A stretch of 64,000 nt of DNA from NCBI GenBank assembly GCA_900617105.1, contig UYFQ01000001.1, positions 3,658,001 through 3,722,000 on the forward strand, given 5' to 3'. The DNA comes from Hydrurus foetidus. Its lineage: Eukaryota. Below, piece after piece: positions 1 through 64,000 of the stretch (positions within the stretch are counted from its first letter, which is position 1; each line of letters begins with the position of its first letter). Made by a program: the position numbers and the translations under genes. Under the pieces are notes generated by a model, which was given only the letters and a program-made list of their open reading frames with translations, was not told the origin of the DNA and ran no database searches.

Positions 1-6
1 CCAACA

Positions 7-741
7 TTGAAATTCAGATTATTTCGCCGCCGACTGACGATCAGCGCGCCGCGCATGGCGGTGCGCAGCGCATTGCCGTGGCCAGTGCGCTGGATGCTAG
101 GCGCCGTAGTGCTGGGTTTTTCAGCGGCCATTGCGCTGTGGACCTTTGAAATTGGCAAAGACATCGCCGGGCTGGACGGCAATGCCAAAGAAGAGCTGAT
201 TTCATTGCGCGCAGAAGTCACGCAGCTGCGATCAGACCGCGACAAAGCGCAGACGGTGGCCAACACTTCGGGCAGCCTGCTGGCCGCCGACAAAGCGGCG
301 CTCGATAAAATGATGGGCCAGCTCAAGCAACTTGAATCAGACAACCGACTGCTGCGCGATGATTTGGGCTTTTTTGAAAAGCTGTTGCCTGCCAGCGGCA
401 GCGACGGCGTGTCGATTCGCAGCGTGCAGGCCGAGCTGGTGTCGGCGTCGCAATTGCGCTGGCAGGTGCTGGTGATTCAGCCGGTCAAGGGCGCAGCTGA
501 CTTTAATGGCAAGCTCGAGGTGACGCTCAATGGGTCATTGGCCGGCAAACCCTGGACGGCCACGCTACCTGGCGGCGCACAGGCGCTGCAGTTTAAACAG
601 TACCGCCGCATTGAGGGCGTGCTGGATCTGCCCCCGCAAGTCGTGGTAAAAACAGCGACTGCCAAGGTAACAGAGGGGTCGGCGACCCGCTCGGTTCAAA
701 CCTTCAAGTTTTCATCGAGTCCGCCTGCGGATCGACCCTAA
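7..741 (+). CDS. Membrane-anchored coiled-coil protein (DUF6776-like)
   Basis: N-terminal TM helix plus coiled coil; sits upstream of bactofilin and erpA; TTG start uncertain. Confidence 0.6.
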   Translation: MKFRLFRRRLTISAPRMAVRSALPWPVRWMLGAVVLGFSAAIALWTFEIGKDIAGLDGNAKEELISLRAEVTQLRSDRDKAQTVANTSGSLLAADKAALDKMMGQLKQLESDNRLLRDDLGFFEKLLPASGSDGVSIRSVQAELVSASQLRWQVLVIQPVKGAADFNGKLEVTLNGSLAGKPWTATLPGGAQALQFKQYRRIEGVLDLPPQVVVKTATAKVTEGSATRSVQTFKFSSSPPADRP

Positions 742-758
742 CGAGTTCAGGAGTTCTT

Positions 759-1166
759 ATGTTCGGCAAAAAAAAGCAACCCCCCATCAAAAGCCTGATT
801 GCCACGGGCAGCTGTATTGAAGGCAACATCCGTTTTACTGACGGTTTGCGAGTTGATGGTGAGGTAATTGGCAACATTCGCGCCGCTGAAGGCTCGCCCA
901 GCATTTTGGTGATCAGCGAAACAGCCAGCGTCACCGGGCAAATTTTTGCGGATCACGTCATCATTAATGGCCGTGTTGCAGGGCCGGTGCACGCGTTTGA
1001 GTTGCTCGAACTGCAGCCCAAAGCCAACATCCAGGGCGATGTGTCTTACAAAGCGCTTGAAATGCACCAAGGCGCGGCTATTGCCGGCCAGTTGCGGCCA
1101 ACCATGGCCACCTTCGAAGAAAAGCCCATGCTCAAGCTGGCGGCAAGCAATGCCCAGGCGGCTTGA
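759..1166 (+). CDS. Bactofilin / polymer-forming cytoskeletal protein
   Basis: Beta-helix repeats (SLIATGSCIEGNI...LRVDGEVIGNI...IINGRVAGPV); GGAG RBS. Confidence 0.9.
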   Translation: MFGKKKQPPIKSLIATGSCIEGNIRFTDGLRVDGEVIGNIRAAEGSPSILVISETASVTGQIFADHVIINGRVAGPVHAFELLELQPKANIQGDVSYKALEMHQGAAIAGQLRPTMATFEEKPMLKLAASNAQAA

Positions 1167-1351
1167 GTTTTGTCGGGTCGTCGCCATTTGAGTTAAAGCT
1201 AAGTCACGCTGACAGTAAGTACTAACAAATCAGGCGGTTAAAAATTAGGAGATTAGCGCACACTGGCTACTTGCCTTCAGATGGCGTGCAGAGTGCGAGG
1301 TTGCCGGGTATGCGGTAAAATTGGGTATTGTTTAGAAGATTGGAGCTACCG

Positions 1352-1726
1352 ATGAGTGCAGTTGCTGAAAACGTCCAGACCACAATGGGGCAAATGCCTG
1401 ATCCGTTCGTGTTTACCGACAGCGCGGCTGACAAAGTGGCTGAGTTGATCGCCGAAGAAGGCAACCCAGATTTGAAGTTGCGCGTGTTCGTGCAGGGTGG
1501 CGGGTGTTCGGGCTTTTCGTATGGTTTCACGTTTGACGAAATCACCAACGACGACGACACCACCATGACCAAAAACGGCGTGTCGCTGTTGATTGACGCT
1601 ATGAGCTACCAGTACCTGGTGGGCGCTGAGATTGACTACAAAGATGACCTGGAAGGCGCACAATTTGTGATTAAAAATCCAAACGCGACCAGCACTTGCG
1701 GCTGTGGTTCCAGCTTCTCTGCTTAA
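1352..1726 (+). CDS. erpA: Fe-S cluster insertion protein ErpA
   Basis: [13 protein letters not shown] and C-terminal CGCGSSF motifs. Confidence 0.95.
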
Positions 1727-1744
1727 GTTTTCCACCATGCAGAG

Positions 1745-1768
1745 AAACCGCCCTTGAGGCGGTTTTTT
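1745..1768 (+). terminator. Intrinsic terminator between erpA and convergent anmK
   Basis: AAACCGCC-cttga-GGCGGTTT followed by T-tract. Confidence 0.8.
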
Positions 1769-1783
1769 GTTGCCTGAGCGGGC

Positions 1784-2917
1784 TCAAGCAGGGTAAATCG
1801 CACCCAGCACGCGCAGCCCCGCCGCGCCCGTCACGCTGGGTAAATTGCCCGGTAGCCGCAAAACGGTCTGGCGAGCCAGCCACGCAAACGCTGCCGCTTC
1901 TACATCCAAAGGCGCCAGGCCATGCACGCAAGAGGGCACCACTTTCAGTGACGGCAAACCCGCTTGCAAACGCTGCATCAGGTGTGAGTTAAACGCACCG
2001 CCGCCGCAAACGATCAACTCTTTACTATCATTTAAATAGCTGCTTGCGCCCGTAATACAAACCCTTGCGGTGAATTCGGTTAGTGTAAATTGAATATTCT
2101 GCGGTTTTTCAGCCGAAAACGGCGCCAGCTTGCCAGCCAGCCACGCAGTGCTAAATAAATCTCGCCCGCAACTTTTAGGCGGCGGTTTGGCAAAGTAGGG
2201 CTCAGCCAGCAAGCTGGCCAACAAGGGCTCAATCAACTGGCCGCTGGCAGCCCACGTGCCGCCCTCGTCGTACGCGTGGCCGGTATGCTGTTGGGCCCAA
2301 GCGTCCATCAGCGCATTGCCGGGCCCACAGTCAAAACCCAGCACTTCGCCTGGTGCCGACGCCGCTGGCAAAACACTCAAATTGGCAATGCCGCCCACAT
2401 TAAGCACCAGCGCCTGGCTATTCGGCGCGCCAAACACGCTGCGGTGAAACGCAGGCACCAGTGGTGCGCCGTGCCCGCCCGCCGCCACGTCGCGGCTGCG
2501 AAAGTCCGCGACCACATCAATGCCGCATACCTCAGCCAGCAGGGCCGGGTTATTTAACTGCAGGCTGTAACTGGCACTGGTGCCCGCGGGGGTGTGCCCC
2601 TGCTGCGGTTGGTGCCTGACGGTTTGGCCGTGCGCACCAATGGCAGTGACGTCGGCCGCAATTTTGTCAGCTTGGTCTAAAAGCGTGGACACTACGCCGC
2701 CATAAAGGGCCGCCAGCTGATTGGCTGCCAGCGCGGCGCGGTGCAGTTCGTTGTGTGACGGGCTGTTCAGCGCCAGCAACTCGGCGCGAAACTCGTTTGA
2801 AAACGCAGTGCTTGCGCTGGCTACGACCCTAAGTTGCGGCTGAGAAAAATCGACCAGAACGCCGTCTGCACCATCGAGCGAGGTCCCTGACATCAGGCCA
2901 ATGTAAAGGCCGGTCAT
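1784..2917 (-). CDS. anmK: Anhydro-N-acetylmuramic acid kinase
   Basis: GLMSGTSLDG, HGQTVRH, DFRSRDVAAGG.GAPLVP, FDCGPGN motifs. Confidence 0.95.
   Translation of the reverse strand: MTGLYIGLMSGTSLDGADGVLVDFSQPQLRVVASASTAFSNEFRAELLALNSPSHNELHRAALAANQLAALYGGVVSTLLDQADKIAADVTAIGAHGQTVRHQPQQGHTPAGTSASYSLQLNNPALLAEVCGIDVVADFRSRDVAAGGHGAPLVPAFHRSVFGAPNSQALVLNVGGIANLSVLPAASAPGEVLGFDCGPGNALMDAWAQQHTGHAYDEGGTWAASGQLIEPLLASLLAEPYFAKPPPKSCGRDLFSTAWLAGKLAPFSAEKPQNIQFTLTEFTARVCITGASSYLNDSKELIVCGGGAFNSHLMQRLQAGLPSLKVVPSCVHGLAPLDVEAAAFAWLARQTVLRLPGNLPSVTGAAGLRVLGAIYPA
2024..2064 (+). repeat. 48-bp dyad element copy (partial) inside anmK, antisense
   Basis: ACTA-tcatttaaa-TAGC-tgcttgc-GCCC-gtaatacaa; encodes CITGASSYLNDS. 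Confidence 0.75.
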
Positions 2918-2921
2918 GGAA

Positions 2922-4304
2922 CTACTCTGCCCGGGTTTGGCCTATGGTGGCGCCGGCCTGTAGTTGCGAATTCACCGTTGCGGCCAACATCTTGAACTGG
3001 GTCATGGCGGCTTCAGGCAGCGTCACGGTGTCGCTTTGCTTGGCAATGGTCATGGGGTCCTGGTGCACGCCGTTCACGCGGAATTCAAAATGCAAATGTG
3101 GCCCCGTTGACCAACCTGTTGTGCCGACCAGCCCGATGGTGTCGCTCTGGCTGACCTTGGCGCCAACCCGCACATTTATTTTGCTGAGGTGTGCGTACAG
3201 GGTTTCGTGGCCATTGCGGTGCGTGATGATCACCACGTTGCCGTAACCGCCTTGCACGCCTGCAAATGAAACGACCCCATCGCCTACGGTGCGGGCGGGC
3301 GTGCCAGTGGGCGCCGCAAAATCAGTGCCCAAATGCGCGCGCCACTTTTTCGCAATCGGGTGAAAGCGCATCGAAAAACCGCTGGTCACGCGCGAAAACT
3401 CAAGCGGGGTGCTCAAGTAACCACGGCGCAGGCTTTTGCCGTCTAAACCGTAATAGCCGCCTTTATAGGCAATGCCTTGGGCGTCTACGCCGCCTGCCTG
3501 GTACCACATGGCCTGGTGCGCCTTGCCTGCGTTAACAAACTCAGCCGACACCACGCGGCCAGCTCGCAGGGGCTCGCCATCGGCTTCTAATGTTTCATAA
3601 ACCACGCTAAACCTGTCACCCTTGCGTAGCGCTTTGCGAAAGTCGATTTCGGTTGAAAACATCTCGGCAATTTGGGTTGCCACATGGTCGGGAATACCGG
3701 CGTCGTCGGTCGCGGAAAACAATGAGCTTTGAATCACGCCGCTGGCCAGGCGCGCGTTCGCTACGTAAGGAGCAGTCTCAACACGCGATGCCAGCCCGGC
3801 TGCTGTGCGCTCTACTACCAGGCGGTTGAAATGTTTTTCATCGTCGGCCGGCCAGCGAAAAGTCAGCTTTTGCAGTGCCTGCGTGTCGGTGGCTTCAGCG
3901 GTGACGTTTTTACCTACGCGGCCGGCCAGCAAAATTTTGGCATTGATGTCTTTGCGCAAAAACGCTGCTGCTCCCGGGTCATTGATGTTCAGGCGCTTGA
4001 GCAGCGTGTCAAAGGTATCGCTGCTGCGGGTGCTCTCGGTACGGTACAACTTGAAGCCGTGGACGGCCAATGCATCGAGCTGGGTTTGTAGCGGCAGTGT
4101 TTGCACTGCCTCAAACACCTGGCGCACTGGCAAGTCAGCTGCGTCTGGCGCCAATGGTGCTACGCCGAAAGCGGTAACGCCTGTGCCCAGTAAAAGTGCA
4201 GCAAAACTGCCGGTGACCCGTTTGGGGTGACGGCGCAAGCTGGCTGCGGTGGCGTGAGAAGCAGAAATCAGATCGGCAAGTATCAAAGTCAGTGGTCCCG
4301 GCAA
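2922..4304 (-). CDS. M23 family peptidoglycan endopeptidase (MepM-like)
   Basis: HLGTD and GPHLHFE zinc motifs; N-terminal TM; start uncertain. Confidence 0.9.
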   Translation of the reverse strand: MPGPLTLILADLISASHATAASLRRHPKRVTGSFAALLLGTGVTAFGVAPLAPDAADLPVRQVFEAVQTLPLQTQLDALAVHGFKLYRTESTRSSDTFDTLLKRLNINDPGAAAFLRKDINAKILLAGRVGKNVTAEATDTQALQKLTFRWPADDEKHFNRLVVERTAAGLASRVETAPYVANARLASGVIQSSLFSATDDAGIPDHVATQIAEMFSTEIDFRKALRKGDRFSVVYETLEADGEPLRAGRVVSAEFVNAGKAHQAMWYQAGGVDAQGIAYKGGYYGLDGKSLRRGYLSTPLEFSRVTSGFSMRFHPIAKKWRAHLGTDFAAPTGTPARTVGDGVVSFAGVQGGYGNVVIITHRNGHETLYAHLSKINVRVGAKVSQSDTIGLVGTTGWSTGPHLHFEFRVNGVHQDPMTIAKQSDTVTLPEAAMTQFKMLAATVNSQLQAGATIGQTRAE

Positions 4305-4408
4305 CAGTCAATTTCAGGGCAAACTACCTGACACTTAAAATAGCGCCATCCGTAGCAAAGGCATCAGTATATCTGTCAGCAGATGCCCGAAAGTGTAAAA
4401 AACCCCTT

Positions 4409-5653
4409 ATGAATCATCAAGTTTCAAATTCGCCAGTGACCAATTACCCAGTGACCGATTCCGTAAAAAACGCCTTGGCCGTATCTTTGCGTGGGTGCGA
4501 GGAGCTGATACCGCAAGACGAGTGGGTTAAAAAGCTCGCCAAGTCAGAAGCCACCGGCGTGCCGCTGCGCATCAAGCTCGGCCTGGACCCCACCGCGCCA
4601 GACATTCATTTGGGCCACACCGTGGTGCTGAACAAAATGCGCCAGCTGCAGGACCTGGGCCACACGGTAATTTTTTTGATTGGCGACTTCACCAGTTTGA
4701 TAGGCGACCCGTCGGGCCGCAACACCACGCGCCCACCGCTAACGCCTGAGCAAATCAAGGCCAACGCCGAAACGTACTACAAACAAGCCAGCCTAGTGCT
4801 GGACCCAGCCAAAACCGAGATTCGTTACAACAGCGAATGGTCAGACCCGCTGGGCGCGCGCGGCATGATTCAGTTAGCCGCCAAGTACAACGTGGCCCGC
4901 ATGATGGAGCGCAAGGATTTTCATGACCGCTTCAAGGCCGGCACACCGATCAGCGTGCATGAATTTTTGTACCCGCTGATGCAGGGCTACGACTCAGTGG
5001 CACTCAAAAGCGACCTGGAACTGGGCGGCACCGACCAAAAATTCAACCTGCTGGTCGGCAGGCACCTACAGGCCGAATACGGCCAGGAGCCGCAATGCAT
5101 TTTGACCATGCCACTGCTAGAGGGCATCGACGGCGTGGAGAAAATGTCCAAAAGCAAGCACAACTACATCGGCATTTCAGAGGACGCGAACACGATGTAC
5201 GCCAAGGTGCTCAGCATTTCTGATGTGCTGATGTGGAAGTGGTTCACGCTGCTGTCGTTCAAAAGCGAGCTAGAGATTGCCGCGCTAAAAGCCGAGATTG
5301 ACGGCGGGCGTAACCCGAAAGACGCCAAAGTGATGTTGGCCAAAGAAATCACGGGGCGTTTTCACTCAAGTGCTGCGGCTGATGCTGCAGAGCAAGACTT
5401 CATCAACCGAAGCAAGGGCGGTGTGCCTGATGAGATTGAGGAGCGAGCCATCACCGGCGCACCCATGGGCATAGGCGCAGTGCTTAAAGCCGTGGGGCTG
5501 GCATCTTCTGGCGGTGACGCGACCCGGCTGATTGACGGCGGCGGCGTGCGGGTCGATTCCAGCGTGGTCAGCGACAAAGGCTTGAAGCTGGATGCCGGCA
5601 CGTACGTGGTGCAGGTGGGCAAGCGCAAGTTTGTGCGGGTTACGTTGGGCTGA
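4409..5653 (+). CDS. tyrS: Tyrosine--tRNA ligase
   Basis: DPTAPDIHLGH, KMSKS, C-terminal S4 domain. Confidence 0.97.
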   Translation: MNHQVSNSPVTNYPVTDSVKNALAVSLRGCEELIPQDEWVKKLAKSEATGVPLRIKLGLDPTAPDIHLGHTVVLNKMRQLQDLGHTVIFLIGDFTSLIGDPSGRNTTRPPLTPEQIKANAETYYKQASLVLDPAKTEIRYNSEWSDPLGARGMIQLAAKYNVARMMERKDFHDRFKAGTPISVHEFLYPLMQGYDSVALKSDLELGGTDQKFNLLVGRHLQAEYGQEPQCILTMPLLEGIDGVEKMSKSKHNYIGISEDANTMYAKVLSISDVLMWKWFTLLSFKSELEIAALKAEIDGGRNPKDAKVMLAKEITGRFHSSAAADAAEQDFINRSKGGVPDEIEERAITGAPMGIGAVLKAVGLASSGGDATRLIDGGGVRVDSSVVSDKGLKLDAGTYVVQVGKRKFVRVTLG

Positions 5654-5754
5654 GCAGTGGCTTTTAACGACAGATTCATAAATTGGCTTACCCGCTTGAC
5701 AAGCAGTCAAGCCGCTGTTTGTGGCCGGTGGGATCACCGACTGAGCATACAGGC

Positions 5755-5802
5755 GCTATATATTTAAGAGCTGTTTGCGCCCATATTCATTGGGCTAGAG
5801 GC
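5755..5802 (+). repeat. 48-bp dyad element copy, intergenic (tyrS/ybeY)
   Basis: GCTA-tatatttaa-GAGC-tgtttgc-GCCC-atattcatt-GGGC-tagaggc. Confidence 0.85.
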
Positions 5803-5833
5803 CTAATTTATACCTGAAAAGCATCAAATTAGC

Positions 5834-6289
5834 TCATTCATAAGGGTTTTTGATGCCCAACCCCGCCAACACCGCAATTTCACGCGCTTCCATAGCGTCA
5901 GCATCTAGCACTGAGGTTTCGTGGTCATAGCCCTGGGCATGCAGCGTGCCGTGCACCAGTAAGTGTGCGTAGTGGGCCGCCAGCGTCTTTTTGTTTTCTC
6001 TCGCTTCCTCTGCCACCACCGGCGCGCACAACACCAGGTCAGCCGTGACCAGCGGCGCGCGCGTGTAGTCGAAAGTCAGCACGTTGGTGGCGTAGTCTTT
6101 CTGGCGATAGTCGCGGTTAAGCGCTTGGCCTTCTTCGCTACCTACGATGCGCACGGTGATCTCTGCATCACTTTCAAGCGCATGGCGAATGTAGCGCACA
6201 ACGCTGTGGCGGCTCAAAGCGGCGCGGTGGCGGGCGGCGTCTTTAATATCGCCAAATTGCAGCGATAAAGACAGGTTTTTAAGAGTCAT
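5834..6289 (-). CDS. ybeY: rRNA maturation RNase YbeY
   Basis: NRDYRQKDYATNVLTF and HGTLHAQGYDH motifs. Confidence 0.95.
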   Translation of the reverse strand: MTLKNLSLSLQFGDIKDAARHRAALSRHSVVRYIRHALESDAEITVRIVGSEEGQALNRDYRQKDYATNVLTFDYTRAPLVTADLVLCAPVVAEEARENKKTLAAHYAHLLVHGTLHAQGYDHETSVLDADAMEAREIAVLAGLGIKNPYE

Positions 6290-7292
6290 TTTTGCCTGTA
6301 GCCCTTGTTTTACGTGCGCGAGCAGCTACTTTATTAGTAGCGTTGACGGTATCGGTCGGCGTAGACTGCGCAGCGTCGTACGCATCCACAATTCGCGCCA
6401 CCAGCGGGTGTCGCACTACATCTAGACTGGTCAAGCGCGTGATCGCGATGCCGTTCACGCGCTTTAAGACCCGCTCAGCATCGACCAAGCCGCTGAGCTG
6501 CGTGCGCGGCAAATCGACCTGACTCACATCACCTGTCACCACTGCCTTGCTGCCAAAGCCGACGCGGGTTAAAAACATTTTCATCTGCTCAGGCGTGGTG
6601 TTTTGCGCTTCGTCCAAGATTACAAACGCGTGGTTCAGCGTGCGGCCCCGCATAAAGGCCAGTGGCGCAATTTCAATTTGCTGGCGCTCAAACGCTTTTT
6701 GTACCCGCTCAAAACCCATCAGCTCATGCAGCGCGTCCCACAGCGGGCGCAGGTAGGGGTCGACTTTCTGGCTCAAATCACCCGGCAAAAATCCCAGCCG
6801 CTCGCCCGCTTCCACCGCCGGGCGAGTCAGCACAATGCGCTGTACCGCGCTGCGCTCCAGCGCATCTACCGCGCAGGCTACTGCCAGGTAGGTTTTGCCC
6901 GTACCGGCGGGGCCAATGCCAAAGGTGATGTCATGCGTGGCAATGTTTTCGAGGTAAGCCCCTTGGTTCACGGTGCGGGCGCGCAGGTCAGCGCGCCGGG
7001 TGGTCAGGGTGGGGCTGCCGTCAGCCGACAACTTTAACGCCGTGTCGCCAGACATCATGAGCTGCACGGTTTCCTCGGCAATCGGCCGCTGCGCCATTTC
7101 ATAGAGCGCCTGCAGAACTTCAAGCGCTTGGGTGGCACGCGCCTTCGTGCCGTCAATCTTGAACTGCTCAAAGCGGTGCGCAATTTTGACGTCCAGTCCG
7201 ACCTCAATCGTGCGGATGTGTGCATCCATCGGGCCGCACAAGTGGCCCATTCGGGTATTGTTCGGCGGCGTGAAGGTATGGCGAAGGATCAA
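6279..7292 (-). CDS. phoH: PhoH-family ATPase (YbeZ)
   Basis: GPAGTGKT, RPAVEAGERLGFLPG, DEAQN; TTG start at 7292 inferred. Confidence 0.92.
   Translation of the reverse strand: MILRHTFTPPNNTRMGHLCGPMDAHIRTIEVGLDVKIAHRFEQFKIDGTKARATQALEVLQALYEMAQRPIAEETVQLMMSGDTALKLSADGSPTLTTRRADLRARTVNQGAYLENIATHDITFGIGPAGTGKTYLAVACAVDALERSAVQRIVLTRPAVEAGERLGFLPGDLSQKVDPYLRPLWDALHELMGFERVQKAFERQQIEIAPLAFMRGRTLNHAFVILDEAQNTTPEQMKMFLTRVGFGSKAVVTGDVSQVDLPRTQLSGLVDAERVLKRVNGIAITRLTSLDVVRHPLVARIVDAYDAAQSTPTDTVNATNKVAARARKTRATGKNDS
6294..6341 (-). repeat. 48-bp dyad element copy forming the PhoH C-terminal tail
   Basis: GCTA-ctaataaag-TAGC-tgctcgc-GCAC-gtaaaacaa-GGGC-tacaggc = ATNKVAARARKTRATG. Confidence 0.85.
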
Positions 7293-7373
7293 GGGTTGAA
7301 TGTCCTGAAAATTGGGTTGAACGGCGATTGTCCGCTGATATTCGAGCGCTGGGGTGGCTGATAACATTACCCC

Positions 7374-7946
7374 ATGATTGGAAGAATTCAAGGCTCGCTA
7401 GCCGAAAAGAACCCCCCAGAAATTCTGGTCGACTGCAATGGCGTGGGCTACGAGCTGCTGGTGCCCATGAGCACGTTTTACAACCTGCCTGGTTTGGGCG
7501 AAAAAGTCAGCCTGCTCACGCATTTTGTGGTGCGTGAAGACGCGCAAATCTTGTACGGCTTCGCTACGTCAACCGAACGCGCCGCCTTCAGGCAGCTGGT
7601 CAAAATATCCGGCGTAGGCCCGCGCACCGCACTCAGCGTGCTCAGCGGCATGAGCGTTGAAGAGCTCGCTCAGGCCGTTACGCTGCAGGAAATGGGCCGC
7701 ATCATCAAGGTGCCCGGCATCGGCAAAAAAACCGCCGAGCGTTTGCTGCTGGAACTCAAAGGCAAGCTGGGCGCAGACATCGGCGTGAATGTCTCAATCA
7801 CCAACGACAGCCAGTCAGACATCTTGCAGGCGCTGGTAGCGCTGGGCTACAGCGACCGCGATGCAGCCCTGGCGCTCAAGGCGCTGCCTAAGGACATTGG
7901 GGTGTCTGATGGGATTAAGCTGGCGTTGAAGGCGTTGGCGAAGTAA
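7374..7946 (+). CDS. ruvA: Holliday junction branch migration protein RuvA
   Basis: [27 protein letters not shown] motifs. Confidence 0.97.
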
Positions 7947-7964
7947 CGGAATAAGGTGAATCTA

Positions 7965-9176
7965 ATGCAAATCGAATCACTGCGGCTTAAAAATTTCAGA
8001 TCCTTCAAAGATGTGACATTGAAAGACATACCAAAATTTTGCGTGCTGGTAGGCGCAAATGGAACTGGTAAAAGCACACTATTTTCAGTTTTTGCATTTT
8101 TAAGAGATGCAATGACAACAAATGTCACGGCGGCCTTAGGCCGACTTGGTGGTAGCCGTGGTTTTGCTGAAGTGCGGAGTCGAGGAACCAGTGGTCCAAT
8201 TGAAATAGAGATCAAGCTACGAACTACCTTGTCTGAAGGGCGTTCTAGGTTGATTACATACGAATTACATATCGATGACTCAAGCGGTAGGCCTTCGGTT
8301 GTTTGCGAAATATTGCAGTATCGGCGCGGAAGCCGCGGAAAACCGTGGAAGTTTCTCGATTTTTCCAACGGTGTTGGCGAGGCAGTTACGAACGAACTTG
8401 ACACGGTTACGGATGAGCGTGATCTTGTCCGCGAGCAGCAAACTTTAAAAAGTCCTGACATCCTTGCCATTAAGGGACTGGCTCAGTTTGAACGATTCCC
8501 CGCAGTAGTCGCGCTAGGTAATCTCATTGAAAACTGGCATTTATCCGATTTTCACATCAGCAGAGCACGCCCTGAGGCCGAAGCAGGCTATGCCGAGCAC
8601 TTGTCTCGCGAAGGGGAAAACCTTTCGTTGGTCATCGAATACTTGCATCGAAATCATCTACAAATATTTGAAAAGATACTAAATCGCTTAAAACAATGCG
8701 TACCGGGCGTCACACATGTTGAGGCAAAAACCACCGAGGAGGGGCGAGTTCTTCTTAAGTTTCAAGATGGTGCATTTGAAGACCCTTTTTTGGCGCGATA
8801 CGTTTCAGATGGAACTATCAAAATGTTGGCTTACTTGGTTTTGTTATACGACCCTCATCCCTCTCCTTTGTTGTGTGTTGAAGAACCAGAAAATCAGTTG
8901 TATCCATCTTTACTTTGGGATCTAGCAGAAGAATTTCGGAGGTATGCTGAAAGCGGAGGGCAAGTATTTGTCACAACCCATTCGCCAGATTTTCTTAATG
9001 CAATTGAGTTAAGTGAAGTATTTTGGTTGGTGAAGGCAAACGGATTTACCGACGTACACCGGGCTGCGGATGACCTTCAACTTCAAGCCTACATGCAGGA
9101 CGGCGATCAAATGGGGTATCTTTGGAAACAAGGATTATTTGAAGGTGCAGATCCATCGGTAGGTGGACATGGTTGA
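7965..9176 (+). CDS. ABC-type AAA ATPase (AAA_15/AAA_21, OLD/AbiEii-like)
   Basis: Walker A GANGTGKS, signature SDGT, Walker B CVEEPEN, TTHSP; AT-richer than neighbours. Confidence 0.85.
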   Translation: MQIESLRLKNFRSFKDVTLKDIPKFCVLVGANGTGKSTLFSVFAFLRDAMTTNVTAALGRLGGSRGFAEVRSRGTSGPIEIEIKLRTTLSEGRSRLITYELHIDDSSGRPSVVCEILQYRRGSRGKPWKFLDFSNGVGEAVTNELDTVTDERDLVREQQTLKSPDILAIKGLAQFERFPAVVALGNLIENWHLSDFHISRARPEAEAGYAEHLSREGENLSLVIEYLHRNHLQIFEKILNRLKQCVPGVTHVEAKTTEEGRVLLKFQDGAFEDPFLARYVSDGTIKMLAYLVLLYDPHPSPLLCVEEPENQLYPSLLWDLAEEFRRYAESGGQVFVTTHSPDFLNAIELSEVFWLVKANGFTDVHRAADDLQLQAYMQDGDQMGYLWKQGLFEGADPSVGGHG

Positions 9177-9732
9177 AAATCTCGTTATCCTGCTAGAAGA
9201 GCCATCGGCTAAAGATTTTTTGCAGGCAATTCTCCCAACGATGTTGCCGAGCCATATCACTCCAATTTTTATAGTCTTTGAAGGTAAGCAAGATCTAGAA
9301 AAGCAGTTGGTCAGAAAATTGAGGGGTTGGTTGCGACCGCATTCAGCATTTCTAGTCATGCGCGATCAAGACGGTAGCGATTGTTTGGATGTCAAAAATC
9401 GGCTTGTGGCACTTTGTGCTGAAGCTGGTAAACCTGATGCAATAGTCAGGATCGCGTGTCGTGAACTGGAGTCTTTCTTTTTGGGAGATTGGCAAGCCAT
9501 AGCACAAGCCTACGCTAGGCCGTCGTTAAGTAACCATGCCAGAACTGCAAAATACAGAAGTCCTGATAACTTGGGAAGCCCAAGTCTGGAATTAAAGCGC
9601 GTTATTCCCAACTATCAAAAACGCGAGGGTGCACGCCGCATTGCTCCGAACCTAGAACTAGTACCAGGCAGGAATCGATCTCAAAGCTTCAATGCGCTTA
9701 TTGCATCACTCAAAAAGTTTGCGGTTGCATGA
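9163..9732 (+). CDS. DUF4276-like (TOPRIM-like) protein
   Basis: LLEEPS..., [15 protein letters not shown] motifs; overlaps ATPase stop and ruvB start. Confidence 0.7.
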
Positions 9733-10793
9733 CCATTCAAACCGACGACTTCAACCTGGCCGACCTGCCGCCCTCACGGCGCGTCATGTCTGCCGCACCT
9801 GATTCCCCCAAAGAAGAAGCGATTGAGCGCGCCCTGCGCCCCAAGCTGTTTGACGAATATGTCGGCCAGACTAAGGTGCGCGACCAGTTGGAGATTTTTA
9901 TTGGCGCTGCCAAAAAACGCAGCGAGGCGCTTGACCACGTGCTGCTGTTTGGCCCGCCGGGTTTGGGCAAAACCACGCTGAGTCACATTATTGCGCATGA
10001 GCTAGGCGTGAACATGCGGCAAACCAGTGGCCCGGTGCTTGAAAAACCCAAAGACCTGGCGGCGCTGCTCACGAATCTGGAAAAGAACGATGTGCTGTTC
10101 ATCGACGAGATTCACCGCTTAAGCCCGGTGGTTGAAGAGATTTTGTACCCGGCGCTGGAAGACTACCAAATCGATATCATGATCGGCGAAGGCCCAGCCG
10201 CTCGCAGCATCAAGCTTGATTTGCAGCCCTTCACGCTGGTGGGTGCCACCACGCGTGCCGGCATGCTGACCAACCCGCTGCGTGACCGTTTTGGCATCGT
10301 TGCGCGGCTGGAGTTTTATACCGCTGAAGAGTTGGCGAAAATCGTTAAACGCAGCGCCGGGCTGCTCAATGTGCCGACTGACGCGGAAGGCGGCTTTGAG
10401 ATTGCCAAACGTTCGCGCGGCACACCGCGCATCGCCAACCGTCTGCTACGCCGTGTGCGCGACTTTGCTGATGTGAAGGGCAAAGGTGAGATCACCCTTA
10501 GCATCGCCAACCAAGCGCTCGCCATGCTAGACGTCGACCCGCAAGGTTTTGACGTGATGGACCGCAAGCTGCTCGAATGCGTGATTCACCGCTTCGACGG
10601 CGGCCCCGTTGGGCTGGACAACATAGCCGCCAGCATTGGTGAAGAGCGTGACACGATTGAAGACGTGATTGAACCGTATTTAATTCAACAGGGCTATTTG
10701 CAGCGCACGCCGCGTGGGCGTATTGCTACGTTGGCGGCATACCGGCATTTGGGCGTTGCTCCCCCAGCTTCTGGCGCCGAGCTGTTCACTTAG
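9729..10793 (+). CDS. ruvB: Holliday junction DNA helicase RuvB
   Basis: [23 protein letters not shown] motifs. Confidence 0.98.
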
Positions 10794-10795
10794 TT

Positions 10796-10831
10796 CTGCC
10801 GCTGCGCTATTTACCTAGCCCGCAGCGGCAG
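10796..10831. terminator. GC-rich hairpin between convergent genes
   Basis: CTGCCGCTGCG...CGCAGCGGCAG 11-bp inverted repeat; no clear U-tract. Confidence 0.5.
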
Positions 10832-10850
10832 TTAGCCGGCTACTCGTCGT

Positions 10851-11498
10851 TCAGGCCGTGGTCTCGTCCAGCATAGTGCTGGTCAAGTGCTGTGTGTCGG
10901 CCCAGCCCACTACAGTAAAACCTTCAGGCGTCCACAGCAAGCGGTTGATGGCGGCATTGCCCAAGTCCCATGTGCGCGGGGCTTGAATGTCTAGCCGCGT
11001 GGCGGCGCGGTATAGCACGTCCATCACGCCGCCGTGGGCGACCAAGGCAATTTGCTCACCGGGATGCAGTGCGGCCAGGCGCGATGCGGCCTCTAGCACG
11101 CGGGTGCGCAAAGCCACCAGCGTTTCACCGCCGTGTGGCGCAAATTCGGGGTCGCGCTTGCGCCAGCGCAGTGATTGTTCTGGCTGCGCAGCTTCAATTT
11201 CAGCGAATGTTTTGCCCTCAAAGTCTCCAAAGCGACGCTCCCGCAGACCTTCTTCTTTGGCCACAATGACGGCGCAACTGCGGCCCAGATACTGGGCAGT
11301 TTCCCAGGCGCGGGTCAGGTCACTGGCATAAATGGCGGCCAGCGGCTCGTTACCGAGTGCGTCGGCCAGCCGCTCTGCCTGCCAGCGGCCGACGGCGCTA
11401 AGCGGTATGTCCAAGTGGCCCTGAATGCGGGTGTCTACATTCCAGGTGGTTTCGCCGTGTCGAATGGCGATGATGCGGGTCGGTTCGATAAAACTCAT
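10851..11498 (-). CDS. Histidine phosphatase / phosphoglycerate mutase family
   Basis: RHGETTWN and VAHGG motifs. Confidence 0.9.
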   Translation of the reverse strand: MSFIEPTRIIAIRHGETTWNVDTRIQGHLDIPLSAVGRWQAERLADALGNEPLAAIYASDLTRAWETAQYLGRSCAVIVAKEEGLRERRFGDFEGKTFAEIEAAQPEQSLRWRKRDPEFAPHGGETLVALRTRVLEAASRLAALHPGEQIALVAHGGVMDVLYRAATRLDIQAPRTWDLGNAAINRLLWTPEGFTVVGWADTQHLTSTMLDETTA

Positions 11499-12106
11499 CT
11501 GGGTATTTCAACATTAACCCGGCGACTACCGGTGGGTGGCTGCGGAAACCCGAGTAAAGCAGAGTCCAGCATGGCTGGCAGCACAGCCAAAAAGTCGCCT
11601 GACGGGCCGTCGTTAACGGCGCGTGTTTCAAACACGACTTTTTGTGTAGCCAGCTCGCGCATCAAAACGGTCACGCTGCGTTTGTAGTATGGCGTGCTAA
11701 AACCAAACGGAAACGACAAACCCACCGAGCCGCCTAAACTGCCGCCGCCAATAAAAACGCCTGGCCCACCCACACCAAAGCCGCTGTCTGAATAGCGCTG
11801 CAGCACTTCGGTAGCGGCCACAACCTGTACTGCGTATTTGGCATCAGGCACGCTTAGCGCCATGCCGACTTTCGTCAAGCTGGTGGTGGCAATCGCTTCT
11901 ACCTTATCTTGATCGGCACCCGCGCTGATTTGCGACGGCAGCCTTTCAAAGCGGTAGCGGGTGTTGGGGCCAGGCGGGGTGGAGCTCCATGCTGAAAACG
12001 CAGTCACATCGCTGTCTACCAGGCGCATGCCTGAGCAGCCAGACAATGCCAAAACAGCTATTAATATAATAGCTGTTTGCGCCCGTGTTAATTGGGTAAA
12101 AAGCAT
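11495..12106 (-). CDS. Lipoprotein (DUF4136-like)
   Basis: Lipobox LSGC; Gly-rich central segment. Confidence 0.7.
   Translation of the reverse strand: MLFTQLTRAQTAIILIAVLALSGCSGMRLVDSDVTAFSAWSSTPPGPNTRYRFERLPSQISAGADQDKVEAIATTSLTKVGMALSVPDAKYAVQVVAATEVLQRYSDSGFGVGGPGVFIGGGSLGGSVGLSFPFGFSTPYYKRSVTVLMRELATQKVVFETRAVNDGPSGDFLAVLPAMLDSALLGFPQPPTGSRRVNVEIPR
12057..12106 (+). repeat. 48-bp dyad element copy covering the lipoprotein start and signal peptide (antisense)
   Basis: GCTA-ttaatataa-TAGC-tgtttgc-GCCC-gtgttaatt-GGGT-aaaaagc. Confidence 0.85.
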
Positions 12107-12115
12107 ATTTAACCC

Positions 12116-13045
12116 CTAAATTCGATCAAAATTGATGACAGACACCGCTGCTAACCCCAAGGGCTTGGGCGCAACAAACTCGTCGGCATCAAAAGCTTTG
12201 TCGCCGTCGCTGCTGGCCACGCCGGTGGTCTTAACGCCCTTAAAGTCATGGCGCTTGCCGTCCATCAAGTGCGACGGCACGATGTTTTGCAGCGCGCTAA
12301 ACATGTTTTCAATTCGGCCCGGAAATTTTTTGTCCCATTCGCGCAGCATGTTGCCGACCTGCTTGCGCTGCAAATTTTCCTGGCTGCCGCACAGCGTGCA
12401 CGGAATGATGGGAAAGGCTCGCACCTCGGCCCAGCGAGTCAAGTCTTTTTCAGGCACGTAGGCCATAGGCCGAATCACGATGTTTTTGCCATCGTCGCTG
12501 ACCAGCTTTGGCGGCATGCCTTTGAGTTTGGCGGCAAAAAACATGTTGAGAAAAAACGTTTGCAGCATGTCGTCACGGTGGTGGCCGAGGGCTATTTTGG
12601 TGGCGCCCAGCTCACCGGCTACCCGGTACAAAATGCCGCGCCGCAGGCGTGAGCACAGCGAGCACAGCGTTTTACCTTCAGGAATCACGCGTTTGACGAT
12701 GCTGTAGGTGTCCTGGTTTTCAATATGAAATGGCACGCCCAGTTTGCCTAAGTACTCGGGCAAGATGCGCTCGGGAAAACCGGGCTGCTTTTGGTCGAGG
12801 TTAACGGCAATCAGACTGAAATTAATCGGCGCGCGCTTTTGCAGTTTTAACAAAATGTCGAGCATGGCGTAGCTGTCTTTGCCGCCTGACACGCAGACCA
12901 TCACTTTGTCGCCCTCTTCAATCATGTTGAAGTCAACGATGGCGCGGCCTACTTCCCGGCACAGGCGCTTTTCCAGCTTGTGGTCTTCGCGCTCGGCTTT
13001 GGCTGCGTCGGGGGCGGTGCTTGGGCGTTCAATCAGGTCTTGCAT
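12116..13045 (-). CDS. ttcA: tRNA 2-thiocytidine(32) synthetase
   Basis: SGGKDS PP-loop, [17 protein letters not shown]. Confidence 0.95.
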
Positions 13046-13196
13046 GCTGATATTTTCGCACTGAAGCATGCAAAAAATTGGGCGGGGCTGCTGCCCGCGA
13101 GAAACCAGCCGCGCAGGCTCGTTCGACGGCCTCTCTGCAATGTATAAGCGTTACTATCTATTAGCGCTGAAGTTTAATTTGCGCAGTGGCGGTTTT

Positions 13197-15017
13197 ATGC
13201 GTTGTGGCTGGTCTGTTTTTTGTCTTTTAACGCTGGCAGCGGTGCAGGGCGCTGGCCTAACCGCTGTGTCCGCTGCGCCTTCTGCAGTCTCGGCTGGCGG
13301 TTTTGTGCCGCTGGCCATGGTGCTTACCGACACCGCTGGTAGACTAGGCTCAGACTACTTTGCAGTGCGCGCCAATACCCCGCAAGAGGCAACCATTGGG
13401 CAAATTACAGCGGCGGGGCCAGCCGGTTTTGTTGCGTTTGATCCGCGCCAGACCTACGAGCTGAATAAAAGCAATGCGCTGTGGCTTTACTTTCGGGTGC
13501 AGCCGGGCCAACGGACGCTGGCCGACTGGACTGTGGTGCTGTCCAAGCCATTTATAGACAAAGCAGAGTTTTATTTTCAAGACGCTCAAGGCGTGTGGCG
13601 CATGCAGGCCGCGGGCACCAAAGTGGCTCACCGGCTGTGGCCGTCTCGTGGCCTTGCGCCGCAGTTTGACCTGAGCGACGCGCTCGCATTGGCGCCAGCG
13701 CCCGGCACCGCCACTGGTGCGCCACGAGACTTCTACATTCGCATTGAAAAGTGGATTCCGCTGCGCTTCGATGCTGAGGTGCAGCGCACCAGCACCGTCG
13801 GCGAACAAACCCAAAACACTTTTTTGGCCTTGGGGCTTTTGCTGGGTTTGTTGGGCTTTATGTTTATTTTCAGTTGTGTATTAAGCGTGCTGTACCGCAA
13901 CCGGGCCTACGCTTTCTACGCGGCATACGTAGCGGCGGCGTTGTTGGCGGCGGCCAGCTTCAGTGGCGTCGCCGCCTATGTGTTTTGGCCTGCTGCAGTC
14001 GGCTGGCCGGCCATATCCACCATGGTGTTCGTATTGCTGGGCTTGGCAGCGCAATTGGCTTTTACCCGCAGCATTTTCATTGCGCCGGGCACGCCGAGGG
14101 TTTGGGCCCGGTTAATGTCCACCGCAATAGTGGCGTTGCTGTTGGCCACAGCCGTTTTTATTGCGGTAGACCATCCGCGGGTGCGACTGTTGATATTTGC
14201 AATCGCCATTCCGCTGGCGTTTGGCATCATCGCTGTAGTTGCCATCCGCGCGCTGCGCCACGACCGGCCGGTGGCTGCCTTGTATTTGCTGTCGTTTGGG
14301 CCTATGTTGGCGGTTATTGTCTTGACCCAGATCGAACAGCTCGGTATTGCTGCCTTGCCTTGGCTGCCGTACAACGTACCGATTTATGGCCTTATCCTGG
14401 AGCTGCCATTGCTTTTGGTTGCGCTTCACCTGCACGCCAAAAAAACGCACACCCAAGCGGTGCGCAGCATTACGCTGGCGCACACCGACCCGCTGACCGG
14501 GTTTGTGGCCTCTGGCCTGTACCCCGCTGCACTTGCCAGCCTGTGGGGCGCGGCGCAAGAGGCAGGTGCCGACCTGACGGTGGTGTACGTCAGGGTTGTT
14601 GACGGTCATGCCGACACGTCGCTGATCCCCGCAGCTGATACCCGCCGCGACGTGCTCAGGTGCGTGCGCATGCTGCGCACGGTAGCGCGCGACGACGACA
14701 CCATCGCCCGCGTTACTGACGACATTTTTGCCATGCTGATGCCGGGCGTGTCGCGGTCTGAACGGCTGGCCAGCAAACTGTCGCGTCTGGTGGCGCTGGG
14801 CGTTATGGTGGATTCCGACGATAGCCGCTCCCACCCGATCAAATTTAAAATTGTGGCCAGCACGCTGCGCAGTTTTTCCGGGGAAAGTACCGCGCTGGAC
14901 GAGTCCTTGCGCAGCTTTTTGGTCAAGGCCGACGTCCGACAAGCGCGGGTAATCAGTTTTTTGTCCAAGCGGCCGCGACAGCCGGTTGAAATTGACAGCG
15001 CCAGCTGCAGCAAATAG
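13197..15017 (+). CDS. 7TMR-DISM sensor with degenerate GGDEF domain
   Basis: Signal peptide, DISMED2-like periplasmic domain, 7 TM helices, TDPLTG...ARVTDDIF. Confidence 0.75.
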   Translation: MRCGWSVFCLLTLAAVQGAGLTAVSAAPSAVSAGGFVPLAMVLTDTAGRLGSDYFAVRANTPQEATIGQITAAGPAGFVAFDPRQTYELNKSNALWLYFRVQPGQRTLADWTVVLSKPFIDKAEFYFQDAQGVWRMQAAGTKVAHRLWPSRGLAPQFDLSDALALAPAPGTATGAPRDFYIRIEKWIPLRFDAEVQRTSTVGEQTQNTFLALGLLLGLLGFMFIFSCVLSVLYRNRAYAFYAAYVAAALLAAASFSGVAAYVFWPAAVGWPAISTMVFVLLGLAAQLAFTRSIFIAPGTPRVWARLMSTAIVALLLATAVFIAVDHPRVRLLIFAIAIPLAFGIIAVVAIRALRHDRPVAALYLLSFGPMLAVIVLTQIEQLGIAALPWLPYNVPIYGLILELPLLLVALHLHAKKTHTQAVRSITLAHTDPLTGFVASGLYPAALASLWGAAQEAGADLTVVYVRVVDGHADTSLIPAADTRRDVLRCVRMLRTVARDDDTIARVTDDIFAMLMPGVSRSERLASKLSRLVALGVMVDSDDSRSHPIKFKIVASTLRSFSGESTALDESLRSFLVKADVRQARVISFLSKRPRQPVEIDSASCSK

Positions 15018-15221
15018 GCTGATGCTGGGACAGTTTTACCAGCGCTTTCGCGGCAAGGGTTTTTGCACCACGTTGGTGAATGTTCTTCTGCAGCCTGCAC
15101 GCGGCTGTGACAAATCGCACGCCCAGCATTGCTGCGCTGCACAATTACGTTTTAAAAGCCGGGCTGCCAAATTAAAATACGCACTCTTTTCGTGCAGACG
15201 GTTTAATTTTTTGGGTAGATC

Positions 15222-16991
15222 ATGCGGCGTGGTTGGTTACTGGGTCTGGGGTGCGTCTGCGTCTTTCTGAATGCGGGCTCAAAGGTCAACGCGCAGTCTG
15301 CCGGGCAGTCCGCTCCGCTGTTTCCGGCACCAATTAACTTGTCTGCCCCGCAGCCTGACTCACGCGCAAACTCCCTGTCTTTGTTTGGGCCTTCATCCAT
15401 CGCGGTGCTGCAAGACTCCCCAATTGACACGACCGTCGAGCAAATTGCAGCCTTGCCACCGTCGGATTTTGCGGCGCTCAATCCAAACAAAACCTATCCG
15501 CTAAACGCCAAAAAAGCCTTGTGGCTGCACTTTCGGGCAATCGGCCCAGCCGCCACGCCAACGCTTAACTGGACGTTTGAGCTGCCCAAGCCGTTTGTGG
15601 ACAAGGTGGAGCTCTACCACCGCAACGCACAAGGCGGCTGGGATAAACAGCAAGCCGGCGACTGGGTGCCGCAGGCGCAATGGGCCATGCGCGGGTTGTA
15701 CCCACAGTTTCATTTGCCTAAACTTGCTGCGGGGACTAACGACTTTTACGTGAAGATTACCCAGCTGTTGCCACTGCGTTTTAGTGTCACGTTAAAAACG
15801 GCAGAGTCAGCCAGCTTTGACCACCAAAACTCGCTGCTGGCCAACGGCCTGCTGCTGGGGCTGATGCTGTTTGTTTCGCTATTTGCAGGCGTGTTGGCGC
15901 TGATTTACCGCAACAAAATTTATGGCTGGTATGCGGTTTATGTGGGGTTTGCGTTTTTGGCGATAGCCTCTTATGCAGGCTTGGCCTATTACGCGTTTTG
16001 GCCAACTTCAATCTGGCTGCCCGAAATATCACACGGCGTTTTTTTAACGCTGGCTATCGCTTCGCAAATTCAATTTTGCCGCGTGTTGTTCATTGATCCG
16101 AAGGCCGCGCCGCTTTTGAACCTGTGGATGCTGATTGGCACGCTAGTTTTGGCGGCGACTATTGCGCGCCATGCGTTTACGGCGTTTAACGGCATCGAGT
16201 GGCGTGTGGGTACGCTGTTGATGGTGGTGGCTGTTGGCACACTACTGATGTTCGGTATTGTGGTCAAGGCTGTTTTTCAGCGCCGCAGCATCGCGCTGTT
16301 ATGGATAGTGGCCTACCTTCCGGTCTTTGCCGCGTTGGCTTTGACGCTGGTCGAACAATTTGGTTTGGCCGCTTTGCCTTGGCTGCCTTACAACGCGATT
16401 GGTTTTGCGGTGGGCTTTGAAGTATTGTTGCTGTTGATTGCGCTGCACTTGCACGTCAAGTCAAACCATGCCTGGGACGTTCGGCAAACGACACTGGTTG
16501 AGCTTGATCCTTTGAGCGGTTTTCTAGCGCCGCTGTACTTTCCCGATACGCTGGCGCAGTTGTGGAGCCAAGCCAGGCACGCGCGCGAGGACATTGCGGT
16601 TGCCTACGTTCGTGCTGACATTGATCTGACCGGGAAACGACTCGCAGCGCCGGTCAGCGAAGACGAGCTGGTGCTGCGCTGCGTTCGAATGCTGCGCATG
16701 GTGACACGGCTTGACGACACAGTGGCCCGTATTGACGGCAATGTGTTTGCTATTTTGATGCCGCGGGTGTCGGCTGGCTCAAACTTTGCGGGCAAGCTTT
16801 CTCGGTTGGTGGCGCTGGGCGTGATGCGCGACACCGACGACGCAGCGCAGCAGCCAGTTCGGTTTCGAATTGCCGCCACCACTTTTGGCAGCTTTTCGGG
16901 TACCTCGAAGCAGCTGCATGAAGCGCTCAAGCAAAAGTTGAGCAGCTTGACAGCGGCCTCAGAGCGCACGATAGAGTTTGTGCGTGGCTAG
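15222..16991 (+). CDS. 7TMR-DISM sensor with degenerate GGDEF domain (paralog)
   Basis: Same architecture; LDPLSG...ARIDGNVF; shared LPWLPYN and KLSRLVALGVM. Confidence 0.75.
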   Translation: MRRGWLLGLGCVCVFLNAGSKVNAQSAGQSAPLFPAPINLSAPQPDSRANSLSLFGPSSIAVLQDSPIDTTVEQIAALPPSDFAALNPNKTYPLNAKKALWLHFRAIGPAATPTLNWTFELPKPFVDKVELYHRNAQGGWDKQQAGDWVPQAQWAMRGLYPQFHLPKLAAGTNDFYVKITQLLPLRFSVTLKTAESASFDHQNSLLANGLLLGLMLFVSLFAGVLALIYRNKIYGWYAVYVGFAFLAIASYAGLAYYAFWPTSIWLPEISHGVFLTLAIASQIQFCRVLFIDPKAAPLLNLWMLIGTLVLAATIARHAFTAFNGIEWRVGTLLMVVAVGTLLMFGIVVKAVFQRRSIALLWIVAYLPVFAALALTLVEQFGLAALPWLPYNAIGFAVGFEVLLLLIALHLHVKSNHAWDVRQTTLVELDPLSGFLAPLYFPDTLAQLWSQARHAREDIAVAYVRADIDLTGKRLAAPVSEDELVLRCVRMLRMVTRLDDTVARIDGNVFAILMPRVSAGSNFAGKLSRLVALGVMRDTDDAAQQPVRFRIAATTFGSFSGTSKQLHEALKQKLSSLTAASERTIEFVRG

Positions 16992-17016
16992 GCCTTTTTA
17001 AGTGGCTGCCGTTCAA

Positions 17017-17388
17017 TTACCACTGACCGGTCTCAATCCGAATAGCCACTTCGCAGTCGTCAAATATCTCCAGCTTGGCGATTTTGACGCGCACGCCCAC
17101 CACGCCCGGCAGCTGCATCAGGCGCTGCGCAACTTTGCCGATCAGCGACTCCAGCAAATTGACATGGGTTGCTGTGCATTCACTGATGATGATTTGGCGC
17201 ACCTTGCGGTAGTCGAGCACGCGGTGAATTTCGTCGTCGCTCGGCAGCAGTGGCTGGGTGCCTAAATTGAGTTCGGCATCAACCTGAATCGGCTGCGGTG
17301 CGACTTTTTCGGTTTCTAAAATACCCAGGCTGGCATCAAAGCGCAGGCCGGTCAGCGTCAAAATTTGTGTGCCGCGGGTGTTGAACAT
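17017..17388 (-). CDS. folB: Dihydroneopterin aldolase
   Basis: GILETEK..Q, LDYR, NLLESL, VKIAK motifs. Confidence 0.88.
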   Translation of the reverse strand: MFNTRGTQILTLTGLRFDASLGILETEKVAPQPIQVDAELNLGTQPLLPSDDEIHRVLDYRKVRQIIISECTATHVNLLESLIGKVAQRLMQLPGVVGVRVKIAKLEIFDDCEVAIRIETGQW

Positions 17389-17390
17389 AG

Positions 17391-18242
17391 CTACTTTTTA
17401 TTGTCTGGTGAAGCGGCTGGTGATACGGGCGGTGCGTCGGGCATTAATGAAAAGTCGCGCGCAAACTTCATCAAGTGTTGGCCACCATCGACCAGCAGTG
17501 TGGTGCCGGTAATCGACTGGTTATCTAGTGCAAATTTAACCGTAGCTGCAACGTCCGCCGGCGTAGACGACCGGCCGAGCGGCGACAGTTTGTGCAGCGC
17601 TTCAAACTGCGCGTCGCTCAGCAAGTGGCTGGTTAGCGTTAGCCCTGGCGCCACGCCTACCACCCGCACCAGCGGGGCCAGCGCCATGGCCAGCATGGTG
17701 TTGGCGGCTTCCAGCGCGGCTTTTGACAGGGTGTAACTCAAAAAATCGGGGTTTTGGTTCCACAGCTTTTGGTCGAGCAAATTCACCACCGCGCCGCGAG
17801 CTGACGTTTCGCCGCGCGCCGATGTGTCGCCAGCGGCGTTACGGCTGGCCAGGTGGGTGTGCAATGCCTGCGCCAGCAAAATCGGCGCGCCGGTGTTGCT
17901 GCGCAGGTGGTTTTCAAGCGCGGCGAAGCTAAAAGTAGCCGCATCGTCTTGCTCGAAGGCAGACGCACTGTTGACCACAGCATCAACCCGGCCAAACCTG
18001 GCTATTACTTGGGGTAAAAGTGCTTTAACGTCTGATTCTGATCCTAAATCAGCATAAAAAAGGTCTGAATCACCCTGAATTTGGGCGCAAGCAGCTACTG
18101 TTTCAATAGCGTCTTGTTTGGAGCTGCGGTAGTGCACAGCCACACGCCAGCCGCCGGTAGCAAGCGCCAAAGCGATTTCGCGGCCCAGTCGCTTGGCGGC
18201 GCCGGTAACTAAAACAACGGGGGCAGGGGTGGTGAGCGGCAT
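17391..18242 (-). CDS. SDR oxidoreductase (pteridine reductase/FolM-like)
   Basis: TGAAKRLG, YTLSK, VDGGQHL; adjacent to folB. Confidence 0.85.
   Translation of the reverse strand: MPLTTPAPVVLVTGAAKRLGREIALALATGGWRVAVHYRSSKQDAIETVAACAQIQGDSDLFYADLGSESDVKALLPQVIARFGRVDAVVNSASAFEQDDAATFSFAALENHLRSNTGAPILLAQALHTHLASRNAAGDTSARGETSARGAVVNLLDQKLWNQNPDFLSYTLSKAALEAANTMLAMALAPLVRVVGVAPGLTLTSHLLSDAQFEALHKLSPLGRSSTPADVAATVKFALDNQSITGTTLLVDGGQHLMKFARDFSLMPDAPPVSPAASPDNKK
18063..18110 (-). repeat. 48-bp dyad element copy inside SDR gene
   Basis: GCTA-ttgaaacag-TAGC-tgcttgc-GCCC-aaattcagg = AIETVAACAQIQG. Confidence 0.8.
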
Positions 18243-18302
18243 AGTGTGGTGATAAACAATCGTCGACAATCTGCTTTGAAAAGTATTGTCATCACAGCGC
18301 CT

Positions 18303-19403
18303 ATGTTAACGACTCCCCTGCAAATCCGAATTCAAGAAGCCATTGCCCAAGCGGGCGGCTGGTTGGGGTTTGACCGTTTTATGGACATGGCGCTGTACAC
18401 ACCGGGCCTGGGCTACTACGCCAACGACCTTCGCAAGTTTGGATTAATGCCCGGCGGAAGCATTTCCAAGCAAACGGGCGGCAGCGACTTTGTGACCGCA
18501 CCCGAAATGTCACCCCGCTTTGGCCAAGCGCTGGCGCGGCAAATTGCTGAGGCTTTTGACGCCACGGGCGTGCATGAGGTGTGGGAGTTTGGCGCGGGCT
18601 CTGGCGCGCTGGCCGAGCATATTTTGCAGGCGCTGCCGCAGATCGAGCGCTACACGATTGTTGATTTGTCAGGCAGCTTGCGGGCGCGCCAGCAGCAGCG
18701 GCTTTTAAATTTTGCAGGCAAGGTGAACTGGGCCAACGCGTTGCCTGAAAAAATCAACGGTGTGATCATTGGCAACGAGGTACTGGACGCAATGCCGGTC
18801 AAGCTGCTTGCCCGCGTCAATGGCGCTTGGCACGAACGGGGCGTTGTGTTGAGCGCCGGTGCGTTTGCCCACGCAGACCAGCCAACCGACATGCGGCCGC
18901 CTTTTGAGGTGGTCGGCACGCATGATTATTTGACTGAAATTCACCCCCAAGCCGAAGGTTTTATCAGCACGCTTGCCGACAAGCTGGCGGCCGGCGCTAT
19001 TTTTCTTATTGACTACGGCTTTCCCGAGCACGAGTACTACCACCCGCAGCGCAGCATGGGCACCGTGGTGTGCCACCGTGCGCACCTGGTTGATGGCGAT
19101 GCGCTGGTGGATGTGGGCTACAAGGACATCACCGCGCATGTTAATTTCACCGGCATGGCGCTGGCCGGGCAAGCGGCTGGGCTAGAGGTGTTGGGCTACA
19201 CCGGGCAAGGGCGATTTTTACTTAACTGCGGCGTGCTAAACGGCATGGAAGAAGCAAGCATTGCCGAGCGCGCCATGGTGCAAAAGCTCATTAACGAGCA
19301 CGAAATGGGCGAGCTGTTCAAAGTCATCGCCTTTGGGGCTAAAAACACAGCGCCGTGGCAGCCGATGGGTTTTGCAAGCGGTGACCGCACGCACACGTTG
19401 TAA
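18303..19403 (+). CDS. SAM-dependent methyltransferase, MidA/NDUFAF7 family
   Basis: DFVTAPE, EFGAGSG, NEVLDAMP, IDYG, DITAHV, MGELFK motifs. Confidence 0.9.
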   Translation: MLTTPLQIRIQEAIAQAGGWLGFDRFMDMALYTPGLGYYANDLRKFGLMPGGSISKQTGGSDFVTAPEMSPRFGQALARQIAEAFDATGVHEVWEFGAGSGALAEHILQALPQIERYTIVDLSGSLRARQQQRLLNFAGKVNWANALPEKINGVIIGNEVLDAMPVKLLARVNGAWHERGVVLSAGAFAHADQPTDMRPPFEVVGTHDYLTEIHPQAEGFISTLADKLAAGAIFLIDYGFPEHEYYHPQRSMGTVVCHRAHLVDGDALVDVGYKDITAHVNFTGMALAGQAAGLEVLGYTGQGRFLLNCGVLNGMEEASIAERAMVQKLINEHEMGELFKVIAFGAKNTAPWQPMGFASGDRTHTL

Positions 19404-19406
19404 ATC

Positions 19407-19601
19407 ATGATTCGGTGGATGATTGTTATTTTCTTGGCGCTGGTGTTTATCAGTGCGCTTACGCCGTGGCTAAACAAGCTGGGCTTTGGCAAGTTGCCGG
19501 GCGACTTGCGCTTTAAGCTGTTTGGCAAAGAGCGCTACCTTCCGCTAACCACCACGATTGTGCTGAGCCTGATTGCCAGCGTGGTCAGCCAGTTGGTCTA
19601 G
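19407..19601 (+). CDS. Small membrane protein (DUF2905-like)
   Basis: GKLPGD motif between two TM helices. Confidence 0.75.
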   Translation: MIRWMIVIFLALVFISALTPWLNKLGFGKLPGDLRFKLFGKERYLPLTTTIVLSLIASVVSQLV

Positions 19602-19610
19602 GCGCGTGGG

Positions 19611-20996
19611 TCACTCTTGGTCGCATGTCAGCAGCGCATTTAAAAAACTTTTGCGCCACCAGTGCACATCTTCATTTTGTATACCTTCCAGCAGCCTCTG
19701 GTGCCGCCGTTGACGGTCAATCAATGGCATTTGCAGCGCCCGCTGAATGCTCTCGGCGGTGCCGCGCGTGTCGTACGGGTTCACCAGCAGCGCATCTTTC
19801 ATTTGTTCTGCAGCGCCTGCAAAACGTGACAACACGAGCACACCTGGGTCAGCCGGGTCTTGCGCTGCAACAAATTCCTTGGCCACCAGATTCATGCCGT
19901 CCCGCAGCGGCGTGACCAGTGCAACGTCGGCAGCCCGATACAAGCCCGGCAACCGCTTGCGCGCCACATTGCGGTGGATGTAGCGCACCGGCATCCAGTC
20001 CAGCTCGCCGTAGTCGCCGTTGATGGCGCCGCACAGGCTTTCAAGCTCGCGACGCAGTCCGCTGTAGCTGTCCAAAGCCTCGCGGCTGAGTGATGCAATC
20101 TGAATGAGTGTGGCGCTCCTGATATTTTCAGGGTAGTTTTTAAGCAGCTCTCGAAACGCGCGAAGCCGTTGCGGCAGGCCTTTTGAGTAGTCCAGCCGCT
20201 CAACGCCCAGCAACAGGCGGCGGCGTAAATACTCGGTGGTCATTCGCTCGTACATGTCGTTGGCATCTTTGCCGCGACTTTGCGCCGCAAATTCATCAAC
20301 GTCAATCCCGATGGGAAACGCCTGCGCCTGCACTTTGCGGCCAAAGTCCCGAAACTGGTGCTCAGGCAACGTTTGCGCAGCGACTTCCTTGCCCACATAA
20401 CTTGCAAAGTGCTCTACATCGGCCTGGCTTTGGAAGCCTATCAGGTCGTAGGCAAACAGTGATTTGATCAGCCACTCGTGCTGCGGAACAGCCGCCAAAA
20501 TCAGTGGCGGCGGCAGCGGGATGTGCAGAAAAAAGCCAATGCGGTTTTTGCAACCCATGGCACGCAGCTCTGCCGCCATCGGAATCAGGTGATAGTCGTG
20601 CACCCAGATGGTGTCGTCTGGTTGAAGCAGCGGCAGCAGCTTGCGGGCCATTAGCTGGTTCACGCGCCGGTAGCCACCAATGTAGCCAGCGTCAAAATTG
20701 GCCAGGTCCAGCCGATAATGAAACACTGGCCACAACACGCCGTTGCTGTAGCCCAGGTAGTAGCTGTCGTGGTCGTCGCGGCACAAATCAAGCGTGCTCA
20801 AGCTCACATTGCCAGCGTGTTGAGTGTGTACATCGCCCTCGCCGGGCGCGCCGCCTTCAACTACTGTGCCGCTCCAGCCAAACCACAGGCCGCCGTTGAC
20901 TGCAAGTGCTTCGCCAAGTGCCACCGCTAGGCCGCCCGCAGCCGCCGCCTTGCGCGGGTCTGCCACGCGGTTGGACACGACCACGAGGCGGCTCAT
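19611..20996 (-). CDS. otsA: Trehalose-6-phosphate synthase
   Basis: [32 protein letters not shown]. Confidence 0.93.
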
Positions 20997-21003
20997 ACCT
21001 TGC

Positions 21004-22827
21004 TCATACTTTGGATGCCCACGGCGCAGACAGCCGCGTGGCAGCATTGATGATGCCCACCATGGAGTAGGTTTGCGGAAAGTTTCCCCACATCTCGCCC
21101 GTGGCGGGGTGGGTGTCTTCTGATAACAAGCCCAAGTGGTTGCGCGCTGCCAGCATCGTTTCAAAAATAACCCGGGCTTCGTTTTTGCGGCCGGTTTTAG
21201 CCAGTGCGTCAATGCGCCAGAAGGTACAAATATTGAAGGCTGTTTCAGGCTTGCCAAAGTCGTCAGGTGCCTCATAGCGGCGCATGTGCGGGCCGTCACA
21301 CAGCTGGGTTTCTAGCGCTTGCACGGTGGCTAAAAAGCGCGGGTCGTGCGGGTCAATGAAGCCGACTTCAATCATTAACAACACGCTGGCGTCCAGGCTG
21401 CTGCCACCAAAGCTCTCGGTAAATGCTTGACGCGCTTCGCTCCACGACTCGCGCAAGATGCGGGTCTTCATGGCTTCAGCATGGCCATGCCAATACGCGG
21501 TGCGAGCAGGTTGCTTTAGCGTGTCGGCAATTTTGGCCAGGCGGTCGCACGCGGCCCAGCACATCAGCGCCGATGAGGTGTGTACCCTGGCTCGGGTGCG
21601 CAGCTCCCACATGCCCGCATCTGGCTGGTCGTAGCTGCGCAAGGCTTGCTCGCCCACAGCTTCCAGCTGCGCAAACTCGGCTGCGCCAGAGCGGTGCAGC
21701 AAGCGGTGGTCATGAAAGGCCTGCGACGCACCTAGCACCACATTGCCGTACACATCGTGCTGAAAATGCTCTTGCGCCTGGTTGCCTACGCGCACGGGGC
21801 CCATGTCGCGGTAACCTTTCAGGTGGCTTTGAATCGACTCGGGCAAGTCACGCTCCAGGCCAATGCCGAACAGCGGCTGAATATGCCCGCCCTTGGCCTG
21901 CGCCACCACGTTGCCTAGCCAGCGCAGGTAATCTTCGAGTGTGCCGACCTCTGACAGACTGTTAAGCGCCCGCACCACAAAAAACGCGTCGCGCAGCCAG
22001 CAGTACCGGTAATCCCAGTTGCGCGCGCTGTTGGGCGCTTCGGGAATGCTGGTGGTCATGGCGGCCACGATGGCACCAGTGTCTTCAAACAGTGAAAGCT
22101 TCAGCGTAATTGCTGCGCGAATCACGGCGTCTTGCCATTCCAGCGGCAGAGCCAGGCGCTGGCTCCAGTTGCGCCAGTAGGAAATGGTTTCCTGCTCATA
22201 CAGCCGCGCTGTGTCGGCCACGCCACCGTCAAGAAACTCGTCGGCACCAAGAAAAAAATCATGCTCTCGGGTCAACACAAAGGGCTGGCGTGACAGCAAA
22301 TACGGCAGCGGCGCGTCGGTGGTCAAGCGCAGTGTTTGCAATGGCCCAACAAAGCGCAGGTGGTCGCTGCCCTGCGTGATGGTGGGCTCAGTTCGCCCCC
22401 AGTCAAAGCGTGGGTTCAAACTCACCCGCACGCGCGGCGCGCCGTGAATCGGCTTGAGCCTGCGCACCAGCATCACCGGCCTGAAGTAGCGCGAGCGCTC
22501 TAAAAACCGGGGCGCGAAATCAGTAATTTCTACAGCTTGCCCGCTGTGGTCGTACAGCAAGGTGCGTAGCACGGCGGTGTTCGGCTCATACCACTGCTGT
22601 GCGTGAGAAAAATCTTCTATCTCGATGGCAAACTGGCTGCCCTTGTCGCTGGTGTCTAACAGCGCGTTAAAAACCGGGTCGCCATCAAAGCGCGGCAGGC
22701 AGCACCACACCATGCGGCCGCGCTCGTCGATCAAAGCGCTGAAAGCGCAGTTGCCAATCACGCCCAGCGCCAGCGATGGCGCGGCTTGCGGCGCGAAATT
22801 TCCGAGCGCTGGCTGTGCGTTCGTCAT
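21004..22827 (-). CDS. Glycoside hydrolase family 15 (trehalase/glucoamylase-like)
   Basis: RNWDYRYCWLRD, GMWELR, LLSED, GNFPQTYS; ATG overlaps otsB stop. Confidence 0.9.
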   Translation of the reverse strand: MTNAQPALGNFAPQAAPSLALGVIGNCAFSALIDERGRMVWCCLPRFDGDPVFNALLDTSDKGSQFAIEIEDFSHAQQWYEPNTAVLRTLLYDHSGQAVEITDFAPRFLERSRYFRPVMLVRRLKPIHGAPRVRVSLNPRFDWGRTEPTITQGSDHLRFVGPLQTLRLTTDAPLPYLLSRQPFVLTREHDFFLGADEFLDGGVADTARLYEQETISYWRNWSQRLALPLEWQDAVIRAAITLKLSLFEDTGAIVAAMTTSIPEAPNSARNWDYRYCWLRDAFFVVRALNSLSEVGTLEDYLRWLGNVVAQAKGGHIQPLFGIGLERDLPESIQSHLKGYRDMGPVRVGNQAQEHFQHDVYGNVVLGASQAFHDHRLLHRSGAAEFAQLEAVGEQALRSYDQPDAGMWELRTRARVHTSSALMCWAACDRLAKIADTLKQPARTAYWHGHAEAMKTRILRESWSEARQAFTESFGGSSLDASVLLMIEVGFIDPHDPRFLATVQALETQLCDGPHMRRYEAPDDFGKPETAFNICTFWRIDALAKTGRKNEARVIFETMLAARNHLGLLSEDTHPATGEMWGNFPQTYSMVGIINAATRLSAPWASKV

Positions 22828-23597
22828 GCGCTCACAGTTTGCTCGCTGGGCAAATGGGGTTGCGTTGCAGCGGCGCGCAGCCACGAGGCCAACTCGGTCA
22901 CGCTGGCGCAGTGGTAGCGTGCAGCCGTTGTCCCGGTACCTACCTTGATTGCTTGGCCACCCATGCTCTGGACGGCTGCAAAGCCTGATTCGTCTGTGTT
23001 GTCGTCGCCTGCGAAAATACATTGGCGGCCTGCAAAGGGTGCTTCTTGCATGAACTCCCGAATTGCGCCGCCTTTGCTGGCAGCTAGCGGTTTTAGCTCC
23101 ACCACACACTTGCCGCGCAGCAACTCCAGGCCGCTGATGTGCTGCACAGCAGCTTGCATCGCCGCAATACAGACGCTTTCAAGCTCGGGCGCCTGGCGGT
23201 AATGCAGGCTGATACCGCTGGTTTTGCGCTCCAGCAGCAAAGCCGGGTGCTGCAGCACCAACGCTTGCGCTGCGTGCACGGCAGTACCCAAATCAACGCG
23301 TGCGACCGGGCTCAAGTGCCCATTCGCGCTGCGCCGTTGGCTGCCGTGTTCGCCAGCAGCGGGCAGGCGCAACGGGTAAACAAAGGGGTCGAGGTTGCTT
23401 AGAGTGCGGCGCGAAACCAAAGCCAGTGCGCCGCCCAGCTTCAGCTGAAGACTGGACAGCGAAACGATGACATCGGCAGGTATCTCGACAAGGTTCGGCG
23501 TGGCTGCAATCTCAACCAGCGTGCCGTCAAAGTCCAGAAAAAGCGCGGTTTGTGCTGTGATGGTGGGAAGTGTGTCGACTGGAAAATTCAGCATCAT
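22824..23597 (-). CDS. otsB: Trehalose-6-phosphate phosphatase
   Basis: FLDFDGTL, GKCVVELKP, GDDNTDE. Confidence 0.9.
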   Translation of the reverse strand: MMLNFPVDTLPTITAQTALFLDFDGTLVEIAATPNLVEIPADVIVSLSSLQLKLGGALALVSRRTLSNLDPFVYPLRLPAAGEHGSQRRSANGHLSPVARVDLGTAVHAAQALVLQHPALLLERKTSGISLHYRQAPELESVCIAAMQAAVQHISGLELLRGKCVVELKPLAASKGGAIREFMQEAPFAGRQCIFAGDDNTDESGFAAVQSMGGQAIKVGTGTTAARYHCASVTELASWLRAAATQPHLPSEQTVSA

Positions 23598-23765
23598 CTA
23601 AGGTTACCGCCAGAAACGCTCAAAGTGTGTAGGCCGCAATCGTTGCGCTCTGACGTGGCTGGAAACAGCTGCAACGATTTGCAAGCTGCACCCACTGAGA
23701 TCGCTGAGACCCATGCAAATGGTGTGTCCCTTCAAGTTGAGTTAAAAACACTTCATACTTGCCCC

Positions 23766-24761
23766 ATGACTGAAGACTCACCACTCAATACCGCTTTATG
23801 GTGGAGCGCGGTGCCAGTGGCCTGCGTGGACATAGGCGGTACCAAGGTGGCTGTCAGTGTGGTGGATGCACGCGGTGCCCACGCCCAGCTGTCAGAGCCA
23901 ACCTGCAAAACGGGCCCGCCCGATGCTCTGGCCCGGCAAGTAATTCGGCTGGTGCGCCAAAGCTGCGCGCTAGCCGGGCTGGCCGTGGAGGGTCTGGCGG
24001 CAGTGGGCGTGTCGTCTTGCGGGCCGTTTGTGGTGCACGACGGGCTACCCAACGACTGGACTACCGCGCCGATGGAAAGGCCATTGCGGGCGGCTTTTAA
24101 AAACGTTCGCATCGAAAACGACGCGATTGCCGCTTTGGAGGCCGAGCGGCGTTGGGGCGCGCTGCGCATTGGCGGGCAGCCCCTGGCCCACTGCGCCTAC
24201 GTGACGTGGAGCACGGGCGTGGGTGTTGGGCTGTGTGTTGGCGGGCATGTGTTGCGCGGCAAAAACGGCAACGCGGGCCACGCCGGGCACCAGTTTGTCA
24301 GCGACAACTTCGATGCGCTGTGCGGGTGCGGCAACGTCGGCGACGTGGAAGCGCTGGTGGGTGGGTTGGCAATTGGCCAGCGCTTTGTGGGTGAGGGCTT
24401 CCCCAACGCCGCAGCGCTTTTAAATGCCGCCAAAACCGGCAGTGCCTCAGCTACTGAAATCACCGATGCGCTGTGCCGCGTGATGGGCCGAATGCTTTAC
24501 AACCTGGTCGCGACGCTGGACTTGCAGCGCATCAGCCTGGGCGGCAGTGTGTTCTGGAACCACCGGGAATTTTTGCTGCCGAAGTTGTCTGCGCAGCTTG
24601 ACGGAAAACTGCCAGCGCTGACTGGCGGGTGCGAGCTTGTCAGTGCCGGGCTGGGTCAGCGCGTCGGAGATTTTGCAGCGCTTGCGCTGGCATTGGCGCA
24701 AGTTGATCAGGCCGCGCCTGCGGCCTCAAGCCTGGTCACGGCGCCTGCACGGGCAGAGTGA
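23766..24761 (+). CDS. ROK family sugar kinase
   Basis: DIGGTK, ENDA, STGVGVG, GHAGH...CGCG..G. Confidence 0.85.
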
Positions 24762-25900
24762 ATGGCTTGAGCAATCAGCTCACCATTTTTCTGACCTGTG
24801 GCGCCCGCGTTAATTGCTTCTTTCGCTATATTTTCGGTAGCAACTTCTTGCGCTGCAACAAGCGCGCGCTCTAGCCTGGTGCTTTGCCCGGCAGCGTCTA
24901 AAAGATCACAAGCCAGCAACACTTGGCCAAAGCGTTGTGGCCGCCTGAACGCATCGCAACGTTCAAGCAACTGCACCAGGCCGTCCGCATCAAGCGCCGT
25001 ACTGCCAGCCACATGCGCATGCTCGCGTGCCACCAAACCGGCCAGCTCGCGGCACTCGACCGGGACGCGCAACCGCTCACACAATGCGCTAATTATTGAA
25101 CTTATTAAATTGGGGTCAGACTCCAATTGTTTTACGCTGCTGCTCACCATGCAGGCAAAGCGCACGGGCAGTGGCGCACAAGCACCTGCTGCGCGGTCAA
25201 TCACCGCATCAGCGCCTGCATTCCACGCGAGCTCAGGCAGCAACTTTTGCAGCGCGCCACATGTCTCTAAAACGTGCATCATGCGCGATGGCTTGGCTTC
25301 CATCAGGCCGCGCGACAGCTCTTGCCACACGCGCTCAGCCACCAGCGCGTCTGCCTCGCCAGCGGTCACCATGTTGGTCATCAGTTGCATGGTCTCTGGT
25401 GCCACGCTGAAGTCTGCAAAGCGCGCCGCAAACCGCGCTACCCGCAAAATGCGCACCGGGTCTTCAGCAAATGCCTCAGTCACATGCCGGAGCACCTTTG
25501 CAGCAATGTCGCGCTGGCCACCATGCGGGTCAATCAAATGCGCTGGATTCAGGTCAACTTGCACGCCAAATCGCTCTGTAGCCCAATCAATCAGTGCGCA
25601 AGCAGCTATTGAATTTATAGTTAAATCGCGCCGGGCCAGGTCTTGATCTAACGTCACATCGGGGGCGGCATGCACGCTAAAGCCGTGGTAGCCGCGTGCG
25701 GTTTTGCGCTCGGTGCGGGCCAGCGCATACTCTTCTTTGGTGGTCGGGTGTAAAAAAACCGGAAAGTCTTTGCCGACTGGCAAAAACCCGCGCGCGGCCA
25801 GCTCTTCAGGCGTGCTGCCGACCACCACCCAGTCGCGGTCTTGCACAGGCAAGCCCAGCAAGGCATCGCGCACCGCACCCCCGACCATGAAAATTTCCAT
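24707..25900 (-). CDS. cca: CCA tRNA nucleotidyltransferase (HD domain degenerate)
   Basis: [34 protein letters not shown]. Confidence 0.93.
24794..24841 (-). repeat. Degenerate 48-bp dyad element copy in cca C-terminus
   Basis: GCTA-ccgaaaata-TAGC...ccacagg = [16 protein letters not shown], same frame and register as other copies. Confidence 0.55.
25108..25128. repeat. Short palindrome AATTGGGGTCAGACTCCAATT inside cca
   Basis: 10-bp arms with one G-T mismatch; partial copy TCAGACTCCAATT at ~50215-50227. Confidence 0.65.
25574..25621 (-). repeat. 48-bp dyad element copy overlapping the cca RRDLTIN motif
   Basis: ACTA-taaattcaa-TAGC-tgcttgc-GCAC-tgattgatt-GGGC-tacagag = [16 protein letters not shown]. 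Confidence 0.85.
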
Positions 25901-25938
25901 GGGGGCAGTTTAGCGGGCGCAACTCATGGCGACACAGT

Positions 25939-26631
25939 TCAAAGTCGAGAGGCGCTCAACCTATACGGCTCTTCAAAAGGTCTGAAATCGTTTTCCTTTA
26001 AGGCCGCGTCCATCCACAGCTTGACACCCGGCAACTCAATCAGGCGCTTAACGTAAGCGGTGATAGCGGGCGGCACGGGCAGCGAGTAGGTTTGTAGCCG
26101 CATGCCGATGGGCGCAAAGTAAGCGTCAATGGCGCTGAACTCGCCCATCAATAGCGGGCCTTTGTGCTCGGCCAGCAGCTCACTCCACATGGCAACAATG
26201 CGGGTAACGTCTGCCTGCACAGCCGGTTTGTCGCGCCAAACGATTCTGCCTACTTCAGCGAGGTCAGCCTCTATGTTCATCGGGCAGGCCGAGCGAAACG
26301 CGCCAAATCCGCTGTGCATTTCAGCGCACAAGCTGCGCGCCCGTGCCCGGGCTTTTGTGTCTTGCGGCCAGATGTTTTTGGCTGGGAATTTATCGGCCAG
26401 GTACTCAGTGATGGCCAGCGTGTCCCACACCGCAAAGCCGTCATCGACTAGCAGAGGCACCTTGCCCGTGGGCGACAGCGCCTGCATGGTTTGATGAAAT
26501 GTCGAGCCAGCGTCGAACGAGTCAAACCGAACACTGACTTCTTTAAATTCAATCCCAAACTGGGTGAGCAGCACCCATGGGCGCATTGACCAGGACGAGT
26601 AGTTTTTGTTGCCGATATAAAGCGTGAGCAT
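25939..26631 (-). CDS. Glutathione S-transferase family protein
   Basis: NKNYSSWSMRPW, SPTGKVP, DTLAI.EYL. Confidence 0.92.
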   Translation of the reverse strand: MLTLYIGNKNYSSWSMRPWVLLTQFGIEFKEVSVRFDSFDAGSTFHQTMQALSPTGKVPLLVDDGFAVWDTLAITEYLADKFPAKNIWPQDTKARARARSLCAEMHSGFGAFRSACPMNIEADLAEVGRIVWRDKPAVQADVTRIVAMWSELLAEHKGPLLMGEFSAIDAYFAPIGMRLQTYSLPVPPAITAYVKRLIELPGVKLWMDAALKENDFRPFEEPYRLSASRL

Positions 26632-26830
26632 GGTGCCTCTTTCATGTTGGGAAATTGCAATTGCGATGGTAGCCTGAGCCCGTTTTTGAATTGATGCTGA
26701 AAGTGAAGACTATTCATGCGCGCCGCGTGCATGCCTGCCACCCTGCAACTCAGCGGTTTGGGAAAACCCGCCTTGCTGCCTGCAGCGGTCATGTGAATAA
26801 TTGCAGTAAAACTTTCTTACCGGAGACCCC

Positions 26831-27928
26831 ATGCATTTATTGACCCCCATCGCCGCAATAGCTACCGCCTTGTGTTGCCTGAGCGCAGCCGCCCAGACCA
26901 TTGCTGCGCAGCCCGGGCAAACTGGCGCAGGCCGCGTCACGCTGGCCGTGCATGGCGGATCGGGCACGATCACACGCGGCACCATCACGCCTGAAATTGA
27001 AGCCAATTACCGCGCTGCGCTTGACCGCGCGCTCAAAGCCGGCCATGCAGTGCTGGCCAGCGGCGGCAGCAGCGTGGACGCCGTGGTGGCCACCATCAAG
27101 GTATTTGAAGACGACCCGCTGTTTAACGCCGGTAAGGGCGCGGTGTTCACCAACGAAGGCAAGAACGAACTTGACGCTTCCATCATGGACGGCAAAACCG
27201 GGCTGGCAGGCGCAGTAGCTGGGGTAACCACGGTGAAAAATCCGATCACTGCCGCACGCGCAGTGATGGACAAAACCCGCCATGTGCTGATGGCCAGCAG
27301 CGGCGCTGACAAATTTGCAGCTGTGCAAAAGCTCGACATCGTTGCACCGGATTACTTTTACACCCCGCACCGCTGGGACCAATTGCAAAAAGCCAAAGAG
27401 CGCGACCAGATTCAGCTTGACCACGACGGCAAAGCCAAAACGTCGGCATTGCCTGGTGCGCCTCTGGTTGCTGCGCTGCCAAGCCCGTTTGAGCCCTGGA
27501 TGATTGACAACAAATTCGGAACTGTGGGGGCAGTGGCGCTTGATGCAAAAGGCAATCTGGCGGCCGGCACATCTACTGGCGGGCTTACCAACAAACTGTA
27601 TGGCCGCGTCGGCGACTCGCCGATTATTGGCGCCGGCACATATGCCGACAACGCTACCGTTGCCGTCTCTGGCACTGGCACCGGCGAGTTTTTTATGCGC
27701 GGCGTGGTGGCGTACGACATTTCAGCCCGCATGAAGTACGCTAAAGCCAACTTGTCAGACGCGGTAGACCAAACCATCAAAACCGCACTCGACGACAAAC
27801 AAGGGCGCGGCGGCGTGATTGCACTGGACAAAGACGGCAACATCAAGTTCGGCTTTAACACCGAGGGCATGTACCGCGGCTACGTCAAGGCCGATGGCAA
27901 GCCGGTGATTCAGATCTACCGCGATTGA
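26831..27928 (+). CDS. iaaA: Isoaspartyl peptidase/L-asparaginase (Ntn hydrolase) with signal peptide
   Basis: VHGGSG, FNAGKG, GTVGAVA, GRVGDSP, GTGTGE. Confidence 0.88.
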   Translation: MHLLTPIAAIATALCCLSAAAQTIAAQPGQTGAGRVTLAVHGGSGTITRGTITPEIEANYRAALDRALKAGHAVLASGGSSVDAVVATIKVFEDDPLFNAGKGAVFTNEGKNELDASIMDGKTGLAGAVAGVTTVKNPITAARAVMDKTRHVLMASSGADKFAAVQKLDIVAPDYFYTPHRWDQLQKAKERDQIQLDHDGKAKTSALPGAPLVAALPSPFEPWMIDNKFGTVGAVALDAKGNLAAGTSTGGLTNKLYGRVGDSPIIGAGTYADNATVAVSGTGTGEFFMRGVVAYDISARMKYAKANLSDAVDQTIKTALDDKQGRGGVIALDKDGNIKFGFNTEGMYRGYVKADGKPVIQIYRD

Positions 27929-27944
27929 AACTGCTGGTGGCGGT

Positions 27945-28892
27945 TTAAAACCGACCAGCCGTTTTGCGCTTGGCCATCAAGCCGCTTCGCAGGCCCTGGT
28001 TGCCCAGGTAAAACGGCACTATGGCGCTGAGTGATGCTGGTGTGATGCCGAGTGCCTGCAAGCCTTGTAATTTGCCGCTGGCCACGTTGTCAACCTTCAT
28101 GGCGTCGAGATTGTCGCGGCTCATGATGGGCAGGCCCGGGGCAAGTTCCATCAAAGCGGCTTGAATGCGTGCCACGCCGTCGGGCAGGCCAATCACGGGT
28201 TTATTGTTGCCGCTGTACAGGCCCGCCATTTGCACCAACTGCTTGAGCGTGAAAACGTCTGGGCCGCAGGCTTCATACGTTTGGCCCGTCGTGCTGTTGG
28301 GGTCTTCCAGGCATTCGACCAGCGCGATGGCCACATCTTCGACCCACACCGGCTGAAACTTGGCCGTGCTGCCTGCTAGCGGAATAAACGGCAGCATTTT
28401 TTGCAGCGACGCAAAGGTGTTTAAAAATTTATCTTCAGCGCCAAAAATAACGCTGGGGCGCAGTACGCTGACGTCCAGGCCAGAGGCAGCCAGCACCGCC
28501 TCACCACGGGCTTTGCTGCGTTGGTACATCGACGGTGCGTTGGCGTCGGCCCCCAGCGAAGAGACATGAACCACGCGTTTTTGCCCCGCTGCCGCGCAGG
28601 CACTAACCAAAGTTTGCAACAACTGCACATGCGCTTTGTCAAAAGCGGTTTCGCTGCCGTGCAAGATGGCAATCAAATTAACCACTGCATCATGTTCGGC
28701 CAGCAGCGGTGTGAGCGTTGCCGCGTCATAGGCCGAGCCTTCAAGTACATCAACCATCGGCAACATTTGCAAATGCGCAGCGTTCACGCGGCGGCGCGTC
28801 AGCACAGTAGCGCGGTAATCGCCTTCGGCTAACTTCTCGCACAAGTGGCGGCCCACAAAACCAGTGCCGCCGAGGATGAGTATTTTTTTCAT
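27945..28892 (-). CDS. NAD-dependent epimerase, NDUFA9-like
   Basis: GGTGFVG, YQRSK, RPSVIFG, QPVWVEDVA. Confidence 0.88.
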   Translation of the reverse strand: MKKILILGGTGFVGRHLCEKLAEGDYRATVLTRRRVNAAHLQMLPMVDVLEGSAYDAATLTPLLAEHDAVVNLIAILHGSETAFDKAHVQLLQTLVSACAAAGQKRVVHVSSLGADANAPSMYQRSKARGEAVLAASGLDVSVLRPSVIFGAEDKFLNTFASLQKMLPFIPLAGSTAKFQPVWVEDVAIALVECLEDPNSTTGQTYEACGPDVFTLKQLVQMAGLYSGNNKPVIGLPDGVARIQAALMELAPGLPIMSRDNLDAMKVDNVASGKLQGLQALGITPASLSAIVPFYLGNQGLRSGLMAKRKTAGRF

Positions 28893-28965
28893 GAATTTGT
28901 TTTACAAGGTTAAATCGTTTTTGCCTGAAAAGGCTTGTTTTAAGCCTCTTTTAGGAATGTTTTAG

Positions 28966-29013
28966 TGCTGTAGCCAAATAAATACGGGCGCTAGCAGCTC
29001 CTGAATAAGTAGC
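28966..29013 (-). repeat. 48-bp dyad element copy downstream of hicB
   Basis: GCTA-cttattcag-GAGC-tgctagc-GCCC-gtatttatt-TGGC-tacagca. Confidence 0.85.
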
Positions 29014-29020
29014 AGATAAT

Positions 29021-29350
29021 TTATGCAAAACTATCTTGCAAAGCCTCTTGCGCCAGGGTGTTGATGCTTTTTCCTTTGGCTTGCGCTGCAATAGCGAGTT
29101 TTTCGTGCAGCTGCGGGGAAATTCGCAAGTTGAACTTGCCAGAAAAATGGCGCCTTGGCTCAATACCTTTTTCTGCACACACTTGTAGAAAAACCTGTAG
29201 CGAGCGTTTGAATTCTGCGCGCAACTCTTTTGGATTTTTGCCATAAAAGTCCGCACCGCCGTTCAGGCCCAGAATCTCGCCCCTGAACATGTCCAAGTCG
29301 GCGTCAAACTCAATCGTTGCGTGAAAGTCGTCAATTGTCATGGTGTTCAT
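29021..29350 (-). CDS. hicB: HicB antitoxin
   Basis: FSGKFNLRISPQLH RHH motif; coupled to hicA by ATGA overlap. Confidence 0.9.
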   Translation of the reverse strand: MNTMTIDDFHATIEFDADLDMFRGEILGLNGGADFYGKNPKELRAEFKRSLQVFLQVCAEKGIEPRRHFSGKFNLRISPQLHEKLAIAAQAKGKSINTLAQEALQDSFA

Positions 29351-29601
29351 GGTTTTACTCCGTGTTGTTCGAGCCACTTACGAATGGCTGCTACCGCGCC
29401 TTTGTCAGTATTGGGCGAAGGGTGCGGCCGGTGAAAGACCCGCACCTCATTAAACAAGAATACAGAAACGCGGCTACCCGCTCGTTCCTCAATTTCTGCG
29501 CCCAGCTCAATGAACAAACCTTCAACATCGCGCCATTGAACATTCCCGCTTGTTGGCCGCGAAAAAATTAATTCAACAATTCGCTGATAGCGTCGCTTCA
29601 T
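29347..29601 (-). CDS. hicA: HicA toxin
   Basis: GSRV...FHRPHP motif. Confidence 0.9.
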   Translation of the reverse strand: MKRRYQRIVELIFSRPTSGNVQWRDVEGLFIELGAEIEERAGSRVSVFLFNEVRVFHRPHPSPNTDKGAVAAIRKWLEQHGVKP

Positions 29602-29609
29602 TTGCAATG

Positions 29610-29626
29610 GTACCACTTTCAGGTAC
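29610..29626. promoter_or_regulatory. Putative HicB operator
   Basis: GTACC-N7-GGTAC inverted repeat just upstream of the hicA ATG. Confidence 0.45.
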
Positions 29627-29658
29627 TGAGTAAGCCGAGCCCATTTGTTAAGACGTTC

Positions 29659-29943
29659 TCAGTCTCCATCTACAGCTTCCGCTGGGCTTTTATGCGCGCG
29701 ACCGGACAGAGCGAAGTCGTCGCCAGGGTCTGGGCCTTTTCGATACTGGCGGGAAGGCTCTTCGACTTGCCTGTGCACTGCCAGAGTGACCACGGCGCCG
29801 AATACCGGAACGAGCCACACCAATGCCATTTGCCAGCGCTTTTGGGGCGGCGTAGACAAGGTGTCCTTGGCGATAAGCAGCGTGGCCTTGACGTTCAAGC
29901 CAATCAACACACATGCAGCAAACGCGGCGAAAAGAAATTCCAT
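29659..29943 (-). CDS. Small two-TM hypothetical protein
   Basis: Two hydrophobic helices, WLVPVFG motif. Confidence 0.55.
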   Translation of the reverse strand: MEFLFAAFAACVLIGLNVKATLLIAKDTLSTPPQKRWQMALVWLVPVFGAVVTLAVHRQVEEPSRQYRKGPDPGDDFALSGRAHKSPAEAVDGD

Positions 29944-30035
29944 CGTGCGCTACTTTCAAGGCAAGCTGAGCAATGCAACTGATGTAAAAAGTAGAGGTTT
30001 TAGACTGAAAAAACTCAATTTGAAGCGAGATTTAA

Positions 30036-30083
30036 GTCTTTAAACCAATAAATACGGGCGCAAGCAGCTACTAAATAAATAGC
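30036..30083 (-). repeat. 48-bp dyad element copy downstream of slt
   Basis: GCTA-tttatttag-TAGC-tgcttgc-GCCC-gtatttatt-GGTT-taaagac. Confidence 0.85.
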
Positions 30084-30092
30084 AAATATATA

Positions 30093-32156
30093 TCAAGGTA
30101 ACGTGCGATCAGGCTCGGGCTGGCTGGCGTCGCGTGGTGCGACGGTGCCAAGCCTGGCTTTGAGTGATTGCGGCTGGCCGGTCAAAATCGCGGCGTAATT
30201 GGTGGTGTTTGATAGCACTTTTTTAACGTAGTCTCTGGTCTCGGCGAAGGGCACGCTCTCGGCCCATACTGCGGCGTCTACCGTTGGGCTGCCGGGCTGG
30301 CCGCGCCAGGTTCGCGGGCGGCCGGGTCCGGCGTTGTAAGCTGCGGCGGCCAGCGCCATTGAGCCTTGCAAATCATCCAGCACCATTTTCAAATAGCCCG
30401 TGCCAATGGCAATGTTGGTGTCGCGGTCGGTGATCTGGTCTGCCGCAAAACCTGTCATGCCCAAGCGCCGCGCAGTCTCTCGGGCGGTGGCGGGCATGAC
30501 CTGCATCAGGCCCGACGCGCCCACGCCTGAGCGTGCGTCCATGATGAAGCGGCTTTCTTGCCTGATCAAACCGTAAACATAGGCCGGGTCAAGGCTGATG
30601 CTTTGCGCGCGCTTGATCACCGCATCGCGAAACGGCATGGGAAAGCGCTGCGCGAAATCTACTTCGCCCTTGGTTCGCTCGCTGGTGTTGATGCAGCGGT
30701 CCCAGATTTGTTTGTCGCACGCAAATTGCGCAGCTGCAAACAGCTCGCGGTCGGTCATGCCGCCAGGCTTGGCCAAATTGGTGGCGTAGTTCCATTCACG
30801 TACGCCTTCGGGCCGCAGACCGATCGCTATCGCGTAAGCAGCTCGGTTCAGCCCGGGGTTTTGGCGGGCAGCTTCTTTTTCTTCAGCGCTTGGGGCGGCG
30901 GGCTTGGGCGGAACAGTGATTTTTTGGCCCAGCTCTTCAAGTGCCAATTGCTCATAAAACCCGCGCACCGACGCAATGGATTGGTACAGCGCCAGCATTT
31001 CTGCGCGCTGCGGGCTGGTGGGCTCGGCAGGGGCAGAAGCTGCTGCCGCCGTGGTCGCAATGCTGATGGGCAAGCCGGCGCTGATCGCCTTAGCTTTCCA
31101 GTACACCCAAGTTGGCTCCAGTCGGCCCTCGGGGCTCATGGCGTTGATGGCGCTCAGCACGTCTTTGTAGCGCGGCTGGCGGGCTACACGCAACGCGGCG
31201 CGCGCTTTCCAGGCCAGCATGTCGTCTGTCAGGTCGGTTTCTTTGGTGACTTTGCCGTAGTAGGCCAGTGCCTCGGTGGCGGGCACTGTGCCCAGGCGGA
31301 CGGCAGTTTGTTTGCCAATCAGGCCCCACACCCAATTGCGTTCTTCAGTGGTTAATTGACTGCCCCATTTCGCGTCCATCATGGCGGCCGCGCTTTCTGC
31401 ACCCGACTGGTCGGCGCTGGCCATTTTGACCAGCGCCAGTGTGATCAGCTCTTTGCGGGTGCCGCGAATAGCAACGTTCTTCTCGGTCAAAAATTTGGCG
31501 GGGCTGTCGATCAGCTCGTTAACCAGGCCAACGGATTCAGGCGACACGATGGCTACCGCTTCCCGCGCTGCGCGGGGCCGATTGCCTTCAAGTGCCAGCC
31601 GCGCTTTTTGCCACACGTCTTGTGCGTTCAGGTTTTTGGTGCCTACCAGGCGCTCAGCTGCGCTGCGGCAGCCGTCGTCTGCATCGCGCTGGGCATACCA
31701 ATTTTTACGAACCTCGTCTGACAAGCGGGCATCTTGTGCCGGGTTTTTTAAATGCTCGACCAGCAGCGCGTAGCAGCGCACTTCTTTGTCGTCGTTCATG
31801 CGGTAATTGGGGTGCTCTTGCGCAAAGGCAGCCCAGTCGCGGCGCTGGCCGAGCAGCAGCAGCCAGTCGTTGCGCAGGCGGTCTTCCACATAAGTGCCGG
31901 GGTAGGCGCTATAAAACGCCTGCACTTCCTGGCCAGAAGCTTCTGGCAAGCGCGCTTTCAGTTCCCAATACGCGGCGTAACCTTCAAGCGCGTGGCCTCT
32001 GGCTTGGGGCAATAAAGAGGTGAGTTTTTTCTTGTCGCCACGTTTAAAAGCCTGATTCATTTCGACAATCAGCGCGTCGCCAGTCTGCGATTGCACAGCG
32101 GCTGGCCACGCGAAAAACGGAACGACCAGTGCAGTTAGAAAAATTTTAGATAGCAT
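30093..32156 (-). CDS. slt: Soluble lytic murein transglycosylase
   Basis: Signal peptide MLSKIF..., IRQESRF, GLMQVMP, AYNAGPG, ETRDYV. Confidence 0.93.
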   Translation of the reverse strand: MLSKIFLTALVVPFFAWPAAVQSQTGDALIVEMNQAFKRGDKKKLTSLLPQARGHALEGYAAYWELKARLPEASGQEVQAFYSAYPGTYVEDRLRNDWLLLLGQRRDWAAFAQEHPNYRMNDDKEVRCYALLVEHLKNPAQDARLSDEVRKNWYAQRDADDGCRSAAERLVGTKNLNAQDVWQKARLALEGNRPRAAREAVAIVSPESVGLVNELIDSPAKFLTEKNVAIRGTRKELITLALVKMASADQSGAESAAAMMDAKWGSQLTTEERNWVWGLIGKQTAVRLGTVPATEALAYYGKVTKETDLTDDMLAWKARAALRVARQPRYKDVLSAINAMSPEGRLEPTWVYWKAKAISAGLPISIATTAAAASAPAEPTSPQRAEMLALYQSIASVRGFYEQLALEELGQKITVPPKPAAPSAEEKEAARQNPGLNRAAYAIAIGLRPEGVREWNYATNLAKPGGMTDRELFAAAQFACDKQIWDRCINTSERTKGEVDFAQRFPMPFRDAVIKRAQSISLDPAYVYGLIRQESRFIMDARSGVGASGLMQVMPATARETARRLGMTGFAADQITDRDTNIAIGTGYLKMVLDDLQGSMALAAAAYNAGPGRPRTWRGQPGSPTVDAAVWAESVPFAETRDYVKKVLSNTTNYAAILTGQPQSLKARLGTVAPRDASQPEPDRTLP

Positions 32157-32165
32157 CGAGTCATT

Positions 32166-32738
32166 ATGGACAAAATAAATACCCGCAAAGCCTTGGTTGA
32201 ACAACGCCTGAACCTGCCCGACCGTTTGGAGCGCGCTGACATGCTGCAGCGCGTTATGCGCATCTGGTTGTTCAGCCGCCCCGAGGTGGTGATTGGTGCG
32301 TATTGGCCCATCAAAGGCGAGTTTGACCCGCTGCCCGCCCTGCATCGCTGGAAGGAAGACGGCGAACTGCTCGACTCCCCCCAATTGCGGCGCATTGGCC
32401 TGCCGGTGGTCGATAAGGTGCATAAAACCTTGAAATTTCACGCCTGGTACCCCGGCTGCCCGATGGAAGAAGACGCCTACGGCATACCCAAACCCAAAGA
32501 CACCGAAGTAATCGTGCCCACGCTGCTGTTTGTGCCCTGCGTAGGCTATGGGCCAGGCGGCTTCAGGCTGGGCTATGGCGGTGGGTTTTATGACCGCACG
32601 CTGGCGGCACTTTTGCCTAAGCCGTTTACTGTTGGGCTGGGCTACACCAACGGCTGGTTGCCTGATATGGAGCCCGAGCCGCATGATGTGCCGCTGGATG
32701 CTTTGCTTAATGACAATGGGGTGGTTTGGCCTGTTTAG
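32166..32738 (+). CDS. ygfA: 5-formyltetrahydrofolate cyclo-ligase
   Basis: RLGYGGGFYDR and HDVPLD motifs. Confidence 0.9.
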   Translation: MDKINTRKALVEQRLNLPDRLERADMLQRVMRIWLFSRPEVVIGAYWPIKGEFDPLPALHRWKEDGELLDSPQLRRIGLPVVDKVHKTLKFHAWYPGCPMEEDAYGIPKPKDTEVIVPTLLFVPCVGYGPGGFRLGYGGGFYDRTLAALLPKPFTVGLGYTNGWLPDMEPEPHDVPLDALLNDNGVVWPV

Positions 32739-32804
32739 CAAGCTATAGGATCGCTCGCGGTTCTGATGTAACACGTACAATGCGTTGCATTACAAACAGA
32801 CCGA

Positions 32805-33086
32805 ATGCCGACCATGCCGACATCTGCACACCCCACGCCTGCTCCTTCGTCACAAACACGCACGATCAACGTTCGAATTCCCATCAGCGTGTTTAACCAA
32901 CTGGACGAACTCGCCACAGCCACAGCCAGAACAAAAAGTTTCGTCACCGTAGAAGCTCTGTCGAGCTATCTTGAAGCACAAGCCTGGCAAGTCAAAGAGG
33001 TGCAGGATGCCATCCTAGAGGCAAACAGCGGCGACTTTGCGAGTGAAGAGCAAGTCAACGCTGTCTTTGCAAAATATGGCGCTTAG
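32805..33086 (+). CDS. RHH/CopG-type antitoxin
   Basis: INVRIP..LDELA..RTKS; upstream of RelE/ParE toxin. Confidence 0.8.
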   Translation: MPTMPTSAHPTPAPSSQTRTINVRIPISVFNQLDELATATARTKSFVTVEALSSYLEAQAWQVKEVQDAILEANSGDFASEEQVNAVFAKYGA

Positions 33087-33088
33087 AA

Positions 33089-33364
33089 ATGACGCTTCGA
33101 TTACGCTGGACGAATCGCGCACTTGGTCGCCTCGATATGATTGCCGCCTACGTTGCCAAAGACAGTCCGACACGGGCAAAAACTTTCACGCAAGAGCTTC
33201 GCAAAAAAGTGGACATTTTGAAGTCGCAACAAATAGGGACGGCGTGGAAAGTCTTCGGAACCAAGCAGTACTTACTTCACCCAAATTACATTGCCATTCA
33301 CAAAGTCAAAGACGGTGAAGTACAGATATTGACGATCTTGCATTCTGCGCAGGAGCAGCGATGA
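33089..33364 (+). CDS. RelE/ParE family toxin
   Basis: LRWTNRALGRL...NYIAIH...VQILTILHSAQ. Confidence 0.8.
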   Translation: MTLRLRWTNRALGRLDMIAAYVAKDSPTRAKTFTQELRKKVDILKSQQIGTAWKVFGTKQYLLHPNYIAIHKVKDGEVQILTILHSAQEQR

Positions 33365-33582
33365 AATGAATATCTAGGTAAGGAGCTGAAAGCACTAAAG
33401 TCGCTGCACTAACCTCGCGTACTCCCCCCAAAAGTATGGTTTATCGATGATTGCAACCAGTTATTTAAGGGGACGAAGCTCTATACAAAGTTTGTTGTCG
33501 TTGCCTCAGTAGGAAATGGGAGGTCTGATCCCAAAGTCTTGCTCTGACTAACAGTGCCTCACACGAAAGGTTTTGCTCACCT

Positions 33583-34635
33583 ATGAAATCCCTTGTATTG
33601 ATTCTCGGCGCGGGCGCGAGCAAAGAAGTCAACCTGCCCATAGGAACGGAGCTCAAGTCTGAAATAAGTCGTTTGCTTGATATTCGATTCCAACATGGTT
33701 TTCGGCAAGAAAGTGGTGACGACCAAATCACTAATGCGCTGCGCTTTATCGCGTCAAAAGACAAAGAGCAGGCAGAACAAATCAACCCTTTTCTGCACAT
33801 GTGTTGGCGCATCCGCGATGCGATGCCACAAGCAATATCCATCGACAACTTCATTGACAGTCACGCTGACGAGCCAAAGATCGCCTTGTGCGGCAAGCTG
33901 GCAATCGCTCGCGCCATATTGGCCGCAGAAGGTAGGAGTGCCCTCGCCATCAATCCAAACAACATCAACAATAAGCTTAACTTTACTAAGTGCACGACAA
34001 CTTGGTTTAACGCCTTTTTTCAGCTGCTGACAGAAAATTGCCGAATTGAGGATTTGCCCGCACGTCTTAAAAGCATTGCAATTGTGACTTTCAACTATGA
34101 CCGCTGCGTTGAACACTTCATGTTCAACGCAATCCAGAACTACTATAGCGTAAATGCAGAAAAAGCCGCCGAGCTCCTTACAAACCTAGAGATCCATCAC
34201 CCCTACGGAATGGTTGGAGGCCTCCTATGGATGAGACGCAATAGTTCAATAGGGTTTGGCGCTGAAGCTCATGTCGCTGACTTGGTAACCGTCTCGCAGC
34301 AACTTAGGACGTTCACCGAAGGGACCGACCCAGTGGTCAGCGACATCAATCAAATTCGCTCAACCGTCGCCGATGCTAAAAGGCTCGCTTTCTTGGGATT
34401 TGCATTCCATCGTTTGAATATGGAACTACTGTTTGACAGTAAATCGTTGCCGAAAAAGAGGACGACTCAAGGCGTCTTTGGAAGCGCATTAGGCATATCT
34501 GCCAGCGACTGCACTGTGATTACAAACGAACTCTCAGCACACACTGGCCTGGTAAGTGGCTCAATACAACTCCGAAATGATTTGACCTGCGCGGCCCTCG
34601 TTCAAGAATACTGGCGTAGCCTATCGCTGGTTTAG
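33583..34635 (+). CDS. SIR2-like / AbiH-like protein, candidate defence NADase
   Basis: LILGAGAS, IVTFNYD, HPYG, FLGFAF motifs; atypical codon usage. Confidence 0.7.
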   Translation: MKSLVLILGAGASKEVNLPIGTELKSEISRLLDIRFQHGFRQESGDDQITNALRFIASKDKEQAEQINPFLHMCWRIRDAMPQAISIDNFIDSHADEPKIALCGKLAIARAILAAEGRSALAINPNNINNKLNFTKCTTTWFNAFFQLLTENCRIEDLPARLKSIAIVTFNYDRCVEHFMFNAIQNYYSVNAEKAAELLTNLEIHHPYGMVGGLLWMRRNSSIGFGAEAHVADLVTVSQQLRTFTEGTDPVVSDINQIRSTVADAKRLAFLGFAFHRLNMELLFDSKSLPKKRTTQGVFGSALGISASDCTVITNELSAHTGLVSGSIQLRNDLTCAALVQEYWRSLSLV

Positions 34636-34766
34636 CAGCTCTTGCTACGAGTGGAATTTCTCACTGACCATTGGCCGAGACTTCTCTAATTACATTCGCG
34701 CTGCCTACGCGATAGTTTGTTTGAACACTACATTGAGCTAATTGACAGTAACTGGCAGTCTGGCCC

Positions 34767-35740
34767 TTAATCCCGTCCATCCACCGTATCCGCATCAGCC
34801 ACATCCCCAATAGCCTGACGCGTCAGCAGCGCCTGGCCGTGCAGCCAGTCGCAAAACGCTTTGACCTCTGGCCGTGCCGCGTTACGGGGGCCGATGATTA
34901 GCCAGTAGACCAGCGGTGAATCAAGCCGCAGCTTGGGAAATGGCTCTACCAGGTCACCCGACGCCAACGCGTCTGCCACCAGTGGCGTGCGGGCCAGCGC
35001 GGCGCCTTGGCCGGTCAGTGCTGCTTGGGCGATTTGGTTGGCGTAGTTCAAATACAGCCAGCGTTTGGGCTCAAAACGTTTTAGGGATTGAGCATCAAAC
35101 CAGCGCTGCCAGGTGAGTATTTCAAGGTGCTGGCTGCGGTGTGCGTCGCCAGCTTCAATCAAAGCGAACTGGGCCAGGTCTTGCGGGGTTCTCAGGCGCG
35201 TGGCGGTTTTTAAAAGCCACGGGCTGATAACAGGCGTGAGCTGCTCGCCAAACAGGCGCTGCGCCCCCGCCGGAACATTGCCGGGCACGCTGTAGCGCAG
35301 GGCCAAATCAACGTCGGTGGTGTCCAGGTCAACTGCTGCGTCTGTGGCATCAATACGAATGTCAATATCGGGGTGCTGGCGCTGAAAAGCCTCTAGCCGG
35401 GGAATGAGCCACATCGACGCAAACGACGCCCAAGTGCTGATCGCCACACTCTTGCGCCCGGCGCTTTGGCGAATCAGCCGCACGGCAGCGTCCATGCGCT
35501 CCAGCGCGGGCAGCACGGCGCGCCCGCGCCCGTCAGCTCCACCGCCCGGGTGTGGCGCAAAAATAAACTCACGCCCACGTTGTCTTCAAGCGCCTGAATT
35601 TGCCGGCTGACGGCCGACTGCGTCAGCGCCATTTCTTCAGACGCCGCGCGAAAGTTCAGGTGCCGCGCCACTGCTTCAAAAGCGCGCAGCTGGCCAGCGG
35701 CAATCGGCCGTGAACGGGCATGAGACAAAGCATTCAGCAT
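34767..35740 (-). pseudogene. Frameshifted LysR (GcvA-like) regulator
   Basis: HTH (LRAFEAVARHLNF...TQSAVSRQI) in 35474-35740 and substrate-binding domain in another frame (34767-35516); junction ~35517-35522. Confidence 0.8.
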
Positions 35741-35764
35741 AAAAATTAAACCCGCCAGTAAAAG

Positions 35765-35789
35765 TTGATTAATGCGTTTTATGAATCAA
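35765..35789. promoter_or_regulatory. Putative LysR binding site
   Basis: TTGATT...AATCAA dyad between divergent LysR and DUF2917-like gene. Confidence 0.5.
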
Positions 35790-35877
35790 TAGCGTAGCTC
35801 GTTTTCATTGGACTGCCAAGCAGCAAAGCGCGATTATTCAGGCGTGACAAATTTTTAGTGTTTTAAAGGAGCACAGC

Positions 35878-36366
35878 ATGAACCTTTACTTTCCAGCCCA
35901 GCTACCGGCCAACGACGCTGCTCACCAAAGCGGCAATTGGCTTTTACAAACCGGCCGCGCCATTTCGTTGATGCCAGCTGCGGGCGGGCAATTGACTGTG
36001 GCGAGCGGCCAGTTGTGGGCCACGGTGGGGGAGGGCGGCCCCGCGCTGCGCCGCAACGCCCGTCTGGCGCGCTGCGCCACACTGCAAGACCACTTTTTAA
36101 ACGCGGGCGACACCCTGCTGGTGCCGCCCGGCGCGCGGCTGGTGATTGAAAGCATGGGGCGCGCGCAGGCGATGCCTGCCGCGTTTGCCTGGAGCCTGTT
36201 GCCACAACTTGCCGTGCAAACAACCCGCCCGCGACGGGCAGGCGTGGTGCAGGCCGCCGGCGAGGTTGTGCAGGCGCTGGGGCAAGTGGCGCACGCCCTG
36301 CGCCGCCTGATGGACGCGGTGCTGGCCGGGCCAGGGCGTGGCCAGCCAGCTGAGACCTGTGTGTGA
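35878..36366 (+). CDS. DUF2917-like protein
   Basis: LTVASGQLWAT...DHFLNAGD; AAGGAG RBS; divergent from LysR. Confidence 0.7.
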   Translation: MNLYFPAQLPANDAAHQSGNWLLQTGRAISLMPAAGGQLTVASGQLWATVGEGGPALRRNARLARCATLQDHFLNAGDTLLVPPGARLVIESMGRAQAMPAAFAWSLLPQLAVQTTRPRRAGVVQAAGEVVQALGQVAHALRRLMDAVLAGPGRGQPAETCV

Positions 36367-36408
36367 GCGGTTGGCGGTTATTTGGAGTCCGGCGCAGACA
36401 GTTTTATT

Positions 36409-36456
36409 GCTATAAAAACAGAAGCTGTTACTGGCCTTTTTTATGCGGCTAGAAGG
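36409..36456 (+). repeat. Degenerate 48-bp dyad element copy, intergenic
   Basis: GCTA-taaaaacag-AAGC-tgttact-GGCC-ttttttatg-CGGC-tagaagg. Confidence 0.65.
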
Positions 36457-36644
36457 GGTTTTTAGGTAGATTTAGAGCAAAAACCAGCGTTTTTGAGACC
36501 GTTCGCCGGGCGTTATAACGGGGCGCGGTTGGGTTCTAGAAAGATTGACGTCTGCGTAACCAATTCCGCTTCGGTAAACTAAATGCTGGCGAGTCCGATC
36601 AAGACGGCAGCCACTCACACAGCCATTTGTTCAGGAAATTCGCC

Positions 36645-37643
36645 ATGTCTACCGCGCCCAAAGCCTTCGCCTCTCAAGCCGATCTTGAAGACAAAAAAAT
36701 CACCTTTGAGCAACTAAGCGCGCATTGCTGGGCCTACACGGCAGAAGGTGACCCGAATTCTGGCGTGATTATTGGCGAAAAATTCATCATGGTCAGTGAC
36801 GCCACCGCCACGCCGGTGATGGCGCAAGACCTGATCGAACGGATTCGCAGCATCAGTGACAAACCTATCAAATATGTGCTGCTGACTCACTACCACGCCG
36901 TTCGCGTGCTGGGCGCCAGCGCCTACATTGCCGAAGGTGCTACTGAAGTGATAGCTAGCCAGGGCACGTACGAGCTGATTGTTGAGCGTGGTGCCCAAGA
37001 CATGCAAAGCGAAATGGAGCGTTTTCCGCGCCTGTTCCGCAACTCTGAAAGCGTGCCCGGCCTGACCTGGCCCACGATGGTGATCAGCGGCGGCGACCCG
37101 ACCAAAGGCGAAGCCCCGGGCAAGTTAACCATTGACTTGGGCGGCGTTAAAGTGCAAATCTGGCACCCCGGTCCTGGCCACACGCGCGGTGACACCATCG
37201 CTTGGGTTGAAGAAGAAAAAGTTTTGTTTTCAGGCGACCTGGTGGAGTACGAAGCCGGCGTGTACACCGGCGACGCACAGCTTGAAGAATGGCCCGACAC
37301 ACTGGAAAAGTTGCGCGAATTAGAAGCCGAAGCCATTGTTCCCGGCCGCGGTGAGGCCATGAAAGGCGCTGACAACGTGCACAAAGCGCTCGACTACACC
37401 CAGTGCTGGGTGCAAACGCTGTACAAGGCGGGCAAAGAAGCGGCTGCCGAAGGCATGGACTTGAAAGCCGCGATGGCGCACACCCGCCAGTCAATGGACC
37501 CGATTTTTGGCCACGTGTTTATTTACGAGCACTGCCTGCCGTTTGACGTGAGCCGCGCATTTGACGAAGCCAGCGGCATTAAAAACCCGCGCATCTGGAC
37601 GGCTGAGCGCGACAAAGAGATGTGGAGCGCGCTTCAGGCTTGA
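36645..37643 (+). CDS. MBL-fold metallo-hydrolase
   Basis: THYHAVR, GHTRGD, SGDL, PGRG (atypical metal ligands). Confidence 0.8.
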   Translation: MSTAPKAFASQADLEDKKITFEQLSAHCWAYTAEGDPNSGVIIGEKFIMVSDATATPVMAQDLIERIRSISDKPIKYVLLTHYHAVRVLGASAYIAEGATEVIASQGTYELIVERGAQDMQSEMERFPRLFRNSESVPGLTWPTMVISGGDPTKGEAPGKLTIDLGGVKVQIWHPGPGHTRGDTIAWVEEEKVLFSGDLVEYEAGVYTGDAQLEEWPDTLEKLRELEAEAIVPGRGEAMKGADNVHKALDYTQCWVQTLYKAGKEAAAEGMDLKAAMAHTRQSMDPIFGHVFIYEHCLPFDVSRAFDEASGIKNPRIWTAERDKEMWSALQA

Positions 37644-37710
37644 AGGGCGCTTCGGGTCTTCGCTTCAAGTTTGAAGGGCGCTTCGGGTCTTCGCTTCAAG
37701 TTTGAAGCGC
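37631..37710. repeat. 31-bp tandem repeat with palindromic core
   Basis: TTGAAGGGCGCTTCGGGTCTTCGCTTCAAGT exactly twice (37640-37670, 37671-37701) plus partial flanks. Confidence 0.9.
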
Positions 37711-37735
37711 AAGTGTGTAGCGCGGTACGCAGCGC

Positions 37736-38617
37736 CTACTTCTTGCCCACCAGCACCTTGAAGTCTTGCTCATAACCCGCCAACACCTCAACCGCTTTTT
37801 TGCGCTGTTCGGCAGAAGTGGCGTTGTGCAGCTCGGCAAAACTGGCGCAACCTTCTTGTGTGATGGTTTCCAGGTAAGTTTTGTAAGCGGCGTCGGGCGA
37901 GGCGATTGACCTGGCCAACAAGCTGCGTACTTCTCCTTGCGTCGTAGCCGCGTCTTGCGGGCTGGCAATGACTTTGCCCAGCGTTTGCACAATGTCTTTT
38001 TGGCGGCGCTGTCGTTCAGCGTAGCTTTGCGCGGCTTTAAATTGCGACTTTTCAATCTGCTGCGCAATCAGGCTGCGCTGCTTGTCGGTCACGCTGCCGT
38101 ACAACATGTCAGCGCGCTTAATCGCGCTTTTTTGCCGCTTTTCAAACAGGTCTTTGGCGCTGCCTTCCAGGTAGTCTTCTCGCCAAGTGGTGTTGCCCTT
38201 GGCAAATTTGCGTTCCATCACCGTGAGCTGTTTGGCGCTTAAGGTGGCGGCCACGCTAAGAGTGGCGGGCTCGGCGTAGTCGGTTAGCGCCAGCGCTTTT
38301 TGGCGCACGTCAGCAAACACATCGCAGGCCTGCACGGCGGTGATGTCTTGCGGCATTTTTTGCTGAATTTTTTGCAGCAAATCAATGTAGCCTGGCAACT
38401 GGGTTTGGCGGTGCCACGCCATGAACTTGGTCAAATCGGTTCGTACTTGCAGGCTTTGCACCTCATTGAAGTCGGCGTAGCCGTCCAGGTACAAATAAGC
38501 CAGCTGGGGTGCCTGGTTGTACGCAATTTTCACGGCGCTGCACGCCTGCAGCAGGGCGGCTGCAGCCAGCAGGCTGATAATTCCGCACAGCCTTAAAAAA
38601 TTCACAGGAAATTTCAT
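37736..38617 (-). CDS. Lipoprotein (DUF6279-like)
   Basis: Lipobox LQAC-S, KIAYN, WHRQTQLP. Confidence 0.7.
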   Translation of the reverse strand: MKFPVNFLRLCGIISLLAAAALLQACSAVKIAYNQAPQLAYLYLDGYADFNEVQSLQVRTDLTKFMAWHRQTQLPGYIDLLQKIQQKMPQDITAVQACDVFADVRQKALALTDYAEPATLSVAATLSAKQLTVMERKFAKGNTTWREDYLEGSAKDLFEKRQKSAIKRADMLYGSVTDKQRSLIAQQIEKSQFKAAQSYAERQRRQKDIVQTLGKVIASPQDAATTQGEVRSLLARSIASPDAAYKTYLETITQEGCASFAELHNATSAEQRKKAVEVLAGYEQDFKVLVGKK

Positions 38618-40046
38618 GTCAGTTGTTGCTCCCACATTGCCAGCTTATCCAGTTGATGTCGTCATCATGGCCGCGGGCAAAGGCACGCGAATGAAAAGTG
38701 CACGGCCCAAAGTATTGCACCGACTAGGTGGCAACGCCTTGCTGGGCCATGTGGTTGACTGCGCTGCCGAACTGGCGGTGCGCCGCATGGTGGTCATCAC
38801 GGGTCACGGTGCTATCGAAGTAGAAGCTGCTTGCGCCCTATTTCAGGGGGCTACGGGCGCGTTTGACTTGAAATTCGCGCGCCAAAACCCACAATTAGGC
38901 ACTGGCCACGCGGTGCAACAAGCCGTGCCGCTGCTGGGTGATGACGGAGTGACGTTGATTTTGAATGGCGACGTGCCCTTGATTGCAGTGCAAACGCTGC
39001 GCAATTTGATTGCCGCTTGCCACGGCAGCAAGTTGGCCCTGCTGACACTGACCATTGCGGACGCCACCGGTTACGGCCGAATTGTGCGCAACTCCAAAAA
39101 TGAAGTTTTGGCGATTGTGGAACACAAAGACGCCACGCCCGCCCAGCGCGACATACGCGAGTTTTACACCGGCGTGATGGCGGTGCCCAACGCATTGATC
39201 AAGGGTTGGCTGGCGCGCCTGACCACCCACAACGCCCAGGGCGAGTACTACCTGACAGACCTGGTGGCGCTGGCCGTGGCAGATGGCGTGGCAGTCGTGG
39301 CGACCCACCCCGACAACGAAGCCGAAGTATCAGGCGTGAACGACCCCCAGCAACTGGCGGCCCTGGAGCGTGCCTACCAGCAGCGCCGGGCAATGGCGTT
39401 AATGGAGCAAGGCGTGCGCCTGGCCGACCCGGCCCGCTTTGACGTGCGCGGCAAACTAACCTGCGGGCAAGACGTTGAGATTGACGTGAACTGCGTGTTT
39501 GAAGGTGCTGTGGCGCTGGGCCACAACGTGCGAGTAGGCGCTAACTGCTTTATAGCCAATTGCACGATTGCTGACGGCGCTGTGATTCACCCCTTTACCC
39601 ATATAGATGGTGAAAAGCTTGGCGTGAGCGTAGGCGACGGCGCGCTTATTGGCCCGTTTGCCCGCCTGCGGCCCGGCGCGCAATTGGGCGCTGATGTCCA
39701 CATCGGCAATTTTGTCGAGGTCAAAAATTCAACTCTGGCCAAAGGCGCCAAAGCCAACCACCTGGCCTATGTGGGCGACGCAACGCTGGGCGAGCGCGTC
39801 AACTTCGGTGCAGGCAGCATCACTGCAAACTACGACGGCGCCAACAAGCACCGCACCGTGATTGAAGCTGACGTACACATTGGCAGCAACTGCGTGCTGG
39901 TCGCGCCCGTCACCATAGGCGCAGGCGGCACCGTTGGCGGCGGCAGCACGATCAGCAAAAGCACTGAGCCTGGCGGCCTGCACGTAGCGCGGGCTAAGCA
40001 GGTGAGCTTGCCAAACTGGAAGCGGCCTGTGAAGGCTAAAAAGTAG
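38616..40046 (+). CDS. glmU: Bifunctional UDP-GlcNAc pyrophosphorylase/acetyltransferase
   Basis: AAGKGTRMKS..PK, GEYYLTD, hexapeptide repeats, NYDGANK. Confidence 0.97.
   Translation: MSVVAPTLPAYPVDVVIMAAGKGTRMKSARPKVLHRLGGNALLGHVVDCAAELAVRRMVVITGHGAIEVEAACALFQGATGAFDLKFARQNPQLGTGHAVQQAVPLLGDDGVTLILNGDVPLIAVQTLRNLIAACHGSKLALLTLTIADATGYGRIVRNSKNEVLAIVEHKDATPAQRDIREFYTGVMAVPNALIKGWLARLTTHNAQGEYYLTDLVALAVADGVAVVATHPDNEAEVSGVNDPQQLAALERAYQQRRAMALMEQGVRLADPARFDVRGKLTCGQDVEIDVNCVFEGAVALGHNVRVGANCFIANCTIADGAVIHPFTHIDGEKLGVSVGDGALIGPFARLRPGAQLGADVHIGNFVEVKNSTLAKGAKANHLAYVGDATLGERVNFGAGSITANYDGANKHRTVIEADVHIGSNCVLVAPVTIGAGGTVGGGSTISKSTEPGGLHVARAKQVSLPNWKRPVKAKK
38811..38858 (+). repeat. 48-bp dyad element copy inside glmU
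   Basis: GCTA-tcgaagtag-AAGC-tgcttgc-GCCC-tatttcagg-GGGC-tacgggc = AIEVEAACALFQGATG. Confidence 0.85.
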
Positions 40047-40059
40047 CTAGGGAGGAGTT

Positions 40060-40090
40060 TGACGTACAATTTATAAATTAATGTACGTCA
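40060..40090. promoter_or_regulatory. Putative TA operator
   Basis: Perfect TGACGTACA-N13-TGTACGTCA inverted repeat overlapping a TTGACG hexamer upstream of the antitoxin. Confidence 0.65.
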
Positions 40091-40118
40091 GTCATGTTGT
40101 TCCTGCTTGGAGATCACG

Positions 40119-40394
40119 ATGAACACAAAACTTACCCTGCGGATGGATGAAAACCTGATTGTCCAAGCCAAGGCTTATGCGGCAAAAGAAGGGCGATCTG
40201 TTTCTGATTTAGTGAGTGCGTATTTCGCCAGGCTGGCTGACGCAAAGAAATCTTCTGACGCTAAGGCTTACCCCCTGACCAGTGCGCTAGTGGGTGCCGC
40301 CGCGCCCCGCCGCAGCTCGTTTTACGGTTTGATGGAGGGCAGCAAACTGGACGAGTCTGACTACTACGCCTACCTTGAGCAAAAGCACAAATGA
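40119..40394 (+). CDS. RHH antitoxin (DUF6364-like)
   Basis: MNTKLTLRMD..AKAYA..GRSVSDLV...YLEQKH. Confidence 0.75.
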   Translation: MNTKLTLRMDENLIVQAKAYAAKEGRSVSDLVSAYFARLADAKKSSDAKAYPLTSALVGAAAPRRSSFYGLMEGSKLDESDYYAYLEQKHK

Positions 40395-40825
40395 CGACAT
40401 CAATGACAGTGTCAGCCGTGGTCTTGCTTGACACCAACGTCATCGTTGATCTTTTCTTGCAAAGGCAAGCTTTTGTTGAAGACGCCAACACCCTTGTCCT
40501 GCTGATCGAGGACGGAAAACTCCAGGCTAGCCTGTGCGCCAACACCGTCACCACGATTGACTACCTTCTGTCAGGTGCGCTAGGCAGGCTGGTTGCGCGG
40601 GGGCACATCAAGCGCCTGTTGAAAACGTTTGACATTGCACCTGTCAATCGGCGTGTGCTGCAAGACGCGGCTGAGTCAAACCTCAAAGACTTTGAAGACG
40701 CCGTCATTGCCGAATCTGCCAAGGCCAGCGGCATACCCACCATCATCACGCGCAACGGCAAAGACTTTGTGGGCTGTGGTTTGAATGTGTATTCGCCAGG
40801 CCAGTGGCTGGCAGCTAAGCATTAA
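40391..40825 (+). CDS. PIN-domain (VapC-like) toxin
   Basis: LLDTNVIVD, DFEDA, ITRNGKDF. Confidence 0.85.
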   Translation: MTTSMTVSAVVLLDTNVIVDLFLQRQAFVEDANTLVLLIEDGKLQASLCANTVTTIDYLLSGALGRLVARGHIKRLLKTFDIAPVNRRVLQDAAESNLKDFEDAVIAESAKASGIPTIITRNGKDFVGCGLNVYSPGQWLAAKH

Positions 40826-40828
40826 TCT

Positions 40829-40876
40829 GCTATTTAATCAGGAGCTGCTCGCGCCCGTACTTATTGGGCTATAAGC
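40829..40876 (+). repeat. 48-bp dyad element copy overlapping the Lrp stop codon
   Basis: GCTA-tttaatcag-GAGC-tgctcgc-GCCC-gtacttatt-GGGC-tataagc. Confidence 0.88.
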
Positions 40877-41346
40877 ACTTTTGGCTCGAATTTTGAGCGT
40901 TTTATGCTGAAAAACGCCTTCACATTGCGAATATTCACATCGCTGGTAAAAAGCCGCTGGCTTAGCGCGAGGTAGGCGGGCATATCAACAACATGGACGA
41001 TCAAGACAAAGTCTGGGCCTGGCGAGGTTCGGTAGCACTGCTGCACGGCCGCATCAACTTGCACGCGATGCTCAAATGCGGTGATGAGCTCGTCGCCCTG
41101 GCGGTCTAGCGTAATTTCAACAATCGCCGTCAGCCCATGGCCGGTGATGTGGGCCAGTTTGTCGATGTTCAGCAGCGCTACTTCGCCCTCAATCAAGCCT
41201 GCATCGCGCAGTAGTTTGACGCGGCGCAAGCAGGTGGGTGGCGAGATGTGAGTGAGCGCTGCCAGCGCCCGGTTGCTGAGTGATGAGTCTGTTTGCAAGG
41301 CATTTAACAGCTTGATGTCTATGGCATCTATATCGATTTGTTCCAT
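40861..41346 (-). CDS. Lrp/AsnC family regulator divergent from glmS
   Basis: IDAIDIKLLNALQ..SPPTCLRRVKLL HTH plus RAM domain. Confidence 0.9.
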   Translation of the reverse strand: MEQIDIDAIDIKLLNALQTDSSLSNRALAALTHISPPTCLRRVKLLRDAGLIEGEVALLNIDKLAHITGHGLTAIVEITLDRQGDELITAFEHRVQVDAAVQQCYRTSPGPDFVLIVHVVDMPAYLALSQRLFTSDVNIRNVKAFFSIKRSKFEPKVLIAQ

Positions 41347-41481
41347 TTTCATACTTTAAATGAAAGAAATGCTCAGAATTATCTGTAGTAGAAATTTAAT
41401 TTCATAAATGTTAAAAAATTAGTGAAAATAAAAAACTAAAAGTCCGTAGCATCAGCACGACTAAATTCAAGGAGAAAGCTG

Positions 41482-43359
41482 ATGTGCGGCATAGTTGCAG
41501 CGGTTTCTAACCGCAATATCGTCCCAGTCTTGGTGCAAGGCTTGCAGCGGCTGGAATACCGGGGCTATGACTCTTGTGGCGTTGCGGTGTATGCCGGTGG
41601 CCTGAAAAGAGCCCGCAGCACATCGCGCGTGGCTGAGCTGCAAGAACAAGTGCAAAACGACAAGCTCGAAGGCACCACAGGCATTGCCCACACGCGCTGG
41701 GCCACGCACGGCGCGCCAGCTATTCACAACGCGCATCCGCACTTTAGCCACGGCACGGGTGCGGTAACCAAGCCAGGCACTAAAAGCGAAGGTGCTACTG
41801 GCAAGCCAGCGCGCGTGGCGTTGGTCCACAACGGCATCATTGAAAACCACGAAGACCTGCGCGCCGCTTTGCAAGCCAAAGGCTATGTGTTTGAAAGCCA
41901 AACCGACACCGAAGTTATCGTGCATTTGGTCGACAGCTTGTATGACGGTGATTTGTTTGAAGCTTTAAAAAGCGCAGTCGGCCAACTGCACGGCGCTTAT
42001 GCGATTGCTGCATTTTGCAAAGACGAGCCGCACCGCGTGGTGGGCGCGCGGGCGGGTTCACCGCTGATTTTGGGCGTCGGCAAAGCCAACCAAGAAAACT
42101 TTTTAGCTAGTGATGCGATGGCTTTGGCTGGCGTGACGGACCAGATCGTGTACCTTGAAGAAGGCGATTTGATTGACATTCAGCTCGGCAAATACTGGAT
42201 TTTGGACAAGGCGCAAAAAGCGGTGCAGCGCGAGGTAAAAACCGTGGTCGCTCACAGCGGCGCGGCTGAGTTGGGCCCGTACCGCCACTACATGCAAAAA
42301 GAAATTTTTGAGCAACCCAGTGCCATTGCCAACACGCTGGAAGGTGTGGAGAGCATCACGCCAGAACTCTTCGGCGACGGCGCTTACCGCGTTTTTCAAG
42401 ACATCGATTCGGTGCTTATTTTGGCCTGTGGCACCAGCTACTACAGCGGCTGTGTGGCCAAGTATTGGTTAGAAGAAATTGCAGGCATCTCAACCCAGGT
42501 CGAAGTCGCCAGCGAATACCGCTACCGCACCAGCGTACCCAACCCGCGCACGCTGGTGGTGACCATCACGCAAAGTGGGGAGACCGCCGACACGCTTGCC
42601 GCACTGCGCCACGCACAAAGCTTGGGCATGACGCAAACGCTGACGATTTGCAACGTAGCCACATCGGCCATGGTGCGCGAATGCAAGCTGGCCTACGTCA
42701 CGCGTGCCGGGGTAGAGATTGGCGTGGCATCGACCAAAGCTTTTACTGCGCAACTGGCGGGGCTGTTTTTACTGACACTGGCCCTTGCCCAAAGCAAAGG
42801 CCGCCTGAGCGATGCTGAAGAAGCAGCCCACGTCAAAGCCATGCGCCACTTGCCTGTGGCTTTGGCCGCTGTGCTGGCGCTAGAACCTCAAGTAATCGCC
42901 TGGGCTGAAGACTTTGCAAAACAAGAAAACGCCCTGTTCTTGGGCCGTGGCCTTCACTACCCGATTGCACTGGAAGGCGCGCTAAAACTCAAAGAAATCA
43001 GCTACATCCACGCTGAAGCCTACCCCGCAGGCGAGCTAAAACACGGCCCATTAGCGTTAGTGACCAGCGCCATGCCGGTAGTCGCCGTTGCACCCAACGA
43101 CAGCCTGCTGGAAAAGCTGAAAAGCAACCTGCAAGAAGTCCGCGCACGCGGCGGCGTGCTGTACGTGCTGGCCGACGCAGGCACCAAGTTAGTCAGCAGC
43201 GAAGGCCTTCACGTCATTCGCATGCCAGAACACTACGGCCCGCTAAGCCCGATGCTGCATGTGGTGCCGCTACAGCTGCTGGCTTATCACACGGCGGTTG
43301 CGCGGGGGACGGATGTGGACAAGCCTAGGAATTTGGCGAAGTCAGTCACCGTTGAGTGA
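41482..43359 (+). CDS. glmS: Glutamine--fructose-6-phosphate aminotransferase
   Basis: [24 protein letters not shown]. Confidence 0.98.
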
Positions 43360-43764
43360 CCAAGGATTCACCAGCCCCACGCCCGTACCTGCAAAGTCCG
43401 ACTCGTTTCGCGTCACCACGGTAAAGCCGTGCTCAAGCGCAGTTGCTGCAATCATGGCATCGCGCTCTGAGCGGGGGTTAGGCACATGCAGCGCAGCGCA
43501 CACCGTAGCGGTGATGTCGGTGAACGTCAAAATTTGGCCGGCGAACGCTTCACGCACGCCAGCCAGCCAGGTTCGTAGCGCGCTTCCCTGCGGCGGGGTG
43601 CGTCTTTCTAACGCCAACACGCCCATCTCCAATTCAAGGACGGTGATGGCTGACAAGAAAAGTTTGCTGCTGGGCTGCCTAGCTGCCCAAGCCCGAACCT
43701 CTAGGGATTGATGAGGTTTGCCGCGCCGCAGCTCAGAGATGACATTGGTATCCAGCACAAACAT
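43342..43764 (-). CDS. vapC: VapC PIN toxin
   Basis: [29 protein letters not shown]. Confidence 0.9.
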
Positions 43765-43783
43765 GAATCGCCCTCAATCAAAC

Positions 43784-44044
43784 TTATTCAAACGTGGTGC
43801 CTTGAACGGTGAGATTGAGGCGAGGCGGCTCGAAATCGATGTTGTCCCCGCCCGCAATGCCGTCCATCACGTCGAGCAGTGAAGACGGTTTTTGCCCAGC
43901 AATACGGTAGTAGTCATTAATTTCAAGCAGCGCAAAAGCCGGTCGTCCCCGGTCTGTGATGAACACAGGGCCGTTGGCAGTTGCACGCTTGGCTGCAGAC
44001 ACGTCACGGGTGAAGTCGCGGCTGGAGAAGGTGTGGATGGCCAT
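43784..44044 (-). CDS. Phd/YefM antitoxin
   Basis: SSRDF..AKRA..GPVFITDRGRP. Confidence 0.88.
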   Translation of the reverse strand: MAIHTFSSRDFTRDVSAAKRATANGPVFITDRGRPAFALLEINDYYRIAGQKPSSLLDVMDGIAGGDNIDFEPPRLNLTVQGTTFE

Positions 44045-44258
44045 GTTGATAGCTGCAATTAAATAAATGTTTGTATGTTACGACAAATTAGCGGGATAAT
44101 CAAATGAAGGTTTGTACAAAACGTTCTGCAAGCCTAGGCACACTGCCAAGGCGTTGAATAACCGTGTGGATCTACTGTCAGCTTAATCCCGTTCTTCATA
44201 GAAGAGGCAGAGCTGGCGTTCGTGAAGCCTAGTCACTGCAACTGTTAGAAATTAAAGT

Positions 44259-47200
44259 ATGAATAAACTAATTAGCGTGCCGATAGCAGCCGTTACTTCG
44301 CTATCAGCAGAGGCCGCCGTGACTGTGATTCGCGAAACTTTGCGCGCAGAATGCCGTTACAGCGGACAAAGTCCGACTGCACTGACAGTCTCTAGTCGCC
44401 TCACAATTGCTGATGGCGGCATTGACGCAGATGTGAATACAACATTGGGGCTACCGGTTCCAACAGACTGCCTCTTTCAGGCCGGTTTGACGGGTTTTCA
44501 GATCAAGTCAGGAACCAGCTTCAAGCCGTGGACAGCGAGCTCTATCCGAGCCGAGCTTCTGGATAGTAAAGGCAAGCTTTACAGCGAAGTTCAACGGTTG
44601 GTGCAGCGAAGCGGCCGCTACGCATTAATTTGCACTGGCCACGATCTAACTCCCAAGCAGCGAAATGAGGCCAAAGATCAAATTGCGTTGGTGCTCAAAA
44701 ATGCTGGTTTCCCTGGACATGACCCATTGATCGATGTCTTTGGTGCTAGTCAATTGGCTGAGTATATTGAGCGTTACCCGGGCGTGGCGGCTAAAGTAAC
44801 AACGGATCCCATTCAAGAAGCGCTTGTTTTTGATGAGTGGGTGCGCGACGACCACATGTCGAATTCGTTCGAAATGTCCAAGGATCAAAGTAACCTGATC
44901 GATCAAATTCGACAGGCCTTGTTTGGATCTGCTAAACATGTCCGTGTGCTGGGTGAGCCCGGCCTAGGCAAAACTCGTCTTGTTCTTGAGGCGTTACGGG
45001 ATGAAAACCTCGCCCCTATCGCTTTGTACATTGAGCATGGCTCCATGTTTGGTAGCACTAGGCTTTTTCGTAAGTTACTGAAATCGCCATACAACAAACC
45101 ACTCGTCCTTGTCATAGACGAATTGCCAGAGCAGGAAATGGCCGAAATCTGGCGGCATCTAAAAGCAAGGTGTGGGGCGTTGAAAATTGTGTCGTTAGAT
45201 CACGGTCGCGATGAGACGCAGGATACCGATATACAGAGAATCTATGCTCCGCCTCTATCGGCTGAAACAATCAAGAAAATTTTGATAAACAGGCTGGGTG
45301 ATTCTCGCGAGTTGGATCGTTGGGTCGAGATATGTGAGGGATCTCCAAGGGTTGCACAAGCCGTTGCTGACAACTTGCGCGCAAACCCTGCTGACTTACT
45401 ACGCCCACCAGCTACAGTTCCCATTTGGGATCGATTTCTGCACGGTTACGGTAAGCGAGACGAGCAACACGCTCGGCAAATTGACTGCGTTACGCAGTAT
45501 TTGGCATTGTTCAATCGATTCGGATTCGATGACCCGGTTGGCGACGAAGCACGCTACATCGCTGATTTAGTTGCCATGGTTGACCCGACTATCGGTTGGG
45601 CTCGGTTTCAAGAGATCGTGCAAAGTCTGCGTGCGCGGCGAGTGTTGCAGGGTACAAGGACCTTGTTTTTTGTGCCGAAGGCGTTGCATATCTACCTATG
45701 GCAGAGATTTTGGGCAAACTACGGCAGGGGATTTGACTTTACAGATACCTTCAACACTATGCCTGAGTCACTTCATGCATGGTTTATGAATATGTTCAAG
45801 TACGCTGGCGATGCGGCGACTGCACACGTAATTGAGGACATTCTCAAACCTGATGGCATCTATTCCGATAGCGCAACTCTGACATCCGCGAAAGGTGCAC
45901 GATTCCTTTCGACACTGACTGAAGCCAACCCTGTCGCAGTCCTGAGACTGTTGGAGTCCGCATTGGGGTCGTGGTCGGACGAAGAGATTACGTCTTTTAA
46001 AGAGAATCGCCAGACATTGGTTTGGACTTTGGAAAAGGTTGTAGTCTGGCCTCAGCAATGTGTACGCGGAATTCGTCTGCTCATAAAACTTGCGGTCAAC
46101 GAAACCGATACAAATAGCAACAATGCAACTGGCACTCTCCGAGGGTTTTTCTGCATAGGACCAGAGGCTGCGGCAACGGAGGCATCCCCCGCCGAACGAC
46201 TGCCTGCACTTCTTCCACTACTGCGGTCTTCCATTAACAAGGAGCGCGAGTTAGGACTAAGTTGCATCGCGGCTGCATTGGACACCCATGGGCGCGGCTA
46301 TCGAATAGTTGGGCCAGAGTTTCAGGGACTCAAACCGCGTGCAAAATTGTGGATTCCCAAAACTTACGGCGATTGGTGGGATGCACAGCACCTATATTTC
46401 AAGACGCTGATCGACGAGACGGCGCATTGGCCTGATCATCTGAGGTCCACGGCGTGCAGTGCGTTGCTCGGTGCAATACAACAACAAATCAAAGTAAAGC
46501 CATGCACTCAACTTGCCTTTGACGTACTTGGCGCATTGGTTCGTGATCCCAACATGAATTCAAGTGAACTCAACAAATTTTTTGTGGATTGGCCCGAACA
46601 TCATGATCAACCGGAAATCAAAGACATCACGGACAGGATTGTCTCGATAGGTCGCTCGTACACGAAGCAGAGTTTGACCAATCGCTTTCAGCGATATGTT
46701 GTGGATGTTGACTGGCGAACTTGGGATGAAGATACACGTAAACGGCGAGGAAAACGGAACAATCGCGCTAAACCACTGGTCAATGGGCTCGCCAAGCGCG
46801 TGGCAACGGATACTGAACTGTTTGATTCGATATTGCCGTTTCTTTCGCCTGGGAAGGAATCTCCAGCTTTGTGGCACTTTGGAGATCGACTTGCAAGCAA
46901 TGATCCTAAGAGATTTTTGCTGGATAAATTAATTTCACAAGCACTGGCGTCTAAACATTGGGGGTGCTTGGGAGGCTACTTATCTTTCGTTCAAAAGCAC
47001 GATATTCCGGCGTTCCGTACAGCTGTCACTTGCTTGCTGTCGAGTGCTGGCACTGCCTGGCTCGGTGCCGCGCTGACGGTACGTGGTGAGTACGACGAAA
47101 TACTGTTTGATGGGTGCTTGGTAGCCTTTGGAAAAAAATGGATAGAGACTAAGCAGTTTTCCGCTGTGCGATACGGGCAAATGTGGGAAAAAATCCCGTC

Positions 47201-48035
47201 ATCAACGTTAAAGCGCCTAATTCAAATGCTAAGTGACGAAGAGGACGCTACATCAATTGGGCTATTGATTGGCCTCTTTTATGACCTACCGTTCACCGCA
47301 ACTTCTCCCTTTGACAGTGCCACTGTTTTTTCTGCTCTTCGCAGAGCCATCCCAAGCGAGAACGGATGGGACGATTCGCGTGGATACGATTGGGAGAACG
47401 CTTGCAAAAAGCTCATTGAATTTAACAACTACTTTGCAATGCCATTGTTGGATGCTTTGCTGACAGAAATGGGGCACCACTACCAACTGACCTATGACAG
47501 TTATGTTGAATCCGTAACCTTGGAGTTGGTTAAAGCCAATCCTGTCGGCGCATGGCAAATAATTTCACGGCACTTTGAGGCAACGCTGCCCAAGTGGCGA
47601 TCCGATCTGACGTGTTGGCTTAAGGGCGGGCTTGCCAAATTTCAAGACAACGCGGAGAGTGCTCCCATCAATTTGCTTCCGATTGACTCGATAATTTCGT
47701 GGATTGACGTTAACCCTCAGGCGCGTGCTGGCCTAATTGGCCACTGTGTTCCTGGCACTCTTGATCGTGAAGCGGGCGGAAAGTTATCCATGTTGCTAAT
47801 CGCAAAGTATGCTTCCATTGACGGGGTAAAAAACGGCATCAGCGCAGCTTTTCACTCTGGTGGGTGGACAGGTCCTACCAGCCATTATTTAAAGAAAAAA
47901 CGAGAGAAATTACGCAATTGGTTAACAGATGGATTTGAATTCGAAGTGACCCAGTGGATTGAGGCTGAACTTGAATACATAGATAGAGGCATTGACCGTG
48001 AGGAAATTGCGGAAGAGCGAACACGGTTTGAGTGA
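44259..48035 (+). CDS. PD-(D/E)xK nuclease + STAND-like NTPase + helical repeats; candidate Avs/NLR-type defence protein
   Basis: DGGID...FQIKSG; Walker A GEPGLGKT; Walker B LVLVIDE; G.P motif (CEGSPR); ~850-aa helical C-terminus. Confidence 0.65.
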   Translation: MNKLISVPIAAVTSLSAEAAVTVIRETLRAECRYSGQSPTALTVSSRLTIADGGIDADVNTTLGLPVPTDCLFQAGLTGFQIKSGTSFKPWTASSIRAELLDSKGKLYSEVQRLVQRSGRYALICTGHDLTPKQRNEAKDQIALVLKNAGFPGHDPLIDVFGASQLAEYIERYPGVAAKVTTDPIQEALVFDEWVRDDHMSNSFEMSKDQSNLIDQIRQALFGSAKHVRVLGEPGLGKTRLVLEALRDENLAPIALYIEHGSMFGSTRLFRKLLKSPYNKPLVLVIDELPEQEMAEIWRHLKARCGALKIVSLDHGRDETQDTDIQRIYAPPLSAETIKKILINRLGDSRELDRWVEICEGSPRVAQAVADNLRANPADLLRPPATVPIWDRFLHGYGKRDEQHARQIDCVTQYLALFNRFGFDDPVGDEARYIADLVAMVDPTIGWARFQEIVQSLRARRVLQGTRTLFFVPKALHIYLWQRFWANYGRGFDFTDTFNTMPESLHAWFMNMFKYAGDAATAHVIEDILKPDGIYSDSATLTSAKGARFLSTLTEANPVAVLRLLESALGSWSDEEITSFKENRQTLVWTLEKVVVWPQQCVRGIRLLIKLAVNETDTNSNNATGTLRGFFCIGPEAAATEASPAERLPALLPLLRSSINKERELGLSCIAAALDTHGRGYRIVGPEFQGLKPRAKLWIPKTYGDWWDAQHLYFKTLIDETAHWPDHLRSTACSALLGAIQQQIKVKPCTQLAFDVLGALVRDPNMNSSELNKFFVDWPEHHDQPEIKDITDRIVSIGRSYTKQSLTNRFQRYVVDVDWRTWDEDTRKRRGKRNNRAKPLVNGLAKRVATDTELFDSILPFLSPGKESPALWHFGDRLASNDPKRFLLDKLISQALASKHWGCLGGYLSFVQKHDIPAFRTAVTCLLSSAGTAWLGAALTVRGEYDEILFDGCLVAFGKKWIETKQFSAVRYGQMWEKIPSSTLKRLIQMLSDEEDATSIGLLIGLFYDLPFTATSPFDSATVFSALRRAIPSENGWDDSRGYDWENACKKLIEFNNYFAMPLLDALLTEMGHHYQLTYDSYVESVTLELVKANPVGAWQIISRHFEATLPKWRSDLTCWLKGGLAKFQDNAESAPINLLPIDSIISWIDVNPQARAGLIGHCVPGTLDREAGGKLSMLLIAKYASIDGVKNGISAAFHSGGWTGPTSHYLKKKREKLRNWLTDGFEFEVTQWIEAELEYIDRGIDREEIAEERTRFE

Positions 48036-48171
48036 AGCATCTTTCTGGGACCGGCTGTCAGTGCAGGACATTGATGACGAGCTGGAATTCCCCCAAATCG
48101 GTCGGCAGCTACCACCTGACTTAAAGTCACAAGTCATTTCAAAAATCTGGAGCGGTTAAATCTTTATTCCT

Positions 48172-50211
48172 TTGGCCGACGCCAACGCTGTCCCCACCGG
48201 CGTTTTTTCTACCGACCCTTGCGCTGTTGAAAAAGAGTTACGCCACGTGCGCGCACTCATGCAACTTGAGCAAAACGAAGACGCGGCGCAGTTCAAACTC
48301 AAAAATGCCAAGGCCAGCATCGGGGAGCGCCAGCGGCGCGGCTTGACTTGGTACCCCATCACCATCACCAAGGAAGACATCGGCTTTGGCGGCAAAGTGG
48401 TGCTGGAGCTGGAGCGCCCTGCTGGCGAGCAAGGGCTGCACTTGTTTCAGGTGGGCAAGAATGCGTCGCTGTTTAGCAATGCGCCCGGCTACTCAGCTAC
48501 CGACCGACCTGCGCTTAATGGCGTTATTACCAGTGTGCGGCGCAACAAGCTGCTGCTGGCAACCACCAAGGAAGAGCTTCCTGACTGGATAAATGAAGGG
48601 GGCAAGCTGGGCATCGATTTAACCTTCGATGAGGTGAGCTACCGCGAGATGGAGAACGCGCTGAGCGAAGTGATGCGCGCACGTGACAACCGCTTGGCCG
48701 AGCTGCGCGATGTGCTGCTGGGCGCCCGGCAGGCGAGCTTTCGTGCGCACAAGGCCGACGATCTGTTCTACCCCAGCCCACTCAACGACTCGCAGCTGGC
48801 GGCCGTGCGCCACGTGATAACAGCGCAAGACGTGGCCATCATCCACGGCCCGCCCGGCACTGGCAAAACCACCACACTGGTGCAGGCCATCCTGGAAACC
48901 ATCCGGCGTGAGCGGCGTGTGCTGGTGTGCGCACCGTCGAACACGGCCGTGGACCTGCTCACTGAAAAGCTGGCCGAGCGCGGCGTCAACGTCATCCGTA
49001 TGGGTAACCCCAGCCGCGTATCAGACTTGCTGCTGCAGCACACCCTCGATGCGCGCGTGATGGCTCACCCGAGCTACGCCAAGATGCGCGCGATGCGCGA
49101 GACCGCCGCGCAGCACCGCAACACTGCCAGCCAAAGTGCCGACGTGCATGCCCGCCAATTTGGCTTTGAAGGGCGGGAACAGCGCCGGCAGTTAAGAGAC
49201 GAAGCCCGAACGCTTTCGCAAGCAGCCGACGACCTGGAGCGCTTTATCACCGAAGACGTGCTCGACTCGGTGCAGGTTATTACTAGCACGCTGGTGGGTG
49301 CCAGCAACCGCAACATTCGCCACCTGACTTTCGAGACCGTCTTCATCGACGAAGCCGCCCAGGCGCTGGAACCGGGCTGCTGGATTCCGATTGCCAAGGG
49401 CCAGCGCGTGGTGTTGGCGGGCGACCACCACCAGCTACCACCCACTGTGAAAAGCGAAAAAGCTGCAAGAGAAGGCCTGCGCGAAACGCTGTTTGAAAAG
49501 TGCATCAAGCGCCAGCCAGACACGGCCCGCATGCTGACCGTGCAGTACCGCATGCACGAGCAAATCATGGCGTTTAGCTCCGAGCAGTTTTATGGCGGCC
49601 AATTGGAGGCGCACACTAGCGTGCGCCACGTCGATTTGGAAGCGTACGACGAAAGTTTCGCGCCCGACCTGCCTGTGGAATTCATCGACACGGCTGGTCT
49701 AGGCTTTCTTGAAATCACCATTCCCGAAAGCCGCTCCACGGCCAACCCTGAAGAAGCGGATTTACTGCTCAGGCGTCTCGCCGAGCTGCTGGAACGCTAC
49801 GACTCGGCCGCGCACGATCACGACGCGCTCATGTCGCTTTCCATCGGCGTGATTGCCCCCTACCGCGCCCAAATCAATTATTTGAAAGACGCCATCGAAG
49901 AAAACGACGCGCTCAACGGTCTGCAACAGAAGCGCATGCTCAGCGTGGGCACGGTCGATTCGTTTCAGGGCCAAGAGCGCGACATCATTGCTATTTCACT
50001 GACGCGTAGCAACAGCCATGGCGAGATCGGTTTCTTGTCAGACATCCGCCGCATGAACGTGGGCATGACCCGCGCTCGCCGCAAATTACTGCTCGTCGGC
50101 GACTCTTCTACGCTCAGCTCTAATACGTTTTTCAAGGACTTGCTGGCCCACGTGAAGCGCATGGGTGGCTACCGCACCGAACAATCGGCGAACAACGAAA
50201 AATCGCAATGA
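48172..50211 (+). CDS. Upf1/IGHMBP2-like SF1B helicase
   Basis: GPPGTGKT, SNTAVD, DEAAQ, GDHHQL, QYRM, VDSFQG, NVGMTRAR. Confidence 0.9.
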   Translation: MADANAVPTGVFSTDPCAVEKELRHVRALMQLEQNEDAAQFKLKNAKASIGERQRRGLTWYPITITKEDIGFGGKVVLELERPAGEQGLHLFQVGKNASLFSNAPGYSATDRPALNGVITSVRRNKLLLATTKEELPDWINEGGKLGIDLTFDEVSYREMENALSEVMRARDNRLAELRDVLLGARQASFRAHKADDLFYPSPLNDSQLAAVRHVITAQDVAIIHGPPGTGKTTTLVQAILETIRRERRVLVCAPSNTAVDLLTEKLAERGVNVIRMGNPSRVSDLLLQHTLDARVMAHPSYAKMRAMRETAAQHRNTASQSADVHARQFGFEGREQRRQLRDEARTLSQAADDLERFITEDVLDSVQVITSTLVGASNRNIRHLTFETVFIDEAAQALEPGCWIPIAKGQRVVLAGDHHQLPPTVKSEKAAREGLRETLFEKCIKRQPDTARMLTVQYRMHEQIMAFSSEQFYGGQLEAHTSVRHVDLEAYDESFAPDLPVEFIDTAGLGFLEITIPESRSTANPEEADLLLRRLAELLERYDSAAHDHDALMSLSIGVIAPYRAQINYLKDAIEENDALNGLQQKRMLSVGTVDSFQGQERDIIAISLTRSNSHGEIGFLSDIRRMNVGMTRARRKLLLVGDSSTLSSNTFFKDLLAHVKRMGGYRTEQSANNEKSQ

Positions 50212-50251
50212 CACTCAGACTCCAATTTAGCTTTTTTTGCCTATTTATTAG

Positions 50252-50299
50252 GTCTTTAGCCCAATAAATACAGGCGCAAGCAGCTGCGATTTACATAGC
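50252..50299 (-). repeat. 48-bp dyad element copy at the right edge of the accessory block
   Basis: GCTA-tgtaaatcg-CAGC-tgcttgc-GCCT-gtatttatt-GGGC-taaagac. Confidence 0.85.
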
Positions 50300-50327
50300 A
50301 TGTATAGCACTGAAAAACCGCCCGAGT

Positions 50328-51341
50328 TCAGTTCACCTGCAGCTTGAAAGCAGCCCGAATCTCCCCGACCGGGTTGCCACGCGCGTTGCGCAGCGTTTGC
50401 TCGCCCCAAGGTTTGAGGATTTCACGCTGGGCATCGTCCAGCCAGCCGAGTTGCTCTAGCGCCACCACTGCCGCCGTGTACAGCGCGGGCATGTGGCCGC
50501 TGATGACTTTGATCGCAATGCCTTGGCCGCGGCTTTTGCTGGCGATGGTTTGCACGCCGTCTGCCCCGATTTTGGTTAGCCAGTCCCCGCGCCCGGCGCG
50601 CATGAAGTCCAGGTCGTTGCGGCCTGTGCCTGACACCATTTCTGGGTGGGCCACCATCGCGTTGCTCAGCAATTCAAAGTGTTCGCCAAATTCAGCGTCT
50701 TGTGCGCCGCTGGCCAGGCGGGCAAAGCTCAACGCCAGCTTGGACAAGGGAAGGGCGTAGTTGGGGGCTGAGCAGCCGTCTGTGCCAGCAACCAAATCAG
50801 ACTCATCGCACTGCGCAACTGCAGCCACTTGCGTGCGAATCGCCACTTGCAGCGGGTGCGCCATGTCTAAATGGTTTTCAAGCGGCAAGCCGTGCTGCAC
50901 GCAGTGCGCCACAAAGCCGGTGTGTTTGCCGCTGCAGTTGTTGTGGCGCTCGTCGTATTGCAAACCGGCGGGTGCTGGCAGGCCGCCGTAGCTAAACGAC
51001 AGCGGCACGTGGCAGCCGCACTGCAGCGTGCGGTGCGTTTTGCCAATTTTGTGCAGCATGTCGTCCACTTGCGCAACGTGCATGTCCTCTCCGTTGTGGC
51101 TGGCGCACAGCAGGGCAATTTGTGGCGGGGTAAAACCAAAATGCTCAGGCCCGCCGCCTTGCAAAAACGGCAGGGCTTGAAACGGTTTGAGGGTGGAGCG
51201 GGTGAAAGTCAGCGCGTTGGCATCGCCGGCGCTGGCAACCAGTTTTCCGCGCGTGTCGACGACTGCAATCGCACCTGCGTGAACCACCTCGGCCATGGTG
51301 CCGCGCGTGTGTTCGATGAGGGGAATAAATGACGACAACAT
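50328..51341 (-). CDS. L-asparaginase II (Rhizobium AnsA-type)
   Basis: RSTLKPFQ, ASHNGE, NNCSGKH, DGCSAP. Confidence 0.88.
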   Translation of the reverse strand: MLSSFIPLIEHTRGTMAEVVHAGAIAVVDTRGKLVASAGDANALTFTRSTLKPFQALPFLQGGGPEHFGFTPPQIALLCASHNGEDMHVAQVDDMLHKIGKTHRTLQCGCHVPLSFSYGGLPAPAGLQYDERHNNCSGKHTGFVAHCVQHGLPLENHLDMAHPLQVAIRTQVAAVAQCDESDLVAGTDGCSAPNYALPLSKLALSFARLASGAQDAEFGEHFELLSNAMVAHPEMVSGTGRNDLDFMRAGRGDWLTKIGADGVQTIASKSRGQGIAIKVISGHMPALYTAAVVALEQLGWLDDAQREILKPWGEQTLRNARGNPVGEIRAAFKLQVN

Positions 51342-51370
51342 AATTTTTCTGTTCAACGATTAAGTTCAAC

Positions 51371-51607
51371 TCAACGATTAAGGTCAACTTGCGCGCGAAC
51401 AGCGTCTTGCTGCTGGCGTTTGCGTTTGCTCTTGTTGTTTGACGGTGGCCCGGGTGGCGCGTCTTTCAGCGCCTGTGCAGCACGCTGGGCGTTGGTGCGT
51501 TGCTGCTCAGCTTTTTTGCGCTTGCGCAGGTGCATGATGACTCGGCCAATCGCAAAACTGATGGATGCGGTCACAAACAACAGAAAAAGGCTGGTGTTGT
51601 CGATCAT
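51371..51607 (-). CDS. Small membrane protein with basic tail
   Basis: One TM helix; ATGA overlap with hemW stop. Confidence 0.55.
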   Translation of the reverse strand: MIDNTSLFLLFVTASISFAIGRVIMHLRKRKKAEQQRTNAQRAAQALKDAPPGPPSNNKSKRKRQQQDAVRAQVDLNR

Positions 51608-52839
51608 GATTTAGCCTCAGTAGGTCCGGCAGCGTCAGCAGCGTTCGTGGACTCGGGCAAAAATAGCGCTTGCAAGTCGTTTAAAAAATCAAAGCCGCGC
51701 ACCGTGGGTTTGATGTGCGTGAAGCTTCGTTCAATCAAGCCTTTGCGCTCAGCCTCAGCCAGAGCTTTTTCAATTGACGTAAACGGCAATCCGGTGCGGT
51801 CGGCAAAGTCTTGCAGCTTGAAACCGGCTTGCAGGCGCGTGGCATTCAACATAAATTCAAACGGTAAGTCGGCTCGGGTGACTTCGGTGTCTTGCGCCAC
51901 CGCGTTGCCCGCCAATGCTTTGTCCATGTACAGCTTGGGCTCGCGCGCCCTGACTTGCCGCACCACGCGGTGCGCAAAACTCAGCTTGCTGTGCGCGCCC
52001 GCGCCAATGCCCAAATAATCGCCAAACTGCCAGTAATTGGTGTTGTGAAAGCAGCGGTGGCCCGGCAGCGCGTAGGCCGATACTTCATACCGCTCCAGCC
52101 GTTTAGCACTGGTCATGTCGGTGATTTTGTCGAGCATGTCGTAAGCCATGTCTTCTTCAGGCAGCGCTGGCGGGAACTTGGCGAAGTAGGTGTTGGCCTC
52201 AATCGTTAGCTGGTAAATTGAAATATGCGGGGGCTGCAGCGCTAGCGCCTGTTTGATATCTAGCTCCAGGTTTTGTAGCGACTGGCCTGGCAGCGCATAC
52301 ATCAAGTCTAGGTTAAAGGTGTCAAACGCCTGACCTGCCTCTTCAACTGCAGCGATGGCTTGGGCGCGGTCATGCACGCGGCCCAGTGCTTTCAGGTGCG
52401 CGTCATCAAAGCTTTGCACCCCCACCGACAGCCGGGTAACGCCAGCTTGGCGAAAGGCTTTGAAGCGGTCTTTTTCAAACGTGCCGGGGTTGGCTTCAAA
52501 GGTAATTTCGCAATCAGCGTTGAGCTTTAATCGCGCCCGAATATCACCCAGCAGGCGGTCAATAGCCGTGGGTGAAAACAAGCTGGGCGTGCCGCCGCCG
52601 ATGAAAATGCTGTGCACCGTGCGGCCCCAGATCAAGGGCAGCGACGATTCAAGATCCGCCATTAGCGCATCTATGTAGCGTTGCTCGGGCATCTCGCTTG
52701 AAACCTCATGAGAGTTGAAGTCGCAATATGGGCACTTCTTGATGCACCACGGCAAATGCACGTACAGCGACAGCGGCGGCAAGCTTTTAAGCTGCAAGGT
52801 GCCGCTGCGCATGTAGTGTTGAATGTCTTGTTGTGCCAT
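51604..52839 (-). CDS. hemW: Radical SAM heme chaperone HemW
   Basis: YVHLPWCIKKCPYCDF, GGGTPS, HNTNYW; downstream of rdgB. Confidence 0.92.
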   Translation of the reverse strand: MAQQDIQHYMRSGTLQLKSLPPLSLYVHLPWCIKKCPYCDFNSHEVSSEMPEQRYIDALMADLESSLPLIWGRTVHSIFIGGGTPSLFSPTAIDRLLGDIRARLKLNADCEITFEANPGTFEKDRFKAFRQAGVTRLSVGVQSFDDAHLKALGRVHDRAQAIAAVEEAGQAFDTFNLDLMYALPGQSLQNLELDIKQALALQPPHISIYQLTIEANTYFAKFPPALPEEDMAYDMLDKITDMTSAKRLERYEVSAYALPGHRCFHNTNYWQFGDYLGIGAGAHSKLSFAHRVVRQVRAREPKLYMDKALAGNAVAQDTEVTRADLPFEFMLNATRLQAGFKLQDFADRTGLPFTSIEKALAEAERKGLIERSFTHIKPTVRGFDFLNDLQALFLPESTNAADAAGPTEAKS

Positions 52840-52852
52840 TTGTTTCAAGCTG

Positions 52853-53464
52853 CTACCGCGCTGGCAACTGCCATTGCTCACGCATCAGCACCAGCATGCG
52901 CGCTGCGGCTTTGCCCCGGTGGCTGTTGGCGTTTTTTACTTCAACCGGTAGCTGCGCAAATGTTTTTTCAAACTCGGGCAAGTACATTACCGGGTCAAAC
53001 CCAAAGCCATTCGTGCCAATGGGCGCGCGGGTAATGTCTCCCACCACACGGCCGCTTGCAATCAGCGGTTCGGGATCATCAAACGAACGTACTGCCACCA
53101 GCGTGCTGACCAGCGCCGCCCGCCGGTTGTCGATGTTCGCCATTTGCTCTAACAGCGCAATCACGTTGTTGTCATCGCCTTTGGCGTAGCCGTGCAGTGT
53201 GGCGTAAAAAGCAGTGTCAACGCCGGGCAGGCCATTGAAGGCGTCGACACACAGCCCAGCGTCATCGGCCAGCGCGGGCAGGCCGGTAGTACGCGACGCA
53301 TGGCGGGCTTTGGTCAGCGCGTTTTCAACAAAAGTGCGGTAGGGCTCTTCGGCTTCAGACACGCCTAGATCTGACTGGCGAATGAGCGCCACACCCAGCG
53401 GCGCAAATAGCGCCTGGAGCTCGGCGAGTTTGCCGAGGTTATTGGAGGCGAGGACGATTTTCAT
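52853..53464 (-). CDS. rdgB: Non-canonical purine NTP pyrophosphatase
   Basis: ASNNLGK, ADDAGL, GFGFDP, SHRG. Confidence 0.95.
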   Translation of the reverse strand: MKIVLASNNLGKLAELQALFAPLGVALIRQSDLGVSEAEEPYRTFVENALTKARHASRTTGLPALADDAGLCVDAFNGLPGVDTAFYATLHGYAKGDDNNVIALLEQMANIDNRRAALVSTLVAVRSFDDPEPLIASGRVVGDITRAPIGTNGFGFDPVMYLPEFEKTFAQLPVEVKNANSHRGKAAARMLVLMREQWQLPAR

Positions 53465-53514
53465 GCGATTCAATGCTGTTTCAGGCTATTTTTGGCTGTT
53501 TTCAATACCGTTTT

Positions 53515-53564
53515 AGGCCTGTAGCCCAATAAATACGGGCGCGAGCAGCTACTATTTCAATAGT
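53515..53564 (-). repeat. 48-bp dyad element copy overlapping the rph stop codon
   Basis: ACTA-ttgaaatag-TAGC-tgctcgc-GCCC-gtatttatt-GGGC-tacaggcct. Confidence 0.9.
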
Positions 53565-54280
53565 GAAGCCTTCTGCATGGCGACCAGCTCTTGTATGCCA
53601 GCAGCCGCCAGGTCAAGCAGCGCATTCATCTCGGCGCGTGAAAACGCTGCGCCTTCGGCGGTGCCTTGCACTTCAACGAAATGGCCGGCACCCGTCATCA
53701 CTACATTCATATCGGTGCCGCAGGCAGAATCTTCTGTGTATTCCAAGTCGAGCAATGGCGTGCCGTCAACAATGCCGACTGAAATGGCTGCGATGTGGTC
53801 GCTGATCGGGCTTTGGGTTAGCTTGCCTGAGGCAATCAACGTGTTCACCGCATCTTGCGCGGCGACAAAGGCGCCGGTAATGCTGGCGGTGCGCGTGCCG
53901 CCGTCGGCTTGAATCACGTCACAGTCGATGTAAATGGTGCGCTCGCCGAGTTTTTTCAAGTCAAAAACCGCCCGCAATGACCGGCCAATCAGGCGCTGAA
54001 TTTCTTGTGTGCGCCCGCTTTGCTTGCCGCGCGCGGCTTCGCGGTCGCTCCGGGTGTGGGTGGCGCGGGGCAGCATGCCGTACTCAGCAGTTACCCAGCC
54101 TTCGCCGCTGCCTTTTTTGTGGCCGGGCACTTTCTCTTCAATCGAAGCAGTGCACAGCACTTTGGTGCCGCCGCATTCGATCAGCACCGAGCCTTCAGCG
54201 TAAGCGGTGTAGTGACGGGTGATGCGCACATCGCGCAGAGCGTTGGCAGCGCGGTCAGCGATTCTTCTGAATGATCTCAT
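53552..54280 (-). CDS. rph: Ribonuclease PH
   Basis: [34 protein letters not shown]. Confidence 0.97.
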
Positions 54281-54386
54281 AGCAGGGCTTTCTGGCGCGA
54301 AGGCCTTGTAAATTGAAATGGGGTCTGCTCAGCATGGGCTTTGCTAGCCTGTAGCCGACAACGTAAGTGACGGCTGACCCGTGAAG

Positions 54387-55292
54387 CTAGCCGATTTTTC
54401 TGGCAGCTGAGCGGCGAATGGCCTCGTTGATCTCGGCGATAGAGCGCTCAATAGTGGCGTCATCGAGCTCATCAATCACAGTGTCGTAGCCACCCGATTG
54501 AATGGTCGATGCAAATACGCCGTCGTCAATGTCGTCAGTAGACACGCCTCGGGTCGACTCGAATTCATCGGGCGTTTCCCACTCCATGGCCAACACGGTC
54601 ACGTTGTCGCTGCGCTCGCCGCCTATGCGCAGTGCGTTTTCAACCAGGTCGGGCACGGCATCAGAAATGGTTCGGGCGCTCAGCTGGTTCACAATTTCAT
54701 CGTCGGTCAAGCTGCCCCACAGGCCATCCGAGCACAGCAAAATGCGGTCGCCCTGCTGCAAATCAATCGGCCCGGTAATGTCAAACACCGGCTTGGTAGG
54801 CGAGCCGAGGCAGGTAAACAAAATATTGCGATTAACGTGCTCAAGTTTGATGATGCCCGCGCTTTGTTGCTCGGCATACGAATGGTCGCGGGTGCGGGTG
54901 AGCAGCTTGCCGTCACGCGCCACGTAAAGCCGAGAGTCGCCGCAGTGCACCCATGTCGCACAGCCGCCCTGCAGCAGCACCGCAACCAGCGTGGTGCGTG
55001 GGGTGTCCAACATGCCTTTTTCGCTGGCGTAACGAATGATTTGGTGGTGCGCTGCCATTAGCGCGGCTGTCAAGAACTTTTCCGGGTCTGCAATGGCGGG
55101 GCGCGCCTCGCGCTGGTAAAGCGCTGACGTGGCTTGCAAAGCGATTTGCGCCGCAATTTCACCTTCGGGGTGGCCGCCCATGCCATCGGCCAAAACGAAC
55201 AACCCTGACTCGCGGGTGTAGCAGTACCCCATGCGGTCTTCGTTTTTTTCCCGACCACCTTTGCGGCTGACTTGAAAGACTGAAAATTTCAT
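54387..55292 (-). CDS. PP2C family Ser/Thr phosphatase
   Basis: NED, ADGMGGH, GDSR, CSDGL, DNVT. Confidence 0.92.
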   Translation of the reverse strand: MKFSVFQVSRKGGREKNEDRMGYCYTRESGLFVLADGMGGHPEGEIAAQIALQATSALYQREARPAIADPEKFLTAALMAAHHQIIRYASEKGMLDTPRTTLVAVLLQGGCATWVHCGDSRLYVARDGKLLTRTRDHSYAEQQSAGIIKLEHVNRNILFTCLGSPTKPVFDITGPIDLQQGDRILLCSDGLWGSLTDDEIVNQLSARTISDAVPDLVENALRIGGERSDNVTVLAMEWETPDEFESTRGVSTDDIDDGVFASTIQSGGYDTVIDELDDATIERSIAEINEAIRRSAARKIG

Positions 55293-56296
55293 TTGAATTT
55301 GGTTGCCATGGCTGTGGCTTTACGCGCCGTTTTTTTGGTGTCTGACACCATGTTGTCAAATTGCAGCCGCACTTTTTCAGTGACGGTGAGCTTGGTGTAG
55401 CGGCGCTCGCCTTCGCGGCTGAGCTCTTTTTGCAGTGCAAAAACCGATTGCGGCCTGGACAGTGGGTCAAGCGACATGCACCACTCCACCACCTCTATCA
55501 AGTTATCAGAATAAACGCCGCGCAAACGCGACAAAGCCAAAGACAAGCGGTCTTTTTCAAGCCGCTGTGGGGCGTCATTGGGCGGGTAGCCCTGCATCGT
55601 GGCGTAAATACAAGCACCAATGGCGTAAATGTCTGTCCACGGGCCCATCGACGAGTCGCGCCGGTACATTTCAGGCGCGGCAAAGCCGGGGGTGTACATA
55701 GGCCGAATAAAGTTGCCTTCTTTGCTCAGCACCTCGCGCGCAGCGCCGAAGTCGATCAGTACCGCGCGGTTGTCGTCGGTCACAAAAATGTTGGCCGGCT
55801 TGATGTCCAAGTGCAGCATTTTGTGCTGATGCACGATGCGCAAGCCGCGCAAAATTTCGTCAAAAAGGGAACGAATGGTGGACTCGCGAAAGACTTTTTG
55901 CTTTTTTAACTCGCGCGCAGTGATGATGAAATCTTGAAGCGTGCCGCCTTCAAGGTAATTCATCACCATGTAAACGGTTTCGTTTTCACGGAAGAAATTA
56001 AGCACGCTGACTACCGAGCCGTGCGAAATTTGCGCCAGCGAGCGACCTTCTTCAAAAAAACTTTTCAGCCCCAGCCGGTACAAAGACAGTTTGTCGGCAT
56101 GAACCTGCGGCAACAGCTCGCCAGGTGGTCGGCTGGCCAAAGAAGACGGCAAATACTCTTTGATAGCGATTTGCTGGCCTTCGTTGTCAACGGCCAAGTA
56201 AACTACACCAAAGCCGCCAGATGAAATCTTGCGAACAACCCGATAACCACCTATAACGGTGTCGGGCGGCAGGGACGCTGGCTTGACCTTTGACAT
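55289..56296 (-). CDS. Hanks-type Ser/Thr protein kinase
   Basis: GGFGVVY, AIKE, HLDIKPAN, DFG, APE. Confidence 0.93.
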   Translation of the reverse strand: MSKVKPASLPPDTVIGGYRVVRKISSGGFGVVYLAVDNEGQQIAIKEYLPSSLASRPPGELLPQVHADKLSLYRLGLKSFFEEGRSLAQISHGSVVSVLNFFRENETVYMVMNYLEGGTLQDFIITARELKKQKVFRESTIRSLFDEILRGLRIVHQHKMLHLDIKPANIFVTDDNRAVLIDFGAAREVLSKEGNFIRPMYTPGFAAPEMYRRDSSMGPWTDIYAIGACIYATMQGYPPNDAPQRLEKDRLSLALSRLRGVYSDNLIEVVEWCMSLDPLSRPQSVFALQKELSREGERRYTKLTVTEKVRLQFDNMVSDTKKTARKATAMATKFK

Positions 56297-56377
56297 AATT
56301 TGAGAGGTGCGAAGGGTCAGGTCCCTTCAAGTTTCATTTTTCGCCCTGTTTTTACAATAAAAGCGTACTTTTTACCC

Positions 56378-57295
56378 ATGCCAGTTTACAGCATGACGGG
56401 CTACGCAGCCGTCCAGTCCACCAGCGTTGCCCCGACTGATCAAACCGGCGCTACCCCGGATGCAAGCGCACGCATCGGCGTCGAGATTCGGGCGGTCAAC
56501 AGCCGATTTCTTGACTTGGCTTTTCGTCTGCCTGATGAAATGCGCCACGCGGAACCGCTGCTGCGCGAAATACTCACCGCCAAGCTCAAGCGCGGAAAAA
56601 TTGAGATCAGGGTGGCGCTAGACGCCAGCGCCGCCAGCAGCCTTCGCCCGCCTACTGCAGCTACCTTGCAGCGGTTGGGCTCGCTTGAAGACCACATCAA
56701 GTCGTGGCTGCCGCAACTGGTGCCGCTCAGTGTGGTCGACGTGCTTAAACTTTCGGCCATCGACGACAAAAAGCCGCACGACAAGACGGACGACATGCTC
56801 AAGCTGGCCAAAAAAGCGTTGAAAGAGTTGCTGTCTGCCCGGGATCGAGAAGGCACGCGCCTGGTGCAATCGATGCTGGAGCGCACCATTGAACTGCGCA
56901 TGTTGGCACAGCAGGCGACGCCGTTGGTGCCCAAGCTGGTTGAGCAGCAAAAGCAGAGGTTTTTAGAGCGATTCAAAGACGCCATGGCGCTGGCCGATGG
57001 CAAAGCGCTGCCGGAAGTTGCGCAAGACCGCGCGCTGGCTGAAGCCACCGCGTTTGCCATGCGAATCGATGTGTCAGAAGAAATTTCGCGATTGACGTCG
57101 CACCTCGATGAGATTGAACGCCTGCTTGACAGCGGCGGAGAGCTGGGCAAACGCCTTGATTTTTTAACCCAAGAACTGCACCGCGAGGCCAACACGCTGG
57201 GGTCTAAGTCAGCATCGCTAGAGCTGACTCAAATCTCGGTTGAGATGAAAGTGCTCATTGAGCAGGTGCGCGAGCAGGTGCAAAACATCGAATGA
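56378..57295 (+). CDS. yicC: YicC/YloC endoribonuclease
   Basis: SMTGY, VNSRFLD, REANTLGSK, REQVQNIE. Confidence 0.93.
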   Translation: MPVYSMTGYAAVQSTSVAPTDQTGATPDASARIGVEIRAVNSRFLDLAFRLPDEMRHAEPLLREILTAKLKRGKIEIRVALDASAASSLRPPTAATLQRLGSLEDHIKSWLPQLVPLSVVDVLKLSAIDDKKPHDKTDDMLKLAKKALKELLSARDREGTRLVQSMLERTIELRMLAQQATPLVPKLVEQQKQRFLERFKDAMALADGKALPEVAQDRALAEATAFAMRIDVSEEISRLTSHLDEIERLLDSGGELGKRLDFLTQELHREANTLGSKSASLELTQISVEMKVLIEQVREQVQNIE

Positions 57296-57346
57296 CGCCC
57301 CAGGCTAAGGTTTATTCAGTATTAAGAAGGCAGCGCTAGGCAAGTT

Positions 57347-57967
57347 ATGGACTACCCCGGAAATCTGTTTGTAGTAGCCGCGCCCAGCGGTGCCGGCAAA
57401 TCAAGCCTGGTCAAAGCGCTGATGGAAATTGATTCGCGTATTCAGCCAGCGGTGTCGCACACCACGCGCCCACCGCGCGGCCAGGAAAAGCATGGCCGCG
57501 AGTATTTTTTCGTTTCGTCGCAAGAGTTTGACGCGATGGTGCTGCGTGACTCGTTTTTAGAATGGGCGCATGTGCATGGCCATCGCTACGGCACATCGCG
57601 GCAAGCCATTGAAGAGCGAATGGCGCAAGGCGCAGACGTGATTCTGGAAATTGATTTTCAGGGTGCGATCAATATCAAGCGCATATTTACCAATGCAGTG
57701 CTCATTTTTGTCTTGCCACCAAGCTGGGACGAGCTTCGCTCGCGCCTGCAGCGCCGCGGTGAAGACACCGCAGAAGTGATTGAGCTGCGGCTCAAAAATG
57801 CGGCCCTGGAAATGGCGCAAGCCCGAGAATTCGACTTCGTTATAATTAATGAATTGTTTGAACGCGCGGTTTTTGACCTGAAAACCATCGTGCATGCGCA
57901 GCGGCTGAAGTTTGCCGCCCAGCGCACTGCCCGGGCTGAGACCTTTGCAGCCCTTCAAATCCCTTAA
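57347..57967 (+). CDS. gmk: Guanylate kinase
   Basis: [23 protein letters not shown]. Confidence 0.96.
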
Positions 57968-58011
57968 ATTCGCTTAAAACCGTTTAAGTATTGACCTGAC
58001 TGGAGTAACCC

Positions 58012-58215
58012 ATGGCCCGTATCACTGTTGAAGATTGCTTAGAAAAAATTCCCAATCGCTTCCAGCTGGTGTTGGCGGCCACCTACCGTGCCCGTATGTT
58101 GAGCCAAGGCCATGCTGCCAAGATCGAAAGCAAAAACAAGCCTGCGGTAACCGCGCTACGTGAAATTGCTGAAGGCAAAGTTGGCCTGGAAATGCTGAAA
58201 AAAGTACCGGGCTAA
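58012..58215 (+). CDS. rpoZ: RNA polymerase omega subunit
   Basis: [21 protein letters not shown]. Confidence 0.96.
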
Positions 58216-58271
58216 GCGGACCAACCCAATTGACTCACCAGCTGAGTCGCTCGGCAGGCTGCCGAGAAATC

Positions 58272-58299
58272 AAAAGCACCGCTAGTCGGTGCTTTTTTT
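58272..58299 (+). terminator. Intrinsic terminator after rpoZ
   Basis: AAAAGCACCG-ctagt-CGGTGCTTTT plus T-tract. Confidence 0.8.
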
Positions 58300-58316
58300 A
58301 TGGTCGGCACAGGCTT

Positions 58317-58348
58317 TGTAAACCTGTAAACCTGTAAACCTGTAACCA
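58317..58348. repeat. 8-bp tandem repeat (TGTAAACC)x3 plus degenerate unit
   Basis: Read directly; upstream of spoT. Confidence 0.85.
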
Positions 58349-58422
58349 TGAACTTGTAACCATTGTTGAGATGTAAAAACCGTGAAAAGTTATCGCAGCT
58401 GCGGGCAAGATACATTTAAGGC

Positions 58423-60681
58423 ATGAGCGCACTGGTTTCCACCAAGCCAAGCAAACCCGTTCGGGGGGCAAGCAAATCGACCCCTGCCGCAGCCAATGCG
58501 GCGGCGGCCAGCTTTGCCGCGCTGACCGCGAAGCTCGACTATCTCAGTGCGGAAGATGTCGACAACGTGCGCCGCGCTTACCGGTTTGCTGACGAAGCCC
58601 ATCTTGGGCAGCTGCGCAACAGCGGCGAGCCGTACATTACCCACCCGATTGCCGTGGCCCAGCAATGCGCCGAATGGAAGCTTGATGCGCAGGCCCTGAT
58701 GGCCGCCTTGCTGCATGACGCCATTGAAGACTGCGGGGTAACCAAGCCAGAGCTGATCGAGCGCTTTGGTGCGCCGGTTGCCGAGCTGGTAGACGGGCTC
58801 ACCAAGCTTGAAAAGCTGGAGCTCAACACGCGCGAGGAAAATCAGGCAGAGTCGTTTCGCAAAATGCTGCTGGCCATGGCGCGTGATGTGCGGGTGATTT
58901 TGATCAAGTTGGCCGACCGGACTCACAACATGCGCACGCTGAGCGACGCGCCGCGGGAAAAGTGGACGCGCATTTCCAGTGAGACGCTTGATATTTATGC
59001 GCCGATTGCCCACCGTTTGGGGCTCAACACGACTTATCGCGAGCTGCAAGACCTTTCTTTTCAACACCTGCACCCGTGGCGCTACGCGGTGCTTTCAAAG
59101 GCGTTGCAAAAAGCGCGTGGGCGCCGCCGCGACGTGATCAAGCGCGTACAGGCCGAGGTAGAGTCTGCGTTCGCAAGCGAGTCGATGCCGGTTGAAATTT
59201 TCGGCCGTGAAAAAACGCTGTATTCCATTTACCGCAAGATGGACGACAAGCATTTGTCGTTTGCGCAGGTCACTGACGTCTACGGATTCCGGGTAATCGT
59301 CAACGCGTTGAATGCCTGCTACACCGCCATGGGCGTATTGCACCAGCAATACAAGCCCTTGCCCGGTAAATTCAAAGACTACATTGCTATCCCCAAAGTC
59401 AACGGCTATCAGTCGCTGCACACCACGCTGGTAGGGCCGTTTGGCACCAATATTGAATTTCAGATGCGCACCGAAGCCATGCATGTAGTGGCAGAGTCTG
59501 GCGTAGCCGCGCACTGGCTGTACAAGGCGGTCGACCCCGACAGCGACGCTTCGCAGCAGCTGGGCACGCAGTGGCTGCAGTCTCTGCTGGACATTCAACA
59601 CGAAACGCGCGACGCGGCTGAGTTTTGGGATCACATCAAGATTGATCTTTTCCCCGAGGCGGTGTACGTGTTTACGCCAAAAAGCCAGATCATGGCCATG
59701 CCGCGCGGCGCCACCATCGTGGATTTTGCTTATGCCATTCACAGCGACATTGGCCACCGGGCCGTGTCTGCAAAAGTCAATGGCGCTCAAGTTCCGTTGC
59801 GCTCAGAATTGAACAACGGCGATGTGATTGAAATTGTCACCACGGCGGTAGCCAGCCCGAACCCGGTGTGGCTGAGTTTTGTGCGAACAGGCAAAGCGCG
59901 ATCAAAAATACGCCACCATTTAAAGACCATGGCCCTTGGCGAGTCGCAGGAGCTGGGCGAGAAAATGTTGATGCAGGCGTTGCGCGCTGAAGGCATTCAG
60001 CGCCTGCCCATGGACACGGGCGTTGACAAGCCCCTGTGGGAAAAGATTCTTCGCTTCAGCGGCAACCGTTCGCGAGCCGACTTGTTGACTGACATTGGTT
60101 TAGGCAAACGAATTGCCAGCATGGTGGCCAAGCGAATTGTGGCGCTGCTGGTCGAGACCGGCGAAAAGCCCGATGCGCTGCTGATGAGCCGCGAGCGCTA
60201 CACCGCAGACGAGACGATTTCTTGGGGCGCGCTGGTGCTAGACGGCAGCGAAGGCGCGTCGGTTCAGTTTGCATCTTGCTGCAAGCCTATTCCCGGCGAT
60301 GGTATTTTGGGCTACCTCGGCCGCGGCGAAGGTTTGGTGGTGCACACCGACGATTGCGCGGTCGCCAAGCGGCTTGAGCATCGCGACAGCGAGCGGTTTA
60401 TTGCGGTTGACTGGTCGGACGAGCCCGCCCGCCTGTTTGATACCGAGCTGTTAATCACAGTGGCCAACGGTAAGGGCGTGTTGGCGCGCGTGGCCGCCGC
60501 GCTTGCCAGCGGCGAGGCTGACATTACCCACGTCAATATGGGTCAAGAGCGCGCTCAAGACGCAACCGAACTGCGCTTTGGCATTGCGGTGCGCGACAGG
60601 GCGCATTTGGCGACCGTGCTGAGAAGCGTTAAACGAACGGCGTCGGTGCTGCGCGTGCAGCGGGCTAAGCCCGGCAGCTAA
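58423..60681 (+). CDS. spoT: (p)ppGpp synthetase/hydrolase SpoT
   Basis: HD motif LLHD, GYQSLHT, TGS and ACT domains; gmk-rpoZ-spoT order. Confidence 0.95.
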   Translation: MSALVSTKPSKPVRGASKSTPAAANAAAASFAALTAKLDYLSAEDVDNVRRAYRFADEAHLGQLRNSGEPYITHPIAVAQQCAEWKLDAQALMAALLHDAIEDCGVTKPELIERFGAPVAELVDGLTKLEKLELNTREENQAESFRKMLLAMARDVRVILIKLADRTHNMRTLSDAPREKWTRISSETLDIYAPIAHRLGLNTTYRELQDLSFQHLHPWRYAVLSKALQKARGRRRDVIKRVQAEVESAFASESMPVEIFGREKTLYSIYRKMDDKHLSFAQVTDVYGFRVIVNALNACYTAMGVLHQQYKPLPGKFKDYIAIPKVNGYQSLHTTLVGPFGTNIEFQMRTEAMHVVAESGVAAHWLYKAVDPDSDASQQLGTQWLQSLLDIQHETRDAAEFWDHIKIDLFPEAVYVFTPKSQIMAMPRGATIVDFAYAIHSDIGHRAVSAKVNGAQVPLRSELNNGDVIEIVTTAVASPNPVWLSFVRTGKARSKIRHHLKTMALGESQELGEKMLMQALRAEGIQRLPMDTGVDKPLWEKILRFSGNRSRADLLTDIGLGKRIASMVAKRIVALLVETGEKPDALLMSRERYTADETISWGALVLDGSEGASVQFASCCKPIPGDGILGYLGRGEGLVVHTDDCAVAKRLEHRDSERFIAVDWSDEPARLFDTELLITVANGKGVLARVAAALASGEADITHVNMGQERAQDATELRFGIAVRDRAHLATVLRSVKRTASVLRVQRAKPGS

Positions 60682-61241
60682 TTTGAATTGGGTGCGGGGT
60701 AGGCAACTTGCACCACCTGCAGAACCCGTACGCCATCAGGCGTTGGCATGTTGACCTCGTCGCCCACCCGCGCTTTTAGCAGTGCCCGGGCCACGGGCGA
60801 CACCCAACTGACCTGGCCCGCCAGCGTGTCGGCCTCGTCAATACCCAAAATGGTGATGGTGCGCTCAGCGCCAGCATCGTCTGCATAGGTCACGCTGCAG
60901 CCGAAAAAGACCTGGTCTTTGCCAAAGTGAACTGAAGGGTCGGTGATAAGAGCGATTTCAAGGCGCTGCGTTAAAAATCGAATTCGCCGATCAATCTCGC
61001 GCAGGCGCTTTTTGCCGTAAATATAGTCACCGTTTTCTGAGCGGTCGCCGTTGCTGGCTGCCCAGTACACCGCCTCTACTACCTTCGGGCGATCAACATC
61101 TATCAGGGTCAACAGCTCGCCCCGCATGCGCGCATACCCCGCTGGCGTGATGTAGTTTTTGCCGCCTGCGGGCAACGGCGGCAAAACGAGGTCGTCGTTG
61201 TCAGAATCGGAATCGTTTTCTTTGGTGAAGGCTTTGCTCAT
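60678..61241 (-). CDS. greB: Transcription elongation factor GreB
   Basis: WAASNGDRSENGDY.YGKKRLREIDRRIRFL. Confidence 0.95.
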   Translation of the reverse strand: MSKAFTKENDSDSDNDDLVLPPLPAGGKNYITPAGYARMRGELLTLIDVDRPKVVEAVYWAASNGDRSENGDYIYGKKRLREIDRRIRFLTQRLEIALITDPSVHFGKDQVFFGCSVTYADDAGAERTITILGIDEADTLAGQVSWVSPVARALLKARVGDEVNMPTPDGVRVLQVVQVAYPAPNSN

Positions 61242-61312
61242 GGTGTGACGTGGTGTGGCAAGGCGGGACCGGTGCGCTTTGTAGCAGTGTATTCCAGCTT
61301 GGGAGCCAAAAC

Positions 61313-61360
61313 GCTATAAAAATAATAGCTCTTCACGCCCGTAAATAAGCGGCTTCGGCT
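61313..61360 (+). repeat. 48-bp dyad element copy (left of inverted pair)
   Basis: GCTA-taaaaataa-TAGC-tcttcac-GCCC-gtaaataag-CGGC. Confidence 0.75.
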
Positions 61361-61438
61361 ACTTTTCTCTTGAAAAAAGGCTAATTTTGGGTTTTTTGGG
61401 CTGCGCGCTGCCTAAAGCCAGTTTTGAGTGCATTTAAG

Positions 61439-61486
61439 TGCTAAAACTCAATGAATACGCGCGTGAGCAGCTGCTAATTTAATAGC
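61439..61486 (-). repeat. 48-bp dyad element copy (right of inverted pair)
   Basis: GCTA-ttaaattag-CAGC-tgctcac-GCGC-gtattcatt-GAGT. Confidence 0.75.
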
Positions 61487-61550
61487 AATTAACTGCCCGC
61501 TCAGGTAATGCAAAACTCTTTGATGGCCGACGCGTAACGTGGTGCACAAA

Positions 61551-61585
61551 GAAAAATAGCCTAGAGGGGTGAGCCTCTAAGCTAT
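61551..61585 (-). terminator. Intrinsic terminator after the tRNA pair
   Basis: ATAGCTTAGAGG-ctcacc-CCTCTAGGCTAT-TTTT on the minus strand. Confidence 0.75.
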
Positions 61586-61604
61586 GGTTCTAGAACGTTA
61601 ATTC

Positions 61605-61681
61605 TGGTGCGGCTGGCAGGAATTGAACCCACGACCCCTTGGTTCGTAGCCAAGTACTCTATCCAACTGAGCTACAGCCGC
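61605..61681 (-). tRNA. tRNA-Arg(ACG)
   Basis: GCGGCTGTAGCTCAG...CT-ACG-AA...GGTTCAATTCC...GCCGCACCA. Confidence 0.95.
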
Positions 61682-61717
61682 AACGTCTAAAATTATAACT
61701 TATTCAATCACGTCGAA

Positions 61718-61794
61718 TGGTGGGCCGTCACAGACTTGAACTGTGGACCAAAGGATTATGAGTCCTCTGCTCTAACCAACTGAGCTAACGGCCC
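61718..61794 (-). tRNA. tRNA with CAT anticodon, most likely tRNA-Ile2
   Basis: GGGCCGTTAGCTCAG...GACT-CAT-AATC...CCCACCA; paired G1:C72, no initiator GGG/CCC anticodon stem. Confidence 0.85.
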
Positions 61795-61830
61795 AAACCA
61801 AGACGCATTGTAGATGCCTGCTTGTTGTGG

Positions 61831-62850
61831 CTATTTGCTGTGGCTCAGGGCGGTGCTGACCAGCTTGGAGGTGATGTCGACAATCTGGATCATTCTTTCG
61901 TACGGCATGCGCATAGGGCCAATAACGCCCAGCGTGCCAACTACCTTGCCGTCCACTTCGTAAGGTGCGGTCACGACTGACAATTCCTGGTACGGAATAA
62001 CCTGGCTTTCGCCGCCAATGTAGATGCGCACGCCTTCGGCTCGGCTAGACACGTCAAGCAATTTCATGAGCTGGGCTTTTTGTTCAAACAAGTCAAACAG
62101 CTTGCGCAAATTGCCCATGTCGCTTGCAAAATCGCTCACCGTCAGCAAATTTCGTTCGCCTGATATGACGACTTCGTCGCGTGACTCAATGGCTTCGGAG
62201 CTGACCTGCACAGCGGTTTGCATCAGCGTGGCGATTTCCCCGCGCAGTGCCTCCACTTCGTTTTTAAGGCGCTCTCGCACCTCTTCAATGGCCATGCCGG
62301 CGTAATGTGAATTTAAAAAATTGGCCGCCTCGATGAGCTGCGACTGCGTGTAGTCGGCTTCAGTAAAAATCACACGGTTTTGCACATCGCCTTCGGGCGA
62401 AACGATGATGACTAAAAAGCGCCGCTCAGACAATCGCAAAAACTCAATGTGCCTAAATACCGAACTGCGCCGGGGCGCCATCACCACACCCACAAACTGC
62501 GACAGGCTGGACAGCATGTGTGCAGCGCTGCTAAGTACTTTTTGTGGCTGGTCAGGGGCCAGACGTGCTGCGCCCAAGCCCGGAGCATTCAGAAATGGGT
62601 CGGACTGAGTCGTCAGCATGGTGTCTACAAACAGCCGATAGCCTAGCGCCGTGGGTATGCGGCCGGCCGAGGTGTGGGGGCTGACGATCAGGCCCAACTC
62701 TTCCAGATCGCTCATCACATTGCGGATGGTGGCGGGGGACAGCTCTAGCCCAGAGGCTTTGGACAGCGTGCGCGAACCTACCGGCTGCCCATCGGCGATG
62801 TAGCGCTCAACGAGCGCTTTTAACAACAGTCTTGCACGATCGTCCAGCAT
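61831..62850 (-). CDS. hrcA: Heat-inducible transcription repressor HrcA
   Basis: [31 protein letters not shown]. Confidence 0.96.
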
Positions 62851-62898
62851 TCATTTATTCTACGAAGCTTGCCGCCCTTCTTGTGATGTAATTTGACA

Positions 62899-63774
62899 AT
62901 GAAATCGCAATTTCGTCATGTCGCGCTCGTCGGCAAATACCACGCCCAAGGCTCGCGCCTGGCTTTAGAGAGCATTGCGCAGTTCTTAAACGTCCAGGGT
63001 TGTGACGTTGCGATTGAAAAAGACACTGCCAACAACACCGGCCTGACCCAATACCCGATTTTGGACGTGGCCGGCATAGGCGCGCACTGCGACCTGGCCT
63101 TAGTGGTGGGAGGGGACGGCACCATGCTGGGCATTGGCCGTGTGCTGGCCAAGTTTGGCGTGCCGCTGATTGGCATTAATCAGGGTCGGTTGGGGTTTAT
63201 CACGGACATTGCATTTGACGACTACCAAAGCGTTTTAAGCCCCATGCTGCGCGGCGATTTTGAAGAAGACCGCCGCTGGATGATGCAAGCGCAAGTTGTG
63301 CGTGATGGGCGCTGTGTGTTCAACGCCACTGCCATGAATGATGTGGTGGTCAATCGCGGCGCAACCTCGGGCATGGTGGAGCTGCGGGTGGAGGTCGATG
63401 GCCGTTTTGTGGCTAACCAGCGTGCTGACGGTTTGATTATTGCGTCGCCGACAGGCTCAACAGCCTATGCGCTGTCGGCGGGCGGACCGCTTTTGCATCC
63501 TTCAATTGCGGGTTGGGTGTTGGTGCCGATTGCCCCGCATACCTTGTCAAACCGGCCCATTGTCCTTTCAGACATAGGGGAAGTAGCTATTGAAATAGTA
63601 GCGGGCCGAGACGCCAGCGCCAACTTTGACATGCAGTCCTTGGCGAGCTTGATGCTGGGCGACCGGATCACAGTCAAACGCTCTGAGTACCAAATGCGCT
63701 TTTTGCACCCCAAGGGCTGGAGCTATTTTGACACGCTGCGCAAAAAGCTGCACTGGAACGAAGGCGTAGCGTGA
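62899..63774 (+). CDS. nadK: NAD kinase
   Basis: [24 protein letters not shown]. Confidence 0.95.
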
Positions 63775-63799
63775 CCTATTTTCTTTTGGTTGTCTGGCC

Positions 63800-64000
63800 A
63801 TGAGCCTCAAGCGAATATCGTTACGCGACTTCGTGATTGTTCGCGAAGTCGACCTTGATCTGACGTCAGGGTTCACCGTTTTAACGGGCGAAACCGGCGC
63901 CGGCAAATCAATTTTGATTGATGCGGTTCAGCTCGCGCTTGGCGCGCGCAGCGATGTGGGTATGGTTCGTGAAGGCGCTTTGCGCTGCGAGATAAGCGTC
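63800..64000 (+). CDS. recN: DNA repair protein RecN (partial, runs off window)
   Basis: MSLKRISLRDFVIV...LTGETGAGKSILIDA; follows nadK; not in ORF track. Confidence 0.92.
   Translation, partial: MSLKRISLRDFVIVREVDLDLTSGFTVLTGETGAGKSILIDAVQLALGARSDVGMVREGALRCEISV

Follow-up and report, generated by a model that had tools for sequence, protein, structure and literature searches.

Copies of the element in the window

The window, i.e., the whole 64-kb stretch of DNA (64,000 nucleotides) analysed here, carries a dispersed 48-bp element made of two dyads, of which the first-pass annotation had claimed 16 copies. With 3 or fewer mismatches allowed, the strict pattern GCTA-N9-TAGCTGCTYGCGCCC-N9-GGGC matches the window 11 times but none of 100 dinucleotide shuffles, which places the matches above the shuffled background. 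An nhmmer profile built from these 11 matches, which as seeds match it by construction, reports 15 sites at E<1e-3, four of them beyond the seeds. Hence, 15 of the 16 coordinates are supported, and the observation of a dispersed 48-bp element is confirmed as real. The exception, at 24794, was rejected as a copy, being a remnant that resembles the first dyad, with neither linker nor second dyad. The copies at 2024, 36409, and 61313 are partial or degenerate, and the profile finds no copies in the low-GC islands of the window. The sites are listed below; those given without an E-value are supported by both pattern and profile.

2024..2071, plus strand: incomplete copy with dyad 1, the linker, and only the 5' arm of dyad 2, in anmK (AnmK Pfam match), antisense to the gene, read ...TGASSY...; nhmmer hit 2024-2056 (+), E=6e-6
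5755..5830, plus strand: full copy and tail between the convergent tyrS and ybeY; BLAST to other copies extends to ~5820-5830
6294..6341, minus strand: copy forming the C-terminal tail of phoH, just upstream of ybeY; sense, frame 0
12057..12104, plus strand: intergenic copy 12 nt downstream of a PP-loop gene's stop codon; the genes on either side are both antisense to it
18063..18110, minus strand: in-frame sense copy in a short-chain dehydrogenase gene (AIETVAACAQIQG), kept in four relatives
24794..24841, no strand assigned: unsupported site, where the minus strand has only a remnant resembling dyad 1; nhmmer gives E=9 over 16 bases
25574..25621, minus strand: in-frame sense copy in cca, immediately after the RRDLTIN motif
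28966..29013, minus strand: intergenic copy 7 nt downstream of the stop codon of hicB; G089, G136, and G078 have kept it
30036..30083, minus strand: intergenic copy 9 nt past the stop of an SLT transglycosylase gene, included in the comparison with relatives
36409..36456, plus strand: degenerate copy 43 nt past a DUF2917 gene; nhmmer hit 36407-36455 (+), E=2e-4; kept in G057, and an element of G089 maps here
38811..38858, plus strand: in-frame sense copy in glmU (GHG-AIEVEAACALFQGA)
40829..40876, plus strand: intergenic copy 3 nt downstream of the stop codon of a PIN-domain gene that converges on an AsnC-type regulator gene; included in the comparison with relatives
50252..50299, minus strand: intergenic copy between a convergent helicase gene and asparaginase II gene; an element of G057 maps here
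53517..53564, minus strand: copy overlapping the rph stop codon and filling the rph-rdgB spacer
61313..61360, plus strand: degenerate copy upstream of a Gre-factor gene, facing the next copy; nhmmer hit 61310-61358 (+), E=7e-5
61439..61486, minus strand: degenerate copy downstream of two tRNA genes; nhmmer hit 61439-61489 (-), E=3e-9

Architecture of the unit

The 48-bp bipartite dyad has the fixed geometry first ascribed to it, but it is the core of a longer unit of ~65-105 bp with an A-tract end phased every ~10.5 bp. In order, the unit consists of dyad 1 (GCTAT-N7-ATAGC), the linker TGCTTGC, dyad 2 with its lineage-variable arms, CTAGAGGCC.ATTTGAT, through which conservation continues, and up to five A-tracts ~10.5 bp apart. 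The consensus, derived from 124 loci, includes blocks of 17-20 nt that are conserved. Phasing of the A-tracts follows the helix, the AAAA starts at 123 loci clustering at offsets 50, 61-62, 72-73, 82, 92, and 102-103 with hardly any between. The arms of the first dyad, initially given as 4 bp, are mostly 5 bp (GCTAT/ATAGC), and 37% of copies read GTAG in its 3' arm, so the claim that GTAG is missing needs qualification.

In the second dyad the centre of symmetry stays constant while the arms (4-7 bp) change from dialect to dialect: GCCCG/TGGGC, GCGCTTG/CAAGCGC, GCGCCCG/CGGGCGC, CTTGCGC/GCGCAAG, and CTCGC/GCGAG, as compared in one or two copies fetched per dialect and in tool listings. Such constancy of the centre with changing arms would also be expected of a hairpin recognised in single-stranded DNA.

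Distribution across genomes and gene niches

The whole genome of P. aquatica has 328 pattern matches, versus 0 for the reversed pattern. The family is present in 116 of the 151 Polaromonas genomes, whose copy numbers run from 0 to 596 (controls have 0-2), and in 105 of 301 genomes of a sample at the level of the family Comamonadaceae, including Simplicispira (136 copies) and Rhodoferax (49). The early guess of many hundreds of copies per genome was thus right. Whole Polaromonas clades lack the element, so any role it has is dispensable. A single 81-nt query did not find it on plasmids or phages.

Across whole genomes the copies are equally numerous on both strands, and the replichore bias that had been suggested as a check, i.e., a strand bias following GC skew, is absent. 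About a third of the copies lie inside genes, in frame and in either orientation (9 sense and 8 antisense among the coding copies), in cca, glmU, dnaE, dnaX, purL, and others. Copies favour the 3' ends of genes, above all of convergent pairs: of 37 intergenic copies, 18 sit in convergent spacers, a class that makes up 21% of spacers overall (p=3e-4), and the element occupies 17 of 67 convergent spacers versus 11 of 181 co-directional ones. Many copies begin 0-30 nt after a stop codon.

Inheritance, insertion origin, and dialects

The copies are immobile now in the clade of the window. In all 39 element-by-relative comparisons that could be aligned the copy is retained, with neither gain nor loss, and in the relatives' syntenic DNA all 40 elements that could be mapped onto the window coincide with sites of the window itself, leaving 3 without a placement. 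For example, the anmK copy is kept in G057, G089, G136, and G078 with 39-47 of 48 bases identical (flanks of three distant relatives, 72-77%), the copy at 12057 is kept in 4 of 4 close relatives, and the element 3' of ybeY is also found in G030, G019, G001, and G012. The segments holding the coding copies are present in 120 of the 120 best homologues of cca and of equal length in all Polaromonas compared for glmU. The tail of phoH is element-like in G030 but not in G019, G001, and G012, whose tails have similar length. The stretch after rph carries the element in 17 of 30 fetched genomes (nhmmer E<=0.0014) and none in 12.

The copies clearly entered as insertions of a unit of ~65-70 bp. MoeA has 23 extra codons at the element in G030 and G001 relative to G019, and the rph-rdgB spacer measures ~65 nt with the element versus 13-40 nt. 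The extra conservation of the core is modest: 84.0% of its positions are identical (794/945) versus 78.4% (7809/9958) in the mostly coding flanks, with core above flank identity in 22 of 27 pairs. Relative to the 98%-identical G057, the elements of the window differ, as judged by eye, about as much as their flanks. Within one genome, the best pair of copies is 80% identical over 75 nt, no pair exceeds 80%, and the mean is 58%; the loops vary freely (53-56% identity).

Orthologous copies, even inside essential genes such as cca, carry the dialect of each lineage. The cca copy reads ...GCGCAAAAGGCC in the CJ2-type genome and has the G012-type loop in G012, with the protein loop changed, and the copy 3' of ybeY follows the G019 dialect in G019 and the G012 dialect in G012. 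Decay of copies tracks the genome as a whole: G020, G142, G128, and G147, which have few copies in total, also have a degenerate copy at rph.

A proposed double-stranded DNA signal with a putative reader

The element is best read as a double-stranded DNA signal, similar to REP/BIME sequences yet distinct in structure, which a putative reader would maintain. More precisely, we tentatively favour an ancient dispersed family, inherited vertically at fixed sites, whose copies would be read by a putative sequence-specific protein that also tunes them to the lineage consensus. That the element is a DNA-level signal of fixed geometry and not a classical REP or MITE had been proposed from the outset, and the proposal is supported by the missing fold and covariation signals, the balance of sense and antisense coding copies, the lack of near-identical copies, the complete retention among relatives, the absence of the element from the flanks of the RAYT-like gene, and the helical phasing of the A-tracts; it is weakened by the insertion of the copies and by the symmetry of dyad 2, which is kept with changed arms and leaves room for a hairpin. 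A site for two protein dimers had also been suggested, from the invariant spacing. No reader protein was found, and for this reason we infer binding, plausibly with a pair of dimers sharing a single segment of bent or wrapped DNA. Loss of the reader could explain the genome-wide decay in some lineages, and tuning may proceed via reader-linked repair or conversion that draws on other copies, or else via selection for binding. In the cell, the element would serve DNA architecture or topology where transcription units end. Against this explanation count the modest extra conservation of the core, the flank-like divergence from G057, and the Polaromonas clades that lack the element. The copies, too, clearly originated by insertion, as selfish elements do, and ectopic gene conversion alone could yield dialects without any reader.

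The strongest competitor, unlikely but deserving serious weight, is a selfish non-autonomous unit of ~65-70 bp, spread and kept alive at a low rate by a transposase acting on single-stranded DNA hairpins, with any effect on the host incidental. It would account for the insertion origin (the MoeA codons and the longer rph-rdgB spacer), the hundreds of copies whose number is patchy from lineage to lineage, the preference for gene ends, the RTAG upstream of dyad 2, and the inverted arms that differ by dialect, a trait shared with REP families. Of 151 Polaromonas genomes, 146 have a single-copy Y1 (RAYT-like) gene. Yet this gene also occurs in copy-free genomes, has a different inverted REP at its flanks in the majority of the 20 loci inspected, and has the element within 2.5 kb at only 3 of 24 loci scanned (2 among those 20). 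The absence of gain or loss in 39 comparisons and of pairs above 80% identity also argues against a mobile unit, and a real mobile repeat in G141 looks different, with 11 copies that stay identical, or almost identical, over 90 nt or more. Finally, the 124-locus consensus has no terminal inverted repeats at its ends, the strand bias with GC skew expected for single-strand transposition is missing, and plasmids and phages yielded no copy to the single 81-nt query. As far as the available descriptions go, the element resembles the REP/BIME and REPIN-RAYT systems of enterobacteria and pseudomonads in several ways: its copies number in the hundreds, are short, carry dyads, and sit at gene ends; they persist vertically for long, with a consensus that is specific to the species while their places are conserved; and they may bind proteins. 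It differs from them in combining a direct series of two unlike short dyads with phased A-tracts, where they have one palindrome of 20-40 nt, in occurring mostly as single copies and not as inverted pairs, a third of them inside genes, and in leaving the RAYT-like gene to its own REP. For BIMEs, the proteins concerned are IHF, gyrase, and Pol I.

The copies could also be functionless relics of an old burst, homogenised and turned into dialects by ectopic gene conversion among hundreds of copies. This is improbable, even if dialects occur at exact orthologous copies, including coding ones where they alter the protein, if the 17-20 nt of the conserved blocks might suffice to prime short tracts of conversion, and if divergence between the window and G057 is near neutral. 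RecA-dependent exchange usually needs roughly 25 bp, more than the perfectly conserved blocks offer, and conversion should carry along the loops, which differ freely within a genome. Relics would hardly keep A-tract phasing and dyad geometry, and whole-genome decay in some lineages requires an extra cause.

A signal for DNA uptake in natural transformation, built up and tuned by biased uptake and recombination like the DUS of Neisseria, with its receptor ComP, or the USS of Pasteurellaceae, is very unlikely. The element shares with these systems the equal use of strands, a core with phased AT-rich tracts, dialects, and copies within genes in set frames, and 134 of 151 Polaromonas genomes, but none of 14 controls, have ComP_DUS-family pilins that pass the Pfam threshold. 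However, ComEC and ComP_DUS-type pilins are equally present in genomes with hundreds of copies and in copy-free ones (G002, G011, G014, G028, G141, and others), so this early idea gained nothing, and several high-copy genomes show only the generic pilin N-terminus. Known uptake signals are also shorter, carry far less information, and are several-fold commoner. The intergenic copies of the element bring extra DNA to their sites and did not evolve there by point change. In 400 kb of the copy-free G141, a k-mer count revealed no replacement signal.

Least probable of all is an element acting as RNA (3'-UTR stabiliser, processing site, small RNA, or terminator): many copies do start shortly after a stop codon, 5 of 7 copies in co-directional spacers of the window are sense to the genes (hand count), and AGG/GGA motifs follow dyad 2, but six copies fold no better than shuffles (z -0.01 to -2.1), 226 copies show no covariation in either dyad, no Rfam family matches, only 5 of 123 copies have a terminator-like hairpin after them, antisense orientation accounts for about half of the coding copies, and co-directional spacers of G030 hold 7 sense and 5 antisense copies.

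Relation to described repeats and motifs

Rickettsia palindromic elements (RPEs) are short repeats inserted in frame in ordinary protein genes and translated as extra loops. The element is like them in its 23 codons in MoeA and its copies in other protein genes, and differs in sequence, host group, and size; to our knowledge, no lineage-by-lineage re-tuning of RPEs has been reported. In Polaromonas itself, the available part of Hot et al. 2011 (PMC3110155) describes a beta-proteobacterial repeat element (BRE) with 29 copies in Polaromonas sp. JS666, likewise dispersed and partly inside genes, but GC-rich (69%), 75-91 bp long, and often in tandem. It was rejected as the identity of the element, since the JS666 match at 79433-79480 lacks GCTAT...ATAGC.

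Whether the element had been described was left open by the first-pass annotation, and one published motif does belong to the same family. In the accessible portion of Tong, Schliekelman and Mrazek 2017 (BMC Genomics 18:27, PMC5217627), ATAGCT(N)22CAAAAG is listed among several "potential novel motifs" found statistically in one genome, with 125 sites in Polaromonas naphthalenivorans CJ2, 101 of them intergenic, 34 between convergent genes, and 18 in genes, the same bias toward convergent genes as that of the element. We find 125 exact matches (59+66) in G058, the number published for CJ2, and they read ATAGCTGCTTGCGCCCG...TGCGCAAAAG, i.e., the 3' arm of dyad 1, the linker, and dyad 2 in the CJ2 dialect. 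This orphan motif is one dialect of the element family, published, in that same portion, in statistical form only and without the full element, its distribution, dialects, orthology, coding insertions, or function. The Acidovorax ebreus TPSY pair GCTTAT(N)5AAGCG, which resembles dyad 2 of the Rhodoferax-type dialect, probably belongs to the family as well.

The element in the window

The pattern GCTA-N9-TAGCTGCTYGCGCCC-N9-GGGC, with up to three mismatches, matched the window 11 times and none of 100 dinucleotide shuffles of it, a rate clearly above that of shuffled sequence. We built a profile from these 11 matches, and a search of the window at E<1e-3 recovered 15 sites. These correspond to 15 of the 16 copies listed in the first-pass annotation, whereas the remaining one, at 24794, is only a remnant of dyad 1; of the 15, those at 2024, 36409 and 61313 are either incomplete or degenerate. 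According to the Pfam annotation of 62 ORFs, five of the 15 copies are genic (in anmK, phoH, a short-chain dehydrogenase gene, cca and glmU) and the other ten are in spacers, mostly 0-45 nt downstream of a stop codon. Two gene pairs lie next to copies: hicA/hicB (29021-29616) is found between those at 28966 and 30036, and a DUF6364/PIN pair (40107-40825) ends 3 nt short of the one at 40829.

The unit is larger than the 48-bp bipartite dyad described at first. Searching the GTDB representative genomes with the exact core yielded 124 or more loci, almost all of which carry the label Polaromonas, and the ungapped consensus of 124 loci is ttGCTATtaatTtaaTAGCTGCTTGCGCCCGtaTttAtTGGGCTAgAGgCc.AttTgat.c.taAaaa.ggc. 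The consensus continues beyond the dyad core into a tail and a series of A-tracts. Counted from the first base, the starts of AAAA cluster at offsets 50, 61-62, 72-73, 82, 92 and 102-103, and nearly none fall in between. The A-tracts are thus helically phased, a well-known hallmark of DNA with intrinsic curvature.

The element has lineage-specific versions, which we call dialects. All of them share dyad 1 and the linker. The second dyad varies by dialect (for example GCCCG..TGGGC, GCGCTTG..CAAGCGC, GCGCCCG..CGGGCGC, CTTGCGC..GCGCAAG or CTCGC..GCGAG), and in every dialect, as judged from 1-2 fetched copies of each, the symmetry centres of the two dyads are about 23-24 bp apart. Arms are 4-5 bp long in Polaromonas and 5-7 bp in the other dialects. 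Among the genomes compared, the consensus of G019 reads ...TGCTCAC...GGTC, G012 has GC-rich loops, and in genomes of the type of P. naphthalenivorans CJ2 the element ends in TGCGCAAAAG.

Distribution and genomic location

The scan of related genomes extended the initial observation well beyond the window. The pattern matched in 116 of 151 Polaromonas genomes, with 0-596 copies per genome (0-2 for control patterns), and in 105 of the 301 genomes of a family-level sample. We counted 328 matches in P. aquatica against 0 for the reversed pattern, 136 in Simplicispira metamorpha and 49 in Candidatus Rhodoferax mariagerensis. The tallies over 151 genomes (element, Y1_Tnp, ComEC and ComP_DUS) include one unpublished genome, G032, on which no claim depends. 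In five copy-free genomes, a relaxed pattern (dyad 1 and linker, up to two mismatches) matched 1-4 times each, against 0-8 for the control, which confirms that these genomes lack the element. One 81-nt query, which is short, AT-rich and of limited reach, gave no match at E<=1e-3 in the plasmid and phage collections. In many Comamonadaceae the element is among the most abundant non-coding features, with about one copy per 4-14 kb.

We analyzed the location of copies in 400 kb of one genome (G030), a stretch with 53 of them, 16 in ORFs and 37 intergenic. Twelve of the 16 copy-bearing ORFs have a Pfam match, including HrpA, DnaE, NadE, SelO, PurL, MoeA and DnaX. Almost half of the intergenic copies (18/37) lie between convergent genes, a class that accounts for 21% of the spacers (p=3e-4). 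Counted by spacer, the element occupies 17 of 67 convergent ones, compared with 11 of the 181 co-directional and 6 of the 67 divergent ones. A replichore bias, one of the early suggestions, was not found: GC skew is negative over all 400 kb of this contig (G030:C9), and the copies are split between the plus (29) and the minus (24) strand. No linked gene stood out on inspection of the copy clusters of G030.

Fixed sites that change in concert

We compared the window with the syntenic DNA of a close relative (G057, rph 99% identical) and of three further ones (G089, G136 and G078, 88-93%). Wherever a syntenic alignment could be made, in 39 element-by-genome pairs, the copy is kept, and there were no gains. 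Conversely, all 40 placeable elements in the syntenic DNA of the relatives coincide with copies of the window, and three more lie in flanks unmatched to it. Identity is 84.0% at core positions and 78.4% in the mostly coding flanks, and the core exceeds the flank in 22 of 27 pairs. Among copies within one genome, pairwise identity over 75 nt has a mean of 0.58 and a maximum of 0.80; by part, it is 0.76-0.83 in the core, 0.53-0.56 in the loops and 0.34-0.38 in the tail.

Copies at the same site follow the dialect of their genome. The one 3' of ybeY matches the G019, G012 and CJ2-type dialects, although in a spacer this may also have arisen by independent re-insertion. The copy in cca is decisive for the presence of dialects at orthologous sites, since its place is tied to the codon that follows RRDLTIN: it reads ...AGCGCAAAAGGCC in a CJ2-type genome and carries the G012-type loop (GTCCCGCAAGGGC) in G012, and the loop of the Cca protein changes between dialects from ACALIDWAT to APAHPDSAKG or ASPRPARAGA. 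Finally, the copy at rph is visibly decayed in genomes of low overall copy number. Copies at fixed sites therefore undergo concerted evolution within a genome, and they also decay jointly.

Origin by insertion and copies within genes

The element copies began by insertion. Relative to G019, MoeA of G030 and G001 has 23 additional codons, located between AVGRI and GAVLFGLPGNP, and the 69 nt concerned match a full element in reverse complement; relative to G141, G002 and G121, the gain is 14-16 codons. Similarly, the rph-rdgB spacer is made by the element and about 65 nt long in 17 of 30 genomes, and is 13-40 nt long in 12 others. The copies in glmU and phoH gave no empty-site contrast in the genomes compared, and the segment in cca was found in 120 of the 120 best homologues. 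We do not claim that the glmU and phoH copies arose in situ by point changes, because, given the results on MoeA and cca, an old insertion followed by unequal decay fits equally well.

Coding copies (n=17) occur in both orientations, nine sense and eight antisense, and only in stop-free frames (AIxxIAACA..., ...GASSY... or ...LAQSxRAQ...). The element resembles in this respect the RPE-like in-frame palindromic elements, which add whole codons to a tolerant loop of a conserved protein, as it does in MoeA. In Comamonadaceae its copies disturb alignments and also gene prediction, through stop codons, start sites and extra loops.

Comparison with known classes of repeats

MITEs have near-identical recent copies and differ in presence or absence between close relatives, whereas the best pair of copies within a genome is 80% identical here and 39 of 39 copies were kept. 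We found no inverted repeat between the ends of the ungapped 124-locus consensus. A repeat of another kind serves as a contrast: in G141, an element-free genome with 52% GC, a repeat starting GGATTCAAGCTTGAAG occurs 11 times in 400 kb (G141:C1, 1.0-1.4 Mb, L351-L370), and its copies agree fully or almost fully over 90 nt or more, like the end of an active insertion sequence, in contrast to the identity of at most 80% among copies of the element. On these comparisons the element does not behave as an active mobile element. A MITE is reported for Polaromonas sp. JS666 (Mattes et al. 2008, PMC2570305, as cited in PMC10969869), which may or may not be the element described here.

The first-pass annotation had argued against a REP, and on structure the comparison is mixed. 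REPs are imperfect palindromes of 20-40 nt with a 5' GTAG or GGAG tag, often in inverted pairs. The element has arms of 4-7 bp, RTAG is found 8-9 nt upstream of dyad 2, and inverted pairs are rare (61313/61439 in the window, 101123/101139 in G030). A RAYT-like (Y1_Tnp) gene is present in 146 of 151 Polaromonas genomes irrespective of element copy number, copy-free genomes included. At most of the 20 loci that we read (L167-L186, fetched at +-2.5 kb) this gene is flanked by an inverted REP of its own, AATTGGGGTCAGACTCCAATT, and the element lies near it at only 3 of 24 loci scanned, L169 and L170 among these 20 and L163. We thus rejected a link with RAYT. The RAYT-like gene is single-copy and encodes about 235 aa (MARLPRLT.PGYPHH...), and the window has one AATTGGGGTCAGACTCCAATT REP, at 25108-25128, within the 3' part of the cca ORF.

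The suggestion of a DNA-uptake-like signal gained nothing from the analysis. Uptake sequences (DUS/USS) accompany an uptake machinery or receptor, whereas we saw no such tie of the element to ComEC or ComP_DUS. ComEC is encoded in 135 of 151 Polaromonas genomes irrespective of copy number. Minor pilins of the ComP_DUS family (PF16732), the family of the Neisseria DUS receptor, are above the Pfam cut-off and mostly full length in 134 of the 151, and in none of 14 controls (L337-L340). Both occur with and without the element, and by eye we saw no association of either with copy number across the 151 genomes. In several genomes (G030:C12, G067:C12, G083:C28, G038:C108 and others) the match to the 'Competence' domain of ComEC is split into two parts about 200-280 nt apart in one open frame, which could be an in-frame insert.

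A structured RNA was rejected: for six copies the predicted folds did not surpass those of shuffles (z between -0.01 and -2.1), and 226 distinct copies had no covariation in either dyad beyond the fixed arms. No Rfam family matched the element: at gathering score the search of the window gave just two tRNAs, and at E<=5 the region around the rph copy gave three sub-threshold chance matches. Terminator-like hairpins 3' of the copy on the same strand were found in only 5 of 123 cases. Two oligo-dT RNA runs, chosen by species label, had 0 reads on 24001-44000 of the window and are uninformative on expression.

Published relatives of the element

The element is in part already in print. In P. naphthalenivorans CJ2, Tong et al. 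2017 (PMC5217627) list a 'potential novel motif', ATAGCT(N)22CAAAAG, with 125 copies: 101 intergenic, 34 between convergent genes and 18 genic. We found exactly 125 matches in G058 (controls 0 and 2), 79 in G081, 3 in G057, 2 in G001 and 1 in G141, and those in G058 are the linker and second dyad of the element in its CJ2 dialect. The locations are alike, mostly intergenic, near gene ends and often convergent (37/53 intergenic in G030, 18 of them convergent, and 10/15 intergenic in the window). Otherwise, we found no print record in the literature on such repeats, only this orphan motif pair. We rejected an identity with the BRE of Hot et al. 2011 (PMC3110155), a different, GC-rich repeat. Another GC-rich repeat (..CGCGAAGCGACAAGCGTGGGGGC..), which ranks with the most frequent 14-mers of G030 (G030:C9, L247-L266; also G102:C1 79430-79510, L317), resembles the BRE as described there.

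A proposed signal in double-stranded DNA

Rather than an RNA or a live transposon, we favour a signal in double-stranded DNA and a sequence-specific reader of it, because of the fixed geometry over about 100 bp, the phased A-tracts, the indifference to strand and the long fidelity to sites, and because of the modest but consistent constraint, the concerted dialects and the genome-wide decay in some lineages. The reader is putative, and so are the way in which it would tune the copies and its cellular role. A candidate for this role is to bend DNA or set its topology where transcription units end, which would fit the bias towards convergent genes and would resemble the case of BIMEs and gyrase or IHF.

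More tentatively, and with real doubt on our part, the hundreds of fixed sites, a third of them genic (cca, glmU, dnaE, moeA), might undergo continuous overwriting with a master sequence particular to the lineage, through a putative enzyme system reading the bent two-dyad DNA. Such a genome-wide 'maintained signal', if true, would stand apart from REP-RAYT systems, uptake sequences and transposons. The element joins three properties, namely sites fixed for long, lineage-wise re-tuning that rewrites even protein loops, and loss in whole clades, and therefore offers a clean natural experiment with which to find a new system that reads or homogenises DNA. It also bears on the persistence of dispersed repeats in bacteria.

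Other features of the window

A LysR-type regulator is present at 34767-35740 as two overlapping ORFs, HTH_1 and LysR_substrate, which suggests a frameshift or a sequencing error. Between ruvA and ruvB, an AAA_21/AAA_15 ATPase gene and a DUF4276 gene (7956-9732) may form an inserted two-gene module; G057 has no alignment to 6807-10206, where its contigs end. Finally, the region 43784-50211 may be an acquired island: it has a low GC content (0.49) and no copies of the element, and holds a 1258-aa ORF lacking Pfam matches followed by an SF1 helicase gene (AAA_11/AAA_12).

Follow-up and report, generated by a model that had tools for sequence, protein, structure and literature searches.

The window analysed here, a stretch of 64 kb, carries a repeated element whose unit of about 55 nt has the form GCTAT-N8-TAGCTGCTTGCGCCC-N9-GGGCTACAGGCC, with a conserved span of at least 27 nt and two internal dyads. 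A profile was built from 13 copies in the window and then run on the window and on genome DNA; in the window it finds 15 copies, on both strands, which are listed below together with one proposed copy that was rejected.

2024..2079, plus strand: antisense copy in anmK (gene 1784-2917, minus strand), score 34.1, minor antisense frame, TEFTARVCITGASSYLNDS
5754..5810, plus strand: intergenic copy directly 3' of ybeY, between convergent genes, found by the profile and retained at this position by many Polaromonas genomes
6285..6342, minus strand: copy in the C-terminal tail of PhoH (gene 6279-7391, minus strand), score 44.4, read ..NATNKVAARARKTRATGKNDS*
12057..12113, plus strand: antisense copy in a DUF4136 lipoprotein gene (11495-12106, minus strand), score 45.1, major antisense frame, MLFTQLTRAQTAIILIA
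18055..18111, minus strand: copy in a short-chain dehydrogenase (SDR) gene (17391-18269, minus strand), score 45.7, main sense frame, DAIETVAACAQIQGDSDLFY
24781..24841, minus strand: claimed second Cca copy, without a profile match, not supported
25565..25621, minus strand: copy in cca (gene 24707-25900, minus strand), profile score 47.2, main sense frame, 19-residue peptide
28958..29014, minus strand: intergenic copy between an epimerase-family gene and hicB, by profile
30028..30083, minus strand: intergenic copy between convergent genes, by profile
36409..36458, plus strand: degenerate, weak intergenic copy, score 18.1
38810..38867, plus strand: copy in glmU (ORF 38517-40046, Pfam-supported), score 43.6, main sense frame, read GAIEVEAACALFQGATGAFD
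40829..40885, plus strand: copy between a PIN-domain gene (ending at 40825) and an AsnC-family gene (40861-41352, minus strand), by profile, covering the final codons and stop of the latter
50245..50300, minus strand: intergenic copy between convergent genes, by profile
53511..53564, minus strand: copy at the 3' end of rph, for RNase PH (gene 53552-54280, minus strand), score 58.1
61313..61368, plus strand: intergenic copy, the arm of an inverted pair that adjoins two tRNA genes, by profile
61435..61487, minus strand: intergenic copy, the second arm of that pair, by profile

The stop codon of rph, when its frame is read from the sequence, is the TAG of the element's ATAGC. The original prediction was given at 25574-38858, a range that takes in the cca and glmU copies, while those in the SDR, PhoH, AnmK and lipoprotein genes are outside. 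It had also counted five sense copies sharing one frame, of which those in Cca, GlmU, SDR and the PhoH tail stand. The fifth, the second one in Cca, gives no profile match at E<=0.1; its likeness to the element is limited to the ends, the middle of its DNA being mismatched, and a peptide of the T-x-x-I-A-x-E-A type is native there in orthologues well outside the genus. Translations bear out that AnmK and the lipoprotein read the element antisense in two different frames.

The core TAGCTGCTTGCGCCC, at up to three mismatches, has 16 matches in the window, a number that 0 of 100 shuffles reach, against 5.26 expected, and three exact 15-mers are present. Profile search of 447.5 kb from three element-rich genomes gives 111 copies, about one per 4 kb. 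At up to one mismatch, these three genomes contain the core 374, 456 and 193 times, where its reversed control gives 0-1 matches; the counts are 0-183 in G006-G029, a set of 24 further relatives of the Polaromonas group, and 0-1 in 16 outgroups.

Inside Pfam-supported ORFs of the 447.5 kb lie 33 of the 111 copies (about 30%), 18 of them sense and 15 antisense. Four of the six frames are used and two dominate, both yielding Ala-rich peptides: the main sense frame (15 copies) is read A-I-x-x-I/V-A-A-C-A and the major antisense frame (13 copies) A-Q-x-x-R-A-Q-A-A, with three copies in the second sense frame and two in the second antisense frame. The two frames that carry TAG are used by none of the 33. 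The shared peptides were counted over 137,120 codons of the three element-rich genomes, with the reversed peptides as controls. All three, AACA, IAACA and RAQAA, are in excess and are written with the exact motif: there are 15 AACA and 4 ACAA, 10 IAACA and 0 of its reverse, and 9 RAQAA and 1 of its reverse. The exact 11-mer GCTGCTTGCGC accounts for 11 of the 15 AACA, where codon usage predicts about 0.35, and GCGCAAGCAGCT for 13 of 30 AQAA; among the codons of the motif are ATA, which is rare (9% of Ile codons), and GCT (17% of Ala codons).

How does the element sit in its host proteins? Alignments with orthologues agree with the earlier view that Cca and GlmU look like insertions and SDR and AnmK like replacements, the differences being +16, +2-7, 0 and 0 residues, respectively. 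SDR (copy translated AIETVAACAQIQG), AnmK (read antisense as ..ARVCITGASSYLNDS..) and YggS align without gaps to outgroup proteins of 37-53% identity, and none of 30 AnmK orthologues differs in length at the site. Since the lengths equal those of outgroups, the element overlies existing codons, replacing them one for one at these three sites. Across orthologues the AnmK site displays a graded series of partial motifs. In the AF2 model of SDR, helix 42-56 lies between strands 33-38 and 59-63 at a pLDDT of about 96.

The window is from a Polaromonas; its Cca is 97% identical to that of two Polaromonas MAGs, and the 16 extra residues of Cca are counted against orthologues outside Comamonadaceae. 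The 5' dyad of the cca copy supplies the codons for the conserved TIN-x-x-A in the RRDLTIN motif, and in the AF2 model residues 99-105 belong to an extended beta-hairpin, in its first strand. The same Cca also carries an in-frame insertion of another repeat, the palindrome associated with the RAYT. In GlmU (copy translated AIEVEAACALFQGATG) the element occupies a variable loop after the GHG motif. PgeF is 4 and DapF 3-4 residues longer, and at five of nine internal sites examined, in Cca, GlmU, PgeF, DapF and DprA, the element lies in loops of variable length, so that insertion may have happened at these. The PhoH copy (translated ATNKVAARARKTRATG) overlaps the ybeY start region; the PhoH Pfam domain stops at residue 339 out of 370, and the tail is present across the genus and absent from outgroups. 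In the lipoprotein, read antisense as ..QLTRAQTAIILIA.., the copy spans the gene start and the signal peptide, followed by the lipobox LSGC, and this signal peptide has the length of the MKRALTAIIFVA type in relatives. Some parts of the peptides are native or pre-adapted, namely EVEAA in GlmU, T-x-A-x-x-x-x-L-G in SDR and KRALTAIIFVA in the lipoprotein; therefore the element settles where the protein already nearly fits.

The element family is genus-wide in Polaromonas and occurs at orthologous sites, and it decays in GC-richer relatives that retain the peptides. Both at the copy 3' of ybeY and at the PhoH tail the core is kept genus-wide while loops and flanks vary. Although the genomes are related and the samples thus not independent, the motif match correlates with the genome's own copy number (Spearman) at SDR (0.72; 0.67 without G001) and AnmK (0.52; 0.45), but not at GlmU (rho 0.17). 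At the SDR site, TVADCAR is written ACAGTAGCTGACTGCGCCCGG in G014 with 183 copies and ACAGTGGCCGACTGCGCGCGG in G020 with 5. The original prediction was to be refuted by distant orthologues with the same peptides but no DNA motif, and such peptides do occur inside the genus, in orthologues of Cca, SDR, YggS and GlmU: SDR of G020 and G023, YggS of G012, GlmU of several genomes, and Cca of L015, L017 and L019, which keeps the peptide with GC-rich codons (10 copies in the L015 genome). Intragenic copies also match the dialect of their own genome better (4 of 4 in the window, 7 of 7 in genomes like G013, and, for Cca, 7 of 7 in genomes like G046). It is to be noted that GC content is 56-57% in the element-rich genomes and 60-64% in the element-poor ones and G013, and that GC pressure could by itself account for the decay of the motif as well as for this tracking of dialects. 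When all orthologues are pooled without selection by motif, the element window does not stand out in synonymous identity, windows as high or higher numbering 82 of 354 for Cca, 175 of 224 for SDR, 430 of 430 for GlmU and 19 of 332 for AnmK; more striking values are circular because their subsets were picked by motif. ComEC is uninformative, since 37 of 41 genomes have it irrespective of element load.

The earlier observation is partly confirmed, most of it being real, and its interpretation partly supported. The peptide excess, the exact motif, the one-for-one codons and the rise of the SDR and AnmK motif match with copy number establish a DNA-level signal; the interpretation is limited by the fifth sense copy, by the motif-less peptides inside the genus and by the poorer fit of one of its two analogies. 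We favour, at a probability of roughly 0.55, an old signal in the DNA, about 55 nt long and present throughout Polaromonas, that is overlaid codon for codon on parts of ordinary genes and kept by consensus-biased substitutions. A DNA-level drive, or selection by a putative reader of the motif, would create and retain the copies, and protein function would only filter which sites and frames survive. New intragenic copies may arise stepwise or by short-patch conversion, presumably at sites already like the motif, such as A-x-x-x-V-A-x-x-A helices, signal peptides and loops. In lineages that lose the maintaining factor, or are under stronger GC pressure, the motif would decay synonymously while the peptide stays. 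Candidates for the maintaining agent are an uptake receptor, a DNA-binding protein and gene conversion. A DNA-level force is likely to shape protein sequence here, as uptake signals do in Haemophilus and Neisseria.

The strongest competitor, possible though clearly less probable, takes the element as structural or regulatory and REP-like. Each copy would then be under ordinary purifying selection for what it does in the cell, such as binding a nucleoid protein or gyrase or forming a hairpin or terminator at the 3' end of an RNA, and the intragenic copies would be by-products of ectopic gene conversion from roughly 800 genomic copies. REPs and REPINs, with their RAYT transposase, likewise reach hundreds of copies and prefer intergenic 3' ends, and a preference for convergent sites and 3' ends is typical of REPs and terminators. 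Our copies lie about 22 times more densely in intergenic DNA, 25 of the 61 intergenic ones are convergent against 5 divergent, 3' gene ends are favoured, and these copies are kept at orthologous places. Spacing is slightly more even than random (CV 0.78, 100 gaps), and the antisense strand, GTAGCCC.., has the GTAG adjoining a short GC-rich dyad that is known from REPs. In the consensus, which has dyad symmetry, 84.6% of cells pair, compared with 22-51% after sliding the partner, but stem covariation does not back a hairpin, the observed score being reached by 113 of 500 and 307 of 500 shuffles. Against such an element also speak the 15 antisense against 18 sense copies, which ill suit a role at the mRNA level, and the stepwise look of the graded AnmK motifs; moreover, conversion into unrelated coding DNA needs flanking identity, and no such identity is evident. 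The intragenic share of about 30% sets our element apart from REPs and REPINs. The element was also considered as the RAYT's own repeat and rejected: the palindrome that flanks the single Y1 transposase (RAYT-like) gene, TTTAATTGGGGTCAGACTCCAATTAAA, is another one.

That a mobile, MITE- or RPE-like element inserts in frame, the shared peptide being its own ORF, seems unlikely. The dominance of a single frame, the gained PhoH tail, the longer Cca, GlmU, PgeF and DapF, and the palindrome that clearly did insert in frame into Cca would fit it. However, SDR, AnmK and YggS have unchanged lengths, the Cca loop is extended also in the Comamonadaceae JS666, Variovorax and Tepidimonas, whose DNA shows no element, and the 5' part of the cca copy encodes the catalytic-motif T-I-N-x-I-A rather than adding residues. 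Orthologous copies occur in species whose proteins are 58-75% identical and are therefore not recent insertions; terminal inverted repeats were not seen in the element, and the only Y1 transposase gene has another palindrome at its flanks. Chance or convergence of ordinary Ala-rich helices, with codon usage making the DNA alike, has in its favour native EVEAA and T-x-A-x-x-x-x-L-G in outgroups and the second Cca 'copy', the last being just such a case, but it is contradicted by the three exact 15-mers, the excess of core matches, AACA written by one 11-mer with minor codons, reversed peptides 4 to >10 times rarer and both strands being read in fixed frames, and is very improbable.

Among known systems, uptake sequences and HIP1 come closer to the behaviour of the element than the inserted palindromes of Rickettsia do, and of the two analogies first drawn, uptake sequences fit better than RPEs because several copies add no residues. 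The likeness to uptake sequences is one of sequence features. The conserved span of at least 27 nt, in a 55-nt unit with two internal dyads, exceeds the USS and DUS cores of 9-12 nt, and we know of no uptake sequence nearly as long. According to Findlay and Redfield (2009; PMC2817400), USS of Pasteurellaceae and DUS of Neisseriaceae are highly over-represented on both strands, number 1,471, 765 and 1,892 per genome in three genomes with 65%, 49% and 34.5% in ORFs, show strong reading-frame bias with inflated encoded peptides, and occupy poorly conserved positions without adding residues. Counts aside, this resembles our element, whose ORF share of about 30% is also large; at the genome sizes of these species, those counts imply roughly one per 1-3 kb, denser than the one per about 4 kb here. 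RPEs, which the MITE review PMC10969869 describes after Ogata et al. (2000), are insertions of about 150 bp that add residues; like our element they are dispersed palindrome-containing repeats read in frame inside unrelated housekeeping genes, with a shared peptide compatible with the host fold, but ours is about 55 nt, adds no residues at three or more sites and is read on both strands. The Betaproteobacterial repeat element (BRE), as described by Hot et al. (2011; PMC3110155), is about 90 bp with 69% GC, often tandem (VNTR), and occurs in Comamonadaceae including Polaromonas sp. JS666, which has 29 BREs. Some BRE copies lie entirely within coding sequences, as ours do, but BRE is a different element by its size, GC and tandem habit and by the JS666 genome, which has only 3 matches to our core.

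Our element also resembles HIP1 (GCGATCGC), a cyanobacterial 8-bp palindrome, in entering coding sequence via the choice of codons and residues, not by insertion, and in being conserved at orthologous sites; to our knowledge HIP1 has no known function. It differs from HIP1 in its length and asymmetry and in encoding peptides 13-19 residues long.

The element is a repeat unit of about 55 nt, which reads in sense orientation as GCTAT-N8-TAGCTGCTTGCGCCC-N9-GGGCTACAGGCC followed by an A- or T-rich run. Its host is a Polaromonas: the Cca encoded in the window shares 97% identity with that on two Polaromonas MAG contigs, the best matches all come from Polaromonas, and the GC content of the window is 56%. 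When the core was searched in the window with up to 3 mismatches, 16 matches were found against 5.26 expected, and none of 100 shuffles reached this number. An nhmmer profile built on 13 window copies detected 15 copies in the window and 111 copies, or one per 4.0 kb, in 447.5 kb made up of the window, 14 stretches of G002 and 6 of G003, two element-rich relatives; 45 of the 111 lie on the plus and 66 on the minus strand. In a gapless alignment of 89 near-full-length copies (58 columns), columns 3-5, 16-20, 22, 25-27 and 41-42 are near-invariant, and the segments between them are AT-rich and variable. Two dyads can be recognized in the consensus, GCTAT/ATAGC and GCCC/GGGC (GCGC in G002), both of which are internal, not terminal. 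Since covariation counted over the stem pairs did not exceed that of shuffles, for hairpin 1 as well as for both registers of hairpin 2, a hairpin formed by the element is only possible. At gathering thresholds, Rfam recognized two tRNAs in the window and nothing at element copies.

How far does the element extend outside this contig? Related genomes reached through the loci of the window were used as a comparison set.

Matches to the 15-mer core of the element per genome, with at most one mismatch
G001, same species as the window: 374
G002: 456
G003: 193
24 other relatives in the Polaromonas group (G006-G029): 0-183
16 outgroup genomes: 0-1
Reversed-pattern control: 0-5

In G001, 202 and 172 matches fall on the two strands. 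Farther Polaromonas genomes have 42-61 exact matches to the pattern of the 5′ dyad plus core, and the 3′ halves of their elements form a slightly different dialect, that is, a genome-specific variant of the consensus. The copy just after ybeY and those of the PhoH tail, SDR (short-chain dehydrogenase) and Cca recur across genomes, with the core retained and the loops and flanks differing. Because such copies keep their core at orthologous places while the proteins are only 58-75% identical, the element is an old, resident family and not a recent burst. Among the orthologous loci compared, no filled and empty sites were found; graded decay is seen there instead. Intergenic DNA downstream of ybeY in two element-poor genomes (L229 and L234 of G020 and G023) carries another small repeat, TTTTTAACGT(A/G)TA(T/C)GTTAA(T/A)TTTTTGCCGT(T/G)TACGTTAAA.

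The original prediction held that the element lies in frame in Cca (twice), GlmU, SDR and PhoH, giving these unrelated proteins a shared peptide, and is read antisense in AnmK and a lipoprotein. It stands for the most part, also beyond the window, and both antisense readings were confirmed; the second Cca copy is not supported, being undetected by the profile and having a peptide type native in distant orthologues. The remaining Cca copy, whose peptide is encoded by ACTATAAATTCAATAGCTGCTTGCGCACTGATTGATTGGGCTACAGAG, lies where the loop after RRDLTIN exceeds that of Burkholderiales outside Comamonadaceae by 16 residues, and 4-12 extra residues are also present in the same loop of other Comamonadaceae that have no element trace. 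The conserved T-I-N-x-I-A of Cca is encoded by the element's own 5′ dyad, and residues 99-105 make the first strand of an extended beta-hairpin in the AF2 model (pLDDT 87.7). In GlmU the copy (GAIEVEAACALFQGATG) sits in a variable loop that exceeds those of outgroups by 2-7 residues, and 'EVEAAC' is common among Polaromonas GlmU proteins whether or not the DNA motif is present. SDR, whose copy is DAIETVAACAQIQG, keeps the length of its outgroup counterparts; here the element makes up the Rossmann-fold helix that follows strand 2 and precedes strand 3 (residues 42-56 in the AF2 model, pLDDT about 96). AnmK, with its antisense copy, is likewise unchanged in length and aligns with 30 orthologues free of gaps, so that the expectation of longer segments in Cca and GlmU and normal length in AnmK and SDR was borne out. 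The PhoH copy is a C-terminal tail past the PhoH domain, found genus-wide and missing from outgroups. In the DUF4136 lipoprotein gene, the antisense copy covers the start and codes for the n/h-region of the signal peptide, which has the length and frame of its relatives' MKRALTAIIFVA. A further copy (40829-40885) runs over the end of an AsnC-family gene.

Is the element inserted into proteins, or is it written over them? Besides the window genes, four genes of G002 were aligned with element-poor relatives and an outgroup. YggS is unchanged in length; PgeF has 4 additional residues, DapF has 4 at one point and 3 at another, and DprA differs by -1 to +3 residues, all the sites in the latter three being in variable-length loops. 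Three of nine internal sites (SDR, AnmK, YggS) are strict codon-for-codon overlays and six are in variable regions or tails; a fourth overlay is seen in the lipoprotein signal peptide. Gains of residues are confined to variable loops (Cca, GlmU, PgeF, DapF) and the PhoH tail. At the same sites, element-poor relatives show a decayed motif (G024) or encode the peptide unchanged in GC-rich codons (G012).

Reading frames were surveyed over the 447.5 kb in ORFs of 150 codons or more that extend 25 codons or more past the element in both directions, which gave 46 ORF/element pairs. From the 42 pairs outside the window, seven were left out of the Pfam search, namely six other ORFs at the same sites (five of them short alternative-frame ones) and one duplicate; 29 of the 35 ORFs searched belong to a family and 6 do not. 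After exclusion of a Mn catalase ORF, in which the domain begins downstream of the element, and with four window genes, 33 copies lie inside Pfam-supported genes, 6 of them close to N-termini with an uncertain true start.

Reading frames of the 33 element copies inside Pfam-supported genes
Sense, A-[IT]-x-x-[IV]-A-A-C-A: 15 copies
Sense, L-L-x-x-E-L-L-A-P: 3 copies
Sense, frame containing TAG: 0 copies
Antisense, A-Q-x-x-R-A-Q-A-A-x-x-x-I-A: 13 copies
Antisense, G-A-S-S-Y: 2 copies
Antisense, frame containing TAG: 0 copies

Unrelated proteins thus share a peptide from one frame in each orientation, which accounts for 15 of 18 sense and 13 of 15 antisense copies, and the about equal use of the two orientations (18 vs 15) argues against a reason at the mRNA level. 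The stop codon of rph (RNase PH), at window 53552-53554, is the TAG within the element's ATAGC; therefore the third sense frame, otherwise unused, serves as a gene end. By a cruder classification with greedy ORFs, which cover 91% of the DNA, the 111 copies comprise 33 intragenic ones, 10 at gene ends, 61 intergenic ones (25 convergent, 5 divergent and 31 tandem) and 7 at locus edges. The intragenic share is accordingly about 30%, and copy density is about 22 times higher in intergenic DNA. It is to be mentioned that one antisense copy (L192:4694-4747, G002) lies within dprA, a recombination-mediator gene of natural transformation, and another (L193:3670-3727, G002) at the N-terminal edge of a cinA-family gene. 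In the window, two inverted copies about 120 nt apart (61313-61487) are located just downstream of two tRNA genes (61608-61794) and upstream of a GreA/GreB-family gene. The longest copy-free stretch of the window, from 40885 to 50245, holds a low-GC segment (49%, 44-48 kb) with a 1258-codon ORF, and this stretch (about 41000-50200) may be acquired DNA.

A DNA-level signal shows in codons as well as in peptides. In 430 greedy ORFs (137,120 codons), the motif peptides are inflated when each is counted against its own reversal.

Counts of motif peptides and of their reversals
AACA: 15; reversed ACAA: 4
IAACA: 10; reversed ACAAI: 0
RAQAA: 9; reversed AAQAR: 1
AQAA: 30; reversed AAQA: 17

Exactly GCTGCTTGCGC encodes 11 of the 15 AACA, where about 0.35 would be expected from codon usage (GCT is 17% of Ala and TGC 79% of Cys codons), and GCGCAAGCAGCT encodes 13 of the 30 AQAA. 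The motif match at orthologous sites rises with the copy density of the genome for SDR (rho 0.72; 0.67 without G001) and AnmK (0.52; 0.45), and no such relation is seen at the GlmU site (rho 0.17); these comparisons are confounded by relatedness and by GC content, which is 56-57% in element-rich genomes and 60-64% in element-poor genomes and G013. Synonymous identity in the element window ranked top only in subsets picked for having the motif, a circular choice, and was unremarkable when the pools were left unselected. Under their own genome's dialect, intragenic copies reach higher scores. That they track this dialect is only suggestive, because GC differs between the genomes and its drift could give the same result.

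Among known systems, uptake sequences come closest. Findlay and Redfield (2009, PMC2817400) describe them as frequent in ORFs, biased in frame and inflating the encoded peptides, and the element likewise shows over-representation on both strands, frame bias and accumulation in coding DNA by substitution; the overlay mode is common to both. Their core is about 9-12 bp, whereas the near-invariant columns of the element span 3-27 plus 41-42. ComEC, found in 37 of 41 genomes, and DprA, also present, are not discriminating evidence on preferential uptake of motif-bearing DNA. The analogy with Rickettsia palindromic elements holds for the long common peptide in one frame; those are insertions (PMC10969869), while in SDR, AnmK and YggS the copy adds no residues. 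The element therefore joins a long shared peptide of the Rickettsia type with overlay of the uptake-sequence type. For a REP/REPIN-like nature the features point both ways: the element has hundreds of copies and a dyad-symmetric consensus, yet about 30% of its copies are intragenic and its covariation is not above shuffles. A MITE would be expected to have terminal inverted repeats and filled versus empty sites; here the dyads are internal and the orthologous loci decay by degrees. The BRE of Hot et al. (2011, PMC3110155) is a 90-bp GC-rich tandem element and hence a different one. A full-text search with the 13-mer core, covering the main texts of papers outside subscription journals, returned no paper, and the accessible portions of the Polaromonas literature on repetitive extragenic palindromic sequences do not describe the element.

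The reading we favour, at a probability of roughly 55%, is that DNA-level drive or selection overlays a genus-wide signal on tolerant protein segments. A more ambitious version, rather unlikely, would make the element a long, structured signal of self-recognition that serves, at 55 nt, as a sequence for uptake or recombination, the first such outside Neisseriaceae and Pasteurellaceae. Its molecular drive would have re-coded about 200-250 protein segments per genome, including a catalytic-motif strand of Cca, Rossmann-fold helices, signal peptides, stop codons and C-terminal tails, and lineages that have lost the reader (a hypothetical factor recognizing the element DNA) would now be erasing the signal at synonymous sites, the peptides staying as fossils. 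If coding sequence can be made to carry a 55-nt DNA signal with nothing inserted, then a cause other than protein function dictates a measurable share of residues, here about 15 codons per site with a few hundred sites in each genome. Such an effect would reach beyond the tripeptides of uptake sequences, to peptides of 13-19 residues, a predicted helix in SDR and a predicted strand in Cca, and would be a natural experiment on the tolerance of protein folds. The element is also a marker for Polaromonas lineages and dialects, and a pointer to a candidate sequence-specific reader, such as a system for uptake, binding or conversion, in a widespread cold-environment genus. Annotation is affected too: rph takes its stop codon from the element, the lipoprotein gene its start region with signal peptide, and PhoH its C-terminal tail.

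Can the element be the repeat of a RAYT? This is rejected, as the RAYT-like gene has another palindrome at its flanks, 27 nt long and perfectly complementary. Only one Y1 (RAYT-like) transposase gene, in single copy, occurs in 34 of 41 genomes whatever their element load, element-poor ones included, and the gene in L220, a locus of a related genome, has no element match even at E<10. An unrelated second repeat, the palindrome AATTGGGGTCAGACTCCAATT, lies in frame inside cca at window 25108-25128 and also flanks, in inverted orientation, the RAYT-like gene of G001 and G021. In Cca of the window and of L001, L002, L003 and L023, it stands in place of the HD-domain segment HDLGKG...HIGHE, which is retained in most orthologues, and Cca of the window therefore has no HD motif. 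In L004 and L017 the palindrome comes right after HDLGKGI, and in L015 an inverted doublet is found there (+29 residues). Apart from these repeats, window 13068-15017 and 15222-16991 are adjacent paralogous genes, seen as direct repeats spaced 2019 nt and 78-80% identical.

Follow-up and report, generated by a model that had tools for sequence, protein, structure and literature searches.

A predicted single-gene anti-phage receptor, distantly related to Avs8A (PD-lambda-4), with Mrr-like nuclease, STAND NTPase and HEAT-like sensor modules

The window, which is the whole stretch of 64,000 nucleotides that was analysed, contains an open reading frame at 44259..48035 on the + strand that starts with ATG, is intact and encodes 1258 amino acids. 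The features of the locus, with the basis of assignment in brackets, are:

41482..43359, + strand: glmS, at whose 3' end the accessory stretch starts (translation 53% identical to glmS of related locus L004)
43342-43764, - strand: PIN toxin VapC (Pfam PIN, 4e-17)
43784-44044, - strand: Phd/YefM antitoxin (Pfam PhdYeFM, 3.2e-4)
44259..48035, + strand: whole Avs8-like gene, 1258 aa, predicted Mrr-like nuclease, STAND NTPase and HEAT-like sensor (ORF, translation, PADLOC)
44259..44813, + strand: N-terminal PD-(D/E)xK Mrr-like nuclease domain, about residues 1-185 (AF2, hhalign, ESM Atlas)
44412..44507, + strand: predicted catalytic motifs D52-GG-I-D56 (44412-44426) and Q81-I-K83 (44499-44507)
44856..45878, + strand: STAND-type P-loop NTPase comprising NBD, helical domain and winged helix, about residues 200-540 (Foldseek, VIA-align)
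44952..44975, + strand: Walker A, G232-EPGLGK-T239, with invariant G235, G237 and K238
45102..45122, + strand: Walker B, L282-VLVID-E288, with a DE pair and invariant D287
45339..45356, + strand: G361-S-P-R-V-A366, with invariant R364 and A366, inside model helix 363-375; we take it to be the 'GxP' helical-domain motif of STAND proteins
45879..48032, + strand: C-terminal all-helical solenoid, predicted ligand sensor, residues 541-1258 (AF2, Foldseek, hhalign)
47844..48032, + strand: conserved C-terminal tail, F1198-HSGGWTGP-1206 plus a long terminal helix, kept in the close clade

GC content over the gene was 0.487-0.495 in 2-kb windows compared to 0.576-0.592 in the nearest flanks (42001-44000 and 48001-51000), confirming the foreign composition of 44259..48035. 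The adjoining VapBC pair (43342..44044) is a neighbouring accessory module and not a conserved partner, as an equivalent is not common to the related loci. Indeed, no neighbour was common to the window and the eight related loci. In L004, the homologue also lies downstream of glmS and is followed by an integrase fragment, and in L002 a TA module adjoins the homologue, with an Abi_2 gene also nearby. An accessory defence gene fits this composition and these settings, together with the attC-like sites and the scattered close clade described below. Speaking against such a role, neighbours in L003, L006, and L007 are mostly housekeeping genes, known defence genes adjoin the homologue in only some of the related loci, and a consensus scan found no sigma-70-like promoter.

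A helicase gene at 48172-50211 was rejected as a partner, because its GC content is host-like and it is unlinked to the gene in every related locus. Its PADLOC MkoA matches reflect only a generic SF1 helicase core. Of 101 genomes in the family to which genome G001 belongs, three had homologues at 79-82%, none of them beside glmS, and G001 itself showed no match to the helicase at E <= 1e-20.

AlphaFold2 models were built in two parts (residues 1-560 and 541-1258) and reached a pLDDT of 88-90. The modelled nuclease domain has the order helix 17-34, strands 42-44, 57-60, and 77-83, helix 93-116, and strand 120-125. Comparison of this domain by hhalign with 25 Mrr_cat domains gave a probability of 88.8% (E 2.4e-6, 132 columns), compared to at most 3.5% for 11 controls, and placed D52-GG-I-D56 and Q81-I-K83 on the DgGiD and QcK motifs of Mrr_cat. 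The nearest named ESM Atlas clusters were also Mrr_cat (0.90), annotated as restriction endonucleases. With Pfam Mrr_cat (PF04471) itself, none of the 39 family members gave a match at E <= 0.01. Across 47 aligned sequences, with identity down to 18% and true Avs8A proteins included, D52, G54, D56, Q81, and K83 were invariant, as were G235, G237, K238, D287, R364, and A366 of the NTPase; the predicted catalytic residues were also invariant in the 39-sequence set. Motif conservation of this kind is more than chance would give.

Pfam and NCBIfam searches returned weak AAA_16 matches (19 of 39 members), AAA_22, and sub-threshold matches and nothing else, with nSTAND_NTPase5 and nSTAND6 weakly matched in one member of 39 each. 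Searches of the PDB by sequence gave nothing meaningful (best E 0.15 with the single sequence and 0.04 with a 27-sequence profile). The best Foldseek matches of the model of residues 1-560 were Avs3 (8dgc, 1.8e-9) and Avs4 (8dgf, 1.6e-8), and the next matches of the NTPase were NLRP2, SAMD9, ZAR1, and Apaf-1. In VIA-align, whose rows scarcely cover the nuclease domain (residues 1-184), Apaf-1, CED-4, and NRC covered 250-323 residues within model residues 189-560 at Z 11.3-11.9, with Apaf-1 at Z 11.3-11.5 over 293-323 residues and the NRC1 NB-ARC at Z 11.9. For the core NBD, Clp AAA+ proteins were level with the STAND matches at Z ~12 but over a shorter stretch of ~195 residues. These matches support a STAND layout of NBD, helical domain, winged helix, and repeat sensor for the window protein.

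The 718-residue sensor (residues 541-1258) was modelled as 41 helices and zero strands, with a pLDDT of 89.6. Its Foldseek matches were SF3B1, importin-beta, transportin, PP2A-A, and CAND1 (E 5e-5 to 1e-3), and neither TPR proteins nor Avs sensors were among the matches listed. W1148 was invariant in 39 sequences, and residues 750-1100 were the least conserved part of the sensor within the close clade.

These results agree with most of what the preliminary description had proposed for this gene. The D-x-G-I-D...Q-x-K motif and the P-loop motifs (G232-EPGLGK-T239, L284-V-I-D287-E288, and G361-S-P363) are all in place, and the claims of an Mrr-like PD-(D/E)xK domain, a long helical C-terminus, a HEAT/ARM-like rather than TPR sensor, and foreign composition were each supported by the comparisons above. 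So was the effector-NTPase-sensor architecture as a whole, and the AlphaFold and Foldseek comparison suggested there supports a STAND-type NTPase fold, with Avs3 and Avs4 on top. The GGWTGP segment is present at G1201-G-W-T-G-P1206, but its description as Trp-rich is only mildly true (W1148, W1203, W1221, and W1233).

Avs8A (Avs8, PD-lambda-4) was reportedly described by Vassallo et al. in 2022. The sole strong PADLOC match of the window protein was to PD-Lambda-4_A (PDLC03991), now called Avs8A (E 9.6e-39), over residues 15-995 and profile positions 14-1014 of 1283. The score of 131 bits lies below the level of true members of this model, which scored 1129, 1083, and 1019 bits in a sample of 401 genomes. 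Similarly, 34 of 36 representatives of the window clade scored 72-150 bits, and the other two had no match at 1e-20. BLASTP aligned the window protein to one true Avs8A-level protein at 24% identity over 748 aa (E 2e-27), with an additional colinear match of the C-terminal tail, and to another at 22% identity over 713 aa (E 5e-15). The tail is colinear with the FHPRAWSGS tail of true Avs8A. Per-domain identity to true Avs8A is 16-21%. When the window clade was compared by hhalign to three true Avs8A proteins, the probability was 99.3 for the nuclease, 99.4 for the NTPase, and 100 for the sensor (E 4.5e-41, 687 of 718 columns), and the two sensor halves matched separately (3.3e-24 and 8.8e-22). 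These profile comparisons show that the window protein is a homologue of true Avs8A in every module, sensor included.

In a FastTree phylogeny of 133 rows with an assumed root, SH-like support values, and just three true Avs8A members, these three formed one side of a 100* branch, and the window protein was placed outside it, in a clade of 129 rows beyond L016. The branches separating the two measure 0.56 + 0.56 + 1.05 substitutions per site. The window protein is therefore not a true Avs8A but belongs to a sister clade outside it. The suggestion of a possibly uncharacterised family is weakened by the match to a described Avs type and by the module-by-module homology, yet it holds for the clade itself, which is separate and for which no experimental characterisation was found in the literature. 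PADLOC gives the same divided answer: a match to a described type at 9.6e-39, yet a distant one at 131 bits compared to >1000. Since the window protein is related, distantly but over its full length, to Avs8A, which senses capsids, it is likely an anti-phage sensor of a described kind and no new system type.

A homology search found 645 homologues; among the 120 listed, a length of 1257-1258 aa prevails. The close clade (55-89% identity) is patchily distributed over Beta-, Gamma-, and Zetaproteobacteria, Citrifermentans, and Fibrobacteria. The sister clade comprises 2627 representative clusters of ~1260-aa solo genes, for which no name from any source appeared among the matches listed. The accessions of six close homologues were absent from seven supplementary files available with PMC13581612, a study that clusters sensors by Foldseek at TM >= 0.4, 80% coverage, and E <= 1e-10.

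In three of the eight related loci (L003, L005, and L006), a conserved element lies past the stop codon; no attC-like element was seen in the window. A BLASTP signal in these three loci had suggested a small downstream partner ORF, which was rejected because the signal reflects conserved DNA with stops in other frames. The conserved post-stop DNA was instead read as a putative attC-like site. In L006, the bottom strand of this site forms a hairpin at z -2.6, compared to just -0.5 and -0.8 in L003 and L005, respectively. L006 also carries a tyrosine recombinase fragment on the opposite strand and, upstream, recurring palindromes and 108-nt repeats at ~1 kb spacing.

Taken together, we consider it probable that the gene encodes a single-chain protein with an Mrr-like nuclease, a STAND NTPase, and a HEAT-like sensor, distantly homologous to Avs8A along its full length, and that this protein acts as an anti-phage pattern-recognition receptor. 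According to the text available for bioRxiv 10.1101/2025.07.02.662641, Avs8A has a KD of 127 nM for lambda gpE, its DNase is activated by capsid protein, and it defends alone, Avs8B being dispensable. Likewise, major capsid proteins are given as what Avs8 senses in the available part of a Nature paper (PMC13581612). By analogy with Avs8A, Avs3, and Avs4, the resting protein would be autoinhibited, with the C-terminal solenoid serving to capture a single copy of a conserved phage protein. The most likely ligand would be an HK97-fold major capsid protein, to which we give a little less than an even chance, or else another core phage protein. Binding would lead to nucleotide-dependent oligomerisation, probably into tetramers, and the oligomer would gather the N-terminal nuclease domains, whose sequence-independent cleavage of DNA would abort the infection. 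A partner gene would not be required.

Because of the 16-21% per-domain identity and the long branches, ligand specificity may differ from that of Avs8A, and a protein of the same architecture and nuclease output may respond to some core phage protein that is not the HK97 major capsid protein. We regard this alternative as a substantial though somewhat doubtful possibility. It is favoured by a sensor merely 16% identical to that of true Avs8A, by the branches that part the clades, and by the low conservation of residues 750-1100 even among close relatives. Moreover, different helical-sensor Avs families recognise 13 different phage proteins, according to the part of PMC13581612 available. On the other hand, homology to the Avs8A sensor extends across 687 of 718 columns, and Avs8A tolerates capsid proteins <15% identical (bioRxiv 10.1101/2025.07.02.662641, available text), so that fold-level recognition could survive the divergence of the sensor.

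A STAND protein with a signalling or housekeeping role outside defence, or a silent, non-functional cargo gene, seems very improbable. Defence and non-defence STAND clades are interspersed (PMC13581612, available part), some related loci have housekeeping neighbours alone, and the scan for a consensus promoter was negative. However, the frame is intact, the length of 1257-1258 aa is maintained in most of the listed homologues, the catalytic and Walker residues are invariant, the effector is a predicted nuclease, and the distribution is patchy across phyla with a foreign composition. Also very improbable is an NTP-dependent Mrr or type IV restriction enzyme that recognises modified or foreign DNA directly with the helical region as a scaffold: the Mrr-like N-terminus and the restriction-endonuclease annotation of the nearest ESM Atlas clusters favour it, whereas the NBD/helical/winged-helix span shared with Apaf-1, CED-4, and NRC, the Avs3 and Avs4 best matches, the homology of the 718-residue solenoid to the ligand-binding Avs8A sensor, and the activation of the Avs8A DNase by protein (bioRxiv 10.1101/2025.07.02.662641, available text) oppose it.

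If the receptor prediction is correct, Avs8-type capsid sensing reaches a larger, more divergent, multi-phylum environmental clade beyond the enterobacterial proteins characterised to date, and the 3.8-kb gene is a single-gene receptor able to travel as a stand-alone cassette. The clade would then provide natural sensor variants for the recognition of a viral fold by a helical solenoid and for the extent to which specificity drifts. A new principle of immunity is not revealed by this protein. More speculatively, and with odds we consider poor, the clade may be a huge unnamed sister family of Avs8 spanning several phyla, whose sensor was retuned from the HK97 capsid and which moves as single-gene cassettes by way of integron attC sites and the hotspot after glmS. 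Few uncharacterised Avs receptors in environmental bacteria would then be as widespread.

Both Avs3 and Avs4 assemble into tetramers, and the nuclease of Avs4 is Mrr-like, as is stated in part in the available text of bioRxiv 10.1101/2025.07.02.662641. The window protein resembles Avs3 (8dgc) and Avs4 (8dgf) in that they rank first and second among the structural matches of residues 1-560 and have the logic of effector, STAND NTPase, and helical sensor in common with it. By contrast, their TM-scores to the window model are low (0.26-0.31), no PDB chain matches the window protein at the sequence level, and its sensor resembles HEAT solenoids and not the Avs3 and Avs4 sensors among the matches listed. 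The deposited 8dgf structure contains Avs4 bound to the portal of phage PhiV-1, and 8dgc contains Avs3 bound to terminase. Mrr_cat (PF04471) matches the N-terminus of the window protein by profile-profile comparison with the catalytic motifs in register, but in this case the domain forms the effector at the N-terminus of a 1258-aa STAND protein.

The window protein shares with Avs8A a length of ~1260-1280 aa, the order of Mrr-like nuclease, P-loop STAND NTPase, and long helical sensor, the D..D..QxK and GxGK motifs, and a conserved C-terminal tail. It differs in its local identity of 22-24%, its separate tree clade, and its Walker B, which has DE in place of the DN of true Avs8A, so that nucleotide handling may differ. 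The Avs8 system comprises two genes, including Avs8B, whereas the window gene is solo: there was no PD-Lambda-4 match near it that would indicate an Avs8B-like neighbour, but PD-Lambda-4_B was likewise unmatched beside true Avs8A loci, so that these models may miss Avs8B. A solo gene fits, since Avs8A works alone. Finally, Avs8 has been characterised from E. coli and, to judge from the designation KpAvs8, from another enterobacterium, whereas the hosts of the window clade are environmental Beta-, Gamma-, and Zetaproteobacteria and others.

The receptor gene is an ORF at 44259-48035 (+) that starts with ATG and encodes 1258 aa in the window translation. All motifs named in the preliminary description were recovered from it: D52-G-G-I-D56, Q81-I-K83, G232-EPGLGK-T239, L284-V-I-D-E288, G361-S-P363, and G1201-GWTGP-1206. 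An alignment of 47 sequences, reaching down to 18% identity, shows no variation at D52, G54, D56, Q81, K83, G235, G237, K238, D287, R364, and A366, and, judged on sequence, the motifs of the protein are beyond chance. The protein has a three-module architecture with intact catalytic and nucleotide-binding residues.

AlphaFold2 models were built from input alignments of 47 sequences, and residues 1-560 were modeled with a pLDDT of 88.3 and a pTM of 0.85. The first ~185 residues run in the order helix, three strands, helices, and strand, with D52 and D56 just ahead of the second strand and Q81-x-K83 on the third, an arrangement that we take to be the usual PD-(D/E)xK layout. At E <= 0.01, none of the 39 family members scanned matched Pfam Mrr_cat, and therefore the nuclease domain was compared by profile with 25 Mrr_cat domains from genomes in which the domain scores above Pfam's cut-off. 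This profile-profile comparison gave a probability of 88.8% (E 2.4e-6) over 132 columns, in which the DGGID and QxK motifs line up, compared to <= 3.5% for controls with reversed or shuffled columns (n=11). As a lead only, residues 1-190 fell nearest to Mrr_cat clusters in the ESM Atlas (0.90).

The P-loop NTPase occupies residues ~200-540, and its best PDB matches by Foldseek were Avs3 (8dgc, 1.8e-9) and Avs4 (8dgf, 1.6e-8), followed by NLRP2, SAMD9, ZAR1, ORC/Cdc6, and Apaf-1. VIA-align matched it to Apaf-1, CED-4, and NRC at Z 11.3-11.9 in alignments of 250-323 residues that take in the NBD, the helical part, and the winged helix; shorter (~195-residue) matches to Clp/Hsp104 NBDs were equal in Z. 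Residues 541-1258 (pLDDT 89.6, pTM 0.78) form the predicted sensor, and these last 718 residues contain 41 helices and zero strands in the AlphaFold2 model. The structural matches listed for the sensor were the HEAT-type solenoids SF3B1, importin-beta, transportin, PP2A-A, and CAND1 (E 5e-5 to 1e-3; TM 0.17-0.45) and included neither a TPR protein nor an Avs sensor; thus, the earlier impression of a "HEAT/ARM-like" sensor is supported, as a generic solenoid match only.

A word-indexed search with the window protein returned 645 homologues; the best 120 share 55-89% identity, are mostly 1257-1258 aa long, and, where named, are called hypothetical, "ATP-binding", or "P-loop NTPase family". When residues 1-1200 were searched exhaustively, 2627 representative clusters passed E <= 1e-3 (610 at <= 1e-30); of these, the best 150 are mostly ~1220-1360 aa and colinear end to end, the remainder being shorter pieces. 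Close relatives occur in eight genome loci, in an unclassified proteobacterium (88% identity), Undibacterium (80%), and, at 55-59%, Mariprofundaceae, Thiohalomonadales, Alteromonadaceae, Competibacteraceae, Fibrobacteria, and Aquirhabdus, a distribution that is cross-phylum and patchy. Some wider-family proteins (P0133, P0134, P0138, P0142, P0147, and others) carry 60-120 extra N-terminal residues, and 1 of 39 scanned members (alignment A5) has an MqsA/HTH_XRE-type domain (E 8.8e-15); therefore, in some members the nuclease-STAND core bears an added head of a DNA-binding or antitoxin-like kind.

The receptor gene is a solo, accessory, and horizontally moving gene. Its 2-kb windows have a GC content of 0.487-0.495, compared to 0.576-0.592 in the nearest flanks (42001-44000 and 48001-51000). 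Upstream lie glmU, a DUF6364/PIN_3 pair, and an AsnC regulator, and asparaginase II follows the downstream helicase:

40107-40825 (+): DUF6364 and PIN_3 toxin-antitoxin-like pair
41482-43359: glmS, upstream of the receptor gene
43342-44044 (-): Phd/YefM and PIN (VapC) pair, convergent, upstream of the receptor gene
48172-50211 (+): SF1 Upf1-like helicase, 679 aa (AAA_11/AAA_12), directly downstream, host-like GC

The two toxin-antitoxin-like pairs flank AsnC-glmS on both sides, and, on the strand opposite to glmS, the end of the VapC ORF overlaps the final 18 bases of that gene. The helicase matched PADLOC MkoA (3.7e-97) in the helicase core only, and its homologues (79-82%) occur in three of 101 genomes from the family to which genome G001 belongs, where they do not adjoin glmS. 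No window neighbour matched the PD-Lambda-4 models of PADLOC. Moreover, all-against-all BLASTP of the window and the eight related loci (ORFs >= 50 aa within 4 kb) revealed no partner gene common to them, the only real cross-locus protein match being glmS of locus L004 to that of the window. Pfam annotation of 42 ORFs around related loci showed that contexts are variable:

L002: gyrB, Abi_2, nucleotidyltransferase-substrate-binding (NTase_sub_bind) protein, homologue, then ParE/Phd
L004: glmS, Fic, homologue, then integrase fragment
L003, L006, and L007: mostly housekeeping genes

Directly 3' of the homologue stop codon, three distant genomes share a conserved element of ~50-90 nt (L003:11774-11960, L005:11771-11960, and L006:11771-11930) that begins with TAACAAAGCGC... 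and ends GTTAG/T-like. It resembles an integron attC site, and in L006 its bottom strand forms an imperfect hairpin (z -2.6); no attC-like element was seen in the window. Upstream of the L006 homologue, on the opposite strand, is a tyrosine recombinase fragment (99-aa ORF; Phage_integrase E 1.8e-23), followed by three copies of the palindromes GTTGACGCCGCGC...GCGTCAAC and by a 108-nt repeat in three copies, spaced at ~1 kb, around small genes (SDR, glyoxalase). The layout of L006:4937-8000 resembles that of a chromosomal integron cassette array.

Elsewhere in the window, a second low-GC islet (0.47-0.51) at 7956-9732 (+), between phoH (6279-7391) and ruvB (9729-10793), encodes an AAA_21/AAA_15 ATPase of 406 aa together with a protein of 189 aa. 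With scores of 656 and 233 bits against the PADLOC HEC-01 models, the two genes make up a candidate defence system. A 350-aa ORF at 33583-34635 (+), in a low-GC stretch (0.50), matched PADLOC Aga_SIR2 weakly (E 3.8e-6) and had no Pfam match at 1e-5.

The one strong PADLOC match of the window protein was to PD-Lambda-4_A (E 9.6e-39; 131 bits; residues 15-995), and PD-lambda-4 has now been renamed Avs8. To calibrate this score, the model was run against 401 genomes sampled from one relative's class, of which 11 matched at E <= 1e-10: three with proteins at the level of true Avs8A (1019-1129 bits), one with two contig-end pieces (496 and 233 bits), one with an intermediate score (310 bits), and six at 68-175 bits. 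Among 36 representatives of the window's clade, the sister clade of ~1260-aa solo genes, 34 scored 72-150 bits and two had no match at 1e-20. In BLASTP, the window protein was 24% identical to one true Avs8A protein over 748 aa (E 2e-27) and 22% identical to another over 713 aa (E 5e-15), with a colinear C-terminal tail match in both. Profile-profile comparison of 35 clade members with the three true Avs8A proteins gave probabilities of 99.3 for the nuclease (E 1.9e-20), 99.4 for the NTPase (E 1.9e-21), and 100 for the sensor (E 4.5e-41; 687 columns). By profile comparison, then, every module of the window's clade is homologous to Avs8A. In a FastTree phylogeny of 133 full-length rows, branches of 0.56, 0.56, and 1.05 separate the three true Avs8A proteins from the window's 129-row clade, and the window protein falls in a 13-row subclade with support of 100, where support is SH-like only and compositional heterogeneity was flagged.

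According to a preprint (bioRxiv 10.1101/2025.07.02.662641), Avs8A combines an Mrr nuclease with a STAND NTPase, is enough for defence without Avs8B, has a KD of 127 nM for lambda gpE, and is made a DNase by the capsid protein. A Nature paper (PMC13581612) counts Avs8 among major-capsid-protein-sensing families and gives totals of 589 STAND clades and 684 structural clusters of sensors. By analogy, the solenoid of the window protein would recognise a single phage protein, the likeliest being an HK97 capsid protein; binding would lead to nucleotide-dependent oligomerisation, and DNA degradation by the Mrr-like domains would then abort the infection.

The kind of system is already known, and its closest relative, Avs8, is named. 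The window's clade is large; no family name was given among the matches listed, PADLOC 2.0, NCBIfam 20, and Pfam hold no dedicated model, and no discussion of the clade was found in the papers listed that mention PD-lambda-4 or Avs8. It may well have been assigned a number for its clade and cluster, in the large supplementary tables of PMC13581612. Compared to true Avs8A, the window protein shows per-domain identities of only 17-19%, 18-21%, and 16%. Moreover, the last two residues of Walker B (window 45102-45122) are D-E throughout the window's clade, whereas the three true Avs8A proteins (L012, L013, and L014) have D-N, and degenerate Walker motifs are noted for KpAvs8 in PMC13581612; therefore, nucleotide hydrolysis may differ between branches of the superfamily.
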